64,000 bases of DNA. Source: a virus (lineage: Duplodnaviria > Heunggongvirae > Uroviricota > Caudoviricetes). The notes under the pieces were generated by a model. That model did no database searches. It had not been told where the DNA came from and saw only the letters and a program-made list of their open reading frames with translations. Below, one piece after another: positions 1-64,000 of this stretch; the first letter of the stretch is position 1, and each line of letters begins with the position of its first letter. The translations under genes and the position numbers were made by a program. The stretch lies in the IMG/VR virus record IMGVR_UViG_3300009419_001390; one strand, given 5' to 3'.

Positions 1-85
1 AATAAATATATACTGTAAGTTATTGCTGTATGAAGCGGATAGAAAAGTGTTCTGGACGCGGGTTCGACTCCCGCCTGGTCCACCA
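1..85 (+). ncRNA. ssrA: tmRNA acceptor piece of a circularly permuted (two-piece) ssrA: T-arm, 3-prime acceptor strand, discriminator A and CCA; 5-prime end may lie upstream of window
   Basis: GGACGCGGGTTCGACTCCCGCC + CTGGTCC-A-CCA (54..85) is near-identical to the E. coli tmRNA 3-prime end; no complementary 5-prime acceptor strand within 80 nt upstream, but one lies 90 nt downstream. Confidence 0.6.
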
Positions 86-98
86 TAAGGAGATTGGT

Positions 99-173
99 AT
101 GAATGACAACCTGGGTAGTTTGGCGATAGGGGTAGTTGTTGTACTGGTAGTGTTTGCACTAGTCCTTTTATGA
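99..173 (+). CDS. hypothetical 24-aa hydrophobic peptide (MNDNLGSLAIGVVVVLVVFALVLL) inside the tmRNA intervening segment
   Basis: AAGGAG 6 nt upstream of ATG; single TM-like peptide; may be coincidental because permuted-tmRNA intervening segments are normally excised. Confidence 0.2.
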   Translation: MNDNLGSLAIGVVVVLVVFALVLL

Positions 174-174
174 T

Positions 175-428
175 GGGCCAGTCATGGTTTCGACAGGGCA
201 AAGAGTAAGCAAGTGGACAGCACGGTAAGGCAGAAACCGTAGGGTTGGGGGAACTCGGCCGTAGACGCAAAAAAAGTAAATGCAAAAGCAAATACACAAT
301 CTGGTGTTAAAGTAACAGTAGGCAAAGGTTTCCGTTTCGGCGGTTCCAAGTCTGCTCGCACTGAGGCAGCTTTCGCCTAAACAGCGAAACCAGCGGGGTA
401 GGACTTACCCTGTCAAATAAACAACCAT
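175..428 (+). ncRNA. ssrA: tmRNA coding piece: 5-prime acceptor strand GGGCCAG, D-loop analogue GGUUUCGACAGGG, tag reading frame ending ...TEAAFA-UAA (stop 378..380)
   Basis: GGGCCAG (175..181) pairs with CUGGUCC (75..81) including a G3·U70 wobble (alanine identity); downstream GGUUUCGACAGGG matches E. coli GGAUUCGACGGG; UAGAC-GCA resembles the E. coli resume context UAGUC-GCA; 3-prime boundary approximate. Confidence 0.5.
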
Positions 429-452
429 GGGCCTCCGGGCCCATTCTTTTCT
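429..452 (+). terminator. rho-independent terminator (GGGCCTCCGGGCCC + T-tract)
   Basis: GC-rich perfect hairpin followed by ATTCTTTTCT. Confidence 0.6.
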
Positions 453-499
453 AATACTTCTGTGAATTACATAATAACATTTTTTTCTATATTTTTTCT

Positions 500-528
500 T
501 GACGTTGTGTACACCTACTATCTAAGAT
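500..528 (+). promoter_or_regulatory. sigma70-like promoter TTGACG-18-TAAGAT
   Basis: -35/-10 hexamers with 18-nt spacer upstream of ORF 549..710. Confidence 0.35.
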
Positions 529-548
529 GTGTTGCAAAAGATAATGTG

Positions 549-710
549 ATGGGCGCCAGTTTCTGGAGCGTGGCCTGTTACCTACTTGGTAGTGTTGCAG
601 TTATCAGTTATACCACAAATCATTGGCTGCTTATTCCTGCCATGATAGGAGCATTCTGTGGAACCTTTGTAGGAATGAAGATCAAAAAACGACAATCCAA
701 GGACGAGTAA
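549..710 (+). CDS. small membrane protein (2 predicted TM helices); longer GTG-462 start possible
   Basis: ORF track 462..710; first ATG downstream of the predicted promoter is 549; hydrophobic segments. Confidence 0.35.
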   Translation: MGASFWSVACYLLGSVAVISYTTNHWLLIPAMIGAFCGTFVGMKIKKRQSKDE

Positions 711-718
711 ATACTGTT

Positions 719-1363
719 ATGAAACCCACCATCGCAATGTTTTTGTACCAGCCCAGGGCGTCTGTGCAATGCGGAAATGCAATGATGGAGGCCCTTTCCG
801 AGTATTATAAATTCAAAATCTTCACCAAGCAGAACATGGAAAAAGATTTCTTTGATGGCGTGGACATTGTGGCTTTTCCCGGAGGCGACGGGGATAGTGA
901 AAGCTATCATTTTCTAATGAAGCACCACGAACATCGAATCAAAAACTTTGTAAACAATGGCGGCCGATACCTGGGCATTTGCATGGGAGCCTACTGGGCA
1001 GGGTCCCATTACTTTGATATCCTAGACGGAGTGGATGCTGTGCAGTACATCACACAACCCAACACAGACACACGCCGCCCACATGCCAAGGCCTGCCCTG
1101 TAAACTGGCAAGGTGAAGATATGAAAATGTACTTCTATGACGGCTGTGCTCTGGCAGGCGATGAAAGCAAATTTGACACTGTTGCCCGTTACGCAAACGG
1201 TGACCCGATGGCCATATATCAGGATCGTATTGGAATAATGGGATGCCATCCTGAAAGCGAACAGTGGTGGTATGACATGCACAACTATCTCAAACCACAC
1301 TATCATAACGGCTATCATCATCAACTACTGTTAGACTTTACAAACGATCTAATGAAAAGATAA
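719..1363 (+). CDS. class I glutamine amidotransferase-like / peptidase C26-like protein
   Basis: GICMGAY nucleophile-elbow motif (G-x-C-x-G) and downstream GCHPE (His-Pro-Glu of the GATase triad). Confidence 0.5.
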
Positions 1364-1386
1364 ATACTTGCCAGGAGGACTCAACC

Positions 1387-1545
1387 ATGAAACAGAAAAA
1401 ACTTTTAGTTGAACTGTACAGGGCTTGCGTCGACCACGATGCCAAAAAGATTGCGGAGCTTCGTCAAGAAGAATTCCGCAAGATTGCGAAACACAAGGCC
1501 GAAGGCAAACCTTTTACACATAAATGGACTTTGGTAAGGATTTAA
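1387..1545 (+). CDS. hypothetical 52-aa basic protein
   Basis: AGGAGG SD 10 nt upstream of ATG; not in ORF track (<60 aa). Confidence 0.4.
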
Positions 1546-1597
1546 GTTCGTAACACAACTGTAATCTTTGTAACACAATGCTACGATAAATACTGCT

Positions 1598-2482
1598 ATG
1601 CAGAAAACTTATCGTAGCATTTTTATTTCTGACGTACACCTTGGCACCAGAGATTGCAAGGCAGAGCAACTCAACAACTTTCTCAAACACAACACATGCG
1701 ACACACTCTACATGGTAGGGGATATCATTGACGCATGGCGAATACAACAAAACAAATGGCGATGGAAACAAAGCCATACCAATGTGGTACGCAGAGTCAT
1801 GGGTCACGCCAAGCGCGGTACCCGTGTGGTGTATGTGGCAGGCAATCACGATGAGTTTTTAAGACCACTCATACCCCTGGGCATTGGCTTTGGCCTTATT
1901 GAAGTGTGCAATCAAACAGAACACATAGGTGTGGACGGCAAACACTATCTTGTGGTACACGGAGACTTGTTTGACGGCATTACTAGACTGGCCCCGTGGA
2001 TAGCATTTTTAGGAGACAAAGCATATGACATTGTTCTTAACCTCAACAATAAATTTAATTGGATTCGTCGCCGTATGGGTTTTGGGTACTTTAGCCTTAG
2101 CAAGTTTCTTAAGCACAAGGTCAAAAAAGCAGTAGACTTTGTGTTCAAGTTTGAAGAGAACTTGGCCAACTACTGTAAGAAGCGTGGCTTTGATGGTGTG
2201 ATCTGCGGACACATACATCACGCAGAGATAAAAGAAATCAATGGTGTCACATACATGAATGACGGCGACTGGGTTGAGTCATGCACAGCACTGGTAGAAC
2301 ATCATGACGGTCGCTGGGAAATTGTGACCTGGACCAAGGAGCATGACAATGTGGCTGATGATATTAATAGCGGTACACATCAACGACCCGCAAGATCAAC
2401 CCGGAAAAATAGAGCTGGTGTTTCCGGATCAACAGACCTGCCAGCAGGTGTTGAACACAATCACGTGGCAACTAAAGTTTAA
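1598..2482 (+). CDS. LpxH-like calcineurin-type metallophosphoesterase (UDP-2,3-diacylglucosamine hydrolase family architecture)
   Basis: FISDVHLG, GDIIDAW, GNHDE, GHIHH motifs co-linear with E. coli LpxH (IADLHL, GDLFEAW, GNRD, GHTHRP). Confidence 0.6.
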   Translation: MQKTYRSIFISDVHLGTRDCKAEQLNNFLKHNTCDTLYMVGDIIDAWRIQQNKWRWKQSHTNVVRRVMGHAKRGTRVVYVAGNHDEFLRPLIPLGIGFGLIEVCNQTEHIGVDGKHYLVVHGDLFDGITRLAPWIAFLGDKAYDIVLNLNNKFNWIRRRMGFGYFSLSKFLKHKVKKAVDFVFKFEENLANYCKKRGFDGVICGHIHHAEIKEINGVTYMNDGDWVESCTALVEHHDGRWEIVTWTKEHDNVADDINSGTHQRPARSTRKNRAGVSGSTDLPAGVEHNHVATKV

Positions 2483-2503
2483 GAATTTCAAGGTGGTAGC
2501 AGA

Positions 2504-3223
2504 ATGCAAGAAACAATCCTAAGTGAAAAAATTACAATCGTGATCCCTTGCAAGAACGAGGAGAATTACATTGGATACTTGTTATTACATCTACGCAATC
2601 AACTGATTGGTAGTACTAGAATTATTATTGCAGACTGTTCTACAGATAACACTCGAGAAGTGATTCAAAAGTTAAAGGGTAAATTGAATGTTGAAATCAT
2701 TGATGGTGGTCCAGTCAGCCAGGCCAAGAACCGCGGAGCTGCCTTGGTTACCACACCCTACATCTTGTTCATTGATGCTGATGTTCGCTTCTTCAATGTC
2801 AACACGATTCGTGATGCAGTAGCCAAATTGGAATCTAAGAACCTAGATCTACTAGGGCTGAACATCAAATGCTATGACAACGACAAACGTGCCAGCATTG
2901 GCTTTGCTGTGTTCAACGGTATCAATCGCGTTCTAAAACATTTCAGTCCATTTGCTGTGGGCGCATTCATGCTCACACGCAGAGACCGGTTTGAAGAGTA
3001 CGGCGGCTTTCCTGAGCAGATGTCAACTTCTGAAGACTACTTCCTATCTAGATGCTACAGCCCAAAAAAGTTTAGCATACTCAATCACTATTTTGGACAA
3101 GACAGCCGTAGGTTTAAGAAGATGGGCTATTTTGGTATGGCCAAGTACTTGGTCCAGAACTTTGTTAACCGCAACAACAAGAAGTACTGGGACAGTTTGG
3201 ACAACAGCAAATACTGGTCATGA
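2504..3223 (+). CDS. family 2 glycosyltransferase
   Basis: N-terminal ITIVIPCKNEE, DxD-like FIDADV, GT-A fold pattern. Confidence 0.6.
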   Translation: MQETILSEKITIVIPCKNEENYIGYLLLHLRNQLIGSTRIIIADCSTDNTREVIQKLKGKLNVEIIDGGPVSQAKNRGAALVTTPYILFIDADVRFFNVNTIRDAVAKLESKNLDLLGLNIKCYDNDKRASIGFAVFNGINRVLKHFSPFAVGAFMLTRRDRFEEYGGFPEQMSTSEDYFLSRCYSPKKFSILNHYFGQDSRRFKKMGYFGMAKYLVQNFVNRNNKKYWDSLDNSKYWS

Positions 3224-3246
3224 CAGTCGCTTTGGTGCCTTTTTAT

Positions 3247-3276
3247 TTGACATCAGTAGTAACCAGCATATATAAT
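3247..3276 (+). promoter_or_regulatory. sigma70 consensus promoter TTGACA-18-TATAAT
   Basis: perfect hexamers upstream of OMP gene pair. Confidence 0.6.
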
Positions 3277-3322
3277 CCATGTGTTGCGTAACAGCGCACA
3301 TTTTCAAAAAGGAAATTTTCAA

Positions 3323-3880
3323 ATGAAGAAGTTTATCGCATTGGCCGCACTATTGGCCGCAAGCACTGCCTTTGCAGGCGGTTTTGGCTCTGTTGAATAC
3401 AGTGGTCGTGACGGCGTTGATGGTACAGCAGATGCTCGTGCCACCAAGGTAACCATGGGCACAGATATCAATCAACTGTTGAAGGCCGATTTCAGTCTAC
3501 GTCAAAAGACCAACACTGACAACGATCTCAGCGACACACGCCTGGAAGGTGGCCTAACAGCCACGCAACCAATTGGCGGCACTGGGTTCAGCGTGTATGG
3601 TCGTGGTGCAGTGGGTGAGAAGTTCAAGACTTCGGCCAACTATACCTACTACTCAGTGGAGCCAGGCATCAAGTATGCGGTGACTCCGGCACTGAGTGTC
3701 AAAGCAGGCTATCGCTATCGTGCCGCACTAGACAGTGCAAACGCAGACACCACTCGTACATACCGTTTGGGTGCTGAGTATGCACTGACCAAGAACTACT
3801 TTGTTGGCCTAGGCTACGATCAAGTTCGCGGTGACAGCACATACAATGCTACCAACGTCGCTGTTGGTTTCAAGTTCTAA
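3323..3880 (+). CDS. small outer-membrane beta-barrel protein (signal peptide, C-terminal Phe), paralog 1
   Basis: MKKFIALAALLAASTAFA signal peptide; alternating amphipathic strands; terminal VGFKF typical of OMP beta-signal. Confidence 0.55.
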   Translation: MKKFIALAALLAASTAFAGGFGSVEYSGRDGVDGTADARATKVTMGTDINQLLKADFSLRQKTNTDNDLSDTRLEGGLTATQPIGGTGFSVYGRGAVGEKFKTSANYTYYSVEPGIKYAVTPALSVKAGYRYRAALDSANADTTRTYRLGAEYALTKNYFVGLGYDQVRGDSTYNATNVAVGFKF

Positions 3881-3902
3881 TCTAGAACTATTCAACCACA
3901 AC

Positions 3903-3926
3903 AGGGGCCTTGGCCCCTGTTCTTAT
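3903..3926 (+). terminator. rho-independent terminator (AGGGGCC-TTG-GCCCCT + T-rich)
   Basis: hairpin immediately after OMP-1 stop. Confidence 0.5.
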
Positions 3927-3936
3927 AGGAAAACTT

Positions 3937-4494
3937 ATGTTTAATCAATTAAAAAATGTTTTGCTACTACTAGCAATCACCACCGGAGTTGCACAAGCCC
4001 AGACCTTTGCTGGCATCAACAGCATGTTTGGAAAAAGTCCAACTGGCGCAACAGACACAGGATATCAGTTTGTTGTGGGTCATCGCATGGACAACGTTAT
4101 TGTTGATGCCATTGCTGAAACTGTGATTCCAGATGCTACCAAAGTTGCAATCAATCGACTGGAAGGTGGTGCGAGTTTGTTATTGCCCACTGGCACTGTA
4201 ATCACACCCTATGTGCGTACTGCTCTAGGAATCAAAACTGTGGGTGGCAATCAGTTTGCCTACTACAGTGCCGAACCAGGTGTGCGAATGGCCGTTGGAC
4301 CTGGCACTGCTAGATTAGGCTGGAGATATCGCAATGCAGTTGATGCTGACCAATACAATGACAACACACGTGGATGGCGTGCCGTTTATGTGTTGCACAT
4401 GTCCAAGACCTTGGATATCAACTTTGCCTATGAATCTGTTCGTGGTGATGCTAATTACGACGGAGTCATGACAGGCTTCACAGTACGATTTTAA
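3937..4494 (+). CDS. small outer-membrane beta-barrel protein, paralog 2
   Basis: signal peptide LLLLAITTGVAQA; same conserved blocks as 3323..3880 (EPG..A.GP, GWRYR, Y-x-x-VRGD); terminal TVRF. Confidence 0.55.
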   Translation: MFNQLKNVLLLLAITTGVAQAQTFAGINSMFGKSPTGATDTGYQFVVGHRMDNVIVDAIAETVIPDATKVAINRLEGGASLLLPTGTVITPYVRTALGIKTVGGNQFAYYSAEPGVRMAVGPGTARLGWRYRNAVDADQYNDNTRGWRAVYVLHMSKTLDINFAYESVRGDANYDGVMTGFTVRF

Positions 4495-4509
4495 TTGTGC
4501 CAAAAAGTC

Positions 4510-4537
4510 TTGACGAGCTTTTTTGTTCGTGTATAAT
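4510..4537 (+). promoter_or_regulatory. sigma70-like promoter TTGACG-16-TATAAT
   Basis: upstream of ahpC. Confidence 0.5.
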
Positions 4538-4572
4538 ATACACATTAATTCATTGTTATAGAGGAAATCAAA

Positions 4573-5112
4573 ATGAAAACAGTTGGACACAAGTTAGAAA
4601 AATTCGCAGTCACGGGTGTCAAGCCTGGACAGCCAGAAGATGCGTTCTTCGAAATTACAGATGAGAGCTTTCCCGGCAAGTGGAAGGTAATTGTTTACTA
4701 TCCAAAAGACTTCACATTCGTTTGCCCTACAGAAATTGTAGCCTACGACAAACTAACAGGTGACTTTGCCGACCGTGATGCAGTCCTGCTTACAGGTTCA
4801 ACAGACAATGAGTTCTGTAAAGTCAGCTGGCAAACAGCTCATGCTGATTTGAAGAAAATCACACACAACCAGTTCGCTGACACACAACGTGGCGAGTTGA
4901 GTCTTATCGATCAATTAGGAGTTTTCTATGCTCCAGCAGGTGCCGCACTTCGCGCAACATTCATCGTTGATCCAGACAACGTTATCCAACACGTTACAGT
5001 CAACAACTTGAACGTAGGCCGTAGCCCAGAAGAAACACTTCGTGTTCTTGATGCGTTACAAACTGGCGAGCTGTGTGCATGTAACCGTACAGTTGGCGGT
5101 GAAACACTTTAA
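4573..5112 (+). CDS. ahpC: peroxiredoxin (AhpC/TSA family, 2-Cys type)
   Basis: FTFVCPTEI peroxidatic-Cys motif; resolving Cys near C-terminus (ELCAC); length 179 aa. Confidence 0.8.
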   Translation: MKTVGHKLEKFAVTGVKPGQPEDAFFEITDESFPGKWKVIVYYPKDFTFVCPTEIVAYDKLTGDFADRDAVLLTGSTDNEFCKVSWQTAHADLKKITHNQFADTQRGELSLIDQLGVFYAPAGAALRATFIVDPDNVIQHVTVNNLNVGRSPEETLRVLDALQTGELCACNRTVGGETL

Positions 5113-5291
5113 TGTTAGAAATATTTCAACGAGGTGTTGAAACATTGCGACAGCCCGATCGTAATCCTAGATGTTATGAAATGACAGAACAGGAACGATT
5201 GGATCGTATTCGCGAGTGGAACAATCGTAATGTTTGGAACACCCCAGAACTTGCTGAAGAAGATGAACTGAACTTCTATCAAGGAGCATAG
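5112..5291 (+). CDS. hypothetical 59-aa protein, translationally coupled (TAATG)
   Basis: start overlaps ahpC stop; stop abuts next ATG; not in ORF track (<60 aa). Confidence 0.4.
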   Translation: MLEIFQRGVETLRQPDRNPRCYEMTEQERLDRIREWNNRNVWNTPELAEEDELNFYQGA

Positions 5292-5504
5292 ATGAAACAA
5301 CAATTACTTAGTGCATTGGAAGCAAACTTTTCAGCACAACTGACCAAGCACAAAATGAATGTGGAGATCATGTTGAACAACCCTATGGCCATTCATGATC
5401 ACACTGACTGGATGGCGGCTGTGGAAACTGAAATTGCGCACATTGCGGAATATGAAGATAAACTAGAAGTGTTGCAAAAATACTTTGTTTCTGGAAAATA
5501 TTAA
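5292..5504 (+). CDS. hypothetical 70-aa protein
   Basis: ORF track; packed between ahpC and ahpD. Confidence 0.45.
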   Translation: MKQQLLSALEANFSAQLTKHKMNVEIMLNNPMAIHDHTDWMAAVETEIAHIAEYEDKLEVLQKYFVSGKY

Positions 5505-5505
5505 A

Positions 5506-6015
5506 ATGAATTTTATTGAATCAGTAAAAGGTGCGTTACCAGACTACGCCAAAGATACAAAATTAAATCTAGATGCGGTGTTACTGCGTAGCACACTAGA
5601 CGCAGATGTGGCCATGGGATGTGCCGTAGCCGCACTGGCCGCAACAGGCAATGGCAAAATTCTGTCAGTAATTTTAGCAGATGCTCCTGTACATGCAGAG
5701 TCAGCAATGACAGCCGCCAGCATCATGGCACAGAACAACGTATGGTATCCCTATGTTGAAATGGCAGATGATGCCGCACTCAAAGGTTTGCCAGCACAGT
5801 TACGCATGAATGCTATTGCAAGTCATGGTGGAACTACCAAAGCAAACTTTGAAGCATTCTCGTTGGCCGCAAGTATTGTGGGCAAGTGTCACTTCTGTGT
5901 TAAGGCACACTATGACACATTGAAGAACTCAGAAGGCTACACAGTGGAACAACTTCGTGACATTGGGCGCATTGCATCAGTTATGAATTCAGTTGCTAAA
6001 GTTCTTAACAGTTAA
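5506..6015 (+). CDS. ahpD: alkylhydroperoxidase AhpD-like (carboxymuconolactone decarboxylase family)
   Basis: GKCHFCVKAH matches the AhpD catalytic signature C-H-[YF]-C-x-x-x-H; about 170 aa. Confidence 0.6.
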   Translation: MNFIESVKGALPDYAKDTKLNLDAVLLRSTLDADVAMGCAVAALAATGNGKILSVILADAPVHAESAMTAASIMAQNNVWYPYVEMADDAALKGLPAQLRMNAIASHGGTTKANFEAFSLAASIVGKCHFCVKAHYDTLKNSEGYTVEQLRDIGRIASVMNSVAKVLNS

Positions 6016-6026
6016 TTGGAGACAAA

Positions 6027-6446
6027 ATGTTAGAATGTTTGATACTCGGAGATTCAATAGCAGTGGGCACATCACAGGCTAGACCTGAGTGTGTTAGTTA
6101 CAGCAAAGGCGGATGGAATAGTTGGCAATGGAACAAGGACTATCTTTCCAAAGCATCCAACCAACCCTCCAAAACAATTATCATCAGTCTAGGTGCTAAT
6201 GATCATAAAGGTGTCAAGACAGAAGCAGAACTACGTAAAATGCGCGAAGCGATCAAAGGAGATCGTGTGTACTGGATTGATCCAGGACAGGATCGTAAAC
6301 CTATTCCACACGATGCAATCGTTCGGATTGCTAAAGAGTACGGGGATACAATCATTGCTCGACCTAAAAATCACATGAGTGCTGACGGTGTACATCCTAC
6401 TGGTACAGGATACAAAATAATTGCTGAGCAAACAAAAGGCAAGTGA
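6027..6446 (+). CDS. SGNH/GDSL-family hydrolase
   Basis: N-terminal LILGDSIAVG (GDS block I) and C-terminal SADGVHPT (DxxH block V). Confidence 0.55.
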   Translation: MLECLILGDSIAVGTSQARPECVSYSKGGWNSWQWNKDYLSKASNQPSKTIIISLGANDHKGVKTEAELRKMREAIKGDRVYWIDPGQDRKPIPHDAIVRIAKEYGDTIIARPKNHMSADGVHPTGTGYKIIAEQTKGK

Positions 6447-6640
6447 TGCAAGTGAGAGTAAAAGACAATCCAGAAGACATTGGCCGATGTGGTTGTGGTC
6501 GTAGTCCAACCGGCAAGTGTTGTGGCTGGCATGGTCTCACCGAAGATGAATACAAGAATGAACTTGAGCTGTACGAATACAAAAAGCAAGCACAGGGTCT
6601 TTGGAATGACAGTTGCACCAGTGGCAGATCTGAACAGTAG
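6446..6640 (+). CDS. small Cys-rich protein (CGCG...CCGWHG)
   Basis: TGATG coupling to upstream gene; six Cys in 64 aa. Confidence 0.4.
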   Translation: MQVRVKDNPEDIGRCGCGRSPTGKCCGWHGLTEDEYKNELELYEYKKQAQGLWNDSCTSGRSEQ

Positions 6641-6758
6641 GCCTCGTGAATTTCACTAGCCAAGATTAATGATTTCCTGGATATGATTTGACCATTTTTT
6701 GTCGTATAATCTTCATACATACTAAGACATCAACAGTATGTCATTCAAGGAGAAAATT

Positions 6759-6833
6759 ATGAAATGGTCTACACCAACTGCACAAGACATGCGTTTCGGC
6801 TTCGAAATTACCATGTACATTGCAAATCGTTAA
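6759..6833 (+). CDS. pqqA: PqqA-like peptide (coenzyme PQQ precursor), MKWSTPTAQDMRFGFEITMYIANR
   Basis: 24 aa; AAGGAG SD; conserved E-x-x-x-Y core and about 60 percent identity to Pseudomonas/Acinetobacter PqqA ([23 protein letters not shown]) from memory; own terminator. Confidence 0.6.
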   Translation: MKWSTPTAQDMRFGFEITMYIANR

Positions 6834-6853
6834 TTTGTTAACAAAAGTACTAG

Positions 6854-6884
6854 AAAAAACCCTTGTTGATCAAGGGTTTTTTTG
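6854..6884 (+). terminator. rho-independent terminator (AACCCTT-loop-AAGGGTT + T7)
   Basis: follows pqqA-like gene. Confidence 0.6.
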
Positions 6885-6897
6885 TGGCCAAAAACGG

Positions 6898-6926
6898 TTG
6901 ACCTAAATGGCTCATTTTGTTATACT
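6898..6926 (+). promoter_or_regulatory. conserved early promoter box cggTTGACC-17-TATACT (copy 1 of 3)
   Basis: 33/36 nt identical to copy at 51005..51033, related copy at 20594..20622. Confidence 0.6.
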
Positions 6927-6953
6927 GTATGCTAGACACTAAGGAAACGGCGC

Positions 6954-7322
6954 ATGAAAGCATTTTTAGAAATTACAGAATGGGCAGATACCCAGTTCAA
7001 CTGCAATCATGTGTACTGGATGGATGATGCCCGAAACAAGATGCATGCCTATGCTCGTTTTGGTAATCCCAAAGACACTCAGACATTCCGAGCACCAATT
7101 CAAATTGACACCCGCGGACGCAAGTTTGTGGAAGTGCGCAATGACATCTACAACTGGACTGATACAAAAGTTGAGGTCAGTGCCAACCCAACCTGGACCA
7201 TTGAGGGTAGCAAAGGCGCCAAATATGTTGTAGAAAAAGATGGTTCAGTGTATAATTGCACTTGTGCTGGTTTCAAATTCCGCGGTGCTTGCCGCCACAT
7301 CGAAGAGGTTCAAAATGCTTAA
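6954..7322 (+). CDS. SWIM zinc-finger domain protein
   Basis: C-terminal NCTCAGFKFRGACRH fits CxCx(n)CxH; AAGGAAA SD. Confidence 0.45.
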   Translation: MKAFLEITEWADTQFNCNHVYWMDDARNKMHAYARFGNPKDTQTFRAPIQIDTRGRKFVEVRNDIYNWTDTKVEVSANPTWTIEGSKGAKYVVEKDGSVYNCTCAGFKFRGACRHIEEVQNA

Positions 7323-8622
7323 ACCATGGGAAGTAATTGCAGAGCTGGAAGGCGACAACAGCCGCTTGATCAAAGAAGCAGTGGTTCGTCGTGAAAGCGA
7401 AAACGGCAACGATGAACTGTTCCGTGGCTTCCGTGCCGCATATGATGCCATGATCACCTTTGGTGTTAAAAAGGTAGAGCCCAAGACAGGCGACGGCAAG
7501 GGATTAAAAGCAGAACGTTTCTGGCGTGTGGCACAGGAATTGAGTGAGCGCCGACTCACTGGCAATGCCGCACAAACTGAAATCAATGTCATGCGCCAGG
7601 ACGCCACAGAAGCAGAATGGAACATGTGGTATCGACGCATCCTAATCAAGGACATGCGCTGTGGTACCAGCGACAGCACAATCAACAAACATGCCCACGA
7701 ACGTTATCATGTGCCTGTGTTCTCTTGCCAACTGGCACATGACGGTGCCAATCATGAAAGCAAGGTCACAGGTGAAAAGCTGATTGAAGTCAAGCTGGAC
7801 GGTGTGCGTGTGATTACTATTGTGTACCCAAATGGACAAGTAGATCAGTACAGCCGCAATGGCAAAGAACTGGTCAACTTTCCGCATGTGAAACAACAAC
7901 TGGCCAAACATGCCTCACTGTTTGCAGAACCCATGGTCTTGGACGGTGAGATTATGAGTGCAAGTTTTCAAGACTTGATGAAGCAAGTGCATCGCAAGAG
8001 TGATGTCAAAGCCAATGACGCCATGTTGAACTTGTTTGACATGTTGACCCTGCGTGAGTTCCAAGCAGGCGTAGGTGAGCAACGTCAAATTGATCGTAGC
8101 ACTACACTACGAGCCTGGTACGACAGCATTGAAGCACACATGCCAGATGTCACTGTGGTAGGACAAGAGCTAGTGGACTTGGATACTGCAAAAGGTTTGG
8201 CTCGCTTCAAAATGATCAATACGCAAGCAGTGGCAGGCGGCTTCGAAGGTATCATGATCAAAGATCCAGAAGCACGTTACGAAACCAAACGCACAGTGGC
8301 CTGGCTCAAGCAAAAGCCTTTTATTGAAGTGAGCTTGACCGTGGTTGGCTTTGAAGAAGGCACAGGCAAGAACGCAGGCAAACTGGGTGCCTTGATTGTG
8401 GAAGGTGTGGATGACGGTAAGACTATCCGTACCAATGTGGGCTCGGGTCTTACTGATGCCTTGCGTGAAACAATCTGGGGTAGCCAAGCTCAAGTGTTGG
8501 GTAGCATAGTTGAAGTTCGTGCAGATGCCGCAACACAGAATCAAGACAGCGACGGTGCGTGGAGCCTGCGCTTTCCGCGATTCAAAGGCTTCCGTGGTTT
8601 TGCAGTGGGTGAAAAGTTATGA
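7315..8622 (+). CDS. ATP-dependent DNA ligase
   Basis: KLDGVR adenylation motif (KxDG); about 435 aa; alternative upstream start 7240. Confidence 0.75.
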   Translation: MLKPWEVIAELEGDNSRLIKEAVVRRESENGNDELFRGFRAAYDAMITFGVKKVEPKTGDGKGLKAERFWRVAQELSERRLTGNAAQTEINVMRQDATEAEWNMWYRRILIKDMRCGTSDSTINKHAHERYHVPVFSCQLAHDGANHESKVTGEKLIEVKLDGVRVITIVYPNGQVDQYSRNGKELVNFPHVKQQLAKHASLFAEPMVLDGEIMSASFQDLMKQVHRKSDVKANDAMLNLFDMLTLREFQAGVGEQRQIDRSTTLRAWYDSIEAHMPDVTVVGQELVDLDTAKGLARFKMINTQAVAGGFEGIMIKDPEARYETKRTVAWLKQKPFIEVSLTVVGFEEGTGKNAGKLGALIVEGVDDGKTIRTNVGSGLTDALRETIWGSQAQVLGSIVEVRADAATQNQDSDGAWSLRFPRFKGFRGFAVGEKL

Positions 8623-8816
8623 CAGTATCTAGAGTTGTTGCACAAAATAACGAAATTTATAGACAGACAGAAATTAAAAAGTCAGACCAGCGGCATTCAG
8701 AAGGTGTTCAAGACGAGCGTAGAGTCAAACACAATCGAGAAATCGACGAGCAAAAAAGAATTGAAATGAATCAACAAATGAATCGTTCAGGACAAAATGT
8801 AGACAGGATGGCATAA
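8619..8816 (+). CDS. hypothetical highly charged 65-aa protein
   Basis: ATGA overlap with ligase stop. Confidence 0.35.
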   Translation: MTVSRVVAQNNEIYRQTEIKKSDQRHSEGVQDERRVKHNREIDEQKRIEMNQQMNRSGQNVDRMA

Positions 8817-9097
8817 TGGACAAAACAACAAATGAAGTAATGGATATTCTGCAAGAAGAATGTGCAGAAGTAATCCAAGCAGTGAGCAAGATCCGCAGGT
8901 TTGGCATTGACAATCACAAGCCCGGCAAGCCCAAGACCAACAGAGAGCACCTGGAAGAAGAACTGGGTGATTTGTATGCCATGATTGATATCCTACAGGA
9001 ACTGGATATTGTGAGCTGGTCAGGAATTGAAAAGGCCGCAGAAGCCAAACGTGAGAAATTGAAAACTTGGTCAAACATTTTTGAGGTCAAAGCATGA
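8816..9097 (+). CDS. mazG: MazG-like nucleotide pyrophosphohydrolase (small, paralog 1)
   Basis: EECAEVIQAV...EELGDLYAMIDIL EExxE/ExxD helix motifs. Confidence 0.55.
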   Translation: MDKTTNEVMDILQEECAEVIQAVSKIRRFGIDNHKPGKPKTNREHLEEELGDLYAMIDILQELDIVSWSGIEKAAEAKREKLKTWSNIFEVKA

Positions 9098-9246
9098 ACG
9101 AACAACTGGCACAAGCAGTAATCAATCTGCATGACATTGCACGACTTGTTGAACAACAACTTGGCAAAGGTGCATTGAGCGGGGATCTGCGCAAGTGTGC
9201 AGATCGCTTGCATTTGTTGAACAGTCCAATGAAAGCAACATTATGA
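9094..9246 (+). CDS. hypothetical 50-aa protein
   Basis: ATGA-coupled between flanking genes. Confidence 0.35.
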   Translation: MNEQLAQAVINLHDIARLVEQQLGKGALSGDLRKCADRLHLLNSPMKATL

Positions 9247-9545
9247 GCAGTATGGAAATTGTATATAACCAAGCACCAGATGACCTGGATGTGGACAGCC
9301 GCAATCGAGAGATTCGTAGCATGTTACATCACGGCGTGTGTGAAGTTACCTTTACCAAAGTAAACGGTGAAACACGAACCATGCCCTGTACTTTGGATAG
9401 CACCTTGCTACCACCACAGCCACTCCGAGAGTTTCACGAGACTCGTGTGTACAAGCCTGAGACGCTGAGTGTATGGTGCTTGGACAAAATGGAATGGCGT
9501 AGTTTCCGTGTTGCTAATGTAACACGGATTGTGAGGACGCAATGA
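9243..9545 (+). CDS. hypothetical protein
   Basis: ORF track 9195..9545 with coupled internal start. Confidence 0.4.
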   Translation: MSSMEIVYNQAPDDLDVDSRNREIRSMLHHGVCEVTFTKVNGETRTMPCTLDSTLLPPQPLREFHETRVYKPETLSVWCLDKMEWRSFRVANVTRIVRTQ

Positions 9546-9742
9546 CCTTAGAAGATCTACAACATATCTTTGATCGCCAGATAGAAGAAGGCACCGAGAA
9601 ACTGTACTTCATGCTGGTTGATGGTGCGGCTATGCCTGAGATTTTACGCCACCCTGCAGAGGATCTGGAGAAATTGTTGCCCATGCTATCAAGTTTTCAG
9701 TACGTTGGTTCACCTGCTGGCATACCGAGGTTTACTAAATGA
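9542..9742 (+). CDS. hypothetical protein
   Basis: ORF track, ATGA coupling. Confidence 0.4.
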   Translation: MTLEDLQHIFDRQIEEGTEKLYFMLVDGAAMPEILRHPAEDLEKLLPMLSSFQYVGSPAGIPRFTK

Positions 9743-10110
9743 CCAATGAAATTACAACAGAGATGCTGGACCGCAAGATTGCGTGGTGTGAGCAAAACGC
9801 ATTTTGGGGTCGAGGTTCTGACGTACAGCGTATGCAGGATTTCTACTTTGAAAAGACCCGAACCAGTGTAACCGAGGACTGGCCCGAAGCATTCACATTG
9901 CAGGAACTGGCTGATACTTTGGGTATAGAGCAAGTGCGGTATAGGATCTACTACAGCCAAGACAATCTCACTTGCCGACTGTTTGTGTTCCGCCCTCGTT
10001 GTACCTATTCCGAAGAGCAAAAGATGTTGGCCATGGGATTTGTACCGGCCAAAGATGGCGACACAGAAAACATCCCTGACCATCCAGTAGAGGAAGTAAA
10101 CAATGAATGA
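9739..10110 (+). CDS. hypothetical protein
   Basis: ORF track, ATGA coupling. Confidence 0.45.
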   Translation: MTNEITTEMLDRKIAWCEQNAFWGRGSDVQRMQDFYFEKTRTSVTEDWPEAFTLQELADTLGIEQVRYRIYYSQDNLTCRLFVFRPRCTYSEEQKMLAMGFVPAKDGDTENIPDHPVEEVNNE

Positions 10111-10285
10111 ACGATTGAAAAAACTAGCAACTGAAGCAATGATCCATATGGTCAGTGAACCGCGACTGGAGCAGTTTGACAAACTGATCATCCAGGACTG
10201 TATCCGTACCTTGATCAACAACGGCTACGATGATGCGGCCCGATGTCTGCAGGACACGCACTTTGGAATTGAGTATCCGGTATGA
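10103..10285 (+). CDS. hypothetical protein, N-terminus MNERLKKLATEA (paralog of next gene)
   Basis: ORF track; shared N-terminal motif with 10282..10455. Confidence 0.4.
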   Translation: MNERLKKLATEAMIHMVSEPRLEQFDKLIIQDCIRTLINNGYDDAARCLQDTHFGIEYPV

Positions 10286-10455
10286 ACAAAGAATTGAAAA
10301 AATTAGCACAACAAGCCGGTGCACCTGAAGAGGTGCTTGACGAGCTTTGGTTTGGTCTATTCTGTATGAAATTTGCAGATGTGATTCTTACCAACGCAGA
10401 ACAAGAAATGATCAAGATCAAAGCCAGGATACATGACTATGAACAAAAATCTTAA
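10282..10455 (+). CDS. hypothetical protein, N-terminus MNKELKKLAQQA
   Basis: ATGA overlap; 57 aa, not in ORF track. Confidence 0.35.
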   Translation: MNKELKKLAQQAGAPEEVLDELWFGLFCMKFADVILTNAEQEMIKIKARIHDYEQKS

Positions 10456-10645
10456 GATCAATTTGGTTGGAGTAGACAAGCTGGATGAACAGGTATTGGG
10501 CACACTAATTGACAGTCTTGTGGATCTTTACACTGTCAAGTTTGGATTGAAGATTGATCTTGATGAGCCCGAAGCACCTGTGTATGATGCAGAGGATGTG
10601 GACTTTGCAAAGAACTACTTGAAGAAATACAGGTTACCATCATGA
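10433..10645 (+). CDS. hypothetical acidic protein
   Basis: ORF track. Confidence 0.4.
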   Translation: MTMNKNLKINLVGVDKLDEQVLGTLIDSLVDLYTVKFGLKIDLDEPEAPVYDAEDVDFAKNYLKKYRLPS

Positions 10646-10905
10646 TTAAAAAACGAGCGTTAAGCGCCAGCCGAGATCCCAGTTTTCCTGGCACGGTGTT
10701 GGCCTTGCGTGGCAATGAACCCGAAGCTGGCAACATTGTGTTTCATGCTGGTACTGATATCGAAAGCAGTGAAATGCTCAAGATTACCAAGACGGGCTTT
10801 TATGTTCGTGGGAAACTGGTTGAACAGGATGACAAGGAAGCAGAAATAGTATATAATGCGTTTAAGGCGTTCTTGACCTACCATGCAATTACAAGGAGTT
10901 ATTGA
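10642..10905 (+). CDS. hypothetical protein
   Basis: ORF track; TGATG coupling at both ends. Confidence 0.4.
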   Translation: MIKKRALSASRDPSFPGTVLALRGNEPEAGNIVFHAGTDIESSEMLKITKTGFYVRGKLVEQDDKEAEIVYNAFKAFLTYHAITRSY

Positions 10906-11081
10906 TGATTAGACTATGGTTGGTATTTGCTATTCTTGCTGTTTTGATTCACCTGGGCATCACTGCCTGGAGAAACATGAATGGCATGGAACACTGGACT
11001 TTGACCAAGTCCGTGACGTACAGTGTGGGTGTTGCATTGCTGGCTGTTCTAGCAATGACTGTGATTGTAATTTTATTTTAA
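10905..11081 (+). CDS. small membrane protein (2 TM), 58 aa
   Basis: AAGGAG SD 7 nt upstream; preferred over alternative-frame track ORF 10916..11155. Confidence 0.45.
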   Translation: MIRLWLVFAILAVLIHLGITAWRNMNGMEHWTLTKSVTYSVGVALLAVLAMTVIVILF

Positions 11082-11090
11082 GGAAACATA

Positions 11091-11882
11091 ATGCGTATTT
11101 TGACTCTTTCCGTTCTTGCCGCGGCTGTGTTGGCAACAGGTTGTACTCGTATTGAAACGGGTGAAGTTGGTGTGCGAGTTGGTTTTGACCGCCAGGTTCA
11201 GCCAGGCGAACTCATGCCTGGCTCATTCAATCAAGTGTTGATCGGTGATGTGCTCACATTTCCTATCAAGGACGTGAATGTCACATTAGAGAACATGACT
11301 CCTGTGGCCAAAGACAACTCAACCATGAAAGACTTTGATGCAGTGGTTGTTTACAACATCAATCCACAGCAGGTCAGTGAATTGTACGCAACCAAGAACA
11401 AAGCATTCCACGCTGAGTTCAAAGGTGATACCTATGTGATGTACAACTACATTGTACAAAATGCTCGTAACGCTATCTACAAAGCCGCTCGTAAGTATGA
11501 GGCCTTGGACATGGCCGACAATCGCGGTGAAATGGAAAAGTTCATCCAAGACGAGATTGTTCGCAACTTGGCTGAAGAAAAGTTAGACGGTACTATTATG
11601 ATCAGCCAAGTGTTGATTCGTAATGTTGTGCCAGCTGACTCTGTGGTTGAAAGTGCTAACGCATTGGTTCGTTCAAAGAACGAATTGAAGCAGAAGGAAG
11701 TTGAAGTCAAAACTGCTGAAGCCGAATCGCGTCGTATGGCAGCACTGGCCAACAACTCAGGTGCAAGTATTGCATTCATGCAAGCACAGGCCATGTTGAA
11801 CATCTCAGAAGGTATCAAGAACGGTCAAGTGCAGACCATTGTGGTGCCCTCAAACTTCAACGCATTGATGATGCCTAAATAA
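11091..11882 (+). CDS. SPFH/band-7 (prohibitin/stomatin-like) lipoprotein
   Basis: lipobox LATGC; TGEVGVRVGF... SPFH-like core followed by coiled-coil; AAGGAAA SD. Confidence 0.5.
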   Translation: MRILTLSVLAAAVLATGCTRIETGEVGVRVGFDRQVQPGELMPGSFNQVLIGDVLTFPIKDVNVTLENMTPVAKDNSTMKDFDAVVVYNINPQQVSELYATKNKAFHAEFKGDTYVMYNYIVQNARNAIYKAARKYEALDMADNRGEMEKFIQDEIVRNLAEEKLDGTIMISQVLIRNVVPADSVVESANALVRSKNELKQKEVEVKTAEAESRRMAALANNSGASIAFMQAQAMLNISEGIKNGQVQTIVVPSNFNALMMPK

Positions 11883-11896
11883 CCAACAGGAAATAA

Positions 11897-12097
11897 ATGA
11901 CAGATGAAGCAATCAAAGCATTCCTGGCCAATGGTGGAGTAATCCAGCAAGTTGCGGTAGGAGTAAGTGGCATTCCAGAAGGGTCAACTTTTAACCCATG
12001 GGGTGCGCCGCGCAAAGCCGGCAGGCCGCCGGCGGCAGATAAGCCTGCGGTGGTAGAGCTTGATGAGTCCGATGACGAAACTCCAGGATCTGCTTAA
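11897..12097 (+). CDS. hypothetical protein
   Basis: ORF track. Confidence 0.35.
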   Translation: MTDEAIKAFLANGGVIQQVAVGVSGIPEGSTFNPWGAPRKAGRPPAADKPAVVELDESDDETPGSA

Positions 12098-12296
12098 CGA
12101 AGAAGCTCTGCTCTCTAACACAGGGCAGGGCGATTCTCGAGAACGTGCGGAACTGCATACCATTATTCGTTTGATGCGAGATGAAACTCGCCGGCCTCAT
12201 TGCTTTGGTGAGGATGATTGTAGTACAATAAGGCTCAGCCAATGTCCATGGAGAATGGATTGCGGTGCAGAAGCATACCACAATTGGGGAGGGTAG
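12060..12296 (+). CDS. hypothetical Cys-containing protein (start uncertain, possibly ATG 12072)
   Basis: ORF track. Confidence 0.3.
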   Translation: MMSPMTKLQDLLNEEALLSNTGQGDSRERAELHTIIRLMRDETRRPHCFGEDDCSTIRLSQCPWRMDCGAEAYHNWGG

Positions 12297-12434
12297 ATGG
12301 TACTTGAAATTATGATGTGGGGATTTTTTTCTGCTTGGGGATGGTTTGGTGCCAGCTATGTAAAGGATCAGGTTTGGCCACCCGATACGCCGCCAATCGA
12401 AAAGAAAATAGAACCAAAGGAACAAGCAAAATGA
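12297..12434 (+). CDS. small Trp-rich membrane peptide (45 aa)
   Basis: TAG-ATG abutting and ATGA coupling. Confidence 0.3.
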   Translation: MVLEIMMWGFFSAWGWFGASYVKDQVWPPDTPPIEKKIEPKEQAK

Positions 12435-12643
12435 CTACCAAGCAAACATCCTGGACTCTAGAAGTGCAAGAGGATCCAGAAACCGGAGACTGTGTACTTG
12501 AGTTTCCGCCCGAAATGTTGGAACAAGCAGGCTGGAAAGAAGGCGATACATTGATTTGGTCTGATCGCGGTGATGGTAGTTTTGAACTAAGCAAGAAAAC
12601 GGATGCATTTCGTCCAGATGATGTCAACGCAATCAAGCCCTAG
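12431..12643 (+). CDS. AbrB/MazE-like (swapped-hairpin) small protein
   Basis: AAGGAA SD; EFPPEMLEQAGWKEGDTLIWS resembles the looped-hinge AbrB/MazE core. Confidence 0.35.
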   Translation: MTTKQTSWTLEVQEDPETGDCVLEFPPEMLEQAGWKEGDTLIWSDRGDGSFELSKKTDAFRPDDVNAIKP

Positions 12644-12696
12644 TGCGTTATTAGTATATGCAGACACAACTGCATCTAACCCAAAAGGAAACTAAA

Positions 12697-12918
12697 ATGA
12701 AATCACTAGCCGTAGTAATCGCATCGTTGTTTGCAGTAAGCGCATTTGCCGCAGATGCACCCAAGGCTCCTGTAGCAACACCAGCAGTGACCAAAGCTGA
12801 CGCACCTGTTCCTGCCGCACTCAAGAAGGACGAAAAGAAGCCTGTCAAAAGTGATACAAAGTCGGGCGACAAAAAGGCTGCTACACCAGCTACACCAGCA
12901 CCAGCCGCTGGCAAGTGA
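12697..12918 (+). CDS. secreted Lys/Ala/Pro-rich small protein
   Basis: signal peptide MKSLAVVIASLFAVSAFA; low-complexity mature part. Confidence 0.5.
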   Translation: MKSLAVVIASLFAVSAFAADAPKAPVATPAVTKADAPVPAALKKDEKKPVKSDTKSGDKKAATPATPAPAAGK

Positions 12919-13016
12919 TATAGAGCACAGTGATGACGATGGTTACGATGAAATAACTTTCTACGTAGCATATCGTCGTCCTGAACTTGTACACAACAAA
13001 ACAAAACTAGACAACA

Positions 13017-13256
13017 GTGATCTCAGTGAACACGTTAAATTTAGGCTGTGGCTTGCGAGACAACTTGCACTTGCAAAGTACCAAGAAAAATGGGGCTGAT
13101 GTGGCTCCATTTTTTCTGAACAGACAACGAGATCAGCATAGCGAAATCCGTCAATGTTTGGAACGTAAATTAACCGCAGATCAGATAGCGCAACGGTTGC
13201 GGCTAGATCCTGATATTGTGCATAAATACCTAAGCACTTTAAGGAGCCCGCTATGA
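13017..13256 (+). CDS. putative small HTH protein (LTADQIAQRLRLDPDIVHKYL)
   Basis: ATGA coupling to downstream gene; start uncertain. Confidence 0.3.
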   Translation: MISVNTLNLGCGLRDNLHLQSTKKNGADVAPFFLNRQRDQHSEIRQCLERKLTADQIAQRLRLDPDIVHKYLSTLRSPL

Positions 13257-13462
13257 AGTATCTATTAACAGCAATCGCCATGATGTTTGCCCTGAGCACA
13301 TCAACTGTGTATGCAGAAGCTACTGTGAAGAAGGTTTGTAAAACAGACGAGAAAACCAAAAAAGAAGTTTGTAAAAACATCAAGGTCCACAAAAAAGCAG
13401 AAAAAGTAACTGAGGGCAGTCCAACTGATCCAGTGAAAAAAGAAGACAAGAAAAAGAAATAA
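13253..13462 (+). CDS. secreted Lys-rich small protein
   Basis: signal peptide MKYLLTAIAMMFALSTSTVYA; KKEDKKKK tail; terminator follows. Confidence 0.5.
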   Translation: MKYLLTAIAMMFALSTSTVYAEATVKKVCKTDEKTKKEVCKNIKVHKKAEKVTEGSPTDPVKKEDKKKK

Positions 13463-13468
13463 AAATTT

Positions 13469-13492
13469 AGCCCCGCAAGGGGCTTTCTTATA
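13469..13492 (+). terminator. rho-independent terminator (AGCCCC-GCAA-GGGGCT + TTCTT)
   Basis: perfect GC hairpin. Confidence 0.6.
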
Positions 13493-13555
13493 AGTATTAT
13501 TGTGACAACAGTCACAGCTCGTGTTAGACACACATCACACACAAAGGAGAAAAAT

Positions 13556-13783
13556 ATGAGCAAAACACCTTACGAGATCCGTCTCGAACTCTTGACCTTG
13601 GCCAAGGAAATCCTTGAAACACCTATTCACCAAAAACGAGTAGCACTCAACGATGAATATCATTCCAAACTGAATGATGCCAACCGAGGCACCCTTCCGT
13701 ACCCAACCATGCCTGATTTTCCGTCAACTACGGATATCATCAGCAAGGCCGAGGAACTGAAGAAGTTTGTTGACCAAGCATAA
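13556..13783 (+). CDS. hypothetical 75-aa protein
   Basis: AAAGGAG SD; terminator-like hairpin downstream (13795..13830). Confidence 0.45.
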   Translation: MSKTPYEIRLELLTLAKEILETPIHQKRVALNDEYHSKLNDANRGTLPYPTMPDFPSTTDIISKAEELKKFVDQA

Positions 13784-13892
13784 CGGTTAACAAACTGCAA
13801 GCAAGATTGTCAAAAGTCTTGCTTGTTTCATAGGTTTCAGCTATACTAGACAAATGCTGTTGTTACAGCTACTTTATAAAGGAAACTTAAAA

Positions 13893-14189
13893 ATGACACA
13901 TCAAACTAAAGCAATTCGCAATTTTGACCTAACTACCAAGCAAGGTAAACTATTCCAAGCCCTGGTACTAAAAGGCGAAACAATGAGCGAAGCCGAAATC
14001 AGCAAGCGTTTTGGCATCAAGAACCCAACTGCTACCATCAGCGTTATTCGTAACCGTGGTTATGCAGTTTACGCAAAAAGCCGCAAAGCCGGTAATGGCG
14101 TTCAGGTAACTGAGTATCGTCATGGCGAAGCCAGCCGCAAGATGGTTGCACTTGCATACAAAGCACAGTCTTTGGGCATCACAGTCTAA
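13893..14189 (+). CDS. hypothetical basic protein, possible DNA-binding
   Basis: AAAGGA SD; Arg/Lys-rich. Confidence 0.4.
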   Translation: MTHQTKAIRNFDLTTKQGKLFQALVLKGETMSEAEISKRFGIKNPTATISVIRNRGYAVYAKSRKAGNGVQVTEYRHGEASRKMVALAYKAQSLGITV

Positions 14190-14206
14190 TTAATTTTGGA
14201 CTAATC

Positions 14207-14233
14207 AAAGGTGCTTTAGGGCACCTTTTTTCT
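14207..14233 (+). terminator. rho-independent terminator (AAAGGTGC-TTTA-GGGCACCTTT + T6)
   Basis: hairpin + U-tract. Confidence 0.6.
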
Positions 14234-14261
14234 TGACCAGAATACCATTATCAACTATAAT
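14233..14261 (+). promoter_or_regulatory. sigma70 consensus promoter TTGACC-17-TATAAT; ATG 7 nt after -10 (leaderless candidate)
   Basis: perfect -10, near-perfect -35. Confidence 0.6.
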
Positions 14262-14267
14262 AGTCAC

Positions 14268-15089
14268 ATGCGAATAAATGTAATTTCTGATCTTCATCTT
14301 GAGTTTGGCGACCTAGAGTTGCCAGGCGGAGATGTGCTGATCTTGTCAGGTGATGTGTGCGAAAGCCGCACCTTGCTCAAGAACAAGTATGACCCAATGA
14401 ACATCATGACTGAAGTAGGAGATCCCAAGCGCCAAGATCGTGCTCAACGTTTCTTCATTGAAGAATGTGCCAAGTACCGCGAAGTTATCTATGTCATGGG
14501 CAACCATGAACACTATCACGGTCGCTATGACAAAACTGTGCATGAGCTCAAGGCCACTGTGCCTGACAATGTGTCAGTGCTGGAAAATGAATCAATTGAA
14601 ATTGATGGTGTGTTGTTCTTGGGTGCCACACTGTGGACTGACTGCAATCGCGGCAATCCCATGTGCATACAGGTGCTCAAGCATGGTATGAATGACTATC
14701 GTGCTATCACCAACAAAGCAGGCGCCATCTACCGCAAGCTGACTCCGCAGGATACCATGGAAACTCACATGCGTACCAAGGAGTATTTCAAGACCATGCT
14801 GGAACTGAATCGTGACAAGAAGGTGGTGGTTTGTACACATCATGCACCCAGCTACCTGAGTGTGCATGAGCACTACAAGCATGATACTGACATGAATGGT
14901 GGCTATGCATCGGACCTGAGCGAGTTCATACTGGATCATGAAAACATCCTGTTCTGGACACATGGACACATGCATGACCCCAGCGACTACATGATCGGAC
15001 AATGTCGTGTGATCTGTAACCCACGTGGCTACAGAGGATACGAACAGCAAGCAAATACATTTGACCCCACTGTGGGATTTGATATATAA
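14268..15089 (+). CDS. calcineurin-like metallophosphoesterase
   Basis: ISDLHLE, LSGDV, GNHEHY, CTHHAP, GHMHD phosphoesterase motifs. Confidence 0.6.
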   Translation: MRINVISDLHLEFGDLELPGGDVLILSGDVCESRTLLKNKYDPMNIMTEVGDPKRQDRAQRFFIEECAKYREVIYVMGNHEHYHGRYDKTVHELKATVPDNVSVLENESIEIDGVLFLGATLWTDCNRGNPMCIQVLKHGMNDYRAITNKAGAIYRKLTPQDTMETHMRTKEYFKTMLELNRDKKVVVCTHHAPSYLSVHEHYKHDTDMNGGYASDLSEFILDHENILFWTHGHMHDPSDYMIGQCRVICNPRGYRGYEQQANTFDPTVGFDI

Positions 15090-15104
15090 ATTTAGGAGAA
15101 CATT

Positions 15105-15680
15105 ATGGCAATCAAAATTACCCTTCGTAAAGCAAACGCTATTCAGCAAAACATCAACGACCTGTTGAAAAGTGTACAGGTCAAGCCTGTGGTTGAACTC
15201 AGCGAGTTTGTTGATACAGTGCAGACTCTGCAGGCCGCCAATGATGCGGTCATGGCCGCCGACGCTCGTCGCAGTGATCTATTGATGGCCCTGTACAGCA
15301 TTCGTGCAACTGTGGGCGTGGCCAACTTTCAAAGTGGCATTGGCAATCGTTTGAGCCACATTGCCTATGTTGACAAACGACTGCAACAACTGGATCAACT
15401 GACCAACGAAACTTCTAAAATGAAGGATCTGGCAATCATCACTGGTCAGTTGGAAAAGATTCGCAATCGTCGTGAAGAACATCGCATGTACGGCTATGAG
15501 AATACCGTGAGCACAGGTGTGCTACAACAAGCACAGATTGACAGCATCAGCGGCATCATGCGTGAGCTGAAAAAGCAAAAGCAAAAGTTAAACGACGAAG
15601 TTCTGGAGCTCAATGTTCGTACAGAAATTGAACTCACAGATGAAGTAGAAGCCGTTCTTGTAAAAGAAGGTATTCTGTAA
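15105..15680 (+). CDS. hypothetical coiled-coil-rich protein
   Basis: ORF track. Confidence 0.45.
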   Translation: MAIKITLRKANAIQQNINDLLKSVQVKPVVELSEFVDTVQTLQAANDAVMAADARRSDLLMALYSIRATVGVANFQSGIGNRLSHIAYVDKRLQQLDQLTNETSKMKDLAIITGQLEKIRNRREEHRMYGYENTVSTGVLQQAQIDSISGIMRELKKQKQKLNDEVLELNVRTEIELTDEVEAVLVKEGIL

Positions 15681-16042
15681 AGAGTAGTGAAGGCTGAAGA
15701 AGCAAGTAAAATTCTTGGAGCAATCCAGGCCAATGAAAGTAGAGGCAGCTGAATCTATAGGGTGCTAGGATTGCCTAGTGTCCTTGACGGGCGTGTGGAG
15801 GATGAGAGTGGCGACTGTGGACTGTGCCTCTTCCAAAAGAAGATTGTGCAATCTGCAAAAACTTAATGGATGACCCGCAAGGGTTGACCAAATCGTACCC
15901 TGGTGCAGTCGAGCCAAGTCATAGGGAATTTGTCCTTTGTTTCTCGGCAAATAACAGGGTCTCTGTTGATCGTCTTTCGTCTGCGTTGTTCTAGAAATTT
16001 TTCTAGTGTCAATTGTCCAGCCATGACTTGGCCACACACCGC

Positions 16043-16363
16043 CTAAACTTCTTGTTGGCTATAACTAAAAGTTGTATTGTGAGGATGGTATAATTCAAAT
16101 TGATCCATTGCAAACTTATGTTCTACTTCTAGCATGGATACAGCAAGTATAAATTTTGACATAGCAACATCATTTTCACATTGTTTGGTCATTACAATTT
16201 CAGTATCAGAAATTTCCACAGTGTCACATATTTTTTGTACTTCAACAAGTAGTTCTTGATTGGCCCGCTGAGCTGCCGCCCATTCTTCTGACACTGGATG
16301 GTCTAAAAACAAAAAAGGTTTGCTGTCCAATTTGGTGCATTTATACTGTAAAATTTTAGCCAT
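16043..16363 (-). CDS. hypothetical protein (one of only two clear minus-strand genes)
   Basis: AGGAG SD on minus strand 9 nt upstream of ATG. Confidence 0.5.
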   Translation of the reverse strand: MAKILQYKCTKLDSKPFLFLDHPVSEEWAAAQRANQELLVEVQKICDTVEISDTEIVMTKQCENDVAMSKFILAVSMLEVEHKFAMDQFELYHPHNTTFSYSQQEV

Positions 16364-16406
16364 AGTAATTGACTCCTATATTGTATTTATGCTAAAGTGT
16401 TGCACT

Positions 16407-16799
16407 ATGGCATATCAAATCTATTCAAATTCTGCACCAACCCTAAGCAATGTAACCCTTAACACAACCTACTCAGGCGCTGGACTATATCAAGTGACCG
16501 GAACTGGTGGGTCTGGTGGGTACACACTAGCAACTGGCAGTACGAACGGCACCTGGGCCAGCATTAACACCGGCACTACCACACCATCAATTCAAGTAAA
16601 AGGCGATGCAGAATTCGAAGGCAAGGTAATGATAAATGGCCAGGACCTAGCAGAAACCTTACAAACCATTAGTACCAGACTGGCCATCTTGGTTCCTGAT
16701 TCCAAACTACTAGACAAATACGAAGCCTTAAAACAAGCATACGAACACTACAAAACTCTAGAGGCACTGTGTGTTGAGCAAAATAACCCTGACAAATAG
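16407..16799 (+). CDS. small Thr/Gly/Ser-rich fibre-like protein
   Basis: GTGGSGGYTLATGSTNGT low-complexity then coiled-coil; start chosen at first ATG after putative promoter. Confidence 0.4.
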   Translation: MAYQIYSNSAPTLSNVTLNTTYSGAGLYQVTGTGGSGGYTLATGSTNGTWASINTGTTTPSIQVKGDAEFEGKVMINGQDLAETLQTISTRLAILVPDSKLLDKYEALKQAYEHYKTLEALCVEQNNPDK

Positions 16800-16983
16800 C
16801 AGTGGCTCATGGTACCTAAACGCTGGTAGAGTCACTAGAGAAGAACGGGCAGAATTGATTGCCTGGTGCTTTGAAATGTGGGGGCCAGGGTGGGGAGAAG
16901 TGGACACCAGTTTGGATACCACTGTGTTTATATTCCCGCGATTGGCGCATGCCAATTGGTTCATGCTTAAATGGGTAGATTGA
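16771..16983 (+). CDS. LKW-family small protein 1 (ends FMLKWVD), GTG start
   Basis: shares W...W...F-x-F...D...F-x-LKW pattern with the following eight ORFs. Confidence 0.4.
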   Translation: MLSKITLTNSSGSWYLNAGRVTREERAELIAWCFEMWGPGWGEVDTSLDTTVFIFPRLAHANWFMLKWVD

Positions 16984-17009
16984 CAAAATAAGTAATAGTA
17001 TGCTATAAT
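16980..17009 (+). promoter_or_regulatory. sigma70 consensus promoter TTGACA-18-TATAAT; ATG 7 nt after -10
   Basis: perfect hexamers. Confidence 0.6.
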
Positions 17010-17015
17010 TGTACT

Positions 17016-17195
17016 ATGACAACCATAATCTTAACAGACGCAGATAAAGCCACCCAAGCCGGCGCATGGGCAGTGAAAAATATTGGATACAAACACTGGC
17101 AACTTAGTTTGGAAAGTCTATTCCATAACACACAGTATCATTTCAAATTCACGCACAAAAAAGATGCCATGTTATTTTCTCTCAAGTGGTCGTAA
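17016..17195 (+). CDS. LKW-family small protein 2 (ends FSLKWS), 59 aa
   Basis: not in ORF track (<60 aa); family motif. Confidence 0.45.
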   Translation: MTTIILTDADKATQAGAWAVKNIGYKHWQLSLESLFHNTQYHFKFTHKKDAMLFSLKWS

Positions 17196-17449
17196 TGAAC
17201 TCAGCACAAACACGCAGACATCGCAGGGCATTCCGTCAATTAGAACATAGTGTACTAATCGACGCTAAGAAACACAGAGACGCCGGTGCATGGTGCCAGC
17301 AACAGTTTGGCAAGCGTTGGGAAGCTATAGGTAAAAACACCGACGGTGCGTGGTGTATGTTTTGGGCAGGTCGAGACAATCACGACAAATATATATTTCA
17401 TTTTGTCGAAGAACGAGATAAACTGATATTTACACTGAAATGGCTATGA
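17195..17449 (+). CDS. LKW-family small protein 3 (ends FTLKWL)
   Basis: TAATG coupling; family motif. Confidence 0.5.
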   Translation: MNSAQTRRHRRAFRQLEHSVLIDAKKHRDAGAWCQQQFGKRWEAIGKNTDGAWCMFWAGRDNHDKYIFHFVEERDKLIFTLKWL

Positions 17450-17898
17450 TTATACCTAACAAACTCAAACTCACACATCGTGTGTTAAAAAATGTTGCCA
17501 AGCCTGTCACCTTTGAGGATGCACGGCCACTCATGCGCTTGGCCACCATGATGCACCAGTTTATGACTGACAGTGATGCAATTGGCTTGGCTGCACCACA
17601 GGTAGGCATCAGCCGCAGAGTGTTTGTGATGAGTGTTAACGGATTGACCAGGACCTGTTTCAATCCTGAATTTTCTGATGCCACAACAGATCAACTGTTT
17701 GAATGCCAGGAAGGTTGTTTAAGTTTTCCCGATGAATATGTACTTACACATCGTCCAAGAAAGATCTGGGCCAGATATCAAGACATACACGGTGACTGGC
17801 ATGAAGAAGAACTAGAAGAACTTGCCGCTGTGTGCTATCAGCATGAGCTGGATCACTTGAATGGAGTAACCATGCATGATCGTCATGATCAAGGATGA
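17440..17898 (+). CDS. def: peptide deformylase
   Basis: GLAAPQVG, EGCLSFP and QHELDHLNG motifs (PDF motifs I-III). Confidence 0.8.
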   Translation: MAMIIPNKLKLTHRVLKNVAKPVTFEDARPLMRLATMMHQFMTDSDAIGLAAPQVGISRRVFVMSVNGLTRTCFNPEFSDATTDQLFECQEGCLSFPDEYVLTHRPRKIWARYQDIHGDWHEEELEELAAVCYQHELDHLNGVTMHDRHDQG

Positions 17899-18118
17899 CA
17901 GCTTGCCGTTTCCTGCACACTGGACACAGGTGTTTATGCCTTGGGAACGCATGCTGAAACAACGCCCTAACTGTCATGACTTGACCAATTGGGTGAATGA
18001 GTATGCAGGATTTGGTAGATATCAGTTGCGTGGACCAGAGTGGAATCCTACCGCAGGTTTTTTGTTTTACTTTGAAGATGCAAGAGACGCAGAGGTTTTT
18101 ATACTGAAATGGCTATAA
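17876..18118 (+). CDS. LKW-family small protein 4 (ends FILKWL)
   Basis: family motif; start may be an internal ATG (17885/17894). Confidence 0.45.
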   Translation: MIVMIKDDSLPFPAHWTQVFMPWERMLKQRPNCHDLTNWVNEYAGFGRYQLRGPEWNPTAGFLFYFEDARDAEVFILKWL

Positions 18119-18315
18119 AGTTTGTTCGAGAAAAAATGACACTACGTGTGGTTGAGGGATTGGCCAACTACAGTAGTCCCGGGTACACACAAAATGTACT
18201 GGATAAAATTGGGGAATGGTGTTATGAACATAGATGTGGCCGGCGAACCAGTTACGATACATTCAAGTTTCGCCACGAAAAAGATATGACAGCATTTTTG
18301 CTAAAATGGGGGTAG
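18109..18315 (+). CDS. LKW-family small protein 5 (ends FLLKWG)
   Basis: family motif. Confidence 0.45.
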   Translation: MAIKFVREKMTLRVVEGLANYSSPGYTQNVLDKIGEWCYEHRCGRRTSYDTFKFRHEKDMTAFLLKWG

Positions 18316-18316
18316 C

Positions 18317-18526
18317 ATGCAGATAGTTACACTTCCGTTCCGGGAAGGCAGCGCAGAACAAGAATCTCACCGTGGCGTGACTATTTCTCGCTGGCTCAAA
18401 GAACAAGGCATTGTCATGGGTCGAGACTACACCTGGCGTGTGGATCAAAACAATCGCGAACTGCAATTCATGTTCAATGGCGATGCAGAAGCCTGGGCAA
18501 CCATGCTGACCATAAAAGAACTATGA
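18317..18526 (+). CDS. LKW-family small protein 6 (divergent, ends LTIKEL)
   Basis: same size and position in array; degenerate motif. Confidence 0.4.
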   Translation: MQIVTLPFREGSAEQESHRGVTISRWLKEQGIVMGRDYTWRVDQNNRELQFMFNGDAEAWATMLTIKEL

Positions 18527-18741
18527 TCACTATTGCTGTTGAACCATTCTACGACAAACTACAAGAGTATCACCGTGACCACAAGATCGATGTGGAGTTC
18601 TGGGAGTGGATCAAACGTGACTACGGTGCGTATCAGGTGTGGATCAAAAGCAATCCCACATCGGTGGGCGAAAAAGAAGCGGCAGGGTTGTTGTTTGGTG
18701 AAGACGAAGAAGCCACGCTGTTTACACTAAAATGGAGCTAG
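18523..18741 (+). CDS. LKW-family small protein 7 (ends FTLKWS)
   Basis: family motif; ATGA coupling. Confidence 0.45.
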   Translation: MITIAVEPFYDKLQEYHRDHKIDVEFWEWIKRDYGAYQVWIKSNPTSVGEKEAAGLLFGEDEEATLFTLKWS

Positions 18742-19043
18742 ATTTAGAACAGGAACTCATGCAGAATCTTGCCAAAGAGATGGCTGAGCAAATAGATCGT
18801 GAGATTATCAACAACTTGCTTTGGGAGGCAACCTTGGAAGAATGCGCAGACTGGACTCCAGTAGAATTAAAATGGGAAAAAGGCAAAGACACAAGTTACT
18901 TTTGGAATGAAGCATGTGCCTGGGCTGTGGAAAACTTTGGACTTCCGGGCGAAAATTATGTAACACATCCCACCGAAGACAACATGTTGTTCTTGTTCAA
19001 AAACAAAGAACATGCTATACTAATGACACTCAAATGGATCTAG
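18732..19043 (+). CDS. LKW-family small protein 8 (ends MTLKWI)
   Basis: family motif. Confidence 0.45.
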   Translation: MELDLEQELMQNLAKEMAEQIDREIINNLLWEATLEECADWTPVELKWEKGKDTSYFWNEACAWAVENFGLPGENYVTHPTEDNMLFLFKNKEHAILMTLKWI

Positions 19044-19044
19044 C

Positions 19045-19284
19045 ATGAAACACCATGAACTCACACATGCAGAATGGAACCGAATCCGTGAACAACTTCG
19101 CGCAGAATTTGGGCAAAGCATGATCATGCTACGAGGTCGCATGCGTGACGAACTGGGATTCATGCCTCGTGAACACCGTCCATGGGTTCCAAAAATGGAT
19201 GGCGGGCACTGGGGTGAAACAGAGATACACATTGACTTTTACACGGAGCAGGCCAGGACTTGGTTCCTACTGAAATTTGTATGA
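19045..19284 (+). CDS. LKW-family small protein 9 (ends FLLKFV)
   Basis: family motif variant. Confidence 0.45.
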   Translation: MKHHELTHAEWNRIREQLRAEFGQSMIMLRGRMRDELGFMPREHRPWVPKMDGGHWGETEIHIDFYTEQARTWFLLKFV

Positions 19285-19739
19285 AGATTACCGAAGAACA
19301 AATTCGTGAACTTGCTGGCATATTTGATGATATCATTACCAGCGACAGCGATGCAGTAAAAAGCGCCTTTCACAGACTGGCATTTTTAAGTTCGCTGGCA
19401 CAACAGAAAAAAGAAGAACCCGGGCCATTCTCTGACATGGTAACAAGACTGGACTGGATGGAACGTGAAATGACAGAAATGAAACGTGACATACAGATAC
19501 TGCAAAACAACGGGCAGAGTGATTTGTTTACCAGTTCTGACAATACCACTGATATGACATTAAATCTCAGTGGAATCATGGCAGGACCTCTCAGTGTTAT
19601 TGGCAGTGGCAGCGGCAGCACAATGCTCGGTGGACATAACTATGTTAACATTGCTCCGCTGACATCAAATGATATTGTGAGTCTTGGTAGCATGGATCTC
19701 AGCACTATCACTTTAACGGACACAGGAAACAACAAATAA
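19281..19739 (+). CDS. hypothetical protein with acidic/coiled-coil N-half and Ser/Gly-rich C-half
   Basis: ATGA coupling. Confidence 0.45.
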   Translation: MKITEEQIRELAGIFDDIITSDSDAVKSAFHRLAFLSSLAQQKKEEPGPFSDMVTRLDWMEREMTEMKRDIQILQNNGQSDLFTSSDNTTDMTLNLSGIMAGPLSVIGSGSGSTMLGGHNYVNIAPLTSNDIVSLGSMDLSTITLTDTGNNK

Positions 19740-20584
19740 TGGCACAACATTCTCAATACTGGAGCAACACCAAATTCGCAGAGTGGATCCGCGGTGTGGT
19801 AAAACCACATGCACTGACCAGCGAAGGTTGGGATGAGTGGAATGACGAAGCACAACGAGCACATCCTGTTCGCTACTGGATTGCTGAAGAAGCACTGGAC
19901 TGGCTACAAGACTTTGTGACTTGGCCTGTAAGGAAACTCTATGATATCAAGTACTATATTAACAATCGTTGGATCACTCGCACTCATGCTCTTACTGCAC
20001 ACCCTCGAAACATCAAAAGGGGCGAGTGGTGTGATGTTGGCAATCGTTTCCTTCCTTGTCTTTTCAATGAGCTTGTGGATTTTGTTGAAGTAGAATTGGC
20101 ATGGTGGCACCTGGTATGGGAAGGCAAAGAACTCAGAGCCAAATACAACATGCCTTGGTGGGCGGCAGGCTGGTGGCGTGTGCGTGTGTGGCGCTGTCCT
20201 CAGGCAGGACTAGACAACCTAGAATGGCAAAGCAAACTGGTCATGGATCAGCAGTACGGAGTGTCACCCACCGATCCAAATTTTGGCAAGCCTACACCAC
20301 AAGCCGAAAAAGCTATAGAAATCTTGACCTTGTATCGCTGGTGGACCGAAACTTATTGCAATCGACCAGACGCACATGATGCCAGTGGGTGGAGTGCAGT
20401 AAGCGAACAGATTCGCAAAGAAAATGGTGGCAAATGGAGCCTAAGTCAACCCAAGAGCAAGGCTCTGCGAAATGCTCAAAATCGTGCAATCAAACGTGCT
20501 AACCAAATTGAAAAATTCTATGAAAAAGAAGATGAGCAAATGATGATCCGTTTGATCCGCATACGCAACGGACTTTGGACTTAA
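19739..20584 (+). CDS. hypothetical Trp-rich protein (281 aa)
   Basis: TAATG coupling; long ORF. Confidence 0.5.
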   Translation: MAQHSQYWSNTKFAEWIRGVVKPHALTSEGWDEWNDEAQRAHPVRYWIAEEALDWLQDFVTWPVRKLYDIKYYINNRWITRTHALTAHPRNIKRGEWCDVGNRFLPCLFNELVDFVEVELAWWHLVWEGKELRAKYNMPWWAAGWWRVRVWRCPQAGLDNLEWQSKLVMDQQYGVSPTDPNFGKPTPQAEKAIEILTLYRWWTETYCNRPDAHDASGWSAVSEQIRKENGGKWSLSQPKSKALRNAQNRAIKRANQIEKFYEKEDEQMMIRLIRIRNGLWT

Positions 20585-20593
20585 AAATGCCGG

Positions 20594-20622
20594 TTGACCA
20601 TATTTCTTTTTTGTGTTATACT
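20594..20622 (+). promoter_or_regulatory. early promoter box cggTTGACC-17-TATACT (copy 2)
   Basis: same hexamers and upstream CGG as 6898 and 51005. Confidence 0.55.
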
Positions 20623-20639
20623 AATTATACTTGTAAACT

Positions 20640-20993
20640 ATGGATACGATAATGGAAATTTTTACAATTTTGGGAGTAGCATGGGCATTGTTACTTGCAC
20701 TGAGATTTATTGTTGAACGTGCAGAATTCAAAAATAAAATTGAATTGGTCAAAACAGAAGCAGACAAACGCATTCGCATTGTGCAACTGGAAAAGATCGC
20801 AACACAAGGCAATTTGATCTTGGCCTATGATGGCGAAAACAACGACTTTCTCGGACAAGGTGCCACAGTGCAAGAAGTTAAAGAATCTATCATGTCTCGT
20901 TATCCTGAAAAATTCTTTATACTTGAGGACAAAGTGTTTTCTAAAATACAAGATCAACTGGAGGTCCAAATTGGAAATTCAAACTCCCGCTGA
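20640..20993 (+). CDS. membrane-anchored hypothetical protein
   Basis: N-terminal TM helix. Confidence 0.45.
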   Translation: MDTIMEIFTILGVAWALLLALRFIVERAEFKNKIELVKTEADKRIRIVQLEKIATQGNLILAYDGENNDFLGQGATVQEVKESIMSRYPEKFFILEDKVFSKIQDQLEVQIGNSNSR

Positions 20994-21327
20994 AGGGATC
21001 TTACTGCACAAGGACTTTGGTGATGCTCGATTCTATACAGTTCCGTGTGACTGCTGTTCAACTGATTGCGCCCACGACGTCTGCATTGAAGCAGATGAAA
21101 CAGGAGTCACGGTCACAACATACACCACACAAAAAACCAACTGGTGGAGCCGAAACCGTTGGCAAATCATTTGGGAACTGCTTACAAGAGGCTATGTCAA
21201 ATATGAAGCCTCCATCATTATGACACCTCAGGCGGCCTACAACTATTCTGCTGTGCTACAAAGTGCTAGCAAGGATGTGGAAATATTCCGTCGTCAACGT
21301 CAAGCCAAAGTAAATTCTAAAAAATGA
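20971..21327 (+). CDS. hypothetical Cys-containing protein (TTG start after GGAGG)
   Basis: track ORF 20827..21327 overlaps upstream gene; GGAGG-6nt-TTG gives a non-overlapping start. Confidence 0.35.
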   Translation: MEIQTPAEGILLHKDFGDARFYTVPCDCCSTDCAHDVCIEADETGVTVTTYTTQKTNWWSRNRWQIIWELLTRGYVKYEASIIMTPQAAYNYSAVLQSASKDVEIFRRQRQAKVNSKK

Positions 21328-21596
21328 TCTACATCAATGTTGGTTTAAGTAACCCCTGGGGCCGACCCTTTGCCAATCTATGGAATCGGTCAGGCCTGAT
21401 CACCGACCACCTGGCCTGGGAAGCAGAGCTGTTGCAAACACGCACACTGATTGGATTTGAATTCAGTTATACTCGGCGACAAAGCCATGCTGGGCTTACC
21501 CTAGAACTAGCTGTGTTTGGTCACAGCATATCTTTCCAAATCTACGACACACGCCATTGGAATCACGTAACTGGCGCATGGGAAGTGCATCTATGA
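21324..21596 (+). CDS. hypothetical protein
   Basis: ATGA coupling. Confidence 0.4.
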   Translation: MIYINVGLSNPWGRPFANLWNRSGLITDHLAWEAELLQTRTLIGFEFSYTRRQSHAGLTLELAVFGHSISFQIYDTRHWNHVTGAWEVHL

Positions 21597-21733
21597 TTGA
21601 GTTTTTGCATGCTGTTGAATGGTTCATCTACGGCGCCATTGTGGGTTATTTTGCACACCCTGTTTGGCATCTGTTGACAAAAATTGTACAAGAAGCTAAA
21701 ATAGCTAAAGATGAGTGGAGAAACCCAAAATGA
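21593..21733 (+). CDS. small membrane peptide (46 aa)
   Basis: ATGA coupled at both ends. Confidence 0.3.
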   Translation: MIEFLHAVEWFIYGAIVGYFAHPVWHLLTKIVQEAKIAKDEWRNPK

Positions 21734-22107
21734 CAATGCACCTTGCACATCCTAGTTTGAGTCTTACTGGCAAAAAGCGCGGTAAGAAAAAGTTTGCATC
21801 AGCGGCTCATGCAGCCAAGGCACGTGAGCTGGATGACAGTTGGTCTGCTCTTATGGCCAAGTGGGGTCCTGCCAAAGTAGCGCCTGCACCCAAGAAACAA
21901 AAATTAGACTACAAACTAACTGTGCCCGCCGAGCGTAGCACACGACACATTCCTAGTAGAGATACTGGTGGTAATGCTACTCTAGCACCTGCCAAGGTCT
22001 ATACTGGCACTATGGTAAAAGGCATTGCTACAATGCACAAGTCAAACGCAGTGCCGGTCTTTTCAGATCAAGAAGCGATTGACATAAGTAAAATGCGCCG
22101 TGGATAA
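21730..22107 (+). CDS. hypothetical basic protein
   Basis: ATG after coupled stop. Confidence 0.4.
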   Translation: MTMHLAHPSLSLTGKKRGKKKFASAAHAAKARELDDSWSALMAKWGPAKVAPAPKKQKLDYKLTVPAERSTRHIPSRDTGGNATLAPAKVYTGTMVKGIATMHKSNAVPVFSDQEAIDISKMRRG

Positions 22108-22135
22108 CGGCTAACATATAGGAGAAGGTGCCCCT

Positions 22136-22357
22136 GTGGCTAAAGAAGGATTTGTTAATGTAACTGGTGTGGTAGAAGAAGTACTGCCCAATGCTACATT
22201 CCGAGTGGCACTCGAAAATAGCCAACATAAAATAATTGCGTATCTTGGCGGCAAATTACGCCAAAATAATATCAAAGTGCTCATGGGCGACACAGTTGAA
22301 CTAGAAATGAGCCCGTATGATTTGTCCCGCGGTAGGATCATATATCGTACTAAATAG
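22136..22357 (+). CDS. infA: translation initiation factor IF-1
   Basis: near full-length similarity to bacterial IF-1 (GVVEEVLPNATFRVALENS...MSPYDLSRGRIIYR); GTG start; AGGAGAAGG SD. Confidence 0.8.
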   Translation: MAKEGFVNVTGVVEEVLPNATFRVALENSQHKIIAYLGGKLRQNNIKVLMGDTVELEMSPYDLSRGRIIYRTK

Positions 22358-22361
22358 TCGT

Positions 22362-22925
22362 ATGAGTACCATACGACAACTAATTTCACTTGTGGAAAGC
22401 AAGGAAAAGAAAGATCTTGTGCAGGCAACATTGCCTTACAAACGCACAGATCTTGATCCTGTGAAATCCAAAGATACCCTGGACTATCACTACGGCACGT
22501 TGTATCGAGGTTATGTTGATCGATACAATGCCGGCGAAGGCGATGCAGACTTCAACGAAGCAGGTGCGTTTCTACACAACATATATTTTACACAACTACA
22601 ATCACCTGTGTCTGGCAACAAACCTGAAGGCGCCAGTGCAGAACTGATCAATCGTAAATTTGGTACATATCTTGATTTCCAAAAACAACTGGAAAAACAA
22701 GCCATGAGCATACAAGGGTCAGGCTGGGTGTATCTCAGCAGATCTGGCGAAATCAAAACAATCAAAAATCATCAGATCAAAAAAGACATTGCACTGCTAA
22801 TAGATTGGTGGGAACATGCCTGGGCACTGGATTATCAAGCAGACAAGGCCAAATACTTAAAAAATATATGGCGTATTATAAACTGGGAAACTGTGAATCG
22901 AAGAATATATGGAGGCATCAAATGA
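22362..22925 (+). CDS. Fe/Mn superoxide dismutase homolog
   Basis: LPY...YHYG...YV N-domain and [13 protein letters not shown]-domain; all four metal ligands (His, His, Asp, His) alignable to E. coli SodA. Confidence 0.6.
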
Positions 22926-23251
22926 ATATACTAGAACTCAATCCTAGTGCAGTGGAAAAAATTCGGGACATCCTGGCCGAGGAAAACAATCCCAAGATTA
23001 AACTGCGCATATTTGTGCAGGGCGGAGGGTGTTCGGGTATGCAGTATGGCTTTACCCTAGACGAAGAAACCAACGAAGATGACTTTACTATGGATTTCGA
23101 CGGTGTTCCGTTGTTGGTAGATAGTATGAGCAGTCAGTACTTACAAGGGGCTACAGTGGATTATAAGGAAGATCTCATGGGGGCAGAATTCAAGATAATC
23201 AACCCTAATGCGCAAACTTCATGTGGTTGCGGTAGCAGTTTCAGCGTCTAA
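22922..23251 (+). CDS. iron-sulfur cluster insertion protein (IscA/ErpA/HesB family)
   Basis: [11 protein letters not shown] and C-terminal SCGCGSSF motifs. Confidence 0.7.
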
Positions 23252-23280
23252 AAGCCAAATTCCTTTATCCCAACACCTTC

Positions 23281-23288
23281 ATAAATAT
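23281..23288 (+). promoter_or_regulatory. T4-type late promoter-like motif ATAAATAT, 19 nt upstream of fibre gene ATG
   Basis: matches TATAAATA core; same spacing at 30585. Confidence 0.35.
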
Positions 23289-23306
23289 CAAATATGAGGG
23301 TGAATA

Positions 23307-26300
23307 ATGTCTCAGCAGATAATAGATATTGGTAGTGGCGCTGGTGCGGGGGATGGCGATGATCTTCGCACGGCGTTTGACAAAGTCAACCAAAACTTCG
23401 CTAACATCTACAGCGGAAATGTAGCAGTTCAAGCCAACACGTTGGTGTATTCCGTTGCTGGAAAACAAGGTAATGTACAGCTAGCATGGTTTGACGTAAC
23501 TGGTGTAGCAAGCAATGTTGACGTAAGCCAACTGCGTTCAAGTATGGCAGCAAATTCTGCCGCTGATCGAGCCTACACTGACGCCGCAATAAGCAGTCTG
23601 GGCCCATTGCCCAATATAACTGTAACCGGCGGCACCATTGCCAATGCTACCATTAGCAATGCCGAAATCACTGCTGGTAACATCACAGTAACCAACACAG
23701 CCACTGTGAATGGCGCATTGGTTGTAGACGGTCCCGCTTCGGTCACCGAAAACCTTGTGGTTGGACAAACCCTCACAGTCAACACCCTGAGATTCTCTGA
23801 CAACAGTAGTATGAACACTGTTGTTAACCTAACACCAATCAGCAATGCTGTGTTGGGTGCTAATGCACGTGTGGCCGCAGCCAATGTTGAAATTGGCAAC
23901 CTACGTGCCAATATTGAAGCGGCAAATTCCAGCATTGTATCTGTGCAAAGTAGCATCACTACTTTAACATCAAATGCTACCACTCAAGCTCTGGCAATTG
24001 GAGCAGTGACCAGCAATGTCAGCGTACTACTATCCAACGTCAGTAGTGTCTGGAGCAATGCTGTTTCTCAAGCTGTCCAGATCAATGCTCTTAGAGCAAA
24101 CATTAACGCAGCCAATGCCATAATCACCAGTGGTGTTGTGACCACTGCACAAATGTCAGCGGCCAACGTTGAAATTGACAATCTACGTGCCAACGTCACA
24201 GCAGCCAATGCGGCCATAGTTTCTTTGAGAGCACAAACAGATGCCAACGCAGGTGCTCAACACAATAGTATTGCAGGCATACGTGCCAACGTCACAGCAG
24301 CCAATGCGGCCATTGTAACAGCAAATTCTGCGCTCAAGGCTTATACTGATTCAGCAATCAGCAGTTTGACTACTAGCACCAGTGGCAACGCTGGTGTGCA
24401 AGCATTGGCAATCAATTCTCTACGTGCCAACATTGCCGCGGCCAATTCAGCTATTGCCGCCGCAAACATAACAGTTGCCAACATACAGATATCTGAACTA
24501 CGTGCCAACATTGATGCGGCCAATGCAGCCATTGCGGCTGTTACTGTAGCATGGACTGCCAATGCCGCAACACAAGCAACACAAATTAACACGCTCACAG
24601 CCAATGCTGGGGCCCAGACTACCAGTCTAAATATTCTCACAAGCAATGCGTCAGCACAAGGCAGTGCTATCAGTTCTTTGCAGGCCAACATTGCCGCGGC
24701 CAATGCAGCCATTGCCGCAATCGCAGTACCCAATTTATCAGGCAACGTTTTGGTTGGCAACATCCAAGGTTACCATGGCAACTTTAGCGTGGTGTCTGGC
24801 ACTGTGCAAACTGCCGCACAGCCAAACATTACCACAGTTGGTACTCTTGGCAACCTGGTGGTCTCCGGCAATATCACTGCTGGCAGAGTAACTGCATCTG
24901 TTGTTGATGGCACATTGACCAATGGTGTACAAGCAGGTATCACCGGCGTTGGTACGCTTGGATCGTTGACCGTGACAGGTAATGTCACAACTGGAAATGT
25001 AAGTGGTACTACAGGTACATTTACCAACATTGTTGGAAACTTGCTCACAACTGCACAACCAAATATTACCACAGTTGGTACTCTTGGTTCGCTTGCTGTG
25101 ACAGGCAATATTGATTCTGGCAACATCAACACCCTTAATGCCAACATTGCCACAAACCGATTGACAGCTAATACTGTGGCTGGCACTTTGATTACTCCGG
25201 TACAAACCAACATCACTCGAGTTGGTACATTGGTCAACTTGGCTGTTACTGGCAATACCACCAGCGGGAATGTAACTGCTTCTGGTACGGTACAAGCTGC
25301 TGGACTTTCGGGTACTGTATTAACAGCCGAACAACCTAACATTACCACAGTTGGTAATCTCACAAGCCTAATAGTAGTTGGCAACCTAGGTGTTATTGGA
25401 AACATAATCAATTCTGTCAACAGTGCCATAGTAATTGGCACTGTGGTTAGTGATTTTACTCTAGCAAACACATTAGTTTCTAGCAACATTAGTGGCACAC
25501 TATTCACTGCTCAGCAACCCAATATAACCAGCGTTGGCACACTGACATCAATTACCACCAGTGGCAATCTTGTGGCATCCAATGTTGTTGCCAACACACA
25601 AATATCAGCCCCTACACTGGTTGGTAACTTGACTGGTCCTACTGCCACAATATCCGGCAATATTCTTTCAGGCAATGTTTGGGTCCTGGGCAGAATATAT
25701 GCAGATGGCAACATTGACGGCAATATTGTTAACGCCACGGTGGGCATCAAGACTGAGGAGGTATTTGCCAACATTGGTTATTTTACTGATCTTAACGGAA
25801 CAGTTAAAACCAATGCACAACCATTCATTACCGCTATTGGTACCTTGTCAGCATTGTCAGTTGATGGCCCAGTTAGTATTACTGGTAGTCAATTTGTAGC
25901 ACAAGATTTTTATGTTACCGGAAACTTGTTTGTAAACGGCAACACCACCACGGTCAGCGCAGGCAATGTAACCACCAGCGACAAAGACCTAACACTGGCC
26001 AATGGTGCTGTCAACTCAACCGCCGCACGTGGTTCTGGTATACTTATTGGTCAAGGCGGAGCATACGGTAATCTAACCATTTATGATGGTGTATGGACCA
26101 CACCAAACGCATTTGCCATTGCAGGCAATGTGAGTACAGGCAATGTAAGTGGCTCTAAAGGATCGTTCAGCATTGTTGGCGGAACACTAGAAACAGCCGC
26201 ACAGCCAAATATCACAAGCGTTGGTACACTGACTTCTGTTACAACAACCGGTGCAGTGACAGCAGCCAACATTACAGTAGCTGGCGCTACAATACAAGAC

Positions 26301-29300
26301 ATAAACGCAACCAACGGTAACATCCAAATATTACGACCAGAACATGTGTTTGCGTCTGGGAACGTAATAGCCACAGTTGGTGAATTTACTGGCCTGTCAG
26401 GTTCGTTGCGTACAGCACTACAACCAAACATTACTCAAGTTGGTACACTAGGCACATTGTCTGTAACAGGCAATGTTGGCACAGGCAATGTAAGTGGCAC
26501 TACTGGATCATTTACCAATATTGTTGGAACTGTTCTCACTGCATCACAACCCAACATCACCACTGTTGGTAATCTTGGCAATTTGAATGTAACTGGCACA
26601 GCAACCGTTGGCGGATTGGTAATCCAAGGCGGTGGTGCAGGATCTGCATTTGCTGTAGAGAATATTACCGCTACAGCAAATCTAACAACTTCTAATCTAA
26701 CAGTGACTGGTATTGCCAATTTGGTTAGCTTTACTGGTACTGTTCTAAACAACGCACAACCTTTCATTACCAGTGTAGGCACTTTGACTACCTTGGATGT
26801 GACTGGCAATGTTGATGCAGGCAATGTCAATGCCACAACTGGTCATTTTGCAAATGTCACTGCTACAACTTTAGTACGTGGTGAAAATGTATCTGCCAAT
26901 GCCAATGTCACTGCAACAAATGGTGTGTTTACCGATGTGTATGGTACACTACAAACTGCTAGTCAAACAAATATCACGTCAGTTGGCACATTAATTTCAC
27001 TTGGCGTGACAGGCAATGTCACAACTGGCAACGTTAGTGGCGCAACTGGTACATTTACCAACATACGCGGTGCCGTGCTTGATGCCAGCCAAACCAACAT
27101 CACTACTATTGGTACACTGTCTGGATTGGCAGTAACTGGCACAACTGCACTTGCAAATGTAACTGCCAATGGTGCAACATTCAAAGACATCAATGCAACT
27201 TACGCCAATATTGGCTCAGAGGCAAACATTGCTGGTAACGTAACTGCTGGTAACATCAGCGCAAGCAAAGGCACGTTTACACAAGTACAAGGCACACTAC
27301 AAACCAATTCGCAACCTTTTATTACTGAAGTTGGACTGTTAGGGAATCTAGATGTTGCTGGCACTGTACTAGCCCCTGCAGTTGGTAATGTTAGTACTCT
27401 ACTGCGTGGTTACATAGTCAACAACTTCCAACCAAATATCACTGAACTTGGTGCATTGACATCGTTGTCAGTTATTAATGTGGTCAACACTGCAAACATC
27501 ACTGCTGCCGGTGCAGTGTTGCGTGACTTGAATGTTACCACAGCAAATATTACGCTTGAAGCAAACATTGGTGGAAATGTAACATCAGCCAATATCAGCG
27601 CATTCAAAGGCACCTTTACACACATAGACGGAACACTGCTAACAAATGCACAACCGTTTATAACCAGCATTGGCACTTTGCCAAATTTGAGCGTAACTAG
27701 TAATATTGGTGTAGGCAATGTCAATGCTGTGTCCACAAACACAACTGGTAACTCTGTATCAGCCAACACACAGGTAACTGGCACAGCACAAATTGCCAAC
27801 TTGACAGTGTCTGGAAACACTGCGCTGGTCAACAATGTAAATGCACTGAGCAGTTTGAATGTGACTAATCAGTTGATTGTGTTGGGTTCCAATGTAAATG
27901 CATTCAGCGCCAACTTCCAGGCAAGTTCTGCGTCAATCACAAACACACTGTCAGTTGACACATTGTTTGTTAGATCAACAGCGGAATCAATTGAGGCAGC
28001 AACTGGAGCATTGCAAGTTGCTGGTGGCCTTGGTGTAGTTGGAAACGTAAGCGTTGATGGACTCATTACTTCACAAGGTAATTTACGTTCAGCCAAAAGT
28101 CTTGAAGTACTAGACAGTGCATTTATTGGTAATTCTATCTATCTAAATGACATTGGTGGCGGTGGCGGAACAGGAATTTATTCTAACGTAGCAAACGTTT
28201 CACTATTCCCAAGTTCTGTTACTAATCTTGATATTGGTGGCGAAGCAACATTGATCAATGTTGGTGCTATTAGCGGATTGGGTATCACTAGAGTTCGCAA
28301 CAACCTGTTGGTTGATGGATCTTTCTTTATTGCTACAGTTGGTAATATAGGCTCTGGCAACGTCACGGTCAACAACGATCTGCGTGTGCTCAACAATGCA
28401 AACGTAATCAACTCATTTACTACCAACACGTTGACTGCAACAAACAGTACATCCGGCAGCGTCACAGCCAACGTTGTTACTGTGGCTGATGTTGTTACTG
28501 TGGGTAATCTTTCAGCGGCAGCAAATGCAACTAGTTTGAGCACCGGGGCATTACGAGTGCGCGGTGGTATAAGTGCTACTGGCAATATCATTGTTGGTTT
28601 TGGTAACGTAGGTTACAATGCTGGTAAAGAAATTGTTTACATCAACAGCAACGTTGCACAGATAACAGCAGCCAATATCCAACAGCTAAGTGGTGCCTTG
28701 CAGGTACGAGGCGGCGCATCAATTGGTGGTAACCTGTATGTTGCTGGTGAAGCGACCATTATTGGTAACGTGAACTTCACAGCGTTCTTGGCAGCATCTA
28801 TCAACAACACACCAATTGGCAATGCAACACCCAGCTCAGGTGCATTTACCACGCTGGCGATTGGCGCAGGAAACGTTCGCCCACCATCACGTCCAGCAAT
28901 CAGTTTTGATTTTGCAAACAGTCGCAAACTAGATACAATATTGAATTTTTCTAGAACTGGGACAGCCACATATTATGATGCAAGAGGATTCCTGGTCACT
29001 GCTCCTAGTCAGACACCTAGATTTACCTATGATCCTAGCACATTGCGTTCACGTGGTATTCTTATTGAAGAGAGCCGCACAAACTTGTATAGAGAAAGCA
29101 ACAGCTTTGGCAATGCCAATGTATACACCACTTTGCAGGCATCAATCACAACAGTAGCACATGCTACCTCAAGTCCGGATGGAAACTATAATGCTTTCAA
29201 ATTGGTAGAAGATAGTAGTACCGGTCTTCATGCTGTTTATCAACAGGCGCCTTATGTTCCAACAATATCAGCTGGTACCACATACACAGCCAGTGCGTTT

Positions 29301-30140
29301 GTCAAACGCGGAGAACGAGATCAAGTGTCATTGGTTTTCTTTGCTGAGTCAAACCCAGCAATATTTGACTTGACCAATGGAACAATTGATTTCCAAGGAC
29401 CTGACTATCGCAGTAGCATGCAAACATTGGCCAATGGCTGGTACCGTATCCAAAGTACCATAAACAAAACCAATACCAGCGGCAACGTGGCAATTGCATC
29501 AGCAACAGGTGGATCAGTTTACTATACTGGCAATGGCACCAATGGCGTGTACATTTATGGATTCCAAGTGGAAGAAGGCGGATTTGCGACCAGTTATATT
29601 CCAACCACAACCATTGCCAACACACGCAGTTCAGAAAGCCTAACAGTTTCTAGCATTGAATTTTTACGCCGTTACAACCAAGTTGAAAACAGTGTGTTGG
29701 TTGATGCCACGCTAGACTACAATCCTAGCACATTGGTAGACAACAATAGACGTAGCACTATTGTCAGTTTCAATGATGGTACTGCAAGCAATCGCATTGC
29801 AATCCTGGCAGAAACTAAATCAGCCACTGCTGAACGCACAGCTAATTTAATTATTGTCAAAGCTGGCACAGTGGAATCCAATGCCAATATTACGTTAGGC
29901 AACTTGACCACTGTGGTCAACAACAACCGACTGGCTTCATATTTCCAGTCTGGCACATTGGCCACTGCGGCCAATGGAACTGGCACAACAACTGCTGTGG
30001 CCGGCAACGTAAGCTCATCTATCAATACAATGAATATTGGCAGTGGCCCAGGAACTAACTTTATCAACGGTACTATTGCAAAAATACAGGTATGGCCAGC
30101 ACTGGTCACTGGATCGCAATTATCTACACTAACACAATAA
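23307..30140 (+). CDS. giant tail-fibre protein (2277 aa) with conserved N-terminal anchor motif, LRAN-x-AAN repeats, about 40-aa TAAQPNITTVGTLGSL repeats, and GALxVxGGxGIxGNxYV motifs
   Basis: GAGGGTG SD; N-terminal IGSGAGAGDGDDLRTAFDKVNQNF shared with two other fibre genes; extreme Thr/Asn/Gly/Val/Ala bias. Confidence 0.7.
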   Translation: MSQQIIDIGSGAGAGDGDDLRTAFDKVNQNFANIYSGNVAVQANTLVYSVAGKQGNVQLAWFDVTGVASNVDVSQLRSSMAANSAADRAYTDAAISSLGPLPNITVTGGTIANATISNAEITAGNITVTNTATVNGALVVDGPASVTENLVVGQTLTVNTLRFSDNSSMNTVVNLTPISNAVLGANARVAAANVEIGNLRANIEAANSSIVSVQSSITTLTSNATTQALAIGAVTSNVSVLLSNVSSVWSNAVSQAVQINALRANINAANAIITSGVVTTAQMSAANVEIDNLRANVTAANAAIVSLRAQTDANAGAQHNSIAGIRANVTAANAAIVTANSALKAYTDSAISSLTTSTSGNAGVQALAINSLRANIAAANSAIAAANITVANIQISELRANIDAANAAIAAVTVAWTANAATQATQINTLTANAGAQTTSLNILTSNASAQGSAISSLQANIAAANAAIAAIAVPNLSGNVLVGNIQGYHGNFSVVSGTVQTAAQPNITTVGTLGNLVVSGNITAGRVTASVVDGTLTNGVQAGITGVGTLGSLTVTGNVTTGNVSGTTGTFTNIVGNLLTTAQPNITTVGTLGSLAVTGNIDSGNINTLNANIATNRLTANTVAGTLITPVQTNITRVGTLVNLAVTGNTTSGNVTASGTVQAAGLSGTVLTAEQPNITTVGNLTSLIVVGNLGVIGNIINSVNSAIVIGTVVSDFTLANTLVSSNISGTLFTAQQPNITSVGTLTSITTSGNLVASNVVANTQISAPTLVGNLTGPTATISGNILSGNVWVLGRIYADGNIDGNIVNATVGIKTEEVFANIGYFTDLNGTVKTNAQPFITAIGTLSALSVDGPVSITGSQFVAQDFYVTGNLFVNGNTTTVSAGNVTTSDKDLTLANGAVNSTAARGSGILIGQGGAYGNLTIYDGVWTTPNAFAIAGNVSTGNVSGSKGSFSIVGGTLETAAQPNITSVGTLTSVTTTGAVTAANITVAGATIQDINATNGNIQILRPEHVFASGNVIATVGEFTGLSGSLRTALQPNITQVGTLGTLSVTGNVGTGNVSGTTGSFTNIVGTVLTASQPNITTVGNLGNLNVTGTATVGGLVIQGGGAGSAFAVENITATANLTTSNLTVTGIANLVSFTGTVLNNAQPFITSVGTLTTLDVTGNVDAGNVNATTGHFANVTATTLVRGENVSANANVTATNGVFTDVYGTLQTASQTNITSVGTLISLGVTGNVTTGNVSGATGTFTNIRGAVLDASQTNITTIGTLSGLAVTGTTALANVTANGATFKDINATYANIGSEANIAGNVTAGNISASKGTFTQVQGTLQTNSQPFITEVGLLGNLDVAGTVLAPAVGNVSTLLRGYIVNNFQPNITELGALTSLSVINVVNTANITAAGAVLRDLNVTTANITLEANIGGNVTSANISAFKGTFTHIDGTLLTNAQPFITSIGTLPNLSVTSNIGVGNVNAVSTNTTGNSVSANTQVTGTAQIANLTVSGNTALVNNVNALSSLNVTNQLIVLGSNVNAFSANFQASSASITNTLSVDTLFVRSTAESIEAATGALQVAGGLGVVGNVSVDGLITSQGNLRSAKSLEVLDSAFIGNSIYLNDIGGGGGTGIYSNVANVSLFPSSVTNLDIGGEATLINVGAISGLGITRVRNNLLVDGSFFIATVGNIGSGNVTVNNDLRVLNNANVINSFTTNTLTATNSTSGSVTANVVTVADVVTVGNLSAAANATSLSTGALRVRGGISATGNIIVGFGNVGYNAGKEIVYINSNVAQITAANIQQLSGALQVRGGASIGGNLYVAGEATIIGNVNFTAFLAASINNTPIGNATPSSGAFTTLAIGAGNVRPPSRPAISFDFANSRKLDTILNFSRTGTATYYDARGFLVTAPSQTPRFTYDPSTLRSRGILIEESRTNLYRESNSFGNANVYTTLQASITTVAHATSSPDGNYNAFKLVEDSSTGLHAVYQQAPYVPTISAGTTYTASAFVKRGERDQVSLVFFAESNPAIFDLTNGTIDFQGPDYRSSMQTLANGWYRIQSTINKTNTSGNVAIASATGGSVYYTGNGTNGVYIYGFQVEEGGFATSYIPTTTIANTRSSESLTVSSIEFLRRYNQVENSVLVDATLDYNPSTLVDNNRRSTIVSFNDGTASNRIAILAETKSATAERTANLIIVKAGTVESNANITLGNLTTVVNNNRLASYFQSGTLATAANGTGTTTAVAGNVSSSINTMNIGSGPGTNFINGTIAKIQVWPALVTGSQLSTLTQ
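24186..24313 (+). repeat. exact 32-nt direct repeat (cgtgccaacgtcacagcagccaatgcggccat) at 24186..24217 and 24282..24313, in frame, within fibre gene
   Basis: read directly from sequence. Confidence 0.7.
24780..27700 (+). repeat. degenerate tandem repeat of about 117-123 nt (about 40 aa) inside the fibre gene
   Basis: recurring ...CAACCAAATATTACCACAGTTGGTACTCTTGG... blocks. Confidence 0.5.
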
Positions 30141-30152
30141 TGGAATCAACGC

Positions 30153-30569
30153 ATGCCTGATCAAAATTTAATCATTGGACCACTACCAAATCAAGTACCC
30201 ACCAACGGCGACCTCGGTGGGCTGGCTTACATGGATCCAGATCCTTATGTAAACACCCGGTCAATAAATGTGGTGGCGCCAACGGCTACAACCACTGTGC
30301 TGGACAATTTTGCTATATCACAAAGCCGTACAGCCAAGTATGTTGTTCAAGCAACTTATAGCACTGTGGTTTATGCCAGTGAAATTCTGCTGACACACGA
30401 CGGTACCTATGTTTACACCACAGAGTTTGCTCGTTTAACCAACCAGCCAACCAGCCTGCTGGCAACATTTGATGCTGTTATTGCCGGCGATGTAATAAAT
30501 TTCCGTTTTACCAATAATGTTGGGCAAGATGTTACAGTGACCGCAACTCGCATTGCCATTAACTCTTGA
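30153..30569 (+). CDS. small fibre-associated protein (138 aa), beta-rich
   Basis: position between fibre genes. Confidence 0.4.
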   Translation: MPDQNLIIGPLPNQVPTNGDLGGLAYMDPDPYVNTRSINVVAPTATTTVLDNFAISQSRTAKYVVQATYSTVVYASEILLTHDGTYVYTTEFARLTNQPTSLLATFDAVIAGDVINFRFTNNVGQDVTVTATRIAINS

Positions 30570-30584
30570 GGTCAGGATTGAGCA

Positions 30585-30592
30585 ATAAATAT
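30585..30592 (+). promoter_or_regulatory. late promoter-like motif ATAAATAT, 18 nt upstream of ATG
   Basis: same motif and spacing as 23281. Confidence 0.35.
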
Positions 30593-30609
30593 GCAGATAG
30601 GACACAGAA

Positions 30610-31533
30610 ATGGCAATAAGTGAAATTAATGTAGGGTCTACACCAAACGACGGAACTGGTGATAGTATCCGTGATGCTTTTTCCAAGGTAAACGACAATT
30701 TTGTTTTCCTTGACGATGCACGACAAAATTTAACCACAGGTAATCTCACTGCCACAGGCAATATTGCTTTAAGAGCCAGCGTTCCAAGTTATTGGACTGG
30801 TACATACTTTCTTAATGGGGTACAAATAGCCACAGTAGGCACATTGTTCTCGGGTGGTACAGTTAGTGATCCAACTCAGTTTCAAGCATCCACACCCAGC
30901 ACCAGTAACACATCAGGTGCAGTGGTAATTTCTGGAGGTTTGGGTGTAGGTGGATCATCGTACCTGAGTTCACTGTTTGCTAGACAAGCCACAATTGAAT
31001 TAAGTTTAAGTGCCGCTACACTAACTGTTCAGGGTGTGACTGACCTAATAGGTTCGGTAAGTACTGGTGCATTAGAAACTGATGGAACCTATGACGTGAC
31101 TGGTAACGTCACAATTGGTAACATTTCTGCACTTGCATCAAACACAAACAAAAGAAGTGTCACAGCATCCTTTGGAACATTTTCTGAAGTAACTGGGACA
31201 TCACAAACTGCCGCACAACCAAATATTACTTCGCTAGGAACTCTCACAAGTCTAGCAGTGACTGGTAATATTTCTGCGGCAAATATAACTTTAACCTGGG
31301 GACAGGTCACAGCTAGACAAGCAGTCATTACCGGCAATGTAAGTGTCGGAGCTAATCTTGTGGTGCAAGGAACTGCATCGCTTGCTGGTAATATCACTGC
31401 TGGTAACATTAGTGCAAATATTGGTAGCTATAGCAGCCTAACAGTAAATACTATCCCAACAGTTAAAAGTGTAACAACAAGAGAATACGTAACAGCTACC
31501 GTGGTGGGCTTCGCCATTGGGCTGGGATCATAA
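30610..31533 (+). CDS. tail-fibre protein (307 aa) with the shared N-terminal anchor motif
   Basis: VGSTPNDGTGDSIRDAFSKVNDNF N-terminus; TAAQPNITS repeat; GAVVISGGLGVGGSSY motif. Confidence 0.6.
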   Translation: MAISEINVGSTPNDGTGDSIRDAFSKVNDNFVFLDDARQNLTTGNLTATGNIALRASVPSYWTGTYFLNGVQIATVGTLFSGGTVSDPTQFQASTPSTSNTSGAVVISGGLGVGGSSYLSSLFARQATIELSLSAATLTVQGVTDLIGSVSTGALETDGTYDVTGNVTIGNISALASNTNKRSVTASFGTFSEVTGTSQTAAQPNITSLGTLTSLAVTGNISAANITLTWGQVTARQAVITGNVSVGANLVVQGTASLAGNITAGNISANIGSYSSLTVNTIPTVKSVTTREYVTATVVGFAIGLGS

Positions 31534-31548
31534 ATTGGAGTAGATTAA

Positions 31549-34500
31549 ATGGCAAAAAAGCAACTTAGGAAGTATAGTTTCACCCCCGGAGCAGCCGGTG
31601 TTGGTTATGTAGTGGTCGAAGGAAAACAAGACCAATACAAGCTACTGCTGATAACCAACGTGACTCGAGGAGTTATTCTTTACAACTTTGCCGACACACA
31701 GAACACAGCGGTTACTGTAACATACAAACCCGGTGGTATTAAAACTACAACGGCAGATTCATCTGTTGTAACCTACGACGATGTTCCAATTGGCAGCGGT
31801 GTAGTAGGCACTGCGGTTATACAAAATACACCAGGCCAAGGTGAAACCACAATTAGATTTGACGGAATAAGCACCACAGGACACAGCGCCAATGATGAAC
31901 TGAGTATCTTCGTTGAAGAAGCATATCAAATGGTTCGTGCATGGAATGACTTTGGCACTGACGCAATTGAACGTCAGCGTGTGGCCAACCCCCAATCACA
32001 GATTGACGCTGACTTTGAATACGGACTACAAGCCACCAAATGGCAAGGCTTTGAGCTTGTTCAGCAGTATCCTAGTGTGTACGAAATTCCTGGTTCAGAA
32101 TTAAACATCAGTGACATCACATCAGACAACGCTATTCCAAGTTTGATCACTGTTACCACCAGCAGCGGTCATGGCATGAACATTAACGATCCAATTACTG
32201 TACAAGGCATTGACGTCAATACTACTGGATTTACTCGAGCACAAGGAACAACTATTCTTGCTAGTAATACTGGTGTTACTTCGTTTACTTACTATGCCAA
32301 AGGACAAGTCACTCCACTGGCAGGCGCAGGAACCAGTATCATAAGTCCTCGTATAATCATAAGAAAAGGTGGTTTTTTCTCTGGTGCCAATCTGTCAGTC
32401 TCTCAGTTTACTAGCAACAACGGAACTCCAAGTTCAGTAACAATTACCTTTGGCTCCTCGCATGGTTTTGTGCCAGGCATGCCATTGCTGATTGGTGGTG
32501 ATCCAGCATTCAACTCAAATCAATTTACAAATTTGATTGGGTCATATTATGCCAACTCAATTCCTACTCCAAGCACTGTGGAATTTACTGCTCGCGGACT
32601 GGTAAACATTCCTAGCACAGTGGCCCCAAACGGCAGCAACTTGTTAACAGTCTACACACGCAACGACGGATTCTTTACACATCGTCCTGGAGATGGTGGT
32701 GTGCTCATGGGCACAGCAAGTGCCATACATGGTGCAAGTACAACTCGTCAAAGCAAAAAATACTTTCGGTATCAGTCTGGTAAGGGCTTGTTGTACACCA
32801 CTGGTGTACTGTTTGCGCCAAACTATGACATTACCAGTATTGTAATTACCAACCCACCTGCACAAGGTGCAGGTTCTGCAATCCTGCGTATCACCACAGC
32901 TATTCCACACGGTTGCCAAATTGGTGCAGTTGTGCGAGTTACTGGTTGCGTGGATTCTGCAACTTCGTCTGGATTTAATGCACAATACACTGTTCTAAGT
33001 GTAGAAAGCGATGTACAACTTAATGTGCTTGCCTCTCAGTTGATCACTGGATCAGCTGCCGATATCGCAGGCGTGCCTAAACTGTATATGTATCAGTGGA
33101 ATGGTGCATGTATTCGTACAGGCCCACATGATGACGCCAATGGTATGTTCTTTGAATATGACGGACAAAACTTCAACGTTGTCAAGCGTACTAGTACGCT
33201 TCAATTGGCAGGTACTGTGACATTTACACCAGATTCAAATGCACTAACTGGTATTGGATCATTGTGGACCAATCAATTGAAAATTGGTGATCGTGTGGTC
33301 ATCAAAGGCATGGTTCACAAGGTAAACTTTATTACTTCTGCAACTAGTATTTCTGTTACTCCAGACTATCGTGGTGCAACAACAACCAGTGGTAACTACA
33401 TGTTCAAAGTGCAAGAAGTACGTGTGAAGCAAGCAGACTTTAACTACGATCCTGCAGACGGCACAGGACCGTCAGGTTATAAGATGGATCCTAACCACAT
33501 GCAGATGATTGGTATTCAGTTTACCTGGTACGGTGCTGGTTTTATGGATTTTATGGTACGTGGCAGCGATGGTAATTTTATTATCCTGCACCGCATGAAA
33601 CAAAACAACGTGAACGTAACTGCTTCTATGCGTTCAGCCAACTTACCAGTTCGCTATGAAGTTAACAATGAAGCATCCAATGGTGTGGTACAGTTGAAAA
33701 CCATTGGTGGACTTGATCCTGCTTCCAGTAGTTGTGCAGTAAGTGATGCTAGTTTCTTGCCAGACACTGGTTTTATCTACATGAACTATGAGTTAATTAG
33801 ATATGCCAGCATCAATCGCAACGATTTACCATTTCCAATTCTCAACAGCTTGACTCGTTGTGCGGCGGCCAACGTGTTTATTGGAGGCTCTTATAGAACC
33901 ATCCACGGTCGACCAGTTCCGCAATCCCATGCTTCAGGATCGGGTATAGAACTAGTAAGTTTAACAGCCAGTCCAAACATGAGTCACTGGGGTAGTTCAT
34001 ATATCATGGACGGCGGTTTTGATCTAGATCGTGGTTATGCGTTCTCGTATACTAGAGCGTCAACACCAATTACTTCTACACAAAGCTCAGCATTTGGTAT
34101 TAGGCTTGCCCCTAGTGCGTCCAACGGATTGGTTGGAGACTTGGGTGTGCGTGAATTGCTTAACCGTGCTCAATTGTTGCTACAAAACATTGACGTCACA
34201 GTGGGCAATGCCTCAGTGACTGATGGTGTGCGTAGTGCAGTTCAAGCTAATTGTGTAATTGAAGCTAACTCTGCTATTCTTGTACAGGGAATTTTGAATC
34301 CCAGCAATTATTCAAACAACGAAACCTGGACTGTGTTAAACAAAACAGCCACTGGTAACCAGCCTAGTTTTACACAAATTGCAGAAGTTCCTAGTTTCAG
34401 TTCTGGCACATCTGCAGCACCGGGCGAAAAAATCTTTGAATTTATTGCAAGTCCAGGACAATTGAATCAATTGGATTTGACAGGAATCAAGGAATTGACG

Positions 34501-34647
34501 CAGAGTGCTGTGGGCGGACGTGGTACGTTTCCAAATGGATCTGACAGCTTGTACATCACTCTAGCACTTTATCCAACTGGTACGCAACCACCTAGAATCA
34601 TGGGAAATGTGAGTTTGACGCTACGATGGAACGAAGCGCAGGCCTAA
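31549..34647 (+). CDS. large structural protein (1032 aa), baseplate or fibre component
   Basis: position in fibre module; upstream ATAAATT + TGGAG. Confidence 0.5.
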   Translation: MAKKQLRKYSFTPGAAGVGYVVVEGKQDQYKLLLITNVTRGVILYNFADTQNTAVTVTYKPGGIKTTTADSSVVTYDDVPIGSGVVGTAVIQNTPGQGETTIRFDGISTTGHSANDELSIFVEEAYQMVRAWNDFGTDAIERQRVANPQSQIDADFEYGLQATKWQGFELVQQYPSVYEIPGSELNISDITSDNAIPSLITVTTSSGHGMNINDPITVQGIDVNTTGFTRAQGTTILASNTGVTSFTYYAKGQVTPLAGAGTSIISPRIIIRKGGFFSGANLSVSQFTSNNGTPSSVTITFGSSHGFVPGMPLLIGGDPAFNSNQFTNLIGSYYANSIPTPSTVEFTARGLVNIPSTVAPNGSNLLTVYTRNDGFFTHRPGDGGVLMGTASAIHGASTTRQSKKYFRYQSGKGLLYTTGVLFAPNYDITSIVITNPPAQGAGSAILRITTAIPHGCQIGAVVRVTGCVDSATSSGFNAQYTVLSVESDVQLNVLASQLITGSAADIAGVPKLYMYQWNGACIRTGPHDDANGMFFEYDGQNFNVVKRTSTLQLAGTVTFTPDSNALTGIGSLWTNQLKIGDRVVIKGMVHKVNFITSATSISVTPDYRGATTTSGNYMFKVQEVRVKQADFNYDPADGTGPSGYKMDPNHMQMIGIQFTWYGAGFMDFMVRGSDGNFIILHRMKQNNVNVTASMRSANLPVRYEVNNEASNGVVQLKTIGGLDPASSSCAVSDASFLPDTGFIYMNYELIRYASINRNDLPFPILNSLTRCAAANVFIGGSYRTIHGRPVPQSHASGSGIELVSLTASPNMSHWGSSYIMDGGFDLDRGYAFSYTRASTPITSTQSSAFGIRLAPSASNGLVGDLGVRELLNRAQLLLQNIDVTVGNASVTDGVRSAVQANCVIEANSAILVQGILNPSNYSNNETWTVLNKTATGNQPSFTQIAEVPSFSSGTSAAPGEKIFEFIASPGQLNQLDLTGIKELTQSAVGGRGTFPNGSDSLYITLALYPTGTQPPRIMGNVSLTLRWNEAQA

Positions 34648-34663
34648 TACGTTTTTCAGTTCC

Positions 34664-34670
34664 ATAAATA
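34664..34670 (+). promoter_or_regulatory. late promoter-like motif ATAAATA
   Basis: 18 nt upstream of ATG 34688. Confidence 0.3.
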
Positions 34671-34687
34671 CATAAAATGGAACACAC

Positions 34688-37600
34688 ATGGCAAAAATAA
34701 CATGGGTCACTCCGCAAGGAGATCTTGGCACATATCCAGAAAATGTAGAATTCAGCTTCCTGTTGGAAGCTGATGATCCACTGGCTCCGGATTCTGATCT
34801 AGGGTTTGATCCTAGAAACAGCCTGACTGGCAACGGTATTCCCAATCAAGTAACTGTTGAAATTGAAACCAACAAAACTCGTTGGCAAGTACAGTCGTTG
34901 AATTTACCAGGTTTTGCCAGTGTCGGAGCATTTCCTAATGATCAAAATCCCAATCGCATCACTGCTCAGCCAATTGATGCACAGTATCCCTATCGCGGTG
35001 GCCGCAACAAAGTAGCAGAAACATTTACTCCATTACCATTGGGTCCAATTGGCATCAGTGCAGTTGGCGTGGTATTATTTGGACCGGCTGCGGATATACG
35101 TGTCCCAGGACTAAACAACACAGTATGGAACGTGAATGCCAATGTTGCAGATATATTTGGTGAAGACCAATTTGGCGGATACCCACAGCCAAACGGTATG
35201 TATCATTATCATGACACAAAATTTATCAACAGCAATGCCTGGGGTAACATAGATCAATGGAAAGACGGATATCGTCATGCCAATGGACACAGCAAGATAA
35301 TAGGCTGGGCCGCTGACGGTTATCCTATATATGGTCCATATGGATATATCAATCCAATGTCTGCAAGTGCTATTGTTAGAATGCAGTCAGGTTATACTGC
35401 TGTGGCCAGTGACAATCGTCCACGACCTGCCGCTGTAAAAATACCCTCAGGACGCTATGAATTTGCAAAAGTTCCTGTGACTGAAACCACAGGACTATTT
35501 CCTGGACAACGCATACGCGGTCCATGGCCTGAAGACAAGATAAGAATTATTGCAGTATACAACAACGAAATATTGCTCAACCAAGTCTTGCCAACAGAAA
35601 TTCGACCAGGAGTTAGATTATCAGCATATTGGCCAATTGGTGTGTTTGTTGAAGACTATCAGTATACCGCTCCGCAAGGAACCAGCTTGGATCCTAGCAA
35701 TGGCAGATATTGTGTGACTCCTGAGTTTCCTGCAGGAACTTACGCATACTTTTCAACAGAAGATGTGAATAGTGAACCAGTGTATCCTTACATGGTAGGC
35801 CCAAATTACTACGGTGACATCACGCCAGATGACATACCTGGTGTGGCAAATATTGAACCAGCTCCGTCAACCTTGACCTATACCATACTCAGCGGTAGTT
35901 TGCCAATTGGCATTCAACTGCGCAGAGATGGACTAATTTATGGTTTCCCCTCAGTCACTACCATAGGCGTTAGTGACGTAAGAGAATATTCTTTTACTGT
36001 TCGTGCAACAAATACCATTGGTCAAATTGCAGATAGAACTTTTGTTATTTCTATCAACAACATTGTTCCTCCACAGATTCTCACAACTGGTATTAGAGGC
36101 GAAGGTGTTGGACAAACAATTGGCAATATTGATCTTGCGTTTACAAACATTGGATTAGGATACTTTTCTACCAATGTGAGTATAGCAATTAGCGATCCAG
36201 ACATCATAGGCGGAGAACCTGCTGTTGCTGGCAAAGTGTATCTTCACGCCAACGGAGCTATTAAAGCTGTTGGTTTGGTAAGTTCCGGCACTGGCTATAC
36301 TTCATTGCCTACCATTGGCATCACTGGCGGTAACACAGTTGCGGCAAGTTGTACAATTACATCACTAACTAAATCAGGTAGAGAAAATCTTGGTTATTAC
36401 TTTGATGGTGATTATGTTGACATAAAAATTAACGCACTTGAAATCAGTCCTACTGGAATACTGCAATGGCAAGTATCGCAAGGTTCGTTGCCGCCAGGAT
36501 TGGTAATTGATCAAACTGGCCGTATTAGTGGATTTGCACAAGCGCCGGCCAGACCTGGCGATGTTGGTACAGCGGCATATGATGTTGGGCGGTATGATCA
36601 ATTTGTTTATGATTTTGAAGGTGCGGCAGACAGTCGTGTGTATCTTTTCAATCTTCGTATTTTTGATGGCATTAACTATGTTGATCAACGATATCGTCTG
36701 GGCATATACGACAAAACTTATTTCCTTGTTGACAATGAATTAATTACCGCTGACTCTACTCGTTACACTGCGGACCGAGACGGCTACCAATATCCAAGCA
36801 TTGTTACTGCCAGTACCACGTTGCCACCAGTGCGACAAGGACAACAATATGCATATCAATTTCAGTCGTATATTTCTAATCCCAACTTAGAAGTCAAATG
36901 GAGTGTAAATGCAGGAGGCCCTGCAAGGTTTGATCAAGGAGCCAGTCCCAATCCCGACGATAATAATCGATTCTTTACCGTGGTGCCATACGACGATCGT
37001 AGCTTTGACCAAACTGATTTAAGTTTACCAGGAGGAATTTTCCTAGATGGCGACACCGGTTGGCTACTTGGAAGAATTGGCACAGTAACACAAGCAGAAA
37101 GCACTTACGAATTTACTGTAACGGCCTATGTTGAAGTTCCAATTTCTCAATCAACAACCAGTATTCGTCGCAGTCAACCAGTTAAATTCAGCATTACTGT
37201 ACTGAGTGACATTAAAGAAACTGTTACTTGGCTATCACCCAGTGATCTTGGCACCATTGACAATGGTCAGATCAGCAGTGTTGCTATCGAAGCATCAACC
37301 AATAAAAATAGTACACTGACCTACAAAGTAAAAAGTGGACAGTATCTGCGTGTTCCGCAAGGGCTTAATTTACAGAGCAACGGATTACTCAGTGGACGAA
37401 CTACCTTTGACTACTTTAGCATGGATCGTAGAAACAGCGAAATTACTTTTGATAGTGAAAGTAATACCTATGACAGCAAATATGTGTTTACTGTGATAGC
37501 TCAGGACGCCACTGGGTCAGTCTACGACGAAAAAGAATTTACTCTTACAGTTACAAATGTAAACAAGAAGCCCTACGAAAATCTTTATCTAAAGGCTCTG

Positions 37601-40414
37601 TTGCCGGCAGCACTGCGCCAAGTATTTCGTTCAATCGTAACTGACGAAAGACTCAGCAGTGAGGATATTATCTATAGGCTTGGAGATCCGTATTATGGAA
37701 TACATCTAGACTTGACCATGCTGGTCCAAGCAGGTATTCGTGCAGAAACTGCATCAGCATTTGTAGATGCAATGTCCAATTATCACTACGATAAAAAGAT
37801 TAATTTTGGCACAATTAAAAAAGCAGTGGCCAGATACACCAATGGTGATGTCAAGTATGAAGTTTTATACGTTGAAGTGTTTGACTACAACAACAAAAAT
37901 CTTCCAGGAACCACAGTTGCATTACCTAGTGGGCAACCAAGAGTGCTTGGATCTGTAGATGATCCAGTTTTGACGTCAGATGATTTTCAGTACGTGGCAG
38001 ACAGCGTGACACGAAACGAAGACTTTGGATTGGTGACTGATCCACAAATCATTGGAGACACACAGGTTTATTCTAACTCATTTGCAAATATGCAAAATGA
38101 AATTGAACAAGGCATTGGCTACGAGTTTCAAGGTGCTTTGCCCGAATGGATGCAGAGTATTCAACCCAGTACCGGAGTTCCGCTGGGATTTGTTCGTGGA
38201 CTAGTACTAGCATATGCCAAACCCGGACAAGGTGATAAATTACTCTATCGTTACACAGCCGCACTAACACAAAGCGGATATGGTGTGGTAGACATTATGA
38301 ACACCTTTAAGTTTGTTGCAGATAGATATCAGTGGGATAGAACTCTCAGCGTCAACTACGATCCCGAAAGTGGAAGTTTTGTTCCAAGTCAAACAACAAC
38401 ATTTGACAGGATCCCTAGTGCAGGTATTGTCGAAAAAGGCGCATGGATCAACCGCGATAGTGGTATTAGTACAGACCTGCTGAGTATTGTTTATGGATCC
38501 GGATCTTATGTTGCTGTGGGTCGAGACAGCAGAGTGCTAGTTAGTACCAGCGGTACAAACTGGAATATTGAATCACAAAGGATTAGTTTAAGTTACGCAT
38601 CAGCATTGATATCAAATCTTGCAATTGGTGGCACAACAATAGTATTGCCATACACATCAAAGATCAGTATTGATGACGAAGTATTACAATCATCAGTATT
38701 TGAAACAGATACTCGTTGTTATATAAATTCAGTTGACAATGCTGTGAGATTAAGTGCTAATCTTGCAAATGCTTTGCCCAGTGGCACAGGGCTAGAATTC
38801 ATTGACTACAGAGGTGGCGGAAGATATTATGCTACCACAAGCAACATAACATCAGCTGGTACCAGTGTTTTATTTGTTGACAATGTTACTAATCTAAGTG
38901 CCGGCTACGGAGTTATTGTTAGAGGCATTGATATTGCAAATGCCGCTGTGGTTACTGCTAATATTGGATTGACAGTGACACTCAGCAATGTCACAACCTA
39001 TCAAATTCCAAGTGGAACAAAAGTAACTTTTGACAACTTGCAAGGTCAAATTGAAATACTAACCACCACTGGAACAACCCCAGCTGGTAATTCTCAAATT
39101 ACATTCACCAGCCTGGGCAATGTCACAACAGGATTTTATCCAAGGCTCACCGCAATTCCCACAGCAACAACCACGCAGTCGTTGTTTACCTATGCAGAAC
39201 TAAGTGAAGCATCAAACAGTTTGGTGTTGCGTAATACCGAGATTGAATTCACGCACAGACTCACTGCGCCTGCAACTGTTGGGGCAACCACACTGTATTT
39301 TAGTAACACTGACCAACTGTCGTTGGGAACTGAAATTTTTGCTGTGAGCACAGAAAGCAACACCACAAACAACGCACATTGGGCCGCTTTGAATCCAGCC
39401 GGAAACACCTTGTATATCACTGTTCCCTACAGTGCAATCAATGGTGATATATTTCGAGGCATGCGTGTGGTAGGACCAGGGCTACCAGCAAGTGCTATAC
39501 TATCAGAGATTGCCGGAAATGCCACAGTGGCCAATTTAACGTTGAATTTTACAAGTTCTACTGTGGCAGCACAGGCCAATGTTGCAATTTCATTCTTGAC
39601 ACCAACTGTTGTGTCGGCCGGAACAACTATAATTGGAAAAAATTCAACCAGTATTTCTTTAAGCAGTCCAATTACTGCTAACATAGGACTTGGTGCAGAT
39701 TCAACAATTGAATTTGGTCTCACTGGAGTCGCACTTACCAATGTTATATTTGATGGTCAACGATTTGTTGCAGTAGGAGACCGAGGATTGATCATTGACA
39801 GAGAAATTGGATCAAGAACCTGGAATCAGCGACTTGGATTAGTGTACGGGGATCTCAAAGCCATTGGTCATAGAAGCTACTATTCTGGAAACAATCTACA
39901 ATACACATATGTGGCTGTTGGCAACGAAGGTGCTGTGATTCGTAGCACCGATCTCAACACATGGAGTTTGCCTATTGCTACCCTAGCAAACCGTACTTTG
40001 AACTCTGTTGCCCACAATTATGGGCAATGGGTTGCTGTTGGCGAAGGTGGACAAATTATTACCAGTACTGACGATGGACTATCGTGGACCTTGGACAATA
40101 CCACAACAGAACTTAATCTGTACGATGTTGCATACTTTGGACAATGGATTGCGGTTGGAGACAAAGGATATGTTTATCTGCGTAGTCAAAACAGCAATAC
40201 CTGGACCAGATACAACGTTGGTGCCAGCGATAGCCTACGCAGTATTGCATTTATCAATAATGTAATTTACCTGGTTGGCGCTAGAGGAACCATTGTGTCT
40301 AGCCTGGAAGGAACAAGTGGACCGTGGCAGATAGATTCACAAACAACAGACTCAATGGCATCAGCCGTGGAGCAAGTACACCAGTTGCAATTGGTGCATC
40401 GGGTGTTATTTTAA
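34688..40414 (+). CDS. very large fibre/structural protein (1908 aa) with YHYH domain and C-terminal BNR/Asp-box beta-propeller; reading frame probably continues into 40324..41019 after a -1 shift
   Basis: MYHYHD...GHSKIIGWAADGYPIYGPYGY (YHYH-domain signature); ITSTDDGLSWT Asp-box at 40064..40087. Confidence 0.55.
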   Translation: MAKITWVTPQGDLGTYPENVEFSFLLEADDPLAPDSDLGFDPRNSLTGNGIPNQVTVEIETNKTRWQVQSLNLPGFASVGAFPNDQNPNRITAQPIDAQYPYRGGRNKVAETFTPLPLGPIGISAVGVVLFGPAADIRVPGLNNTVWNVNANVADIFGEDQFGGYPQPNGMYHYHDTKFINSNAWGNIDQWKDGYRHANGHSKIIGWAADGYPIYGPYGYINPMSASAIVRMQSGYTAVASDNRPRPAAVKIPSGRYEFAKVPVTETTGLFPGQRIRGPWPEDKIRIIAVYNNEILLNQVLPTEIRPGVRLSAYWPIGVFVEDYQYTAPQGTSLDPSNGRYCVTPEFPAGTYAYFSTEDVNSEPVYPYMVGPNYYGDITPDDIPGVANIEPAPSTLTYTILSGSLPIGIQLRRDGLIYGFPSVTTIGVSDVREYSFTVRATNTIGQIADRTFVISINNIVPPQILTTGIRGEGVGQTIGNIDLAFTNIGLGYFSTNVSIAISDPDIIGGEPAVAGKVYLHANGAIKAVGLVSSGTGYTSLPTIGITGGNTVAASCTITSLTKSGRENLGYYFDGDYVDIKINALEISPTGILQWQVSQGSLPPGLVIDQTGRISGFAQAPARPGDVGTAAYDVGRYDQFVYDFEGAADSRVYLFNLRIFDGINYVDQRYRLGIYDKTYFLVDNELITADSTRYTADRDGYQYPSIVTASTTLPPVRQGQQYAYQFQSYISNPNLEVKWSVNAGGPARFDQGASPNPDDNNRFFTVVPYDDRSFDQTDLSLPGGIFLDGDTGWLLGRIGTVTQAESTYEFTVTAYVEVPISQSTTSIRRSQPVKFSITVLSDIKETVTWLSPSDLGTIDNGQISSVAIEASTNKNSTLTYKVKSGQYLRVPQGLNLQSNGLLSGRTTFDYFSMDRRNSEITFDSESNTYDSKYVFTVIAQDATGSVYDEKEFTLTVTNVNKKPYENLYLKALLPAALRQVFRSIVTDERLSSEDIIYRLGDPYYGIHLDLTMLVQAGIRAETASAFVDAMSNYHYDKKINFGTIKKAVARYTNGDVKYEVLYVEVFDYNNKNLPGTTVALPSGQPRVLGSVDDPVLTSDDFQYVADSVTRNEDFGLVTDPQIIGDTQVYSNSFANMQNEIEQGIGYEFQGALPEWMQSIQPSTGVPLGFVRGLVLAYAKPGQGDKLLYRYTAALTQSGYGVVDIMNTFKFVADRYQWDRTLSVNYDPESGSFVPSQTTTFDRIPSAGIVEKGAWINRDSGISTDLLSIVYGSGSYVAVGRDSRVLVSTSGTNWNIESQRISLSYASALISNLAIGGTTIVLPYTSKISIDDEVLQSSVFETDTRCYINSVDNAVRLSANLANALPSGTGLEFIDYRGGGRYYATTSNITSAGTSVLFVDNVTNLSAGYGVIVRGIDIANAAVVTANIGLTVTLSNVTTYQIPSGTKVTFDNLQGQIEILTTTGTTPAGNSQITFTSLGNVTTGFYPRLTAIPTATTTQSLFTYAELSEASNSLVLRNTEIEFTHRLTAPATVGATTLYFSNTDQLSLGTEIFAVSTESNTTNNAHWAALNPAGNTLYITVPYSAINGDIFRGMRVVGPGLPASAILSEIAGNATVANLTLNFTSSTVAAQANVAISFLTPTVVSAGTTIIGKNSTSISLSSPITANIGLGADSTIEFGLTGVALTNVIFDGQRFVAVGDRGLIIDREIGSRTWNQRLGLVYGDLKAIGHRSYYSGNNLQYTYVAVGNEGAVIRSTDLNTWSLPIATLANRTLNSVAHNYGQWVAVGEGGQIITSTDDGLSWTLDNTTTELNLYDVAYFGQWIAVGDKGYVYLRSQNSNTWTRYNVGASDSLRSIAFINNVIYLVGARGTIVSSLEGTSGPWQIDSQTTDSMASAVEQVHQLQLVHRVLF

Positions 40415-41019
40415 GTGAAAGTCCTAGCTTTACTGTCAACTGGGCAGTGCGTAACATTGCATTTGACAAGTTTAATTTTGTTGCTGTGGGTAATCTTGAA
40501 GAACAGGGTTATAGAGTACAGGATGGAGATACATTGATATTTGTACAACAAGAAGGATTTGGTGGCTTGAATGATGGGTGGAATCTGTACAGTGAAACAT
40601 TTGGTGATGAACCAGGTTCCGCGCTTGGATTTGATACCAGCACCTTTGATCAGTACACTGTGATTCCAGGCTATACTGAAAGCACAAGCGATAGCAGTCT
40701 AAGCAATCAACGTGCTGGAATTTGGAAAGTGATAATCAATGCAAATAATATTGTAACTTTACAATTCCAACGACAAGTCCTGCCTGGGCAAGTAGTTAAT
40801 GTAACTAGCGAAACTAGCAAACTGTTCTATGACCCGCAAATCAAGGCAGGAAAAACTGTACCAGAATACAGTTTGATCAGCACTTTGTTGCCCGACAGCA
40901 CACAAAACACTAGTTTTGACACTGAAGGAACTCGCTTTAGCAGTAACAGAGACAACTTTACCGAACCCGGAACTCTGGATAAATACCTTAAGTTCCCCAA
41001 AACCGGAGTATTTAGATAA
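40324..41019 (+). CDS. C-terminal continuation of the 34688 gene in the -1 frame (or separate 231-aa propeller-like protein)
   Basis: sequence continues the blade pattern (NGISRGASTPVAIGASGVILSE vs preceding SLRSIAFINNVIYLVGARGTIVSS); overlaps upstream ORF by 91 nt. Confidence 0.4.
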   Translation: MADRFTNNRLNGISRGASTPVAIGASGVILSESPSFTVNWAVRNIAFDKFNFVAVGNLEEQGYRVQDGDTLIFVQQEGFGGLNDGWNLYSETFGDEPGSALGFDTSTFDQYTVIPGYTESTSDSSLSNQRAGIWKVIINANNIVTLQFQRQVLPGQVVNVTSETSKLFYDPQIKAGKTVPEYSLISTLLPDSTQNTSFDTEGTRFSSNRDNFTEPGTLDKYLKFPKTGVFR

Positions 41020-44000
41020 TGGCCAGCTTAGTAAACCCGTTTAATATTAATGGTAATTACCCTATCGCAGGGCAAGACAATGACAGTCAAGGCTTTCGCG
41101 ATAACTTTACCAACATCAAAAACAACTTCATCTTCATTAAACAAGAAGTTGAAGACATGCAATCCAAAGTAATTTTGAAGAGTGCGCTGTCAGGCAGTTC
41201 GCTAGACAACAACTTTTTGGGTTCGCAGGTAAAAAACATTCAAACTAAAAACCAGAGTGAAACTGTGTATGACTGGGGCGAAGTTGGCGGTGCCACTGCA
41301 ACAGAAATCCAGCTTGATCTTGCCCTAGGTAACATTCATAAAATCAATGCTACAGGTGCTATCAAGATCAACTCAGTTATTAAAAACTTTCCAGCAGCAT
41401 TGCAGTATGCAAGAATTTTATTATACATCAACATTTCCAGTGTTACCAATACCCTGGAATTGCCAAGTACACTGACTACCGACACTGCCAGTTTGCCTGG
41501 CTTGCGTGTTATTGCCAGTAGCAAACTGGTTACATTTACAGATCCAGGAGACTATATTTTTGAATTTAGTTCTGTTGACTCTGGGACTACTGTGTTTGTT
41601 CGTGAACTAACAAAAGGTAATCCAGTATTCCGTGATCCTAATTTTTACATGGCGGGCATTGGAGAATATGCCACACCAACACTGAGACTCGGCTGGGGCA
41701 ACCTATTCCCAATTAGTGCTAGAATTGACACAGTAACCAAGAGCGGTACAGACACATTCAGTGTGCGTGGCGGTATAACGTCATTTATGAACTTTGCTGA
41801 TAGTGGTAACAGTCCACTAGATATGAAAACAGCTGGTTTCTCAGTTGCAAAGAGTCGTACCACTGATACAGGTGCTGGCTGGGATGGCAGTAACGAAACT
41901 GTTATTAACAGTGGAGATTACATTGGCTATTTTAATTCTCTAGCTTACACAAACAGAACTGACGGCTCAGGCAACAAGAATTACCAACAAATGGCCTTGA
42001 TTGGTATGTATGCGTCAGGGTCGAACACCAGTTATGGCCTTGGCGGTAATATTGTTATATCTACCAAACGTGATGGCGGAAACATTGCACCTGCAATGAC
42101 CATTGACCAAAATCAAAACGTTGTGTTCCTTGGCAACGTTCAGGTTGACGGTGTACAAACAATTATCAATTCAACAATACTTTCTGTTGACGACAAAAAT
42201 ATTGTAGTAGCACAAGGCGCAGATCCGTCGGCTCCAAGTCAAAGCAATTCAGCTGGTATTATTGTAGATGGTGTATTTGCAAATATTCTTTATTTTGCAG
42301 ATGATGCTACACTATCTGCAAACATTCGCGATCGTTGGCACACCAACAAAGCATTTAGCATTGATGCAACTACCACATCTACATCAAGTGAAACCGGAGC
42401 ATTGGTTGTTGCTGGTGGTGTTGGTATTGCAGAAAATCTATCTGTGGGTGGATCATTTGCGTTAACATCAGCAACTGAAGCAACTAATACGACTACTGCG
42501 GCGTTTGCATTGTCAGGCGGTTTGGCCACAGCTAAAAATATTATTGCTGGTGGAAACTTGCTTGCTAATGCCACAACTGTTGCCAGCAACTTAGTATCAG
42601 GTACATTCCAAGTCAGTGGTGGAGCTGCCATCCGTGGTAACTTGTACATTGGTGGGCAACAAGCACCAGGCACCGGTGGTGTTACACAAACTGGATTATA
42701 TGTTCTATCATCATCATTGAGTGGCAATACCGCAAGCGGAGCATTGGTAGTTAAAGGCGGTGCTGGTATTGCTGGTAACGTGTATCTAGCTGATGCAAGT
42801 TCTGCCAATGGTGTTGTGGTTTCTAGTACACTAAATGTACCTGGAACAATGATGTACTATAGCTCATCAGCTTCAGACGGTAATGTACTGGCCCGCACAA
42901 ACACTGCGGCTTTTAGAGTAGCAGGTGGATCAATTCTTGAAGGCAACGTGATCATTGGTGCTGGTAGTACCATAGGTTCACGTGGTCGGTTGTTTATTGA
43001 CAATGCACAAAACGTTGATGTAGGTGATATTAGAACCGGCGGCGTGGTACTGGGCAATACGGCAGCTATTGTGGGCATGAGTGTAAGTGGTGATATGAAC
43101 GTTGGTACTGATAACTCAGGAACCATTTATATTATCAACAAAGAAGCTGCACTTGGTACTCCAACAACTGGTATTTTAACTCCATATGTACCAACCAAGA
43201 TATCCAGTGATCCAGTGTATGGATCACTTACATCTAGAGGTGGCATAAACATATTTGGCGATACTTTCATTGGTCAACCACACGGCGAGACCGATATCAA
43301 TATATCCGGTACCTGGAGTGGAGCACCAAACGGTGATACCAAAGGTCAAGTTGGTACTCCTGCTATTTTGGCTGCTAACCCATATTATGGTACACCGTTT
43401 GGTGCAGCCAGTGGTAACTTGGTTATCCAAAGTGGTACAAGATCATTTAACTTTACTAGCGGTGCATTGCAGATCAAACAGGTTACCTGGGCAGATGGTA
43501 GTACTAGCGATGGCGGTGCTGGTATTGCTGGTAATTTATATGTTAACTCGGCAGCATTCTTGGGCGGGTTTGGCGTAAGCAGTAACTTTGCAAACCTTGT
43601 TGCCGCAAGTTCTACAGAATCCACAGATGCATTCACAAATCCAAACGGATCATTTGTTGCACTGGGTGGTGCTGGTATCAAACGACGTCTAAACGTAGGT
43701 GGTAACGTTGTTATTCAAAGCGGATCGTTAGCAACATTTGCCACTGGTGCTCCGTCTACCGGTGCATTGATATTGACTGGTACAGGTGGTATTGCCGCAG
43801 GTGGTACTATCATTGCTGGTTCTGGTATGAGCACTGGTAACTTGTTGATTGCCGCAGGCGGTACATCCACAACACCGTTGCAATTGACCACTGGTACACT
43901 AAACACTTCAGCAGTGGCAGGAGCTCTCGAATTCCAAAGCGGTATCTGGTACGCTACTCCTTCTGCAAGCAGTCGCGGTATCCTAAATACTTCTCACTTG

Positions 44001-44579
44001 TTTATATTGAGTGCCAACTCAAGTTTGAACTCTGGATCAACTATCAGTGCTACCAATACTGGTTATGGTATTTTTGGTGGATCGACTGGTACCGGCACAG
44101 CAGGACAGTTCAATGCTGTGGCAGGAACCACGTACCAATTTGAACTCAAAGTTCTACTTGGCACCAGTGGCACACCTGCATCATCAACCATGCAGTTTTC
44201 GTTTGGTGGAACAGGCACTGCGGCCACCTACAACTGGTTCCAGTATCAAACAACCTGTGCCAACCTTAACTATGTGTCTGGCTCTGGCACTGTGCAGTTC
44301 AGCGGATTGGCCAGCAACATTGCTATACAAACCTTTGCAGGTACCACAACAGTGCCTACTGCTACCAGTGGCGTGGTTATATCAGCACAGCAAACAGCAA
44401 ACAAGGTGCTAGAAGTAAATGGTATCATTAGCGTGAACACAGCTGGTACCATTTTACCACAAGTGTCTTTTGGCAGTGCGCTTGGTGTTATTGTACAAGC
44501 ATTGCCAGGCAGTTATTGGAAACTTACTCCAATTGGCGGCTCAAGTACATTTGGTGTTGGTAACTTTGTAACATCATAA
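41019..44579 (+). CDS. tail-fibre protein (1186 aa) with the shared N-terminal motif and GALVVAGGVGIAENL repeats
   Basis: GQDNDSQGFRDNFTNIKNNF N-terminus; multiple GAL-x-V-x-GG-x-GI-x-GN motifs; TAATG coupling. Confidence 0.6.
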   Translation: MASLVNPFNINGNYPIAGQDNDSQGFRDNFTNIKNNFIFIKQEVEDMQSKVILKSALSGSSLDNNFLGSQVKNIQTKNQSETVYDWGEVGGATATEIQLDLALGNIHKINATGAIKINSVIKNFPAALQYARILLYINISSVTNTLELPSTLTTDTASLPGLRVIASSKLVTFTDPGDYIFEFSSVDSGTTVFVRELTKGNPVFRDPNFYMAGIGEYATPTLRLGWGNLFPISARIDTVTKSGTDTFSVRGGITSFMNFADSGNSPLDMKTAGFSVAKSRTTDTGAGWDGSNETVINSGDYIGYFNSLAYTNRTDGSGNKNYQQMALIGMYASGSNTSYGLGGNIVISTKRDGGNIAPAMTIDQNQNVVFLGNVQVDGVQTIINSTILSVDDKNIVVAQGADPSAPSQSNSAGIIVDGVFANILYFADDATLSANIRDRWHTNKAFSIDATTTSTSSETGALVVAGGVGIAENLSVGGSFALTSATEATNTTTAAFALSGGLATAKNIIAGGNLLANATTVASNLVSGTFQVSGGAAIRGNLYIGGQQAPGTGGVTQTGLYVLSSSLSGNTASGALVVKGGAGIAGNVYLADASSANGVVVSSTLNVPGTMMYYSSSASDGNVLARTNTAAFRVAGGSILEGNVIIGAGSTIGSRGRLFIDNAQNVDVGDIRTGGVVLGNTAAIVGMSVSGDMNVGTDNSGTIYIINKEAALGTPTTGILTPYVPTKISSDPVYGSLTSRGGINIFGDTFIGQPHGETDINISGTWSGAPNGDTKGQVGTPAILAANPYYGTPFGAASGNLVIQSGTRSFNFTSGALQIKQVTWADGSTSDGGAGIAGNLYVNSAAFLGGFGVSSNFANLVAASSTESTDAFTNPNGSFVALGGAGIKRRLNVGGNVVIQSGSLATFATGAPSTGALILTGTGGIAAGGTIIAGSGMSTGNLLIAAGGTSTTPLQLTTGTLNTSAVAGALEFQSGIWYATPSASSRGILNTSHLFILSANSSLNSGSTISATNTGYGIFGGSTGTGTAGQFNAVAGTTYQFELKVLLGTSGTPASSTMQFSFGGTGTAATYNWFQYQTTCANLNYVSGSGTVQFSGLASNIAIQTFAGTTTVPTATSGVVISAQQTANKVLEVNGIISVNTAGTILPQVSFGSALGVIVQALPGSYWKLTPIGGSSTFGVGNFVTS

Positions 44580-44582
44580 TCA

Positions 44583-44612
44583 TTGACTTCTAGGTTGGGT
44601 TAGTGTTATACT
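44583..44612 (+). promoter_or_regulatory. sigma70-like promoter TTGACT-18-TATACT
   Basis: upstream of mazG paralog 2, AGGAG SD follows. Confidence 0.55.
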
Positions 44613-44631
44613 AGCCCAACTAGGAGTTAAA

Positions 44632-45078
44632 ATGACAATCGACTTAAACAAATATTCTGAGTTCGTTGGTGCTGTGACCAGCGAACCTTCTCGTGATCTA
44701 ACCACATTCATAGATCGGCTAGATCAGCTGGACGGTAACTATGAACTGTTTGAAGGCGAGACTGAATTGCGACATGGTCCAGATATCAATGTACCACTGT
44801 TGCTCACAGCATGTTTAGGACTTGCCGCAGAATCGGGTGAGTTCATTGAAATTCCAAAGAAAGTGTTCTTCCAAGGCAAACCGCTAACAGAAGAAAATGT
44901 ATTCCATATGAAACGAGAACTGGGTGATGTCATGTGGTACTGGGTCAATGCTTGTAGAGCTTTGAACCTAGATCCAAACGAGGTCATTGCAGAGAACGTA
45001 AATAAACTGAAGGCTCGTTACCCAGGTGGTGAGTTTGACGTAAACCATAGCGAAAATCGACAACAAGGAGATATCTAA
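44632..45078 (+). CDS. mazG: MazG-like nucleoside triphosphate pyrophosphohydrolase (paralog 2)
   Basis: LGLAAESGEFIE and KRELGDVMWYWVNACRAL motifs. Confidence 0.6.
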   Translation: MTIDLNKYSEFVGAVTSEPSRDLTTFIDRLDQLDGNYELFEGETELRHGPDINVPLLLTACLGLAAESGEFIEIPKKVFFQGKPLTEENVFHMKRELGDVMWYWVNACRALNLDPNEVIAENVNKLKARYPGGEFDVNHSENRQQGDI

Positions 45079-45266
45079 TGTCAAGTGTACAAGTAATCAA
45101 AGATGCCGTGGATGCATGGATCAAAGAAGATGATAAATTTACCGCAGGCAACAATGCCGCAGGTACTCGTGCTCGCAAAGCACTAGGTGAATTGGGCAAA
45201 GCAGTCAAAGCACGCCGCAATGAAATCACTGCTGAGAAAAACGCACGTAAAGAAGCCAAGGCCTAA
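45078..45266 (+). CDS. Lys/Ala-rich histone H1-like DNA-binding protein
   Basis: AGTRARKALGELGKAVKARRNEITAEKNARKEAKA low-complexity basic tail. Confidence 0.4.
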   Translation: MSSVQVIKDAVDAWIKEDDKFTAGNNAAGTRARKALGELGKAVKARRNEITAEKNARKEAKA

Positions 45267-45268
45267 TT

Positions 45269-45508
45269 GTGTTTCACCCCCTGGCACCTAATATTTCTGA
45301 ACTCAAAGATGATGAGCTTTATGCTAAAATCACTGAGCTTGGAAACAAAATGAACTCTGCATATCGATCAGGGTCAGGGGATGTGCTACGACAAATGCAG
45401 ATGTTGTTGTCACACTACCAAGAAGAACTGGCTGTGCGCAATCGCAAAAAGCTAGAAGAACTTGAAAAAAATAACAACAACTTCAAAAATATTATCAACA
45501 TAAAATGA
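45269..45508 (+). CDS. hypothetical coiled-coil protein
   Basis: ORF track. Confidence 0.4.
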   Translation: MFHPLAPNISELKDDELYAKITELGNKMNSAYRSGSGDVLRQMQMLLSHYQEELAVRNRKKLEELEKNNNNFKNIINIK

Positions 45509-46017
45509 AACGTGATCAATTTGGATTGAGCCATGCAAGCGAAAGCGAGCTTTGCGAGCTATTGTATGCTCAGCCCAGTCTAGACCTTACACAATTTTTG
45601 GTTGATGATCCCACTGTGTTTAACCATGCAGTCCGGTCATTGTTCGTTGACATCCCAGCTCTAAAAACCTACAAGCCCTACGATGTAACAGTTGAAGAGT
45701 TTGATCAATATCAGCAAGCACAATGGCACATGCCCGAGCAATATGTGAATTTTGATATTGCTCAATGGACACTGGATCAATGCACCACAGATGAAGAACT
45801 GCAACGTGTGGGACAAGAATTGCTCATGTACCAAGAGCGTGACGCTTTCATGCTCTTGCGCTACATGAAGTATCTGGTAGATGTCATGCGAGAAAATGGT
45901 ATTGTTTGGGGAGTAGGGCGTGGATCTAGTGTGAGCAGTTTTGTACTGTACAAGTTGGGCGTTCATCGTATCAACAGCTTGTACTATGATTTAGACCCCG
46001 CCGAGTTCCTCAAATAA
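45505..46017 (+). CDS. orphan fragment homologous to the DNA polymerase III alpha (DnaE) GPGRGS region
   Basis: FMLLRYMKYLVDVMRENGIVWGVGRGSSVSSFVLYKLGV...DLDPAEF aligns with DnaE [45 protein letters not shown]; ORF ends right after. Confidence 0.4.
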   Translation: MKRDQFGLSHASESELCELLYAQPSLDLTQFLVDDPTVFNHAVRSLFVDIPALKTYKPYDVTVEEFDQYQQAQWHMPEQYVNFDIAQWTLDQCTTDEELQRVGQELLMYQERDAFMLLRYMKYLVDVMRENGIVWGVGRGSSVSSFVLYKLGVHRINSLYYDLDPAEFLK

Positions 46018-46021
46018 ATAG
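46015..46021 (+). promoter_or_regulatory. late promoter-like motif ATAAATA
   Basis: 21 nt upstream of ATG 46042, CAGGAGAG SD. Confidence 0.3.
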
Positions 46022-46041
46022 CATACACAGGAGAGTTAATT

Positions 46042-46467
46042 ATGTCAAAAGTATATAGAACAGCACAGGGCAAAGCCATCAATATGGATGCATTGCGTGT
46101 GCAAAACGAAAAAGTAATTGCTGTAGGCAACATGAAAATCAATGCCGCTGGCGATGAGCTTGGCCCAGGTGGCGTAGTTACACGTACTCGAGACCAAGTC
46201 ATGAAAGAGTACTACGACAGCAATGCTGTGTATACCAAAGAAAAAGTTGATGAGCGTCGCGATGAGCCACAACAACCACGCAGTCAAAAAGCTGAAGCAG
46301 AGCACGTGGACTTCCCAGCAGACATCATGGAACAAGATGCGGCCATGGATGAAGTTGATGTTCCAAAACTACGCGGTAATCTTGCAGATGCTGTGGCCAA
46401 AACTGCCAAGGTTGAGCAAAAACTTCTTACACCAAAAAAACCAAGTTCAGGACCAACGAGGATCTAA
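46042..46467 (+). CDS. hypothetical late protein
   Basis: ORF track; late motif + SD. Confidence 0.45.
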   Translation: MSKVYRTAQGKAINMDALRVQNEKVIAVGNMKINAAGDELGPGGVVTRTRDQVMKEYYDSNAVYTKEKVDERRDEPQQPRSQKAEAEHVDFPADIMEQDAAMDEVDVPKLRGNLADAVAKTAKVEQKLLTPKKPSSGPTRI

Positions 46468-46890
46468 ATGAGTGAAATGCTACCACTAGGCGAAGGATTG
46501 TTTCCAGCAATGGGATCAATGCGAATAAGGCACAAAATCAGTAAGCTGGCTCCGTTAAAGGACAAAGTACTTGTTCGCGACATGAACTTCAGCGGACGCA
46601 AATTATCAAGTGGTATTGTGTTACTTGGCGATGATAAAACAACAGCTGGTATTCGTCCTCGTTGGGCGCAGGTATATGCTGTGGGACCAGAGCAAACAGA
46701 AGTCACATCTGGACAATGGATCATGGTTGAACATGGTCGTTGGAGCCGCGGTATTGACATTGAAATCAACGATGAACAATTCACTCTACGTCTTGTTGAT
46801 CCCAAAGCTATCATGTTTGTTAGTGACAACGAGCCCGACATTGATGATACTCTGAGCAGTGCTGTTCAGGCAGAAAGCAAGACTAGATAA
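46468..46890 (+). CDS. groES: co-chaperonin GroES-like (Cpn10); start may be an internal ATG (46510/46519)
   Basis: KLAPLKDKVLVR...SGIVLLGD...AQVYAVGP co-linear with GroES IRPLHDRVIVK...GGIVLTGS...GEVLAVGN. Confidence 0.55.
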   Translation: MSEMLPLGEGLFPAMGSMRIRHKISKLAPLKDKVLVRDMNFSGRKLSSGIVLLGDDKTTAGIRPRWAQVYAVGPEQTEVTSGQWIMVEHGRWSRGIDIEINDEQFTLRLVDPKAIMFVSDNEPDIDDTLSSAVQAESKTR

Positions 46891-47036
46891 TGCCAATGTA
46901 CGAAGCTGTGGTGCGTACACCCGAAGGCGAAAAGAAGCAACGGGTGTGGGCACCGGATATGAAAACTGCTCGTCACCTGTTGGAACAAGAGTACGGCATT
47001 AAAAATGTTCCATATCAACCAAAAATAGTTCCTAAC
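46890..47036 (+). CDS. hypothetical 48-aa protein
   Basis: TAATG coupling; not in ORF track. Confidence 0.3.
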
Positions 47037-47047
47037 TAATAATTCCT

Positions 47048-47290
47048 ATGGGATTCCGCAAACCTAACTTAGAAGATGCTTACTCGGTGATACGTAATTC
47101 ATTGGTTGAAATAAATTCGCCATATAATGACGGTTTCACCGGATTCGCTTGCAAACAAGAACTATATCAGTTAAAATGTTGGTTAGAGGATGCTTACGAC
47201 AACTTACCAAATTTTGATGGAGAAGACGCATGGGAACAGGAACGGATAGTACAGATATTAAAGAGGAAGCCAAAAAACGTTCACACGTGA
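47048..47290 (+). CDS. hypothetical protein
   Basis: ORF track. Confidence 0.4.
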   Translation: MGFRKPNLEDAYSVIRNSLVEINSPYNDGFTGFACKQELYQLKCWLEDAYDNLPNFDGEDAWEQERIVQILKRKPKNVHT

Positions 47291-47697
47291 TGGCTAAACT
47301 ATATCGAGGTTCTCTTGATATACTGCGCACCAAACACGAAATTCTAAGCAACAGTCTTATTGGACATGTTCGTAGTTTTGATCGAGACGCAGAAGAAAAA
47401 GATTATGCCTACGTTGAAAGCATGGGCTTTTGGCGCATGCTGGTAGAATTAATATTCCAAGTGTATGTACAGGTCAGTTTGTGCGTGGGCATACTGTTGG
47501 TGGTACTGCTGGTAATCTTTGCTTGGCCAATTCGATTCATGGTCGAAGCATTTTCTGGTAGTCTTTTTGCAAGTCACAAAACTATCTACGCATACGAACC
47601 ACATATACAACCAACCATGGACCCTGCGCCCGAACCAGCTGATACAAAAGTAGTTCGTCGCATGGTGTACGAAGAAACAAAGGTACCTAAAAAATGA
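47290..47697 (+). CDS. membrane protein (central TM segment)
   Basis: TGATG coupling; hydrophobic core LLVVLLVIFAWPI. Confidence 0.4.
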   Translation: MAKLYRGSLDILRTKHEILSNSLIGHVRSFDRDAEEKDYAYVESMGFWRMLVELIFQVYVQVSLCVGILLVVLLVIFAWPIRFMVEAFSGSLFASHKTIYAYEPHIQPTMDPAPEPADTKVVRRMVYEETKVPKK

Positions 47698-47915
47698 GAT
47701 TCAAACTAGACATTCCTGCTAACCCTGTTCAAGGGGATACCACAGCATGGAAACCAGTATTCTTACTGTTCCCAAAACAAATTGAAAATCAAATTGTTTG
47801 GCTTGAGACCGTGAAGTATCGTAAAATATACATGATCAAACAACGTCCTACCAAAGCCGGCCCTGTGCTTGGCGGTGCGTGGGAACATGAATGGAAGTTA
47901 CCGGAGAACGTATGA
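47694..47915 (+). CDS. hypothetical protein
   Basis: ATGA coupling both ends. Confidence 0.4.
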   Translation: MRFKLDIPANPVQGDTTAWKPVFLLFPKQIENQIVWLETVKYRKIYMIKQRPTKAGPVLGGAWEHEWKLPENV

Positions 47916-48829
47916 AAGAATTGTGGGTAGAAAAATACCGTCCCAAGACCATGGGCGAATATGTGTTCATTGATGACACACAGCGTGATCAAGTTGCGGC
48001 TTGGGTCAAAGATGGACACATCCCACATTTGTTGCTGAGTGGAGGTCCTGGCACTGGCAAGACCACACTAGCACGTATGCTGATCAATGAGCTCAAGATT
48101 GACGAATACGATGTGATGCAGATCAATGCCAGTAACGAAACCAAGGTTGAGATCATGCGTGACAAGGTACTTGGCTTTGCAAGTACCATGCCGTTTGGTG
48201 AGTTCAAAGTTATCCTGTTAGACGAGGCAGACTATCTAAGTCCCAACTCACAGGCATTGTTGCGTAATGCAATGGAAACATATCACGCCAGTGTGCGTTT
48301 TATATTCACTTGCAATGCGCCACACAAGATTATTCCTGCACTGCATTCACGGTGCCAGGGTTTTCATATTGCCAAACAGGATCATACAGAGTTTACAGCT
48401 AGAGTGGCCACTGTGTTGGTAACAGAAGGCATTGATTTTGATATTGACACACTGGACAGTTATGTCAAAGCAACATATCCTGATCTGCGTAAATGTTTGA
48501 ATCTGGTGCAATTGAACGGACAAGATGGCGCTCTCAAGAAACCACGTGAAGGTGACAAGTCTGTAAGTGACTGGAAACTTGACACTGTGGAACTGTTCAA
48601 ATCTGGCAAAATTCGCGAAGCACGTCAATTGCTATGCACACAAGCGGCTCCAGAAGAAATGGAAGATGTATTCCGTTGGATGTATGACAACGTCGACATC
48701 TGGGGCAAAACACCAGAACAACAAGACTCTGCTATCTTAATCATTCGCAAAGGTTTGGTCAACCATACCATGTGTGCTGATTCTGAAATCAATTTGAGTG
48801 CTACAATAATTGAGCTTACACAACTTTAA
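47912..48829 (+). CDS. sliding-clamp loader AAA+ subunit (T4 gp44 / RFC small subunit-like)
   Basis: Walker A GGPGTGKTT, Walker B ILLDEAD, SRC motif (HSRCQGF). Confidence 0.75.
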   Translation: MKELWVEKYRPKTMGEYVFIDDTQRDQVAAWVKDGHIPHLLLSGGPGTGKTTLARMLINELKIDEYDVMQINASNETKVEIMRDKVLGFASTMPFGEFKVILLDEADYLSPNSQALLRNAMETYHASVRFIFTCNAPHKIIPALHSRCQGFHIAKQDHTEFTARVATVLVTEGIDFDIDTLDSYVKATYPDLRKCLNLVQLNGQDGALKKPREGDKSVSDWKLDTVELFKSGKIREARQLLCTQAAPEEMEDVFRWMYDNVDIWGKTPEQQDSAILIIRKGLVNHTMCADSEINLSATIIELTQL

Positions 48830-49938
48830 TGCAAGACTTTGAAATACTTGAACCTTTCCCTGGTCCTGAAAGCAAGATGTCTTTTTTGCTGGATTGGGAG
48901 CTCACTCTCAAGTGTAACCTAGATTGTTCCTACTGCGGCGATGGTCATGACAACAGCACCAAACATCCACCTGTTGCGGAATGTCTAGAAACCATTGACT
49001 TTATGTACAAGTACGTGGATCTCTATATGCAACATAGAATTCGTGGCTTGCAAAGAGTGGTTCTAAATGTGTATGGCGGAGAAAGTCTGCATCATCCAGA
49101 TATTGTCCAGGTGCTAGAACAGGTACGTGCTCGATACCAACCTTATCGAGACCGTTGGAATCTGTGTATAACCACCACAACCAATGCCATTGTTAGTTCA
49201 GCCAAGCTGGAAAAAATCATTCCATTGATTGATGAATTTACAGTAAGCTATCATACAGAATCCACAGACAAGCAAAAAGATCTGTTTAGAAAAAATATAC
49301 TTCAAATCAAAGCCGCTGGCAAAGATATAAAATGTGTGGTGCTGATGCATCCACAAGGCGAATTATTTGATGATGCTCAGCACATGGTCAGCTGGCTGGA
49401 AAAAAATCAAGTTAGACTATTGCCGCGTCAATTGGACCATCAAGAACCTGAAAAATACACTTACAAAGAGCACCAAGTGGTATGGTTTGATAAATTATAC
49501 AACAAAAGCAGTTACGGAGTTGATGTTCAATTGCCTGCAGGAGATACGGATCTAACGCAGACTGGACGAAGCTGTTGTGGTGGCAAACAGCTTTGTGGGG
49601 ATAATAATTTTACCCAACGTCACAGTTTTGTAAACAATGTTTTCACTGGCTGGAGTTGTTCAGTCAACTGGTTCTTTTTATTTGTCAAACAGGTAACAGG
49701 ACATATATACACCAATAGAGATTGTCAGATGAATCTTGAAGGAACTGTGGGTCCAATTGGGCATTTAGATCGCACCCAACAACTGCTGGAAACTCTGGAA
49801 CAACAATTGACTACTGGCACTGTTCCAGTTATTACTTGTGCTAAAAAAATCTGCTATTGTGGATTGTGTGCGCCCAAAGCACAAACCAAAGATCAGTTTG
49901 TAGAAATGTTCAAAAAATATCAAGGAGTAAAAACGTGA
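48829..49938 (+). CDS. radical SAM enzyme with Cys-rich C-terminal (SPASM/twitch-like) region
   Basis: CNLDCSYC (CxxxCxxC) and GGE(S) motif; C-terminal SCCGGKQLC...CAKKICYCGLC. Confidence 0.6.
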   Translation: MQDFEILEPFPGPESKMSFLLDWELTLKCNLDCSYCGDGHDNSTKHPPVAECLETIDFMYKYVDLYMQHRIRGLQRVVLNVYGGESLHHPDIVQVLEQVRARYQPYRDRWNLCITTTTNAIVSSAKLEKIIPLIDEFTVSYHTESTDKQKDLFRKNILQIKAAGKDIKCVVLMHPQGELFDDAQHMVSWLEKNQVRLLPRQLDHQEPEKYTYKEHQVVWFDKLYNKSSYGVDVQLPAGDTDLTQTGRSCCGGKQLCGDNNFTQRHSFVNNVFTGWSCSVNWFFLFVKQVTGHIYTNRDCQMNLEGTVGPIGHLDRTQQLLETLEQQLTTGTVPVITCAKKICYCGLCAPKAQTKDQFVEMFKKYQGVKT

Positions 49939-50378
49939 GTAAAGAAAAAGGCATTTATTTGGTAGCAAAATATTTCATGAAGCCGCAGGCGCATGTGAAC
50001 ACTAGCAAAGCAGGATGGATGGACAACCCAGAAAACATTCGCTGGGACGAACAAATGCTGGTCACTCGCGGGCTCAAATCCAAAGACAACAGTGCTCAAG
50101 TTATTTTGAATTTAAGCGAAAAGTCTGTTGTGCGCAACACCTTCACGCAAGGTAAAACATTCGACGAAGTTTTTATCTACTTTCTAAACGGTTACAGTCA
50201 ATACTTGGTTCCTGTTATGGGACAGCTGGATCGTGAATATCTTGAAGCAATTGCCGCAGAACTGCAAACACAATTGCCTCCAGAAACAATGACAGATGAA
50301 GAAATGAAAGCCGCACAGGCTGCACAATCTTCCAACCAAATCGTTGACGCAGAGTATGAAGAAGTTAAAGCTGAGTGA
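49935..50378 (+). CDS. hypothetical protein (GTG start, AAGGAG SD)
   Basis: GTGA overlap with the radical SAM stop. Confidence 0.4.
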   Translation: MSKEKGIYLVAKYFMKPQAHVNTSKAGWMDNPENIRWDEQMLVTRGLKSKDNSAQVILNLSEKSVVRNTFTQGKTFDEVFIYFLNGYSQYLVPVMGQLDREYLEAIAAELQTQLPPETMTDEEMKAAQAAQSSNQIVDAEYEEVKAE

Positions 50379-50676
50379 AAGCGGACAGCGAGGGTGGTTT
50401 GTGGGTGACTTTCCTGAAGCTGTGCATCGCACCAAGGACTTTGAAGTAAACTGGCAGACCAACGCTCGCCAGCACAGTCCCACACACTATCACAAAATTG
50501 TTACAGAAATACAGTTGGTAACTCGTGGACGCATGATGGTGAATGGTATTATTTTTGAAGCCGGTGACATTTGTGTGCTTGAGCCTGGGGATATGAGTCA
50601 AATACACATCCTGGAAGAAACTGACACAGTAGCCATTAAATTTCCATCTGTGCCCGACGATAAATATTTGTTATGA
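50356..50676 (+). CDS. cupin-fold protein
   Basis: GWFVGDF...HYH...GDICVLEPGD...AIKFPS cupin-like motif pattern. Confidence 0.45.
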   Translation: MKKLKLSESGQRGWFVGDFPEAVHRTKDFEVNWQTNARQHSPTHYHKIVTEIQLVTRGRMMVNGIIFEAGDICVLEPGDMSQIHILEETDTVAIKFPSVPDDKYLL

Positions 50677-50918
50677 TGCACCCAAAATTTCTAAAGGCAA
50701 TGAAGGCACCCAAGAAGCGGGCAGTGGATCCTCTTGCTCCACCACGCCCAAACTTGCTTTCACATGACAAAGAAATTCGTGGAATGAAAACCACTGGCGA
50801 ACTTGCTATGCAACAAATCATGAACTTGCAAGATCAGGTACACAAGCTAGAACGCAAACTAGCCCGCCAAACCAGCTACTTAGACGCCCTACACCGCCAG
50901 TCCGTGCTTAAAAAATAA
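50673..50918 (+). CDS. hypothetical basic/coiled-coil protein
   Basis: ATGA coupling. Confidence 0.4.
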   Translation: MMHPKFLKAMKAPKKRAVDPLAPPRPNLLSHDKEIRGMKTTGELAMQQIMNLQDQVHKLERKLARQTSYLDALHRQSVLKK

Positions 50919-51004
50919 GCAGAAGTAGCACTTTTGCAACATTTTTGGGCAAAAAACCCTTATAAATCAATGACTTACAGCACCTGAAAAGTGCTGTAAA
51001 ACGG

Positions 51005-51033
51005 TTGACCCAAATGGCTCGTTTTGCTATACT
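51005..51033 (+). promoter_or_regulatory. early promoter box cggTTGACC-17-TATACT (copy 3)
   Basis: aaaacggttgacc.aaatggctc.ttttg.tatact shared with 6891..6926. Confidence 0.6.
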
Positions 51034-51063
51034 ATATTCATAGTAAACAAATAAGGAGCTGAA

Positions 51064-51297
51064 ATGACTGAATTCGAAAAAAACTGCTACGGTATAACAG
51101 AAGCTGATATCCGTGAAGAATACATGGAATCAATTACTGCTAGATTCAGCGGACTGGAAATGGTTGCAATGGGTGTGCTGAGTGATGCACAAGAACTGTT
51201 GGCAATGGGCCGTTCAGATGCCGCTCGCAAGCAGATGAACATTGCAAAATTTATCCTGTCAGAAATGATGGAAGCTCGTCGTTCAGTGGAGGCTTAA
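51064..51297 (+). CDS. hypothetical protein
   Basis: AAGGAG SD. Confidence 0.45.
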   Translation: MTEFEKNCYGITEADIREEYMESITARFSGLEMVAMGVLSDAQELLAMGRSDAARKQMNIAKFILSEMMEARRSVEA

Positions 51298-51298
51298 T

Positions 51299-51580
51299 AT
51301 GAAACAGAATCATACCATGTACATCTACAAAACGGACCGTCGTACAAAAACTGGCGAGCGTCTGTTCAGTACTACAGTTTGGCAAAACCGTGATGCGGCT
51401 GAAATGCGCCGTGAAGTGCGTGAACTGCAATATCAACTGTACCCTACCAGCCAGTTCCGCATTGAGTTCCATCCTACCACTGTGACTGTGAAGAACTTGA
51501 TGACTGGCAAAGATATCCAAATTGATCGTGACACTCCTTGGTGTTGCAACCCGGCGTCTGAAACTTATTGGAGCATGTGA
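51299..51580 (+). CDS. hypothetical protein
   Basis: ORF track. Confidence 0.4.
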   Translation: MKQNHTMYIYKTDRRTKTGERLFSTTVWQNRDAAEMRREVRELQYQLYPTSQFRIEFHPTTVTVKNLMTGKDIQIDRDTPWCCNPASETYWSM

Positions 51581-51582
51581 AC

Positions 51583-52269
51583 ATGGCCAAGACCTACAAG
51601 ATTGAATCCCGTAAACTGGTTGCCCTGGCTTTTGCGGCTCAGCGTGTGAATGGTGCCATGTACAAAGACAATCTTTTCTTTGACACCAGCAAGGATGCGG
51701 TTGTTGAAGTGGTTCCAAACAAGACCTTGATGTTCAACAGTTTTGCAATCGAACCCGGTAGCAATCCAGAGCTGGTACCCACAGACGAAGACTTTGCACA
51801 AGCAGATGCGGCTATCAGTGCTATTCAGGGTGACGTACTGATCAAGAAACTTGCAGATCGCCGTGTTAATGATTTCCAATTCAAACTCAGTGAAACAATC
51901 AGTCAGCCCACTTGCACCCAACGTGACTGCGGCTTGGTTGCGTTTGTGCCCAAGACCTATGTTGGCATGCTAGAGCGCCAGGAAAAAACTGAAGCCAAAA
52001 TTGTGTTGGCCAGTACCAGTGAGTATCTGGGCCGTGTGGGTGAAAAACTACAACTGGATTTTGTTCTAATTGACAGCCGTTACCTTCAGCAGTATAATTG
52101 CTACTCTGTTACAGGGCATGATGATAATGGCAACATGGTTAGTTTTTTGACTGCGCACCAGTCACTGGCCCAAAGCGGACGCATTGCTGGCAAGGTCAAA
52201 CGTATTGAACAAAGCCCGTATCACAATGGCGCCAAGGTAACCCAACTGAATTTTGTAAAGGCAATATAA
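51583..52269 (+). CDS. hypothetical protein (about 228 aa)
   Basis: ORF track 51568 with ATG at 51583. Confidence 0.45.
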   Translation: MAKTYKIESRKLVALAFAAQRVNGAMYKDNLFFDTSKDAVVEVVPNKTLMFNSFAIEPGSNPELVPTDEDFAQADAAISAIQGDVLIKKLADRRVNDFQFKLSETISQPTCTQRDCGLVAFVPKTYVGMLERQEKTEAKIVLASTSEYLGRVGEKLQLDFVLIDSRYLQQYNCYSVTGHDDNGNMVSFLTAHQSLAQSGRIAGKVKRIEQSPYHNGAKVTQLNFVKAI

Positions 52270-52658
52270 TGGAATTTGAAAAAAAAGTAAATTGGCAGAC
52301 TCACACCGGCGGTAATGGCCTGTGGAGCAAAGAGCAAAAAGCCGTTACCATCCTTGAGGTATCTTTACGCAATGTCAATGACGAGGGTGACTTCGGCGAA
52401 CTGTGTGCAAGATTCGACACCAAGACTTGGAACTGTGATGCCGACGGACTGATCTATACAGACAATATCTGGCTTGATGAGTTTCGTGCTCTCATGCGTA
52501 GCCTGGGTTTTACTCGTGCCGCTGTGAACGACATCAGCTTTAGCGAACAAGGCATGCAAGGTTGTAACTTTGTGAGCATGGATGTGGGCGAGAATTTCAT
52601 GCGTGAAGTAGAACCCATGTATCGTTTTACCATTAACAAAGAGGCTATCAATGCTTGA
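52269..52658 (+). CDS. hypothetical protein
   Basis: TAATG coupling. Confidence 0.4.
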   Translation: MEFEKKVNWQTHTGGNGLWSKEQKAVTILEVSLRNVNDEGDFGELCARFDTKTWNCDADGLIYTDNIWLDEFRALMRSLGFTRAAVNDISFSEQGMQGCNFVSMDVGENFMREVEPMYRFTINKEAINA

Positions 52659-52938
52659 TTTTAGTGATTACCATATTCCCGATCATACGCAGACTGCGCT
52701 GACAGACTATATTGAGCGTGGTATTCCTGTGGGCGGATTCTTGCATGCTGTACTCAGCAACGATCTTTTTGGTGCTGTGGGCCGTGCTGACGCACAAAAT
52801 TTGCCCGCACTCAAGGACATCACCGGCTGGATTTTTATGCAGGCTCCGCAGGGCAGTTGGGGTAGTGAAGCCCTGGTACTTCGTTGGATACAAGAACATC
52901 CTTCAAAGAAGTCAAGAGGTCCAAAAGATATTGCATAA
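52651..52938 (+). CDS. hypothetical protein
   Basis: overlapping start. Confidence 0.4.
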   Translation: MLDFSDYHIPDHTQTALTDYIERGIPVGGFLHAVLSNDLFGAVGRADAQNLPALKDITGWIFMQAPQGSWGSEALVLRWIQEHPSKKSRGPKDIA

Positions 52939-52962
52939 TCTGCGATTGTCTGTTACACTTGG

Positions 52963-52970
52963 TATAAATA
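52963..52970 (+). promoter_or_regulatory. perfect T4-type late promoter motif TATAAATA upstream of dnaK
   Basis: exact 8-mer. Confidence 0.4.
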
Positions 52971-52973
52971 TTT

Positions 52974-53002
52974 GTACGTGGATGCCACTGCGGTCCACGT
53001 AC
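52974..53002 (+). promoter_or_regulatory. perfect 9-bp inverted repeat (GTACGTGGA-N11-TCCACGTAC) in the dnaK leader
   Basis: read from sequence; sits between promoter motif and AAGGAG SD. Confidence 0.5.
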
Positions 53003-53029
53003 AAAACCATTTGTTTAAGGAGATAAAAA

Positions 53030-54964
53030 ATGGGCAAAATCATCGGTATCGATCTGGGTACCACAAACTCGTGTGTTGCCGTAATGGAAGGCAACGTTCC
53101 AAAAGTAATCGAAAACAGCGAAGGCGCACGTACTACCCCTAGTATTGTAGCATACGCCAATGACGAAGTCTTGGTTGGTGCAAGTGCAAAACGTCAGGCT
53201 GTGACCAATTCAAAGAACACCATCTACGCCGCCAAGCGTCTGATTGGTCGTAAGTTCAAAGAAGACGCTGTGCAGAAAGACATCGATATGATGCCTTTCA
53301 AAATTGTTGAAGCTAAAAATGGTGATGCTTGGATCAGCGCCAACAACAGCGAACTAGCACCACCGCAAATCTCAGCTGAGGTATTGCGTAAAATGAAACA
53401 AACTGCTGAGGCATACCTTGGCACAGAAGTAACCCAAGCAGTTATCACAGTTCCTGCTTACTTCAATGACTCACAACGTCAAGCAACCAAAGACGCAGGT
53501 AAAATTGCAGGCCTAGAAGTGTTGCGTATCATCAATGAACCAACAGCGGCGGCTCTTGCTTATGGCATGGACAAAGCCACCAAGAAGGATGCCAAGATTA
53601 TTGTTTATGATCTAGGTGGCGGCACATTTGACGTATCGGTCATTGAAATTGCCAACGTGGATGGTGACAAACAGTTTGAAGTTCTTGCTACCAATGGTGA
53701 CACATTCTTGGGCGGTGAAGACTTTGACCAACGCATCATGGACTACTTGGTTGAAGAGTTCCAAAAAGAATCAGGTGTTGATCTAAGCAAGGACACACTG
53801 GCACTGCAACGTCTAAAGGACAGCGCAGAAAAGGCCAAGATTGAACTGTCTAGCAACACACAAACAGAAATCAACTTGCCTTATATCACAGCTGATGCAA
53901 GCGGTCCCAAGCACATGGCAATCAAACTAAGTCGTAGCAAGCTGGAAGGCTTGGTAACAGACTTGGTAGAACGTTCAATTGAACCATGCCGCATTGCTCT
54001 CAAGGATGCAGGCCTAACTACTGCCGACATTGACGACATTATCCTTGTTGGTGGACAAACACGCATGCCCATGGTACAAGGCTACGTGGAAAGTTTCTTT
54101 GGCAAGGCACCACGCAAAGACGTGAACCCAGGCGAAGCAGTGGCCGCGGGTGCGGCTATCCAGGGTGCTGTGTTGGCTGGAGACAAAACGGATGTTCTAC
54201 TCCTAGATGTCACACCACTCTCACTGGGTATCGAAACGCAAGGTGGAATTATGGCCAAGGTTATTACCAAGAACACAACCATTCCTACCAAGCAAACACA
54301 AGTGTTCTCCACAGCCGAGGACAATCAACCTGCGGTAACTATCAAGGTACATCAAGGTGAACGTGAAATGGCTCAGCACAACAAACTGTTGGGCGAGTTC
54401 AACTTAGAAGGTATTCCACCTGCCGCACGTGGCACACCGCAGATTGAAGTTACATTTGATGTGGACGTAAACGGTATCCTCAAGGTAAGTGCCAAAGACA
54501 AAGTCACAGGCAAGAGCAACAACATTACTATCAAGGCCAATTCAGGTCTGACAGAAGCCGAAATTGCACAGATGGTTGCGGATGCAGAAGCTAATGCCGA
54601 AGCTGACAAGAAGCAACGTGAACTGGTTGAGACTCGAAATGCGGCTGAACATCAAGTGTGGGGAGTTGAGAAAAATCTCAAGGAGCACGGTGACAAACTA
54701 TCTGAAGAAGAGCGCGAAGCAATTAAAACTGCCTTGCACGATTTCAAGAAAGTGCTGTCAGATGAAACAGATCCAGACAAGATCAATGAAGCTCTGCAGG
54801 CATTTGTACCAAAAGCCATGCCATTGTTTAACCTAGCCGGTCAAGCCGAAGAGGAAAAACAAAAGGCTGATGCTGAAGAAGTTAAATCCAAGAAGGAAGG
54901 CAAAGACGATAATGTAGTTGATGCTGAATTTACGGAAGTCAAAAAAGACGAAGAGTCTAAATAA
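53030..54964 (+). CDS. dnaK: molecular chaperone DnaK (Hsp70)
   Basis: [36 protein letters not shown] and full-length Hsp70 architecture ending in Glu/Lys-rich tail. Confidence 0.9.
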
Positions 54965-55008
54965 ACAACAAGGGGACTTAGGTCCCCTTACTTATTTCAA
55001 GGTATTAT

Positions 55009-55596
55009 ATGAATAATCGAACGATACTAACAGACTGCGATGGCGTGTTGTTGGATTGGGAATGGGCGTTTGGTATCTGGATGCAAGAGCGTGGTTATGT
55101 GCAACGACCCAATGCAAAAGACTATTACACAATACATGACCAATTTGACAATCTAACTTGGACAGAAGCCAAAAAGTTTACCCGGCTGTTTAACGAGTCG
55201 GCTGCTATAGGATTCCTGCCGCCACTAAGAGATAGCGTGTACTGGGTACGGCGATTAAACGAGGAACTTGGCTACAGGTTTATTTGCATTACCAGCCTCT
55301 CAACTGACGTAAATGCACAAAAACTACGCCGCATGAACCTAGAGAAATACTACGGTGATGTGTTTGATGATGTGGTTTGTTTGGAGACAGGCAGTGACAA
55401 ACATGAAGCACTTGACAAGTTTGCAGGCACCGGCCACTGGTGGATAGAAGATAAGCCAGAGAATGCCGATGTGGGCTTCGAGCGCGGGCTTAGAAGCATC
55501 TTAATTGAACACGGGCATAATATGAAGCATACATGCCCGTATCCAATTGTTAAGAATTGGAAGGAGATTTTTGAAATAGTCTCCGCCAAAGATTAA
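55009..55596 (+). CDS. HAD-superfamily 5-prime(3-prime)-deoxyribonucleotidase-like (NT5C family)
   Basis: DCDGVLLDW motif I, ICITS motif II, late K...D(D) motifs. Confidence 0.5.
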   Translation: MNNRTILTDCDGVLLDWEWAFGIWMQERGYVQRPNAKDYYTIHDQFDNLTWTEAKKFTRLFNESAAIGFLPPLRDSVYWVRRLNEELGYRFICITSLSTDVNAQKLRRMNLEKYYGDVFDDVVCLETGSDKHEALDKFAGTGHWWIEDKPENADVGFERGLRSILIEHGHNMKHTCPYPIVKNWKEIFEIVSAKD

Positions 55597-56363
55597 ACTT
55601 CTTTATAAATCTTTAGCACCTCCAGCACAGCAGGGTGACGATGTACGTCTCGCCCTGTTAATTCGCATCCAGCAACGTACTGGCTTTTTTGGTACTGTTC
55701 AACCAAGTGTCTAAAATCCAGTAGTCCGTTGTCTGGATCTGCACGGTCGGCCTGACGAGTGTCGCCTGTTACCACCATCTTGGAACCTTCACCTAAACGA
55801 GTCAACAGCATTTTCATTTGCCCGGGTGTGGCATTTTGCATTTCATCTGCGATGATAAATGCGTTCTTAAATGTCCGTCCTCGCATGTATGCCAGTGGAG
55901 AAATCTCAATCTGTTGGTCTTCTAGCATACGGGTGATTTCCTGAGGTCTATAGTACTCCTTCATGATATCAAAAATTGGTCTCGTCCATGGTTCCATCTT
56001 TTGATTGATGTCCCCTGGTAAAAACCCATGTTGTTCATCATCCACACCCACTGCTGGGCGAGTGACCACAATTTTGCTGATACTGCCATTACGCATAGCA
56101 CGTACTGCGGCAATAACAGCCAGCATGGTTTTACCCGTGCCCGCAGGTCCTGTGGCAAAAACAATCATCTTGCTTTCGTCTTTTAATAGGTCTATGTAAA
56201 TTTCCTGGTTACGGCTCTTAGGAATTAGAACCGGTTCTCTGCGCTGATGTGAATACTCTTTGAAGCTGATAGTGTTGTCTTGAGTTGGTTGTACTGCAAG
56301 ACGTTGTTTCCGTTTAGACAAATCTGACTCCCCTGTCGTTGATGTAATGTAGATGTTTTTCAT
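55593..56363 (-). CDS. phoH: PhoH-like ATPase
   Basis: Walker A GPAGTGKT and the conserved PhoH core (AVIAAV...IVVTRPAV...GFLPGD); ATG 56363 preferred over TTG 56387. Confidence 0.8.
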   Translation of the reverse strand: MKNIYITSTTGESDLSKRKQRLAVQPTQDNTISFKEYSHQRREPVLIPKSRNQEIYIDLLKDESKMIVFATGPAGTGKTMLAVIAAVRAMRNGSISKIVVTRPAVGVDDEQHGFLPGDINQKMEPWTRPIFDIMKEYYRPQEITRMLEDQQIEISPLAYMRGRTFKNAFIIADEMQNATPGQMKMLLTRLGEGSKMVVTGDTRQADRADPDNGLLDFRHLVEQYQKSQYVAGCELTGRDVHRHPAVLEVLKIYKEV

Positions 56364-56515
56364 GTTTGCCTTGGCTAGACTTGGCAAACAAGTCTACATG
56401 AATATTTACGGATACCTGTCTATGGTGTAATGTGTAACGTTTAGATTCTGCAAATAACAATAAGTATTAGGCTATCCAGGATTTTTTCAACAATGCCCAG
56501 CTATTAGGCACCAGC

Positions 56516-56522
56516 ATAAATA
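56516..56522 (+). promoter_or_regulatory. late promoter-like motif ATAAATA
   Basis: 15 nt upstream of ATG 56537. Confidence 0.3.
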
Positions 56523-56536
56523 GCTATAAAGGGTAG

Positions 56537-57334
56537 ATGATGAGTCAATACACCAACAAGTTTACAATAGTAATAAGTGCGCCACAAGGTGCGCTAGCTG
56601 AGCATCTGGCCGCATTACTAGAATACACTGTTAATCACAGCGACACCAGTGTAAACCTTCAAGTTCAAAACCCATTTGCCCGGTCAAGTCAAACATTCTT
56701 TCATGACCTAGAATACTTGTACAAACAACAAGATGTACAAACATCCTTTATTGAGTTTGTAAACAACTGGACTGGGGAATTGCCAATTGAGCCAGAAAAT
56801 CGTGTGGTAGTAACATCTTTGCCAGTTCAAGACATTGTTGGATTATTTCCAAACTGTAAAATTATAAAAATAGCCACCACTGCGGAAGACGCCAATCAAT
56901 TGGGTTTTAATTATTTTGTACGTGAAACAAATTTGGCCAAACAAGCAGGCAGAGACCAGCATCTAATAGAAGTTTACAAAATGAAAGCCAAAAGATTTTT
57001 TGGACTGATCAATGTAGAGCCAGACTGGGATGCTATTTTAACTGATCCCATGATACTGGACCAGTTTCCTGTGCAGTGTGTGATACGACATTTTGCACGT
57101 GATCACAGGGTGGCGTTAGCGGCCAGCACAGAAACCAATTTAGATTCTGCACTGATTGTAAATTTCTCAGAGCTGGGTGACGTGACTCTAAGAAATCATG
57201 CGACCGCTAATGCTCGTGCTATTGCTGAAATCTATGAATTCATAGGAGTACATGCAACCCAAGAACTAGAAGTTGTACAAAACACCTGGGTTGATTTCAT
57301 GAACAGTTTCACTCCGTATCACGCTATAGAGTAA
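56537..57334 (+). CDS. hypothetical protein (265 aa)
   Basis: ORF track. Confidence 0.5.
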   Translation: MMSQYTNKFTIVISAPQGALAEHLAALLEYTVNHSDTSVNLQVQNPFARSSQTFFHDLEYLYKQQDVQTSFIEFVNNWTGELPIEPENRVVVTSLPVQDIVGLFPNCKIIKIATTAEDANQLGFNYFVRETNLAKQAGRDQHLIEVYKMKAKRFFGLINVEPDWDAILTDPMILDQFPVQCVIRHFARDHRVALAASTETNLDSALIVNFSELGDVTLRNHATANARAIAEIYEFIGVHATQELEVVQNTWVDFMNSFTPYHAIE

Positions 57335-57360
57335 CTAAATAAGGGTAATGGACAAATAAT

Positions 57361-57906
57361 ATGGCGGCATCACTTAAAGACATTATTGAAAATACCAAGG
57401 ACATCTACATGACAGATAGTGCCTTGAATACCCTGCTGGATTTTGAGAGAGTACTAGACGAGCTTGATCTCTATGCTTTTGAAAACTGGAAAAAGGGCGA
57501 GTTAGTCGAAGGCCCCACTATTGAAAAGTATTTTGTAACTTGCATTTTCATGTGGCCCTACAAGCTCATGCCTGACCCACGTGGCGCAGAGCGACTGGCA
57601 GAATACGACTGTGAGATTCGCTACAAGCGAGATCACTTGGAAAACCCCAGACAAGTTAAAGGGCCTGATGACTACGAAGAAGGCACACATTATCCCAAGA
57701 TGGATCAAAAGCCAATTTGGTTAGTGGAAATTGTAATGCCCAAGAAACTAATTTCAGATATCAATCAAGGTAGCCTGGAACTAGAAAATGACACAGTGGA
57801 TCTAGAAGACGTAGACCAAGCGTATGAAACAGGTGCAGATGATGACGTTAATCGTACTCCTGACGCACAAGGCGGTCCCAGTGGTGTAACAGGAGCCGCA
57901 GTATGA
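57361..57906 (+). CDS. hypothetical acidic protein
   Basis: ORF track. Confidence 0.45.
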   Translation: MAASLKDIIENTKDIYMTDSALNTLLDFERVLDELDLYAFENWKKGELVEGPTIEKYFVTCIFMWPYKLMPDPRGAERLAEYDCEIRYKRDHLENPRQVKGPDDYEEGTHYPKMDQKPIWLVEIVMPKKLISDINQGSLELENDTVDLEDVDQAYETGADDDVNRTPDAQGGPSGVTGAAV

Positions 57907-58433
57907 GTATCGAACGCGGAGACCTAAAGCGACTGGTTCATAACGAAATACACATTGACGAGTTTGAAAGCAAACTTGGAAAAAATCGTGATGTTGTGGT
58001 ATTGAGTTTCAAAGTTGCTGGCAAAGCACCAGGCCAGGACATATGTGCCTTTGTAGAAAGAGGCTATGACTGGATATTAGACGCAGACGTTAGCTCTGGC
58101 GAAATGAACGACGGCGATTACATTGTGTTTGTTGAACTGCCTCGAGACCAAGACTGTGTTTCTCATATTATGGAGATGATGGCAGACCTTATGAATCTCA
58201 CTGAACAAGAACTAACTGACTATCGTGTGCGCTATCGTCATGACCAAACTGACAACAGCCTAGACGAGGAAACACTAAGACGAATGATTCCAGCATCGGC
58301 CACTGAGTACGATGCTAGATATGGCAAGAAAGAAATTGACAGCCTAAAAACTGCATCTGGTATGAAAGTTGATACCAAAGCACCAAAGAATGAATACACC
58401 GAAAGCCTGCGAGTTGCAGCCGGCATACTTTAA
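57903..58433 (+). CDS. hypothetical protein
   Basis: ATGA coupling. Confidence 0.45.
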   Translation: MSIERGDLKRLVHNEIHIDEFESKLGKNRDVVVLSFKVAGKAPGQDICAFVERGYDWILDADVSSGEMNDGDYIVFVELPRDQDCVSHIMEMMADLMNLTEQELTDYRVRYRHDQTDNSLDEETLRRMIPASATEYDARYGKKEIDSLKTASGMKVDTKAPKNEYTESLRVAAGIL

Positions 58434-58446
58434 TTAAGGAGCGGAA

Positions 58447-59076
58447 ATGAGTTTCAAATTTGATTTTACTGAAGCAAAGCTAAGACAGATTCTAGTAGGA
58501 GCACCACACGTGGATCAGTGGTTCCTGGCATTACAAGAAATTTTACCTGACTATGAGATTGACACCGCAGAGCGTGTGGCATGCTTCCTGGGGCAGACTG
58601 CACATGAGTCAGGTGGCTATCGTGCGCTACGTGAGAACCTAAACTATTCTGACAAAGGCCTAATGGGCATTTTCAAGAAGTATTTTCCTACACAGGAAAG
58701 CACAGTGGGTTATGTTCGTCAGCCAGAAAAAATTGCCAACAAGATCTACGCCAACCGTATGGGCAACGGTGACGAACGTTCCGGCGATGGCTGGAAGCAT
58801 CGTGGTCGTGGCTTGATTCAATTGACTGGCAAGTCAAACTATCAGGCATTTGCTGAATCAATTGAATGTTCACTTGAAGAAACAATTGAATTCTTAGAAA
58901 CCTACGAAGGCGCTGTGCAATCAGCTTGCTGGTTCTGGGAAAGCAACAATCTCAATGTTCAAGCAGATAAAATGGATATTAAATTACTGACCAAGAAGAT
59001 CAACGGTGGCTACATTGGGCTGGAAGATCGTATCAAGCATATTAATCATGCTTGTCATGTGCTGATTGGACACTGA
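58447..59076 (+). CDS. endolysin, glycoside hydrolase family 19 (chitinase-like lysozyme)
   Basis: FLGQTAHESGG and GRGLIQLTGKSNY GH19 catalytic motifs; AAGGAG SD. Confidence 0.65.
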   Translation: MSFKFDFTEAKLRQILVGAPHVDQWFLALQEILPDYEIDTAERVACFLGQTAHESGGYRALRENLNYSDKGLMGIFKKYFPTQESTVGYVRQPEKIANKIYANRMGNGDERSGDGWKHRGRGLIQLTGKSNYQAFAESIECSLEETIEFLETYEGAVQSACWFWESNNLNVQADKMDIKLLTKKINGGYIGLEDRIKHINHACHVLIGH

Positions 59077-59078
59077 TC

Positions 59079-59609
59079 ATGTTTGGCACACTAAGCTGGT
59101 TCATGGCTTTGTTGCCTGACAGCCTGCTGATGTGGATATTCTATGCCTGCTTTTTTGCAGGCATTGCCTTGATCCTAGCCAGCTGGTTCGTGAGTTTTAT
59201 TCCGCTGATCAATCGCTACCGTTTTCCTACGCAGATTGTTGGAATCTTGGCATATGGCCTGGGTGCGTTCTTGCTAGGCGGACATGGTATTGAAATGACC
59301 TGGCGCGAGCGTGTGGCTGAACTTGAAAAGAAAGTTGCTGCCGCAGAAGCCAAGAGTCAACAGGTCAACACTGTGATTGAAACCAAGATAGTAGAAAAAG
59401 TAAAAATTATCAAAGAAAAAGGACAGAAGCAGATTGAGTATATTGATCGTGTGGTCAAAGGTGACACAACAGAAATCACCAGAGACATGAGCGAACAAGA
59501 GCGCCAGGTATTTTTGGCCAAGCAAAAACAGCTAGAAGATTCAATTAAAAATTGTCCTGTTCCTGAGATAATTGTTGAAGAACTCAATAAGGCAGCTGAA
59601 CCAAAATGA
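59079..59609 (+). CDS. inner-membrane spanin-like protein or holin-like membrane protein (N-terminal TM helices + periplasmic coiled-coil)
   Basis: two N-terminal hydrophobic helices then charged coiled-coil; TGA-ATG coupled to endolysin. Confidence 0.4.
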   Translation: MFGTLSWFMALLPDSLLMWIFYACFFAGIALILASWFVSFIPLINRYRFPTQIVGILAYGLGAFLLGGHGIEMTWRERVAELEKKVAAAEAKSQQVNTVIETKIVEKVKIIKEKGQKQIEYIDRVVKGDTTEITRDMSEQERQVFLAKQKQLEDSIKNCPVPEIIVEELNKAAEPK

Positions 59610-59872
59610 AACTATATTCAATTTTACTTGTAACTTTGTTAACAGGATGTTCAACCACAGTTCCAGTGGTTATGAAATTCCCAGACATACCTCCTTCTCT
59701 AAATGAAAAGTGCCCAGCACTGAAAAAGATCGAAGGCAAAACTGTTAGCATTGTAGATTTGCATAAGACTGTGGTAGAGAACTACACTCAGCATCATGAA
59801 TGCGCGGCCAAGGTTGAAGCCTGGGTTGAGTGGCACAGGACACAAAAACAGATATATGAGAGCGTAAAATGA
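59606..59872 (+). CDS. outer-membrane spanin-like lipoprotein
   Basis: lipobox LLTGCS; small Pro-containing periplasmic domain; ATGA coupling. Confidence 0.5.
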   Translation: MKLYSILLVTLLTGCSTTVPVVMKFPDIPPSLNEKCPALKKIEGKTVSIVDLHKTVVENYTQHHECAAKVEAWVEWHRTQKQIYESVK

Positions 59873-60270
59873 AACGTCTATTGTTGATATTGTTGCCATT
59901 GTTGTTGTCAGGTTGTGCTGTGTGGGATGCATACTTCATGGCCAAATTTGATGTCAATGAATATCAGTACATATCTCGTATACGCACACATGCTGAAATT
60001 GGTAAAGATCTATGCGGTACCGATGCTGTGAAAAACGAGGTGCGTTATATCTATGTTGTTGCTAGTGAGTACAAAAACTATGCTGAACATATTCCACGCA
60101 ACAAAGACAGCTTTGAACTGGCTGACACGTTGACCAAGATAACCGACGAGTTCCACAAAAAATACCAAAGCGACAAGCCGCCCAGCGTGGCTTATTGTAA
60201 AGCCAAGTTTTCAGCAATTGAGCGCAGTTCAGAAAATATACAAAAGGTAATAGGAGCCAAGCCGCGATGA
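59869..60270 (+). CDS. lipoprotein (lipobox LLSGCA)
   Basis: signal peptide + Cys; ATGA coupling. Confidence 0.5.
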   Translation: MKRLLLILLPLLLSGCAVWDAYFMAKFDVNEYQYISRIRTHAEIGKDLCGTDAVKNEVRYIYVVASEYKNYAEHIPRNKDSFELADTLTKITDEFHKKYQSDKPPSVAYCKAKFSAIERSSENIQKVIGAKPR

Positions 60271-60530
60271 AAGCACAAGACATATTAGACAGTATTCACA
60301 GTACAGAAACACAAGATCCTGTTGCCGCGCAACTGGCTGCACAACTGGCAGAATACACTCAACAGTTCCAAACAGGTGAACTGAGCAATGAAGAATATCA
60401 AGAACTGGTAGCAGATTTACAAGTTGAACATCTAATAAACAGCAAATGCTCAGACCTTGCTGCCAAAGAAAGGTTAAATACAATATGTACTGCTGTGCTC
60501 AATGCAGCCAGCATGTTATCTAGCATATAA
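60267..60530 (+). CDS. hypothetical acidic protein
   Basis: ATGA coupling. Confidence 0.4.
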   Translation: MKAQDILDSIHSTETQDPVAAQLAAQLAEYTQQFQTGELSNEEYQELVADLQVEHLINSKCSDLAAKERLNTICTAVLNAASMLSSI

Positions 60531-60542
60531 GGTAAAAATAAA

Positions 60543-60803
60543 ATGATACAAGAACTTAACAAAAACAACCTAGACGCATTTGTCAGCCAAGGCGGATGGG
60601 TCGGCGACATAGCAAGCAAGACTAAAAATCTTGTGCGCTTGTACGAAAGCAAAGAAATGCCAACAGAAGCATTGATTCACATGCTTACTGAAATGATGAA
60701 AATGACTTCTGCAACTGCAACACCAGAAGAAATTCTTCGCAAGGACGACCTCAATGGGGTGACCACGGCAATTCTTGAAGACGCAAAAGCCGCATGGGCG
60801 TAA
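60543..60803 (+). CDS. hypothetical protein
   Basis: ORF track. Confidence 0.4.
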   Translation: MIQELNKNNLDAFVSQGGWVGDIASKTKNLVRLYESKEMPTEALIHMLTEMMKMTSATATPEEILRKDDLNGVTTAILEDAKAAWA

Positions 60804-60813
60804 GGAGTAAGCA

Positions 60814-61377
60814 ATGGCATTAATTGATTCAGTATTAAATTTAGTAAACAAACAACCAAAAGATCCGGACGCACCAAAGCCTCCAGTGGGTTCACGTTCA
60901 GAACGTGAAGCAAAATTAAAAGACAAAGCAGGTATGGTTATTTCTATCTTTGCTTTGTTACTAGCAGTCAACGCATGGTACGGTGGCAAACTATCCAGCA
61001 CAGTATTAAACAATACTCTAGGTGCCAACAACACCTGGGCACAATATCAAGCCAAAGCAGGTCGTGGTGTTAGCTACGAGATTGCGGCCAAGACAACAGC
61101 TGATCCAAAAATCAAAGCAGAATTCATGGCCGAGAAAGAACGCATGGATGCTGACAAGAAAGAAATTGCTGTCAAAGCAAGAGAGATGGAAGCCGCTAGA
61201 GAAGAAGCCAAAAAGTCCAGTCCATGGATTGGTTATGCAAGTACCGCGTACCAGCTGGCTATTGTTGTGTTATCAGCAAGTATCCTTGCAGTTAGCATGG
61301 CCATGTTCTGGGGTAGTTTTGCTGTAGCAGGTTTTGGAATACTGTTGAGTCTCAACGGTTTATTCCTCTGGTTCTAA
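60814..61377 (+). CDS. membrane protein (TM helices at about residues 40-60 and C-terminus)
   Basis: hydrophobic segments; charged coiled-coil loop. Confidence 0.45.
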   Translation: MALIDSVLNLVNKQPKDPDAPKPPVGSRSEREAKLKDKAGMVISIFALLLAVNAWYGGKLSSTVLNNTLGANNTWAQYQAKAGRGVSYEIAAKTTADPKIKAEFMAEKERMDADKKEIAVKAREMEAAREEAKKSSPWIGYASTAYQLAIVVLSASILAVSMAMFWGSFAVAGFGILLSLNGLFLWF

Positions 61378-61398
61378 TCAAATTAAAGGAGCATTCAA

Positions 61399-61890
61399 AT
61401 GCCAATCGGAAAACAAATTGCAGACCTAGGTGACACAGGCGATGCAGATCAAAAACTTTTAGGTGGACTACCACCTACTACATCACCAAGTGGATTTGGT
61501 GCAGTAACACCCAGCTTTGGGGCCGTGGCAGCAACATCAGCACCGCAACCTCAAGCCGCGCCACAAGGATACGCACCAGACCGCACAGCCAGTGCAGCCG
61601 CGGCAGTGGCTGGTGGTGCTGAAAGCACTGTGGCCAATACCAACACAGACTGGATCAACAACAAGTGGCGTCCAGCAATGGGTTGGTTGTACATGACAAC
61701 TTGTTTCATGGACTTTGTAGTTTTTCCAATTCTTTGGAGCATTTTACAAACTGTTCAAGGTGGCCAAGTCACAAGTCAGTGGCAACCACTGACACTGCAA
61801 GGCGCAGGCCTGTATCATATTGCCATGGGTGCTGTGCTTGGTATTGCCGCATATGGTCGTACCAAAGAAAAACTCGGCGACAAGCAGTAG
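61399..61890 (+). CDS. membrane protein (Ala/Pro-rich N-terminus, 2-3 C-terminal TM helices), holin-like candidate
   Basis: AAAGGAG SD; hydrophobic C-half. Confidence 0.45.
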   Translation: MPIGKQIADLGDTGDADQKLLGGLPPTTSPSGFGAVTPSFGAVAATSAPQPQAAPQGYAPDRTASAAAAVAGGAESTVANTNTDWINNKWRPAMGWLYMTTCFMDFVVFPILWSILQTVQGGQVTSQWQPLTLQGAGLYHIAMGAVLGIAAYGRTKEKLGDKQ

Positions 61891-61918
61891 CCAAATAAGT
61901 AATTGCATAAACAAGTCA

Positions 61919-61947
61919 GCGGAAATTGCCTAACAAGGGATTTCCGC
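61919..61947 (+). terminator. hairpin GCGGAAAT-N13-ATTTCCGC (weak U-tract)
   Basis: 8-bp perfect stem immediately before a promoter. Confidence 0.35.
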
Positions 61948-61976
61948 TTGACACATGGTTAATTAACGTGTAAACT
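61948..61976 (+). promoter_or_regulatory. sigma70 promoter TTGACA-17-TAAACT; ATG 61983 lies 7 nt after -10 (leaderless candidate)
   Basis: perfect -35, good -10. Confidence 0.55.
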
Positions 61977-61982
61977 ATGCGC

Positions 61983-62801
61983 ATGGACTACTATTCAACA
62001 CTAGGTGTTCCCAAAGGAGCATCTGAAGACGAAATTAAAAAAGCATACCGAAAACTGGCTATGCAACATCACCCTGATCGCGGTGGTGATCAAAACAAAT
62101 TCCAAAAGATTCAAGAAGCCTACGACACACTGGGCAATGCACACAAACGGCAACAGTATGACAACCCACAGCCGCAAGGCTTTGGTGGTGATGGCTTTCA
62201 CTTTCAATTCAATGGTGGAAGTGGGTTTGAGGATATTTTTGCCCAATTTGGATTTGGTGGGCCATTCCAACAGCAACGCAAGAATAAAGATTTACGAATA
62301 CAGATTGAATTGGACCTGGTTAGCACTTTGCATGATCAAAACAAAACGGTCAGTGTACAAACCACTACTGGCACTAGAGAAACTGTACAAGTAAACATTC
62401 CACGTGGAATTAGATCTGGACAACAAATGCGTTTCCCAGGACTGGGTGACAACATGTTCAATACCATTCCACGTGGTGATCTTTTTGTACATTTTGCAGT
62501 AAGGCCAGATCCACAATTTGATGTTGAAGGAGACGATGTTGTGTATCATTCAGTGATTGATGCATTAGATGCAATCACTGGCACAACAATTGATGTTCCA
62601 AATCTTGAAAGTAAAGTATATCGCATGACAGTGCCTGCAGGAACAACACATGGCACTAGAATGCGTTTGCCCAACCAAGGATTGTATAACCTTAACCAAC
62701 CTACTCGCGGGCACTTGATTGTAGAAATACAGTTGAGTGTCACTGCCAGAACCAGTGATGAAGCTGTTAGATTAGCTCAGCAACTTAAATCATTAAACTA
62801 A
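61983..62801 (+). CDS. J-domain co-chaperone, CbpA/DnaJ-like (J domain + DnaJ C-terminal domains, no Cys-rich zinc finger)
   Basis: DYYSTLGV...HPDR (HPD motif), Gly/Phe-rich linker, DnaJ_C-like repeats; alternative ATG 61977. Confidence 0.75.
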   Translation: MDYYSTLGVPKGASEDEIKKAYRKLAMQHHPDRGGDQNKFQKIQEAYDTLGNAHKRQQYDNPQPQGFGGDGFHFQFNGGSGFEDIFAQFGFGGPFQQQRKNKDLRIQIELDLVSTLHDQNKTVSVQTTTGTRETVQVNIPRGIRSGQQMRFPGLGDNMFNTIPRGDLFVHFAVRPDPQFDVEGDDVVYHSVIDALDAITGTTIDVPNLESKVYRMTVPAGTTHGTRMRLPNQGLYNLNQPTRGHLIVEIQLSVTARTSDEAVRLAQQLKSLN

Positions 62802-62822
62802 ATATTTTGGTAAAGGAACCAA

Positions 62823-64000
62823 ATGATACAAGCAAATCCAGAGATTGAGTTAATCATTAATGCTGCCGGCGAAAACGCCAAACGACACAAACACGAGTAT
62901 GTGACGCTAGAGCACCTTTTATTTGCAATCATCAATTATAAACCCTTTGGTGATCTGCTACGAAGCTATGGCACTGAAATAGACGTCATGCTTGATGAGT
63001 TGGAAATCTATAACAATCGTCTTGACACAGGTAACCTGTATTACGAAGAAGACTATCAGCCTAAGAAAACCCATGCACTTGAACGTGTGTTTAACCGTAG
63101 CCTGACACAGGTATTGTTTAGCGGTCGTAATCACATGCAGGTCATGGATTTGTTTTTGAGTCTAACTGGTGAACAAAACAGCCATGCCGCATACTTTATT
63201 ATCAAGTACGGAATTGATCGTGCCAAGTTTATTGAGTACTATAATGATCACTACAAAGAAGGCAGTAGTCGCAAGAATGCGGGAAAGCAAAGAGCATTGG
63301 AAATCTTAAAAGAATACTGCGATGACTTGAATGAACTTGCTAAACAAGGAAAAATTGATCCAGTGATTGGGCGTGAACACGAGCTAGAAGAGATTGCTCA
63401 TGTGTTGGCCAAGCGAAACAAATCAAACGTGCTCATGGTTGGTGATGCTGGTGTTGGCAAGACTGCGATTGCAGAAGGACTTGCACGTAAAATTATCAAA
63501 GGCGAAGTTCCTGACTATCTGCGTGACTACACAGTGTTTAATCTAGACATTGGCAATCTACTGGCAGGCTCAAAGTATCGCGGAGAGTTTGAAGAAAAAC
63601 TACGTGATGTTATCAAAGCATTGAACACTCGTGGCAAAAGTATTTTGTTTATTGATGAAGCGCATCAAATGCGTGGTGCAGGATCTGGATCTGGTAGCAA
63701 TGTAGACTTTGCTAACATGATCAAGCCAGCATTGACCAAAGGTCGCATTAAGGTTATTGCATCAACCACATGGGAAGAATATACACAGAGTTTTGAAAAG
63801 GATCGTGCGCTCATGCGCCGCTTCTATAGACTCACAGTGGATGAACCAACTCCTGCTGTGGCCAAAGATATCCTGCGCGGTCTGCGTTCACACTTTGAAG
63901 AATTCCATGGCGGAGTAATTGATGACTTTGCAATTGATGCCGCAGTTGAACTAAGTGTTCGTTATCAAACTGACAAGAAATTACCGGACAAGGCAATTGA
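62823..64000 (+). CDS. clpA: ClpA-like Clp/Hsp100 AAA+ chaperone, partial (runs off window end)
   Basis: Clp_N repeat (TLEHLLFAII), GREHELEE, Walker A GDAGVGKTAIAEGLA, STTWEEYTQSFEKDRALMRRF; closer to ClpA than ClpB over the visible part. Confidence 0.7.
   Translation, partial: MIQANPEIELIINAAGENAKRHKHEYVTLEHLLFAIINYKPFGDLLRSYGTEIDVMLDELEIYNNRLDTGNLYYEEDYQPKKTHALERVFNRSLTQVLFSGRNHMQVMDLFLSLTGEQNSHAAYFIIKYGIDRAKFIEYYNDHYKEGSSRKNAGKQRALEILKEYCDDLNELAKQGKIDPVIGREHELEEIAHVLAKRNKSNVLMVGDAGVGKTAIAEGLARKIIKGEVPDYLRDYTVFNLDIGNLLAGSKYRGEFEEKLRDVIKALNTRGKSILFIDEAHQMRGAGSGSGSNVDFANMIKPALTKGRIKVIASTTWEEYTQSFEKDRALMRRFYRLTVDEPTPAVAKDILRGLRSHFEEFHGGVIDDFAIDAAVELSVRYQTDKKLPDKAI

Follow-up and report, generated by a model that had tools for sequence, protein, structure and literature searches.

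The window analysed here is a 64-kb stretch of DNA from a virus. Four chaperone genes, encoding a GroES-like co-chaperonin, DnaK, a J-protein and a ClpA-type unfoldase, were found on its + strand, scattered across 17 kb and interspersed with replication and lysis genes (Table 1). The initial annotation had named the same four proteins, and these identifications were correct, with the genes at or near the positions it had given.

Table 1. Coordinates of the chaperone genes and associated elements in the window.
Feature	Position	Strand	Basis or remark
AATAAATA late-promoter-like motif	46013..46020	+	22 nt 5' of gene 46042
GroES/Hsp10-like co-chaperonin, 140 aa	46468..46890	+	Pfam Cpn10, phrog_931, AlphaFold model
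sigma70-like promoter TTGCAT-N17-TACACT	52931..52959	+	directly 5' of dnaK late motif
TATAAATA late-type promoter motif of dnaK	52963..52970	+	sole exact copy in window
dnaK leader hairpin	52972..53004	+	covariation; model R1 35.8 bits
DnaK (Hsp70), 644 aa	53030..54964	+	HSP70 E 2.5e-253; NCBIfam equivalog models
Terminator-like G+C hairpin, T-rich tail	54970..54989	+	just past dnaK stop; consensus scan only
Second hairpin copy (stem, UGCC, N6, GGG, stem)	61916..61950	+	abuts J-clpA -35 box
sigma70-like promoter TTGACA-N17-TAAACT	61948..61976	+	ends directly before ATG 61977
Class-B J-protein (CbpA / T. thermophilus DnaJ2-like)	61983..62801	+	DnaJ and DnaJ_C domains
ClpA-type Hsp100 unfoldase, first 392 residues	62823..64000	+	Clp_N, AAA, AAA_lid_9; runs off window

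The GroES-like protein scored 25 bits against Pfam Cpn10 (cut-off 21.1) and matched phrog_931, 'head morphogenesis', with an E value of 4e-11. Its AlphaFold model had a pLDDT of 75, and the 14 best PDB matches were Cpn10/GroES chains plus T4 gp31. The protein is a predicted functional analogue of T4 gp31. Its 1748 metagenomic relatives include many that were labelled GroES by JGI, and the pN/pS of the gene was 0.27 in the comparison with locus L002. The fibre gene cluster is 1.9 kb upstream. The start of the GroES-like gene abuts the stop codon of gene 46042, and the two genes are probably carried on one transcript.

DnaK aligned end to end with E. coli DnaK and scored 980 and 908 bits against the NCBIfam DnaK equivalog models (cut-offs 648 and 823, respectively). 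Its catalytic and nucleotide-cleft residues are invariant, and K55, R56, L257 and E267 are kept, which we take to be the signs of a DnaK-type nucleotide cleft tuned for GrpE; the roles of the cleft residues reportedly go back to Brehmer et al. in 2001. In a neighbour-joining tree of sequences picked by similarity to the window DnaK, 81 viral DnaKs formed one clade, apart from the 80 nearest bacterial DnaKs. Identity was 78-89% inside the group of the window DnaK, 71-77% to the remaining viral DnaKs and 65-75% to the closest bacterial ones, most of them from Burkholderiales. The gene grpE adjoins dnaK in 77 of the 80 bacterial loci and in none of the 81 viral ones.

The open reading frame of the J-protein opens at ATG 61977, and ATG 61983 (MDYY...) is the probable start. 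The protein has an HPD motif and a G/F-rich stretch, but since there is no cysteine at all it lacks a zinc finger, in agreement with the earlier description of a J-protein with DnaJ C-terminal domains and no zinc finger. Type-I DnaJ aligned with it in two pieces, skipping the zinc-finger region, and its best full-length PDB matches were T. thermophilus DnaJ2 and a CbpA-like protein. Identity to CbpA/DnaJ is about 30%, and the best 120 homologues (50-99% identity, many on 200-360 kb contigs) are all metagenomic. The part of the unfoldase in the window comprises the N-domain and most of D1, with ClpA as the best NCBIfam model. A full-length copy of 766 aa was found on a near-identical contig (L163), 390 of 392 residues (99%) being identical over the common part; it contains D2, a pair of Walker A/B sets, the pore loops GYVG and KYRGEFE and an IGF loop, and lacks an M-domain. 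The IGF loop, presumably the ClpP docking loop, is kept in the ClpA of the related loci L002-L007 and of phages Atu_ph07 and Phosso. Bacterial ClpA is about 41% identical to the window protein. For ClpA and the J-protein alike, every homologue with more than 50% identity is metagenomic, and both proteins score well below the NCBIfam equivalog cut-offs.

T4-like structural proteins are encoded in the window. The motif NATAAATA occurs 12 times on the + strand and once on the - strand, and lies 15-35 nt 5' of fibre and structural genes. The gene order GroES, clamp loader, DnaK, PhoH, lysis genes, J, ClpA is kept in nine further independent contigs from different samples, viral or metagenomic and as long as 355 kb (IMG/VR loci L001-L007, L163 and L164), including a near-identical relative of 241 kb. 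The co-occurrence of the four genes is not due to chance, and the window is part of a T4-like jumbo phage genome of at least 241-270 kb. The structural proteins, the motifs before their genes and the viral synteny bear out the initial view of the segment as phage. All four chaperone genes had pN/pS values of 0.12 (dnaK) to 0.28 with saturated synonymous sites; they are under purifying selection, and they are deep lineages that are almost purely metagenomic or viral. The host is probably a freshwater betaproteobacterium, a guess supported by a permuted tmRNA of betaproteobacterial type in the window and in locus L021. Genes for a clamp loader, a DNA ligase, a MazE-like antitoxin domain and MazG were also observed in the window.

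Of 66 distinct upstream regions of viral dnaK genes, 64 carry the sequence T/C/G-ATAAATA at 54-82 nt from the ATG, versus 2 of 78 bacterial regions, and in 61 of those 64 a hairpin follows right behind it. The hairpin consists of a 9-12 bp stem, a U-G pair, a bulged G, two C-G pairs and a loop. With RNAalifold on seven relatives, compensatory changes were seen at 9 of 12 stem pairs and none of the pairs was broken, and 99.4% of the cells were paired versus 66% in shuffles. The hairpin would form the very 5' end of the predicted late transcript, and a Shine-Dalgarno sequence, AAGGAG, follows 3' of it at 53017-53022. Thus, the late motif (NATAAATA) and structured leader first described for dnaK are conserved. 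The sigma70-like promoter directly upstream recurs in L001-L007 (TTGCAT/TTGAAT/TTGATT-N17-TACAAT/TAAACT) and is predicted to be of early type. Since this promoter is conserved, the idea that dnaK is a late gene held for the motif but not for purely late expression. All promoters were assigned by motif, and sigma70-like matches in the region were no more numerous overall than in shuffled sequence.

The sigma70-like promoter of J-clpA ends 6 nt before ATG 61983 and is almost invariant in L001-L007, whereas the flanking intergenic sequence is variable. No Shine-Dalgarno sequence was found before the J gene. The predicted transcript start is the A of ATG 61983, which would give a leaderless mRNA, as had been proposed; the arrangement is kept in all relatives, and the same geometry of -10 box, 6 nt and ATG is repeated at genes 14268 and 17016. 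In relatives, late motifs also lie before clpA and before the J hairpin. The hairpin before J-clpA showed five compensatory pairs and scored 43.1 bits with model R1. A scan of the window with this model, filters off, gave no third site above 16.6 bits: in the 64 kb this hairpin type is confined to the sites preceding dnaK and J-clpA. The model had zero matches in 580 kb of bacterial dnaK loci. A role as a simple stabiliser does not explain the conserved apical motif (U-G pair, bulged G, CC/GG). One conserved hairpin type before both dnaK and J-clpA, together with the predicted early-type promoter of dnaK, is what is new here.

The set had been called near-complete, a description that does not fit the missing partners. 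GrpE and GroEL, for which a check had been proposed, and also ClpP and ClpS, were absent from the 64 kb of this genome, from the L001-L007 loci of relatives (about 20 kb) and from L163. These proteins or Hsp20 may be encoded elsewhere in the genome, and sister-clade phages encode GroES-GroEL, ClpP, ClpX, ClpS and Hsp20. Because none of the four partners was found in these regions, the phage probably relies on partners from the host rather than substituting for the host system.

We consider it fairly probable that these genes are a long-inherited chaperone set that cooperates with host partners and is expressed as part of the phage programme. What was observed comprises the gene identities, their conservation and purifying selection, and the cis-elements with their covariation. 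The GroES-like protein, its gene read from the NATAAATA late motif, would cap host GroEL as T4 gp31 does. DnaK would cycle with the J-protein that lacks a zinc finger, and this Hsp70 cycle would still depend on a nucleotide-exchange factor, presumably host GrpE; the unfoldase would dock ClpP, presumably the host's, via the IGF loop for unfolding or degradation. Transcription of dnaK would start from both the sigma70-like and the late promoter, the late mRNA having a stable 5' hairpin with a U-rich segment and a strong Shine-Dalgarno sequence behind it. J-clpA would be transcribed as a leaderless mRNA from its own sigma70-like promoter, with a hairpin of the same type close by on the 5' side. 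The net effect would be more, and retargeted, folding, disaggregation and unfolding for a very large virion proteome in a slow-growing host. The host partners, the timing, the clients and the role of the hairpin are the parts that we infer.

The early-type promoters of dnaK and of the leaderless J-clpA mRNA would fit counter-defence or host take-over better than morphogenesis. Instead of mainly folding virion proteins, the chaperones would then neutralise host systems that rely on chaperones or monitor them (DnaJ-dependent bNACHT25 and toxin-antitoxin-chaperone modules are candidates), shut off the heat-shock response by delivering sigma32 for degradation, or remove defence and regulatory proteins through ClpA and ClpP. 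PMC12619734 proposes such a role for phage heat-shock proteins, citing PMC12169576, and cites RB43 Rki, a phage J-protein able to act on sigma32; the MazE-like domain and MazG genes of the window are also in line with it. We nevertheless regard this role as unlikely. High expression late in infection is suggested by the late motifs before dnaK and, in relatives, before clpA and the J hairpin. A complete DnaK whose substrate-binding domain is intact, together with a complete class-B J-protein, has the look of machinery for general folding, and no defence-related neighbour is conserved beside the chaperone genes. It is improbable that the set exists specifically for the very large tail fibres (1032-2277 aa) late in infection, as first suggested. 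The GroES-like gene is close to the fibre cluster and behind a late motif, and the dnaK late motif and leader look built for high expression, but the link to the fibres is one of proximity, and the chaperone genes are dispersed over 17 kb amid replication and lysis genes. In T4, gp31/GroEL acts on the capsid protein and the fibres have dedicated chaperones, gp57A and gp38, and DnaK of sister-clade phages lies beside Hsp20, ClpS and GroESL with no fibre genes near.

Host DnaK/DnaJ remodel lambda P-DnaB, and DnaK/DnaJ or ClpA remodel P1 RepA. DnaK with J, and ClpA, might likewise disassemble or activate replication-initiation or other phage complexes. The J and ClpA activities match those that remodel RepA, a clamp loader and DNA ligase are in the window, and the J-ClpA gene pair persists even in Atu_ph07 (gp293, gp292) and Phosso, suggesting a functional couple. 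However, T4-like phages carry their own helicase loader and replication machinery, no requirement for DnaK in their replication is known, and the set has no initiator-like gene linked to it. This role is very improbable. That the genes are no phage feature at all, the segment being bacterial chromosome, an assembly chimera or a recent passenger capture from the host, is scarcely credible. DnaK is 65-71% identical to proteobacterial DnaK, and several GenBank 'phage' records matching it are bacterial contamination. We rejected this reading on the absence of grpE and dnaJ beside dnaK, the phage late motif and a phage-specific hairpin whose model stayed blank on 580 kb of bacterial dnaK loci, the identical synteny of independent contigs, the deep viral clades and the purifying selection.

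ClpA, DnaJ, Hsp10, Hsp20 and DnaK have been reported in jumbo and huge phages (PMC6102473, PMC7824862, PMC8297831, PMC12619734). Chaperone-carrying giant phages were therefore known beforehand, and the present set is less unusual than first implied. A conserved ClpA is found in many cultured jumbo phages, such as Rak2-like and PA5oct-like ones (PMC6102473; PMC7824862), which share the jumbo myovirus background with Atu_ph07, Phosso and the window. Atu_ph07 of Agrobacterium (gp293 DnaJ, gp292 ClpA) and Phosso of Sinorhizobium have the same adjacent J-ClpA order, with a J-protein of about 270 aa containing J and C-terminal domains and a ClpA of about 765 aa. Their hosts, in contrast, are Alphaproteobacteria, and identity to the window proteins is 41-42% for ClpA and 29-33% for J. 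No DnaK was found in either phage by tblastn or in their published descriptions; Atu_ph07 has ClpB, ClpX, ClpP, ClpS and Hsp20 instead. Moraphages are large aquatic phages with DnaK, DnaJ and Hsp20, in which the authors call the chaperone role unknown (Perez-Hernandez et al. 2025, PMC12619734). They too are freshwater jumbo phages with ClpA and PhoH as core genes, and some have DnaK and DnaJ. Their DnaKs, however, are nested in Flavobacteriaceae with Bacteroidota as predicted hosts, whereas the viral DnaKs here form a clade of their own and Burkholderiales are the nearest bacteria; compared by description, they fall outside the T4 group, whereas the window has T4/cyanomyovirus-like structural proteins.

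T4 gp31 and the Hsp10 of group 2/3 jumbo phages share the GroES fold and the expected use of host GroEL (PMC7824862). The window protein differs from gp31 in being 140 aa long and extended at its N terminus by about 25 residues, and gp31 was only rank 13 among the fold matches of its model. It also matches Pfam Cpn10 directly, whereas gp31, to our knowledge, has no such match by sequence. The E. coli DnaK-CbpA and T. thermophilus DnaK-DnaJ2 systems and ClpAP resemble the phage set in domain architecture and in the HPD motif, G/F stretch, DnaJ_C domain, Walker motifs, pore loops and IGL/IGF loop, and the window DnaK passes the equivalog cut-offs that its J and ClpA do not reach. In the phage, neither grpE nor cbpM, clpS or clpP is linked to the set, and predicted phage promoters drive the genes. 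The T7 gene 10 leader, with its 5' stem-loop, U-rich enhancer and strong Shine-Dalgarno sequence, gives high expression. The dnaK leader appears analogous, with a phage promoter, a 5'-end hairpin, UUUGUUUAAGGAG and then the ATG; its hairpin shares no sequence homology with that of T7, carries a conserved apical motif and also stands before a second operon.

The initial annotation had named four chaperone genes between 46468 and 64000, encoding a GroES, a DnaK, a J-protein and a ClpA-like unfoldase, and all four were present in this region (see the table below). Its observation was confirmed, whereas its interpretation was supported only in part. The first gene encodes a GroES-like protein that was recognized both by Pfam Cpn10 and by its predicted fold. 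An AlphaFold model built from 36 relatives had a pLDDT of 75, with low values at residues 41-60, the expected place of the mobile loop, and exhibited the beta-barrel of the GroES/Cpn10 family. The top Foldseek matches of this model were all Cpn10/GroES, with a target-normalised TM of about 0.6, and its 14 best matches in the PDB were Cpn10/GroES chains and T4 gp31. The protein matched PHROG 931 ('head morphogenesis') and had 1748 metagenomic relatives, many of which carry the JGI label GroES. The NCBIfam GroES equivalog was not reached (21 bits versus 136).

Positions and properties of the features of the window considered here
Feature	Position	Strand	Details
Permuted (two-piece) tmRNA gene	24-310	+	Rfam RF04321, 97 bits; missed by ARAGORN
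AhpC-type peroxiredoxin	4573-5112		
CMD (AhpD-like) protein	5485-6015		
Near-consensus sigma70 promoters	14233-14270, 16980-17018 (also 20594-20642)		
Peptide deformylase	17440-17898		EGCLS and HELDH motifs
IF-1	22136-22357		
Fe/Mn superoxide dismutase	22317-22925		
Copies of NATAAATA	23280, 30584, 34663, 40978, 46013, 56515 and others		
GroES-like protein	46468-46890	+	140 aa; Pfam Cpn10, 25 bits (cut-off 21.1)
Sigma70-like promoter of dnaK	52931-52959		TTGCAT-N17-TACACT; directly upstream of the late motif; conserved
Late-type motif TATAAATA of dnaK	52963-52970		sole exact copy in the window
Hairpin of dnaK	52972-53004		
DnaK	53030-54964	+	644 aa; equivalog cut-offs passed by two NCBIfam models
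Lysis cassette	58447-61890		between PhoH and the J gene; GH19 endolysin, DUF4337, 3-TM GTA-type holin
Second hairpin	61916-61950		immediately 5' of the J promoter; built like the dnaK hairpin
J promoter	directly upstream of the J gene		TTGACA-N17-TAAACT; almost invariant in all relatives
Class-B J-protein	61977-62801 (likely true start ATG 61983, MDYY...)	+	DnaJ and DnaJ_C domains
ClpA-type Hsp100	62823-window end	+	N-domain and most of D1 (Clp_N, AAA, AAA_lid_9)

The DnaK scored 980 bits with NF001413 (cut-off 648) and 908 bits with TIGR02350 (cut-off 823), and Pfam HSP70 matched it with an E-value of 2.5e-253. It aligned with E. coli DnaK over residues 1-603, with an intact interdomain linker and substrate-binding domain including the lid. 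The ATPase catalytic residues were present, and D8, K70, E171, D194, T199 and D201 were invariant in all 161 DnaKs compared. K55, R56, L257 and E267, which are cleft features of GrpE-dependent DnaKs, were retained as well.

The J-protein was found, as had been claimed, to carry the DnaJ C-terminal domains without a zinc finger (Pfam DnaJ, E 1.5e-23; DnaJ_C, E 5.2e-34). Residues 31-34 read HHPD, and residues 66-98 form a G/F stretch. Since the protein contains no cysteine, the CxxCxGxG zinc-finger domain is absent, and type-I DnaJ aligned to it as two blocks which bypass DnaJ residues 157-224. These features are those of class B (CbpA / DnaJ2 type), and the closest full-length structural relatives were T. 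thermophilus DnaJ2 and a CbpA-like protein. CbpA proper was rejected (NF007618, 115 bits versus a cut-off of 403), and there is no cbpM next to the J gene, where the downstream gene is clpA. The best 120 database matches were all metagenomic, with 50-99% identity and many on contigs of 200-360 kb, while bacterial CbpA/DnaJ showed about 30% identity.

The unfoldase at the end of the window was identified as ClpA-like by its domains and by a near-identical full-length gene in L163, a 241-kb ENA contig, the product of which is identical at 390 of 392 positions over the part shared with the window. The L163 protein (766 aa) contains a second AAA+ module, both pore loops and an IGF loop for ClpP docking (NNIGFGR), and has no ClpB middle domain; the window stops before this loop. 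The loop was also observed in ClpA of L002-L007, which are IMG/VR loci with the gene order of the window, and of the Agrobacterium phage Atu_ph07 and the Sinorhizobium phage Phosso. The L005 homologue aligned with E. coli ClpA residues 3-749. An N-domain, two AAA+ modules, an IGL/IGF loop and no ClpB-type middle domain are together those of ClpA. The score against the ClpA equivalog TIGR02639, 824 bits, stayed below its cut-off of 993. A ClpB bi-chaperone disaggregase would have suited the company of DnaK and a J-protein. ClpB was rejected because the proteins of the relatives are 763-766 aa long, ClpB models matched the L005 homologue in two separate stretches, and the IGF loop is present. 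The best 120 matches of the ClpA fragment (51-88%) came from metagenome assemblies, with an organism label on two, both partial proteins of unclassified MAGs; identity to bacterial ClpA was about 41%. Many metagenomic relatives (e.g., P0008, P0009, P0019 and P0051) are about 515-530 aa long, with the N-domain, D1 and lid and no Pfam match for D2. They lie on contigs of 37-295 kb and are therefore not cut at contig ends, and could be single-ring variants or split genes.

The T4-like virion proteins, the late motifs and a gene order kept in viral contigs showed that the region is of phage origin and not a segment of a bacterial chromosome. The virion proteins resemble those of T4 and cyanomyoviruses (top match S-CAM1, 43.6%), and the window further encodes giant baseplate- and fibre-like proteins (1032-2277 aa) as well as PhoH, a DNA ligase and a clamp loader of the RFC type. 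There was also a weak Pfam Gp23 match, for which the ORF was not located. The order fibre genes, GroES, clamp loader, DnaK, PhoH, lysis genes, J and ClpA was kept in L001-L007, on contigs of up to 354,959 bp, and in the further assemblies L163 and L164. The J-clpA operon begins directly after the holin gene, and an Rz1-like LysC of the lysis cassette was seen in L163. When the 46-64 kb part was compared by megablast with 50,697 phage records, nothing matched, so there is no close cultured relative among these records, and an exact-sequence look-up of the DnaK returned no contig. The lineage is T4-like with a probable betaproteobacterial host, since the closest bacterial DnaKs are from freshwater Burkholderiales and the window carries a permuted tmRNA of a type known from Betaproteobacteria. 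The putative tag frame of this tmRNA starts from GCA at 281 and runs for about 32 codons, ending ...EAAFA. A permuted tmRNA was also found in L021 (2143-2487), a locus of the sister clade described below, and fits the betaproteobacterial tmRNA model. The tmRNA bears on ClpA, because ssrA-tagged proteins are ClpAP/ClpXP substrates.

To place the DnaK among its homologues, a distance-based neighbour-joining tree was built from 161 DnaKs sampled by similarity to that of the window. The 81 viral sequences formed one group and the 80 closest bacterial sequences the other. The window and L001-L007 formed a subclade (78-89% identical), whose sister group, at 71-77% identity, comprised the remaining 73 viral DnaKs, and bacterial DnaKs were 65-75% identical to this subclade. 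The initial annotation had left the choice between a long-standing phage lineage and acquisition from the host. The pN/pS values against L002, with synonymous sites saturated, were 0.12 for DnaK, 0.14 for ClpA, 0.28 for J and 0.27 for GroES. The four chaperone genes are functional, long-standing phage genes and not recent passengers. Residue 165 of DnaK (E. coli K166), one of only 7 viral signature positions in the protein, is Lys in all 80 bacterial and Leu in 91% of the viral DnaKs; it adjoins R167 of the J-domain binding site.

The chaperone set had also been called near-complete, which was not borne out. GrpE, GroEL, ClpP, ClpS and Hsp20 were not found in the 64-kb window, L001-L007 or L163, the relatives being searched as loci of about 20 kb around each anchor gene. 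A search for GroEL and GrpE elsewhere in the genome had been proposed; run on the window and the loci of the relatives, it found neither. A GrpE HMM matched next to dnaK in 77 of the 80 bacterial loci and in none of the 81 viral loci, including the window. The viral DnaKs appear to form a single clade without GrpE. By tblastn, GroEL was absent from the window and the loci of its close relatives, and groES-groEL lay directly 3' of dnaK in three loci of the sister clade (L008-L080). In nearly all loci of the sister clade, DnaK is followed by Hsp20 and ClpS; ClpP was found in four loci, a ClpX-like protein in twelve and GrpE in none, so the toolkit is variable between the clades. A 'ClpA' cluster of the sister clade turned out to be ClpX-like, with proteins of about 410 aa. 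In the same loci, DnaK, Hsp20 and ClpS form a conserved block with heme oxygenase and ferredoxin-dependent bilin reductase, and CsgG-like curli secretion genes are present too. The simplest reading of the window and the loci of about 20 kb is that the phage would rely on the host, with its DnaK, GroES-like protein and ClpA plugging into host GrpE, GroEL and ClpP.

The late-type motif and structured leader described for dnaK were both conserved. A single exact copy of TATAAATA is not significant by count alone, and the motif, located 60 nt before dnaK, is convincing because of its conservation. ATAAATA was present 54-82 nt upstream of the ATG in 64 of 66 distinct viral dnaK upstream regions, compared with 2 of 78 bacterial ones, and in 61 of the 64 it was directly followed on the 3' side by a strong hairpin. 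In the window's clade, 9 of the 21 predicted pairs of this hairpin showed compensatory changes and no stem pair was broken. If the late transcript starts at about 52976, as T4 promoter geometry predicts, the hairpin would form its extreme 5' end, followed by a U-rich stretch and AAGGAG. This layout is similar to that of the T7 gene 10 leader, which suggests a stable and strongly translated dnaK late mRNA. Late expression had been proposed for dnaK, and the late motif stood; expression is probably not purely late, since the conserved sigma70-like promoter upstream of the motif suggests that DnaK is probably made early as well. At 53007-53033, AAAUGG, which spans the dnaK start codon, is able to pair with a conserved CCAUUU that lies 5' of the Shine-Dalgarno sequence. 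Both sides are invariant in the relatives, and this weak helix might mask the AUG like an RNA thermometer. The motif NATAAATA, of the TATAAATA type, was found in 12 copies on the + strand and one on the - strand, usually 15-35 nt before structural or fibre genes. These copies are probably the late promoters of the phage, in a T4-like pattern, and the structural genes behind them have short leaders without hairpins.

The dnaK hairpin and the second hairpin, before the J promoter, share a long covarying stem, a closing U-G pair, a bulged G and two C-G pairs. Among 13 hairpin sequences drawn from both sites, paired cells made up 99.4%, compared with 66% after shuffling and 19-47% with slid partners, and double changes were found at 9 of 12 stem pairs. 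A covariance model picked out exactly these two hairpins in the window (43.1 and 35.8 bits); with filters off, the best remaining site reached 16.6 bits. The model also recovered both counterparts in every relative and, in sister loci, a few sites that lie at dnaK or just after it, with zero matches across 580 kb of dnaK loci from bacteria. CIRCE or another DNA operator was rejected as an explanation of the inverted repeats because the stem sequences vary and covary, and intrinsic terminators were rejected because neither hairpin is followed by a T-run. Rfam has no family for the hairpin. The Rfam freshwater-2 RNA (RF02980) scored 23.3 bits at 52951-53032 (E 0.11), below the gathering threshold of 49.9; no match at gathering level was found in 10 sister loci, and a literature search on the name found nothing relevant.

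In the sister clade, the start codons of dnaK, hsp20 and groES are preceded, at a distance of about 30 nt, by a leader motif that belongs to a module of hairpin, CTT(A/G)CTT, AAGGAG and ATG. This module occurred in 146 copies in 1.16 Mb (L008-L080): 72 before dnaK, 62 before hsp20, three before groES and most others before small unclassified ORFs. It is thus almost confined to chaperone genes. The hairpin is either a chaperone-specific regulatory element or a general device for the highly expressed genes of the phage. We tentatively propose, as a possibility still rather doubtful, that a large radiation of aquatic T4-like phages has a long-inherited GrpE-less viral Hsp70 lineage and a small 'heat-shock-like regulon' marked by its own RNA leader module. 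The covarying hairpin (U-G, bulged G, CC/GG apex) would open the module, followed first by a conserved U-rich segment and then by a Shine-Dalgarno sequence. The module would tag dnaK and J-clpA in the window's clade, a related one tagging dnaK, hsp20 and groES-groEL, and hardly any other genes, in the sister clade. Under this proposal, the hairpin apex would be recognized by a factor of phage or host origin that adjusts the stability or translation of the chaperone mRNAs together.

The J gene had been described as leaderless behind its own sigma70 promoter. This description held up, as the promoter is nearly invariant in the relatives and its geometry recurs. ATG 61983 sits 6 nt beyond the -10 box without a Shine-Dalgarno sequence, and the same spacing was observed behind the near-consensus sigma70 promoters of the genes at 14268 and 17016. 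Both points support a leaderless J mRNA and suggest 61983 as the true start. The phage encodes IF-1 and may use several leaderless early mRNAs. The promoter spacer at 61954-61970, CATGGTTAATTAACGTG, is almost invariant in the relatives and contains the palindrome TTAATTAA, which could be an operator for a regulator. A scan of IMG/VR with the J promoter as a DNA pattern found only four contigs, all known already. Between the J gene and clpA, TATAAATA was present in L001, L002, L004 and L005, where it would be a separate predicted late promoter of clpA; the window reads CTAAATA at 62802-62822. In L004-L007, ATAAATA was also found 5' of the J hairpin, and it has decayed to ATAAGTA in the window.

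There is good support for the view that a functional Hsp70 and its J-protein, a ClpP-dependent unfoldase and a co-chaperonin are all produced by the phage, which keeps their genes under selection and behind its own predicted promoters. As to what they act on, the initial annotation had put forward the idea that the set folds the large fibre proteins, for which the proximity of the genes is the sole point in favour. In T4, however, gp31 with GroEL acts on the capsid protein, and dedicated chaperones serve the fibres. The early-type predicted promoters and the conserved pairing of J and ClpA would fit a possible role in counter-defence or host take-over, and such roles have been discussed for the chaperones of moraphages, which are large aquatic phages (PMC12619734). 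The tmRNA, peptide deformylase, IF-1, superoxide dismutase, peroxiredoxin and CMD protein point to a broader theme of protein biogenesis and quality control, and these proteins cover oxidative stress as well.

From the chaperones that a phage encodes, one can see which host functions are limiting when very large virions are made. This lineage is a compact and conserved test case, with Hsp70 and J without an exchange factor, ClpA without a linked ClpP and GroES without GroEL, and from such unpartnered chaperones specific interactions of phage proteins with those of the host are predicted. The hairpin of dnaK and J-clpA, together with the leader module of the sister phages, would be a convenient entry point to the co-ordination of such genes by a phage. 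We found no earlier description of the apparent single GrpE-less viral DnaK clade, the conserved, predicted late promoter with hairpin leader, the hairpin common to dnaK and J-clpA or the predicted leaderless J mRNA. The gene set itself adds little new because comparable sets have been published for other jumbo phages. PHROGs has families for all these chaperone and Clp proteins. Hsp10, Hsp20, DnaJ, ClpA, ClpX, ClpS and ClpP are known from jumbo phages (PMC7824862), DnaK ranks with the most common composite ATPases in huge phages (PMC8297831), and moraphages carry DnaK, DnaJ and Hsp20 with core ClpA and PhoH (PMC12619734). In Atu_ph07, ClpA adjoins DnaJ, and ClpA occurs across Rak2-like phages (PMC6102473). 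In Phosso, a peptide deformylase sits between the J and Clp genes.
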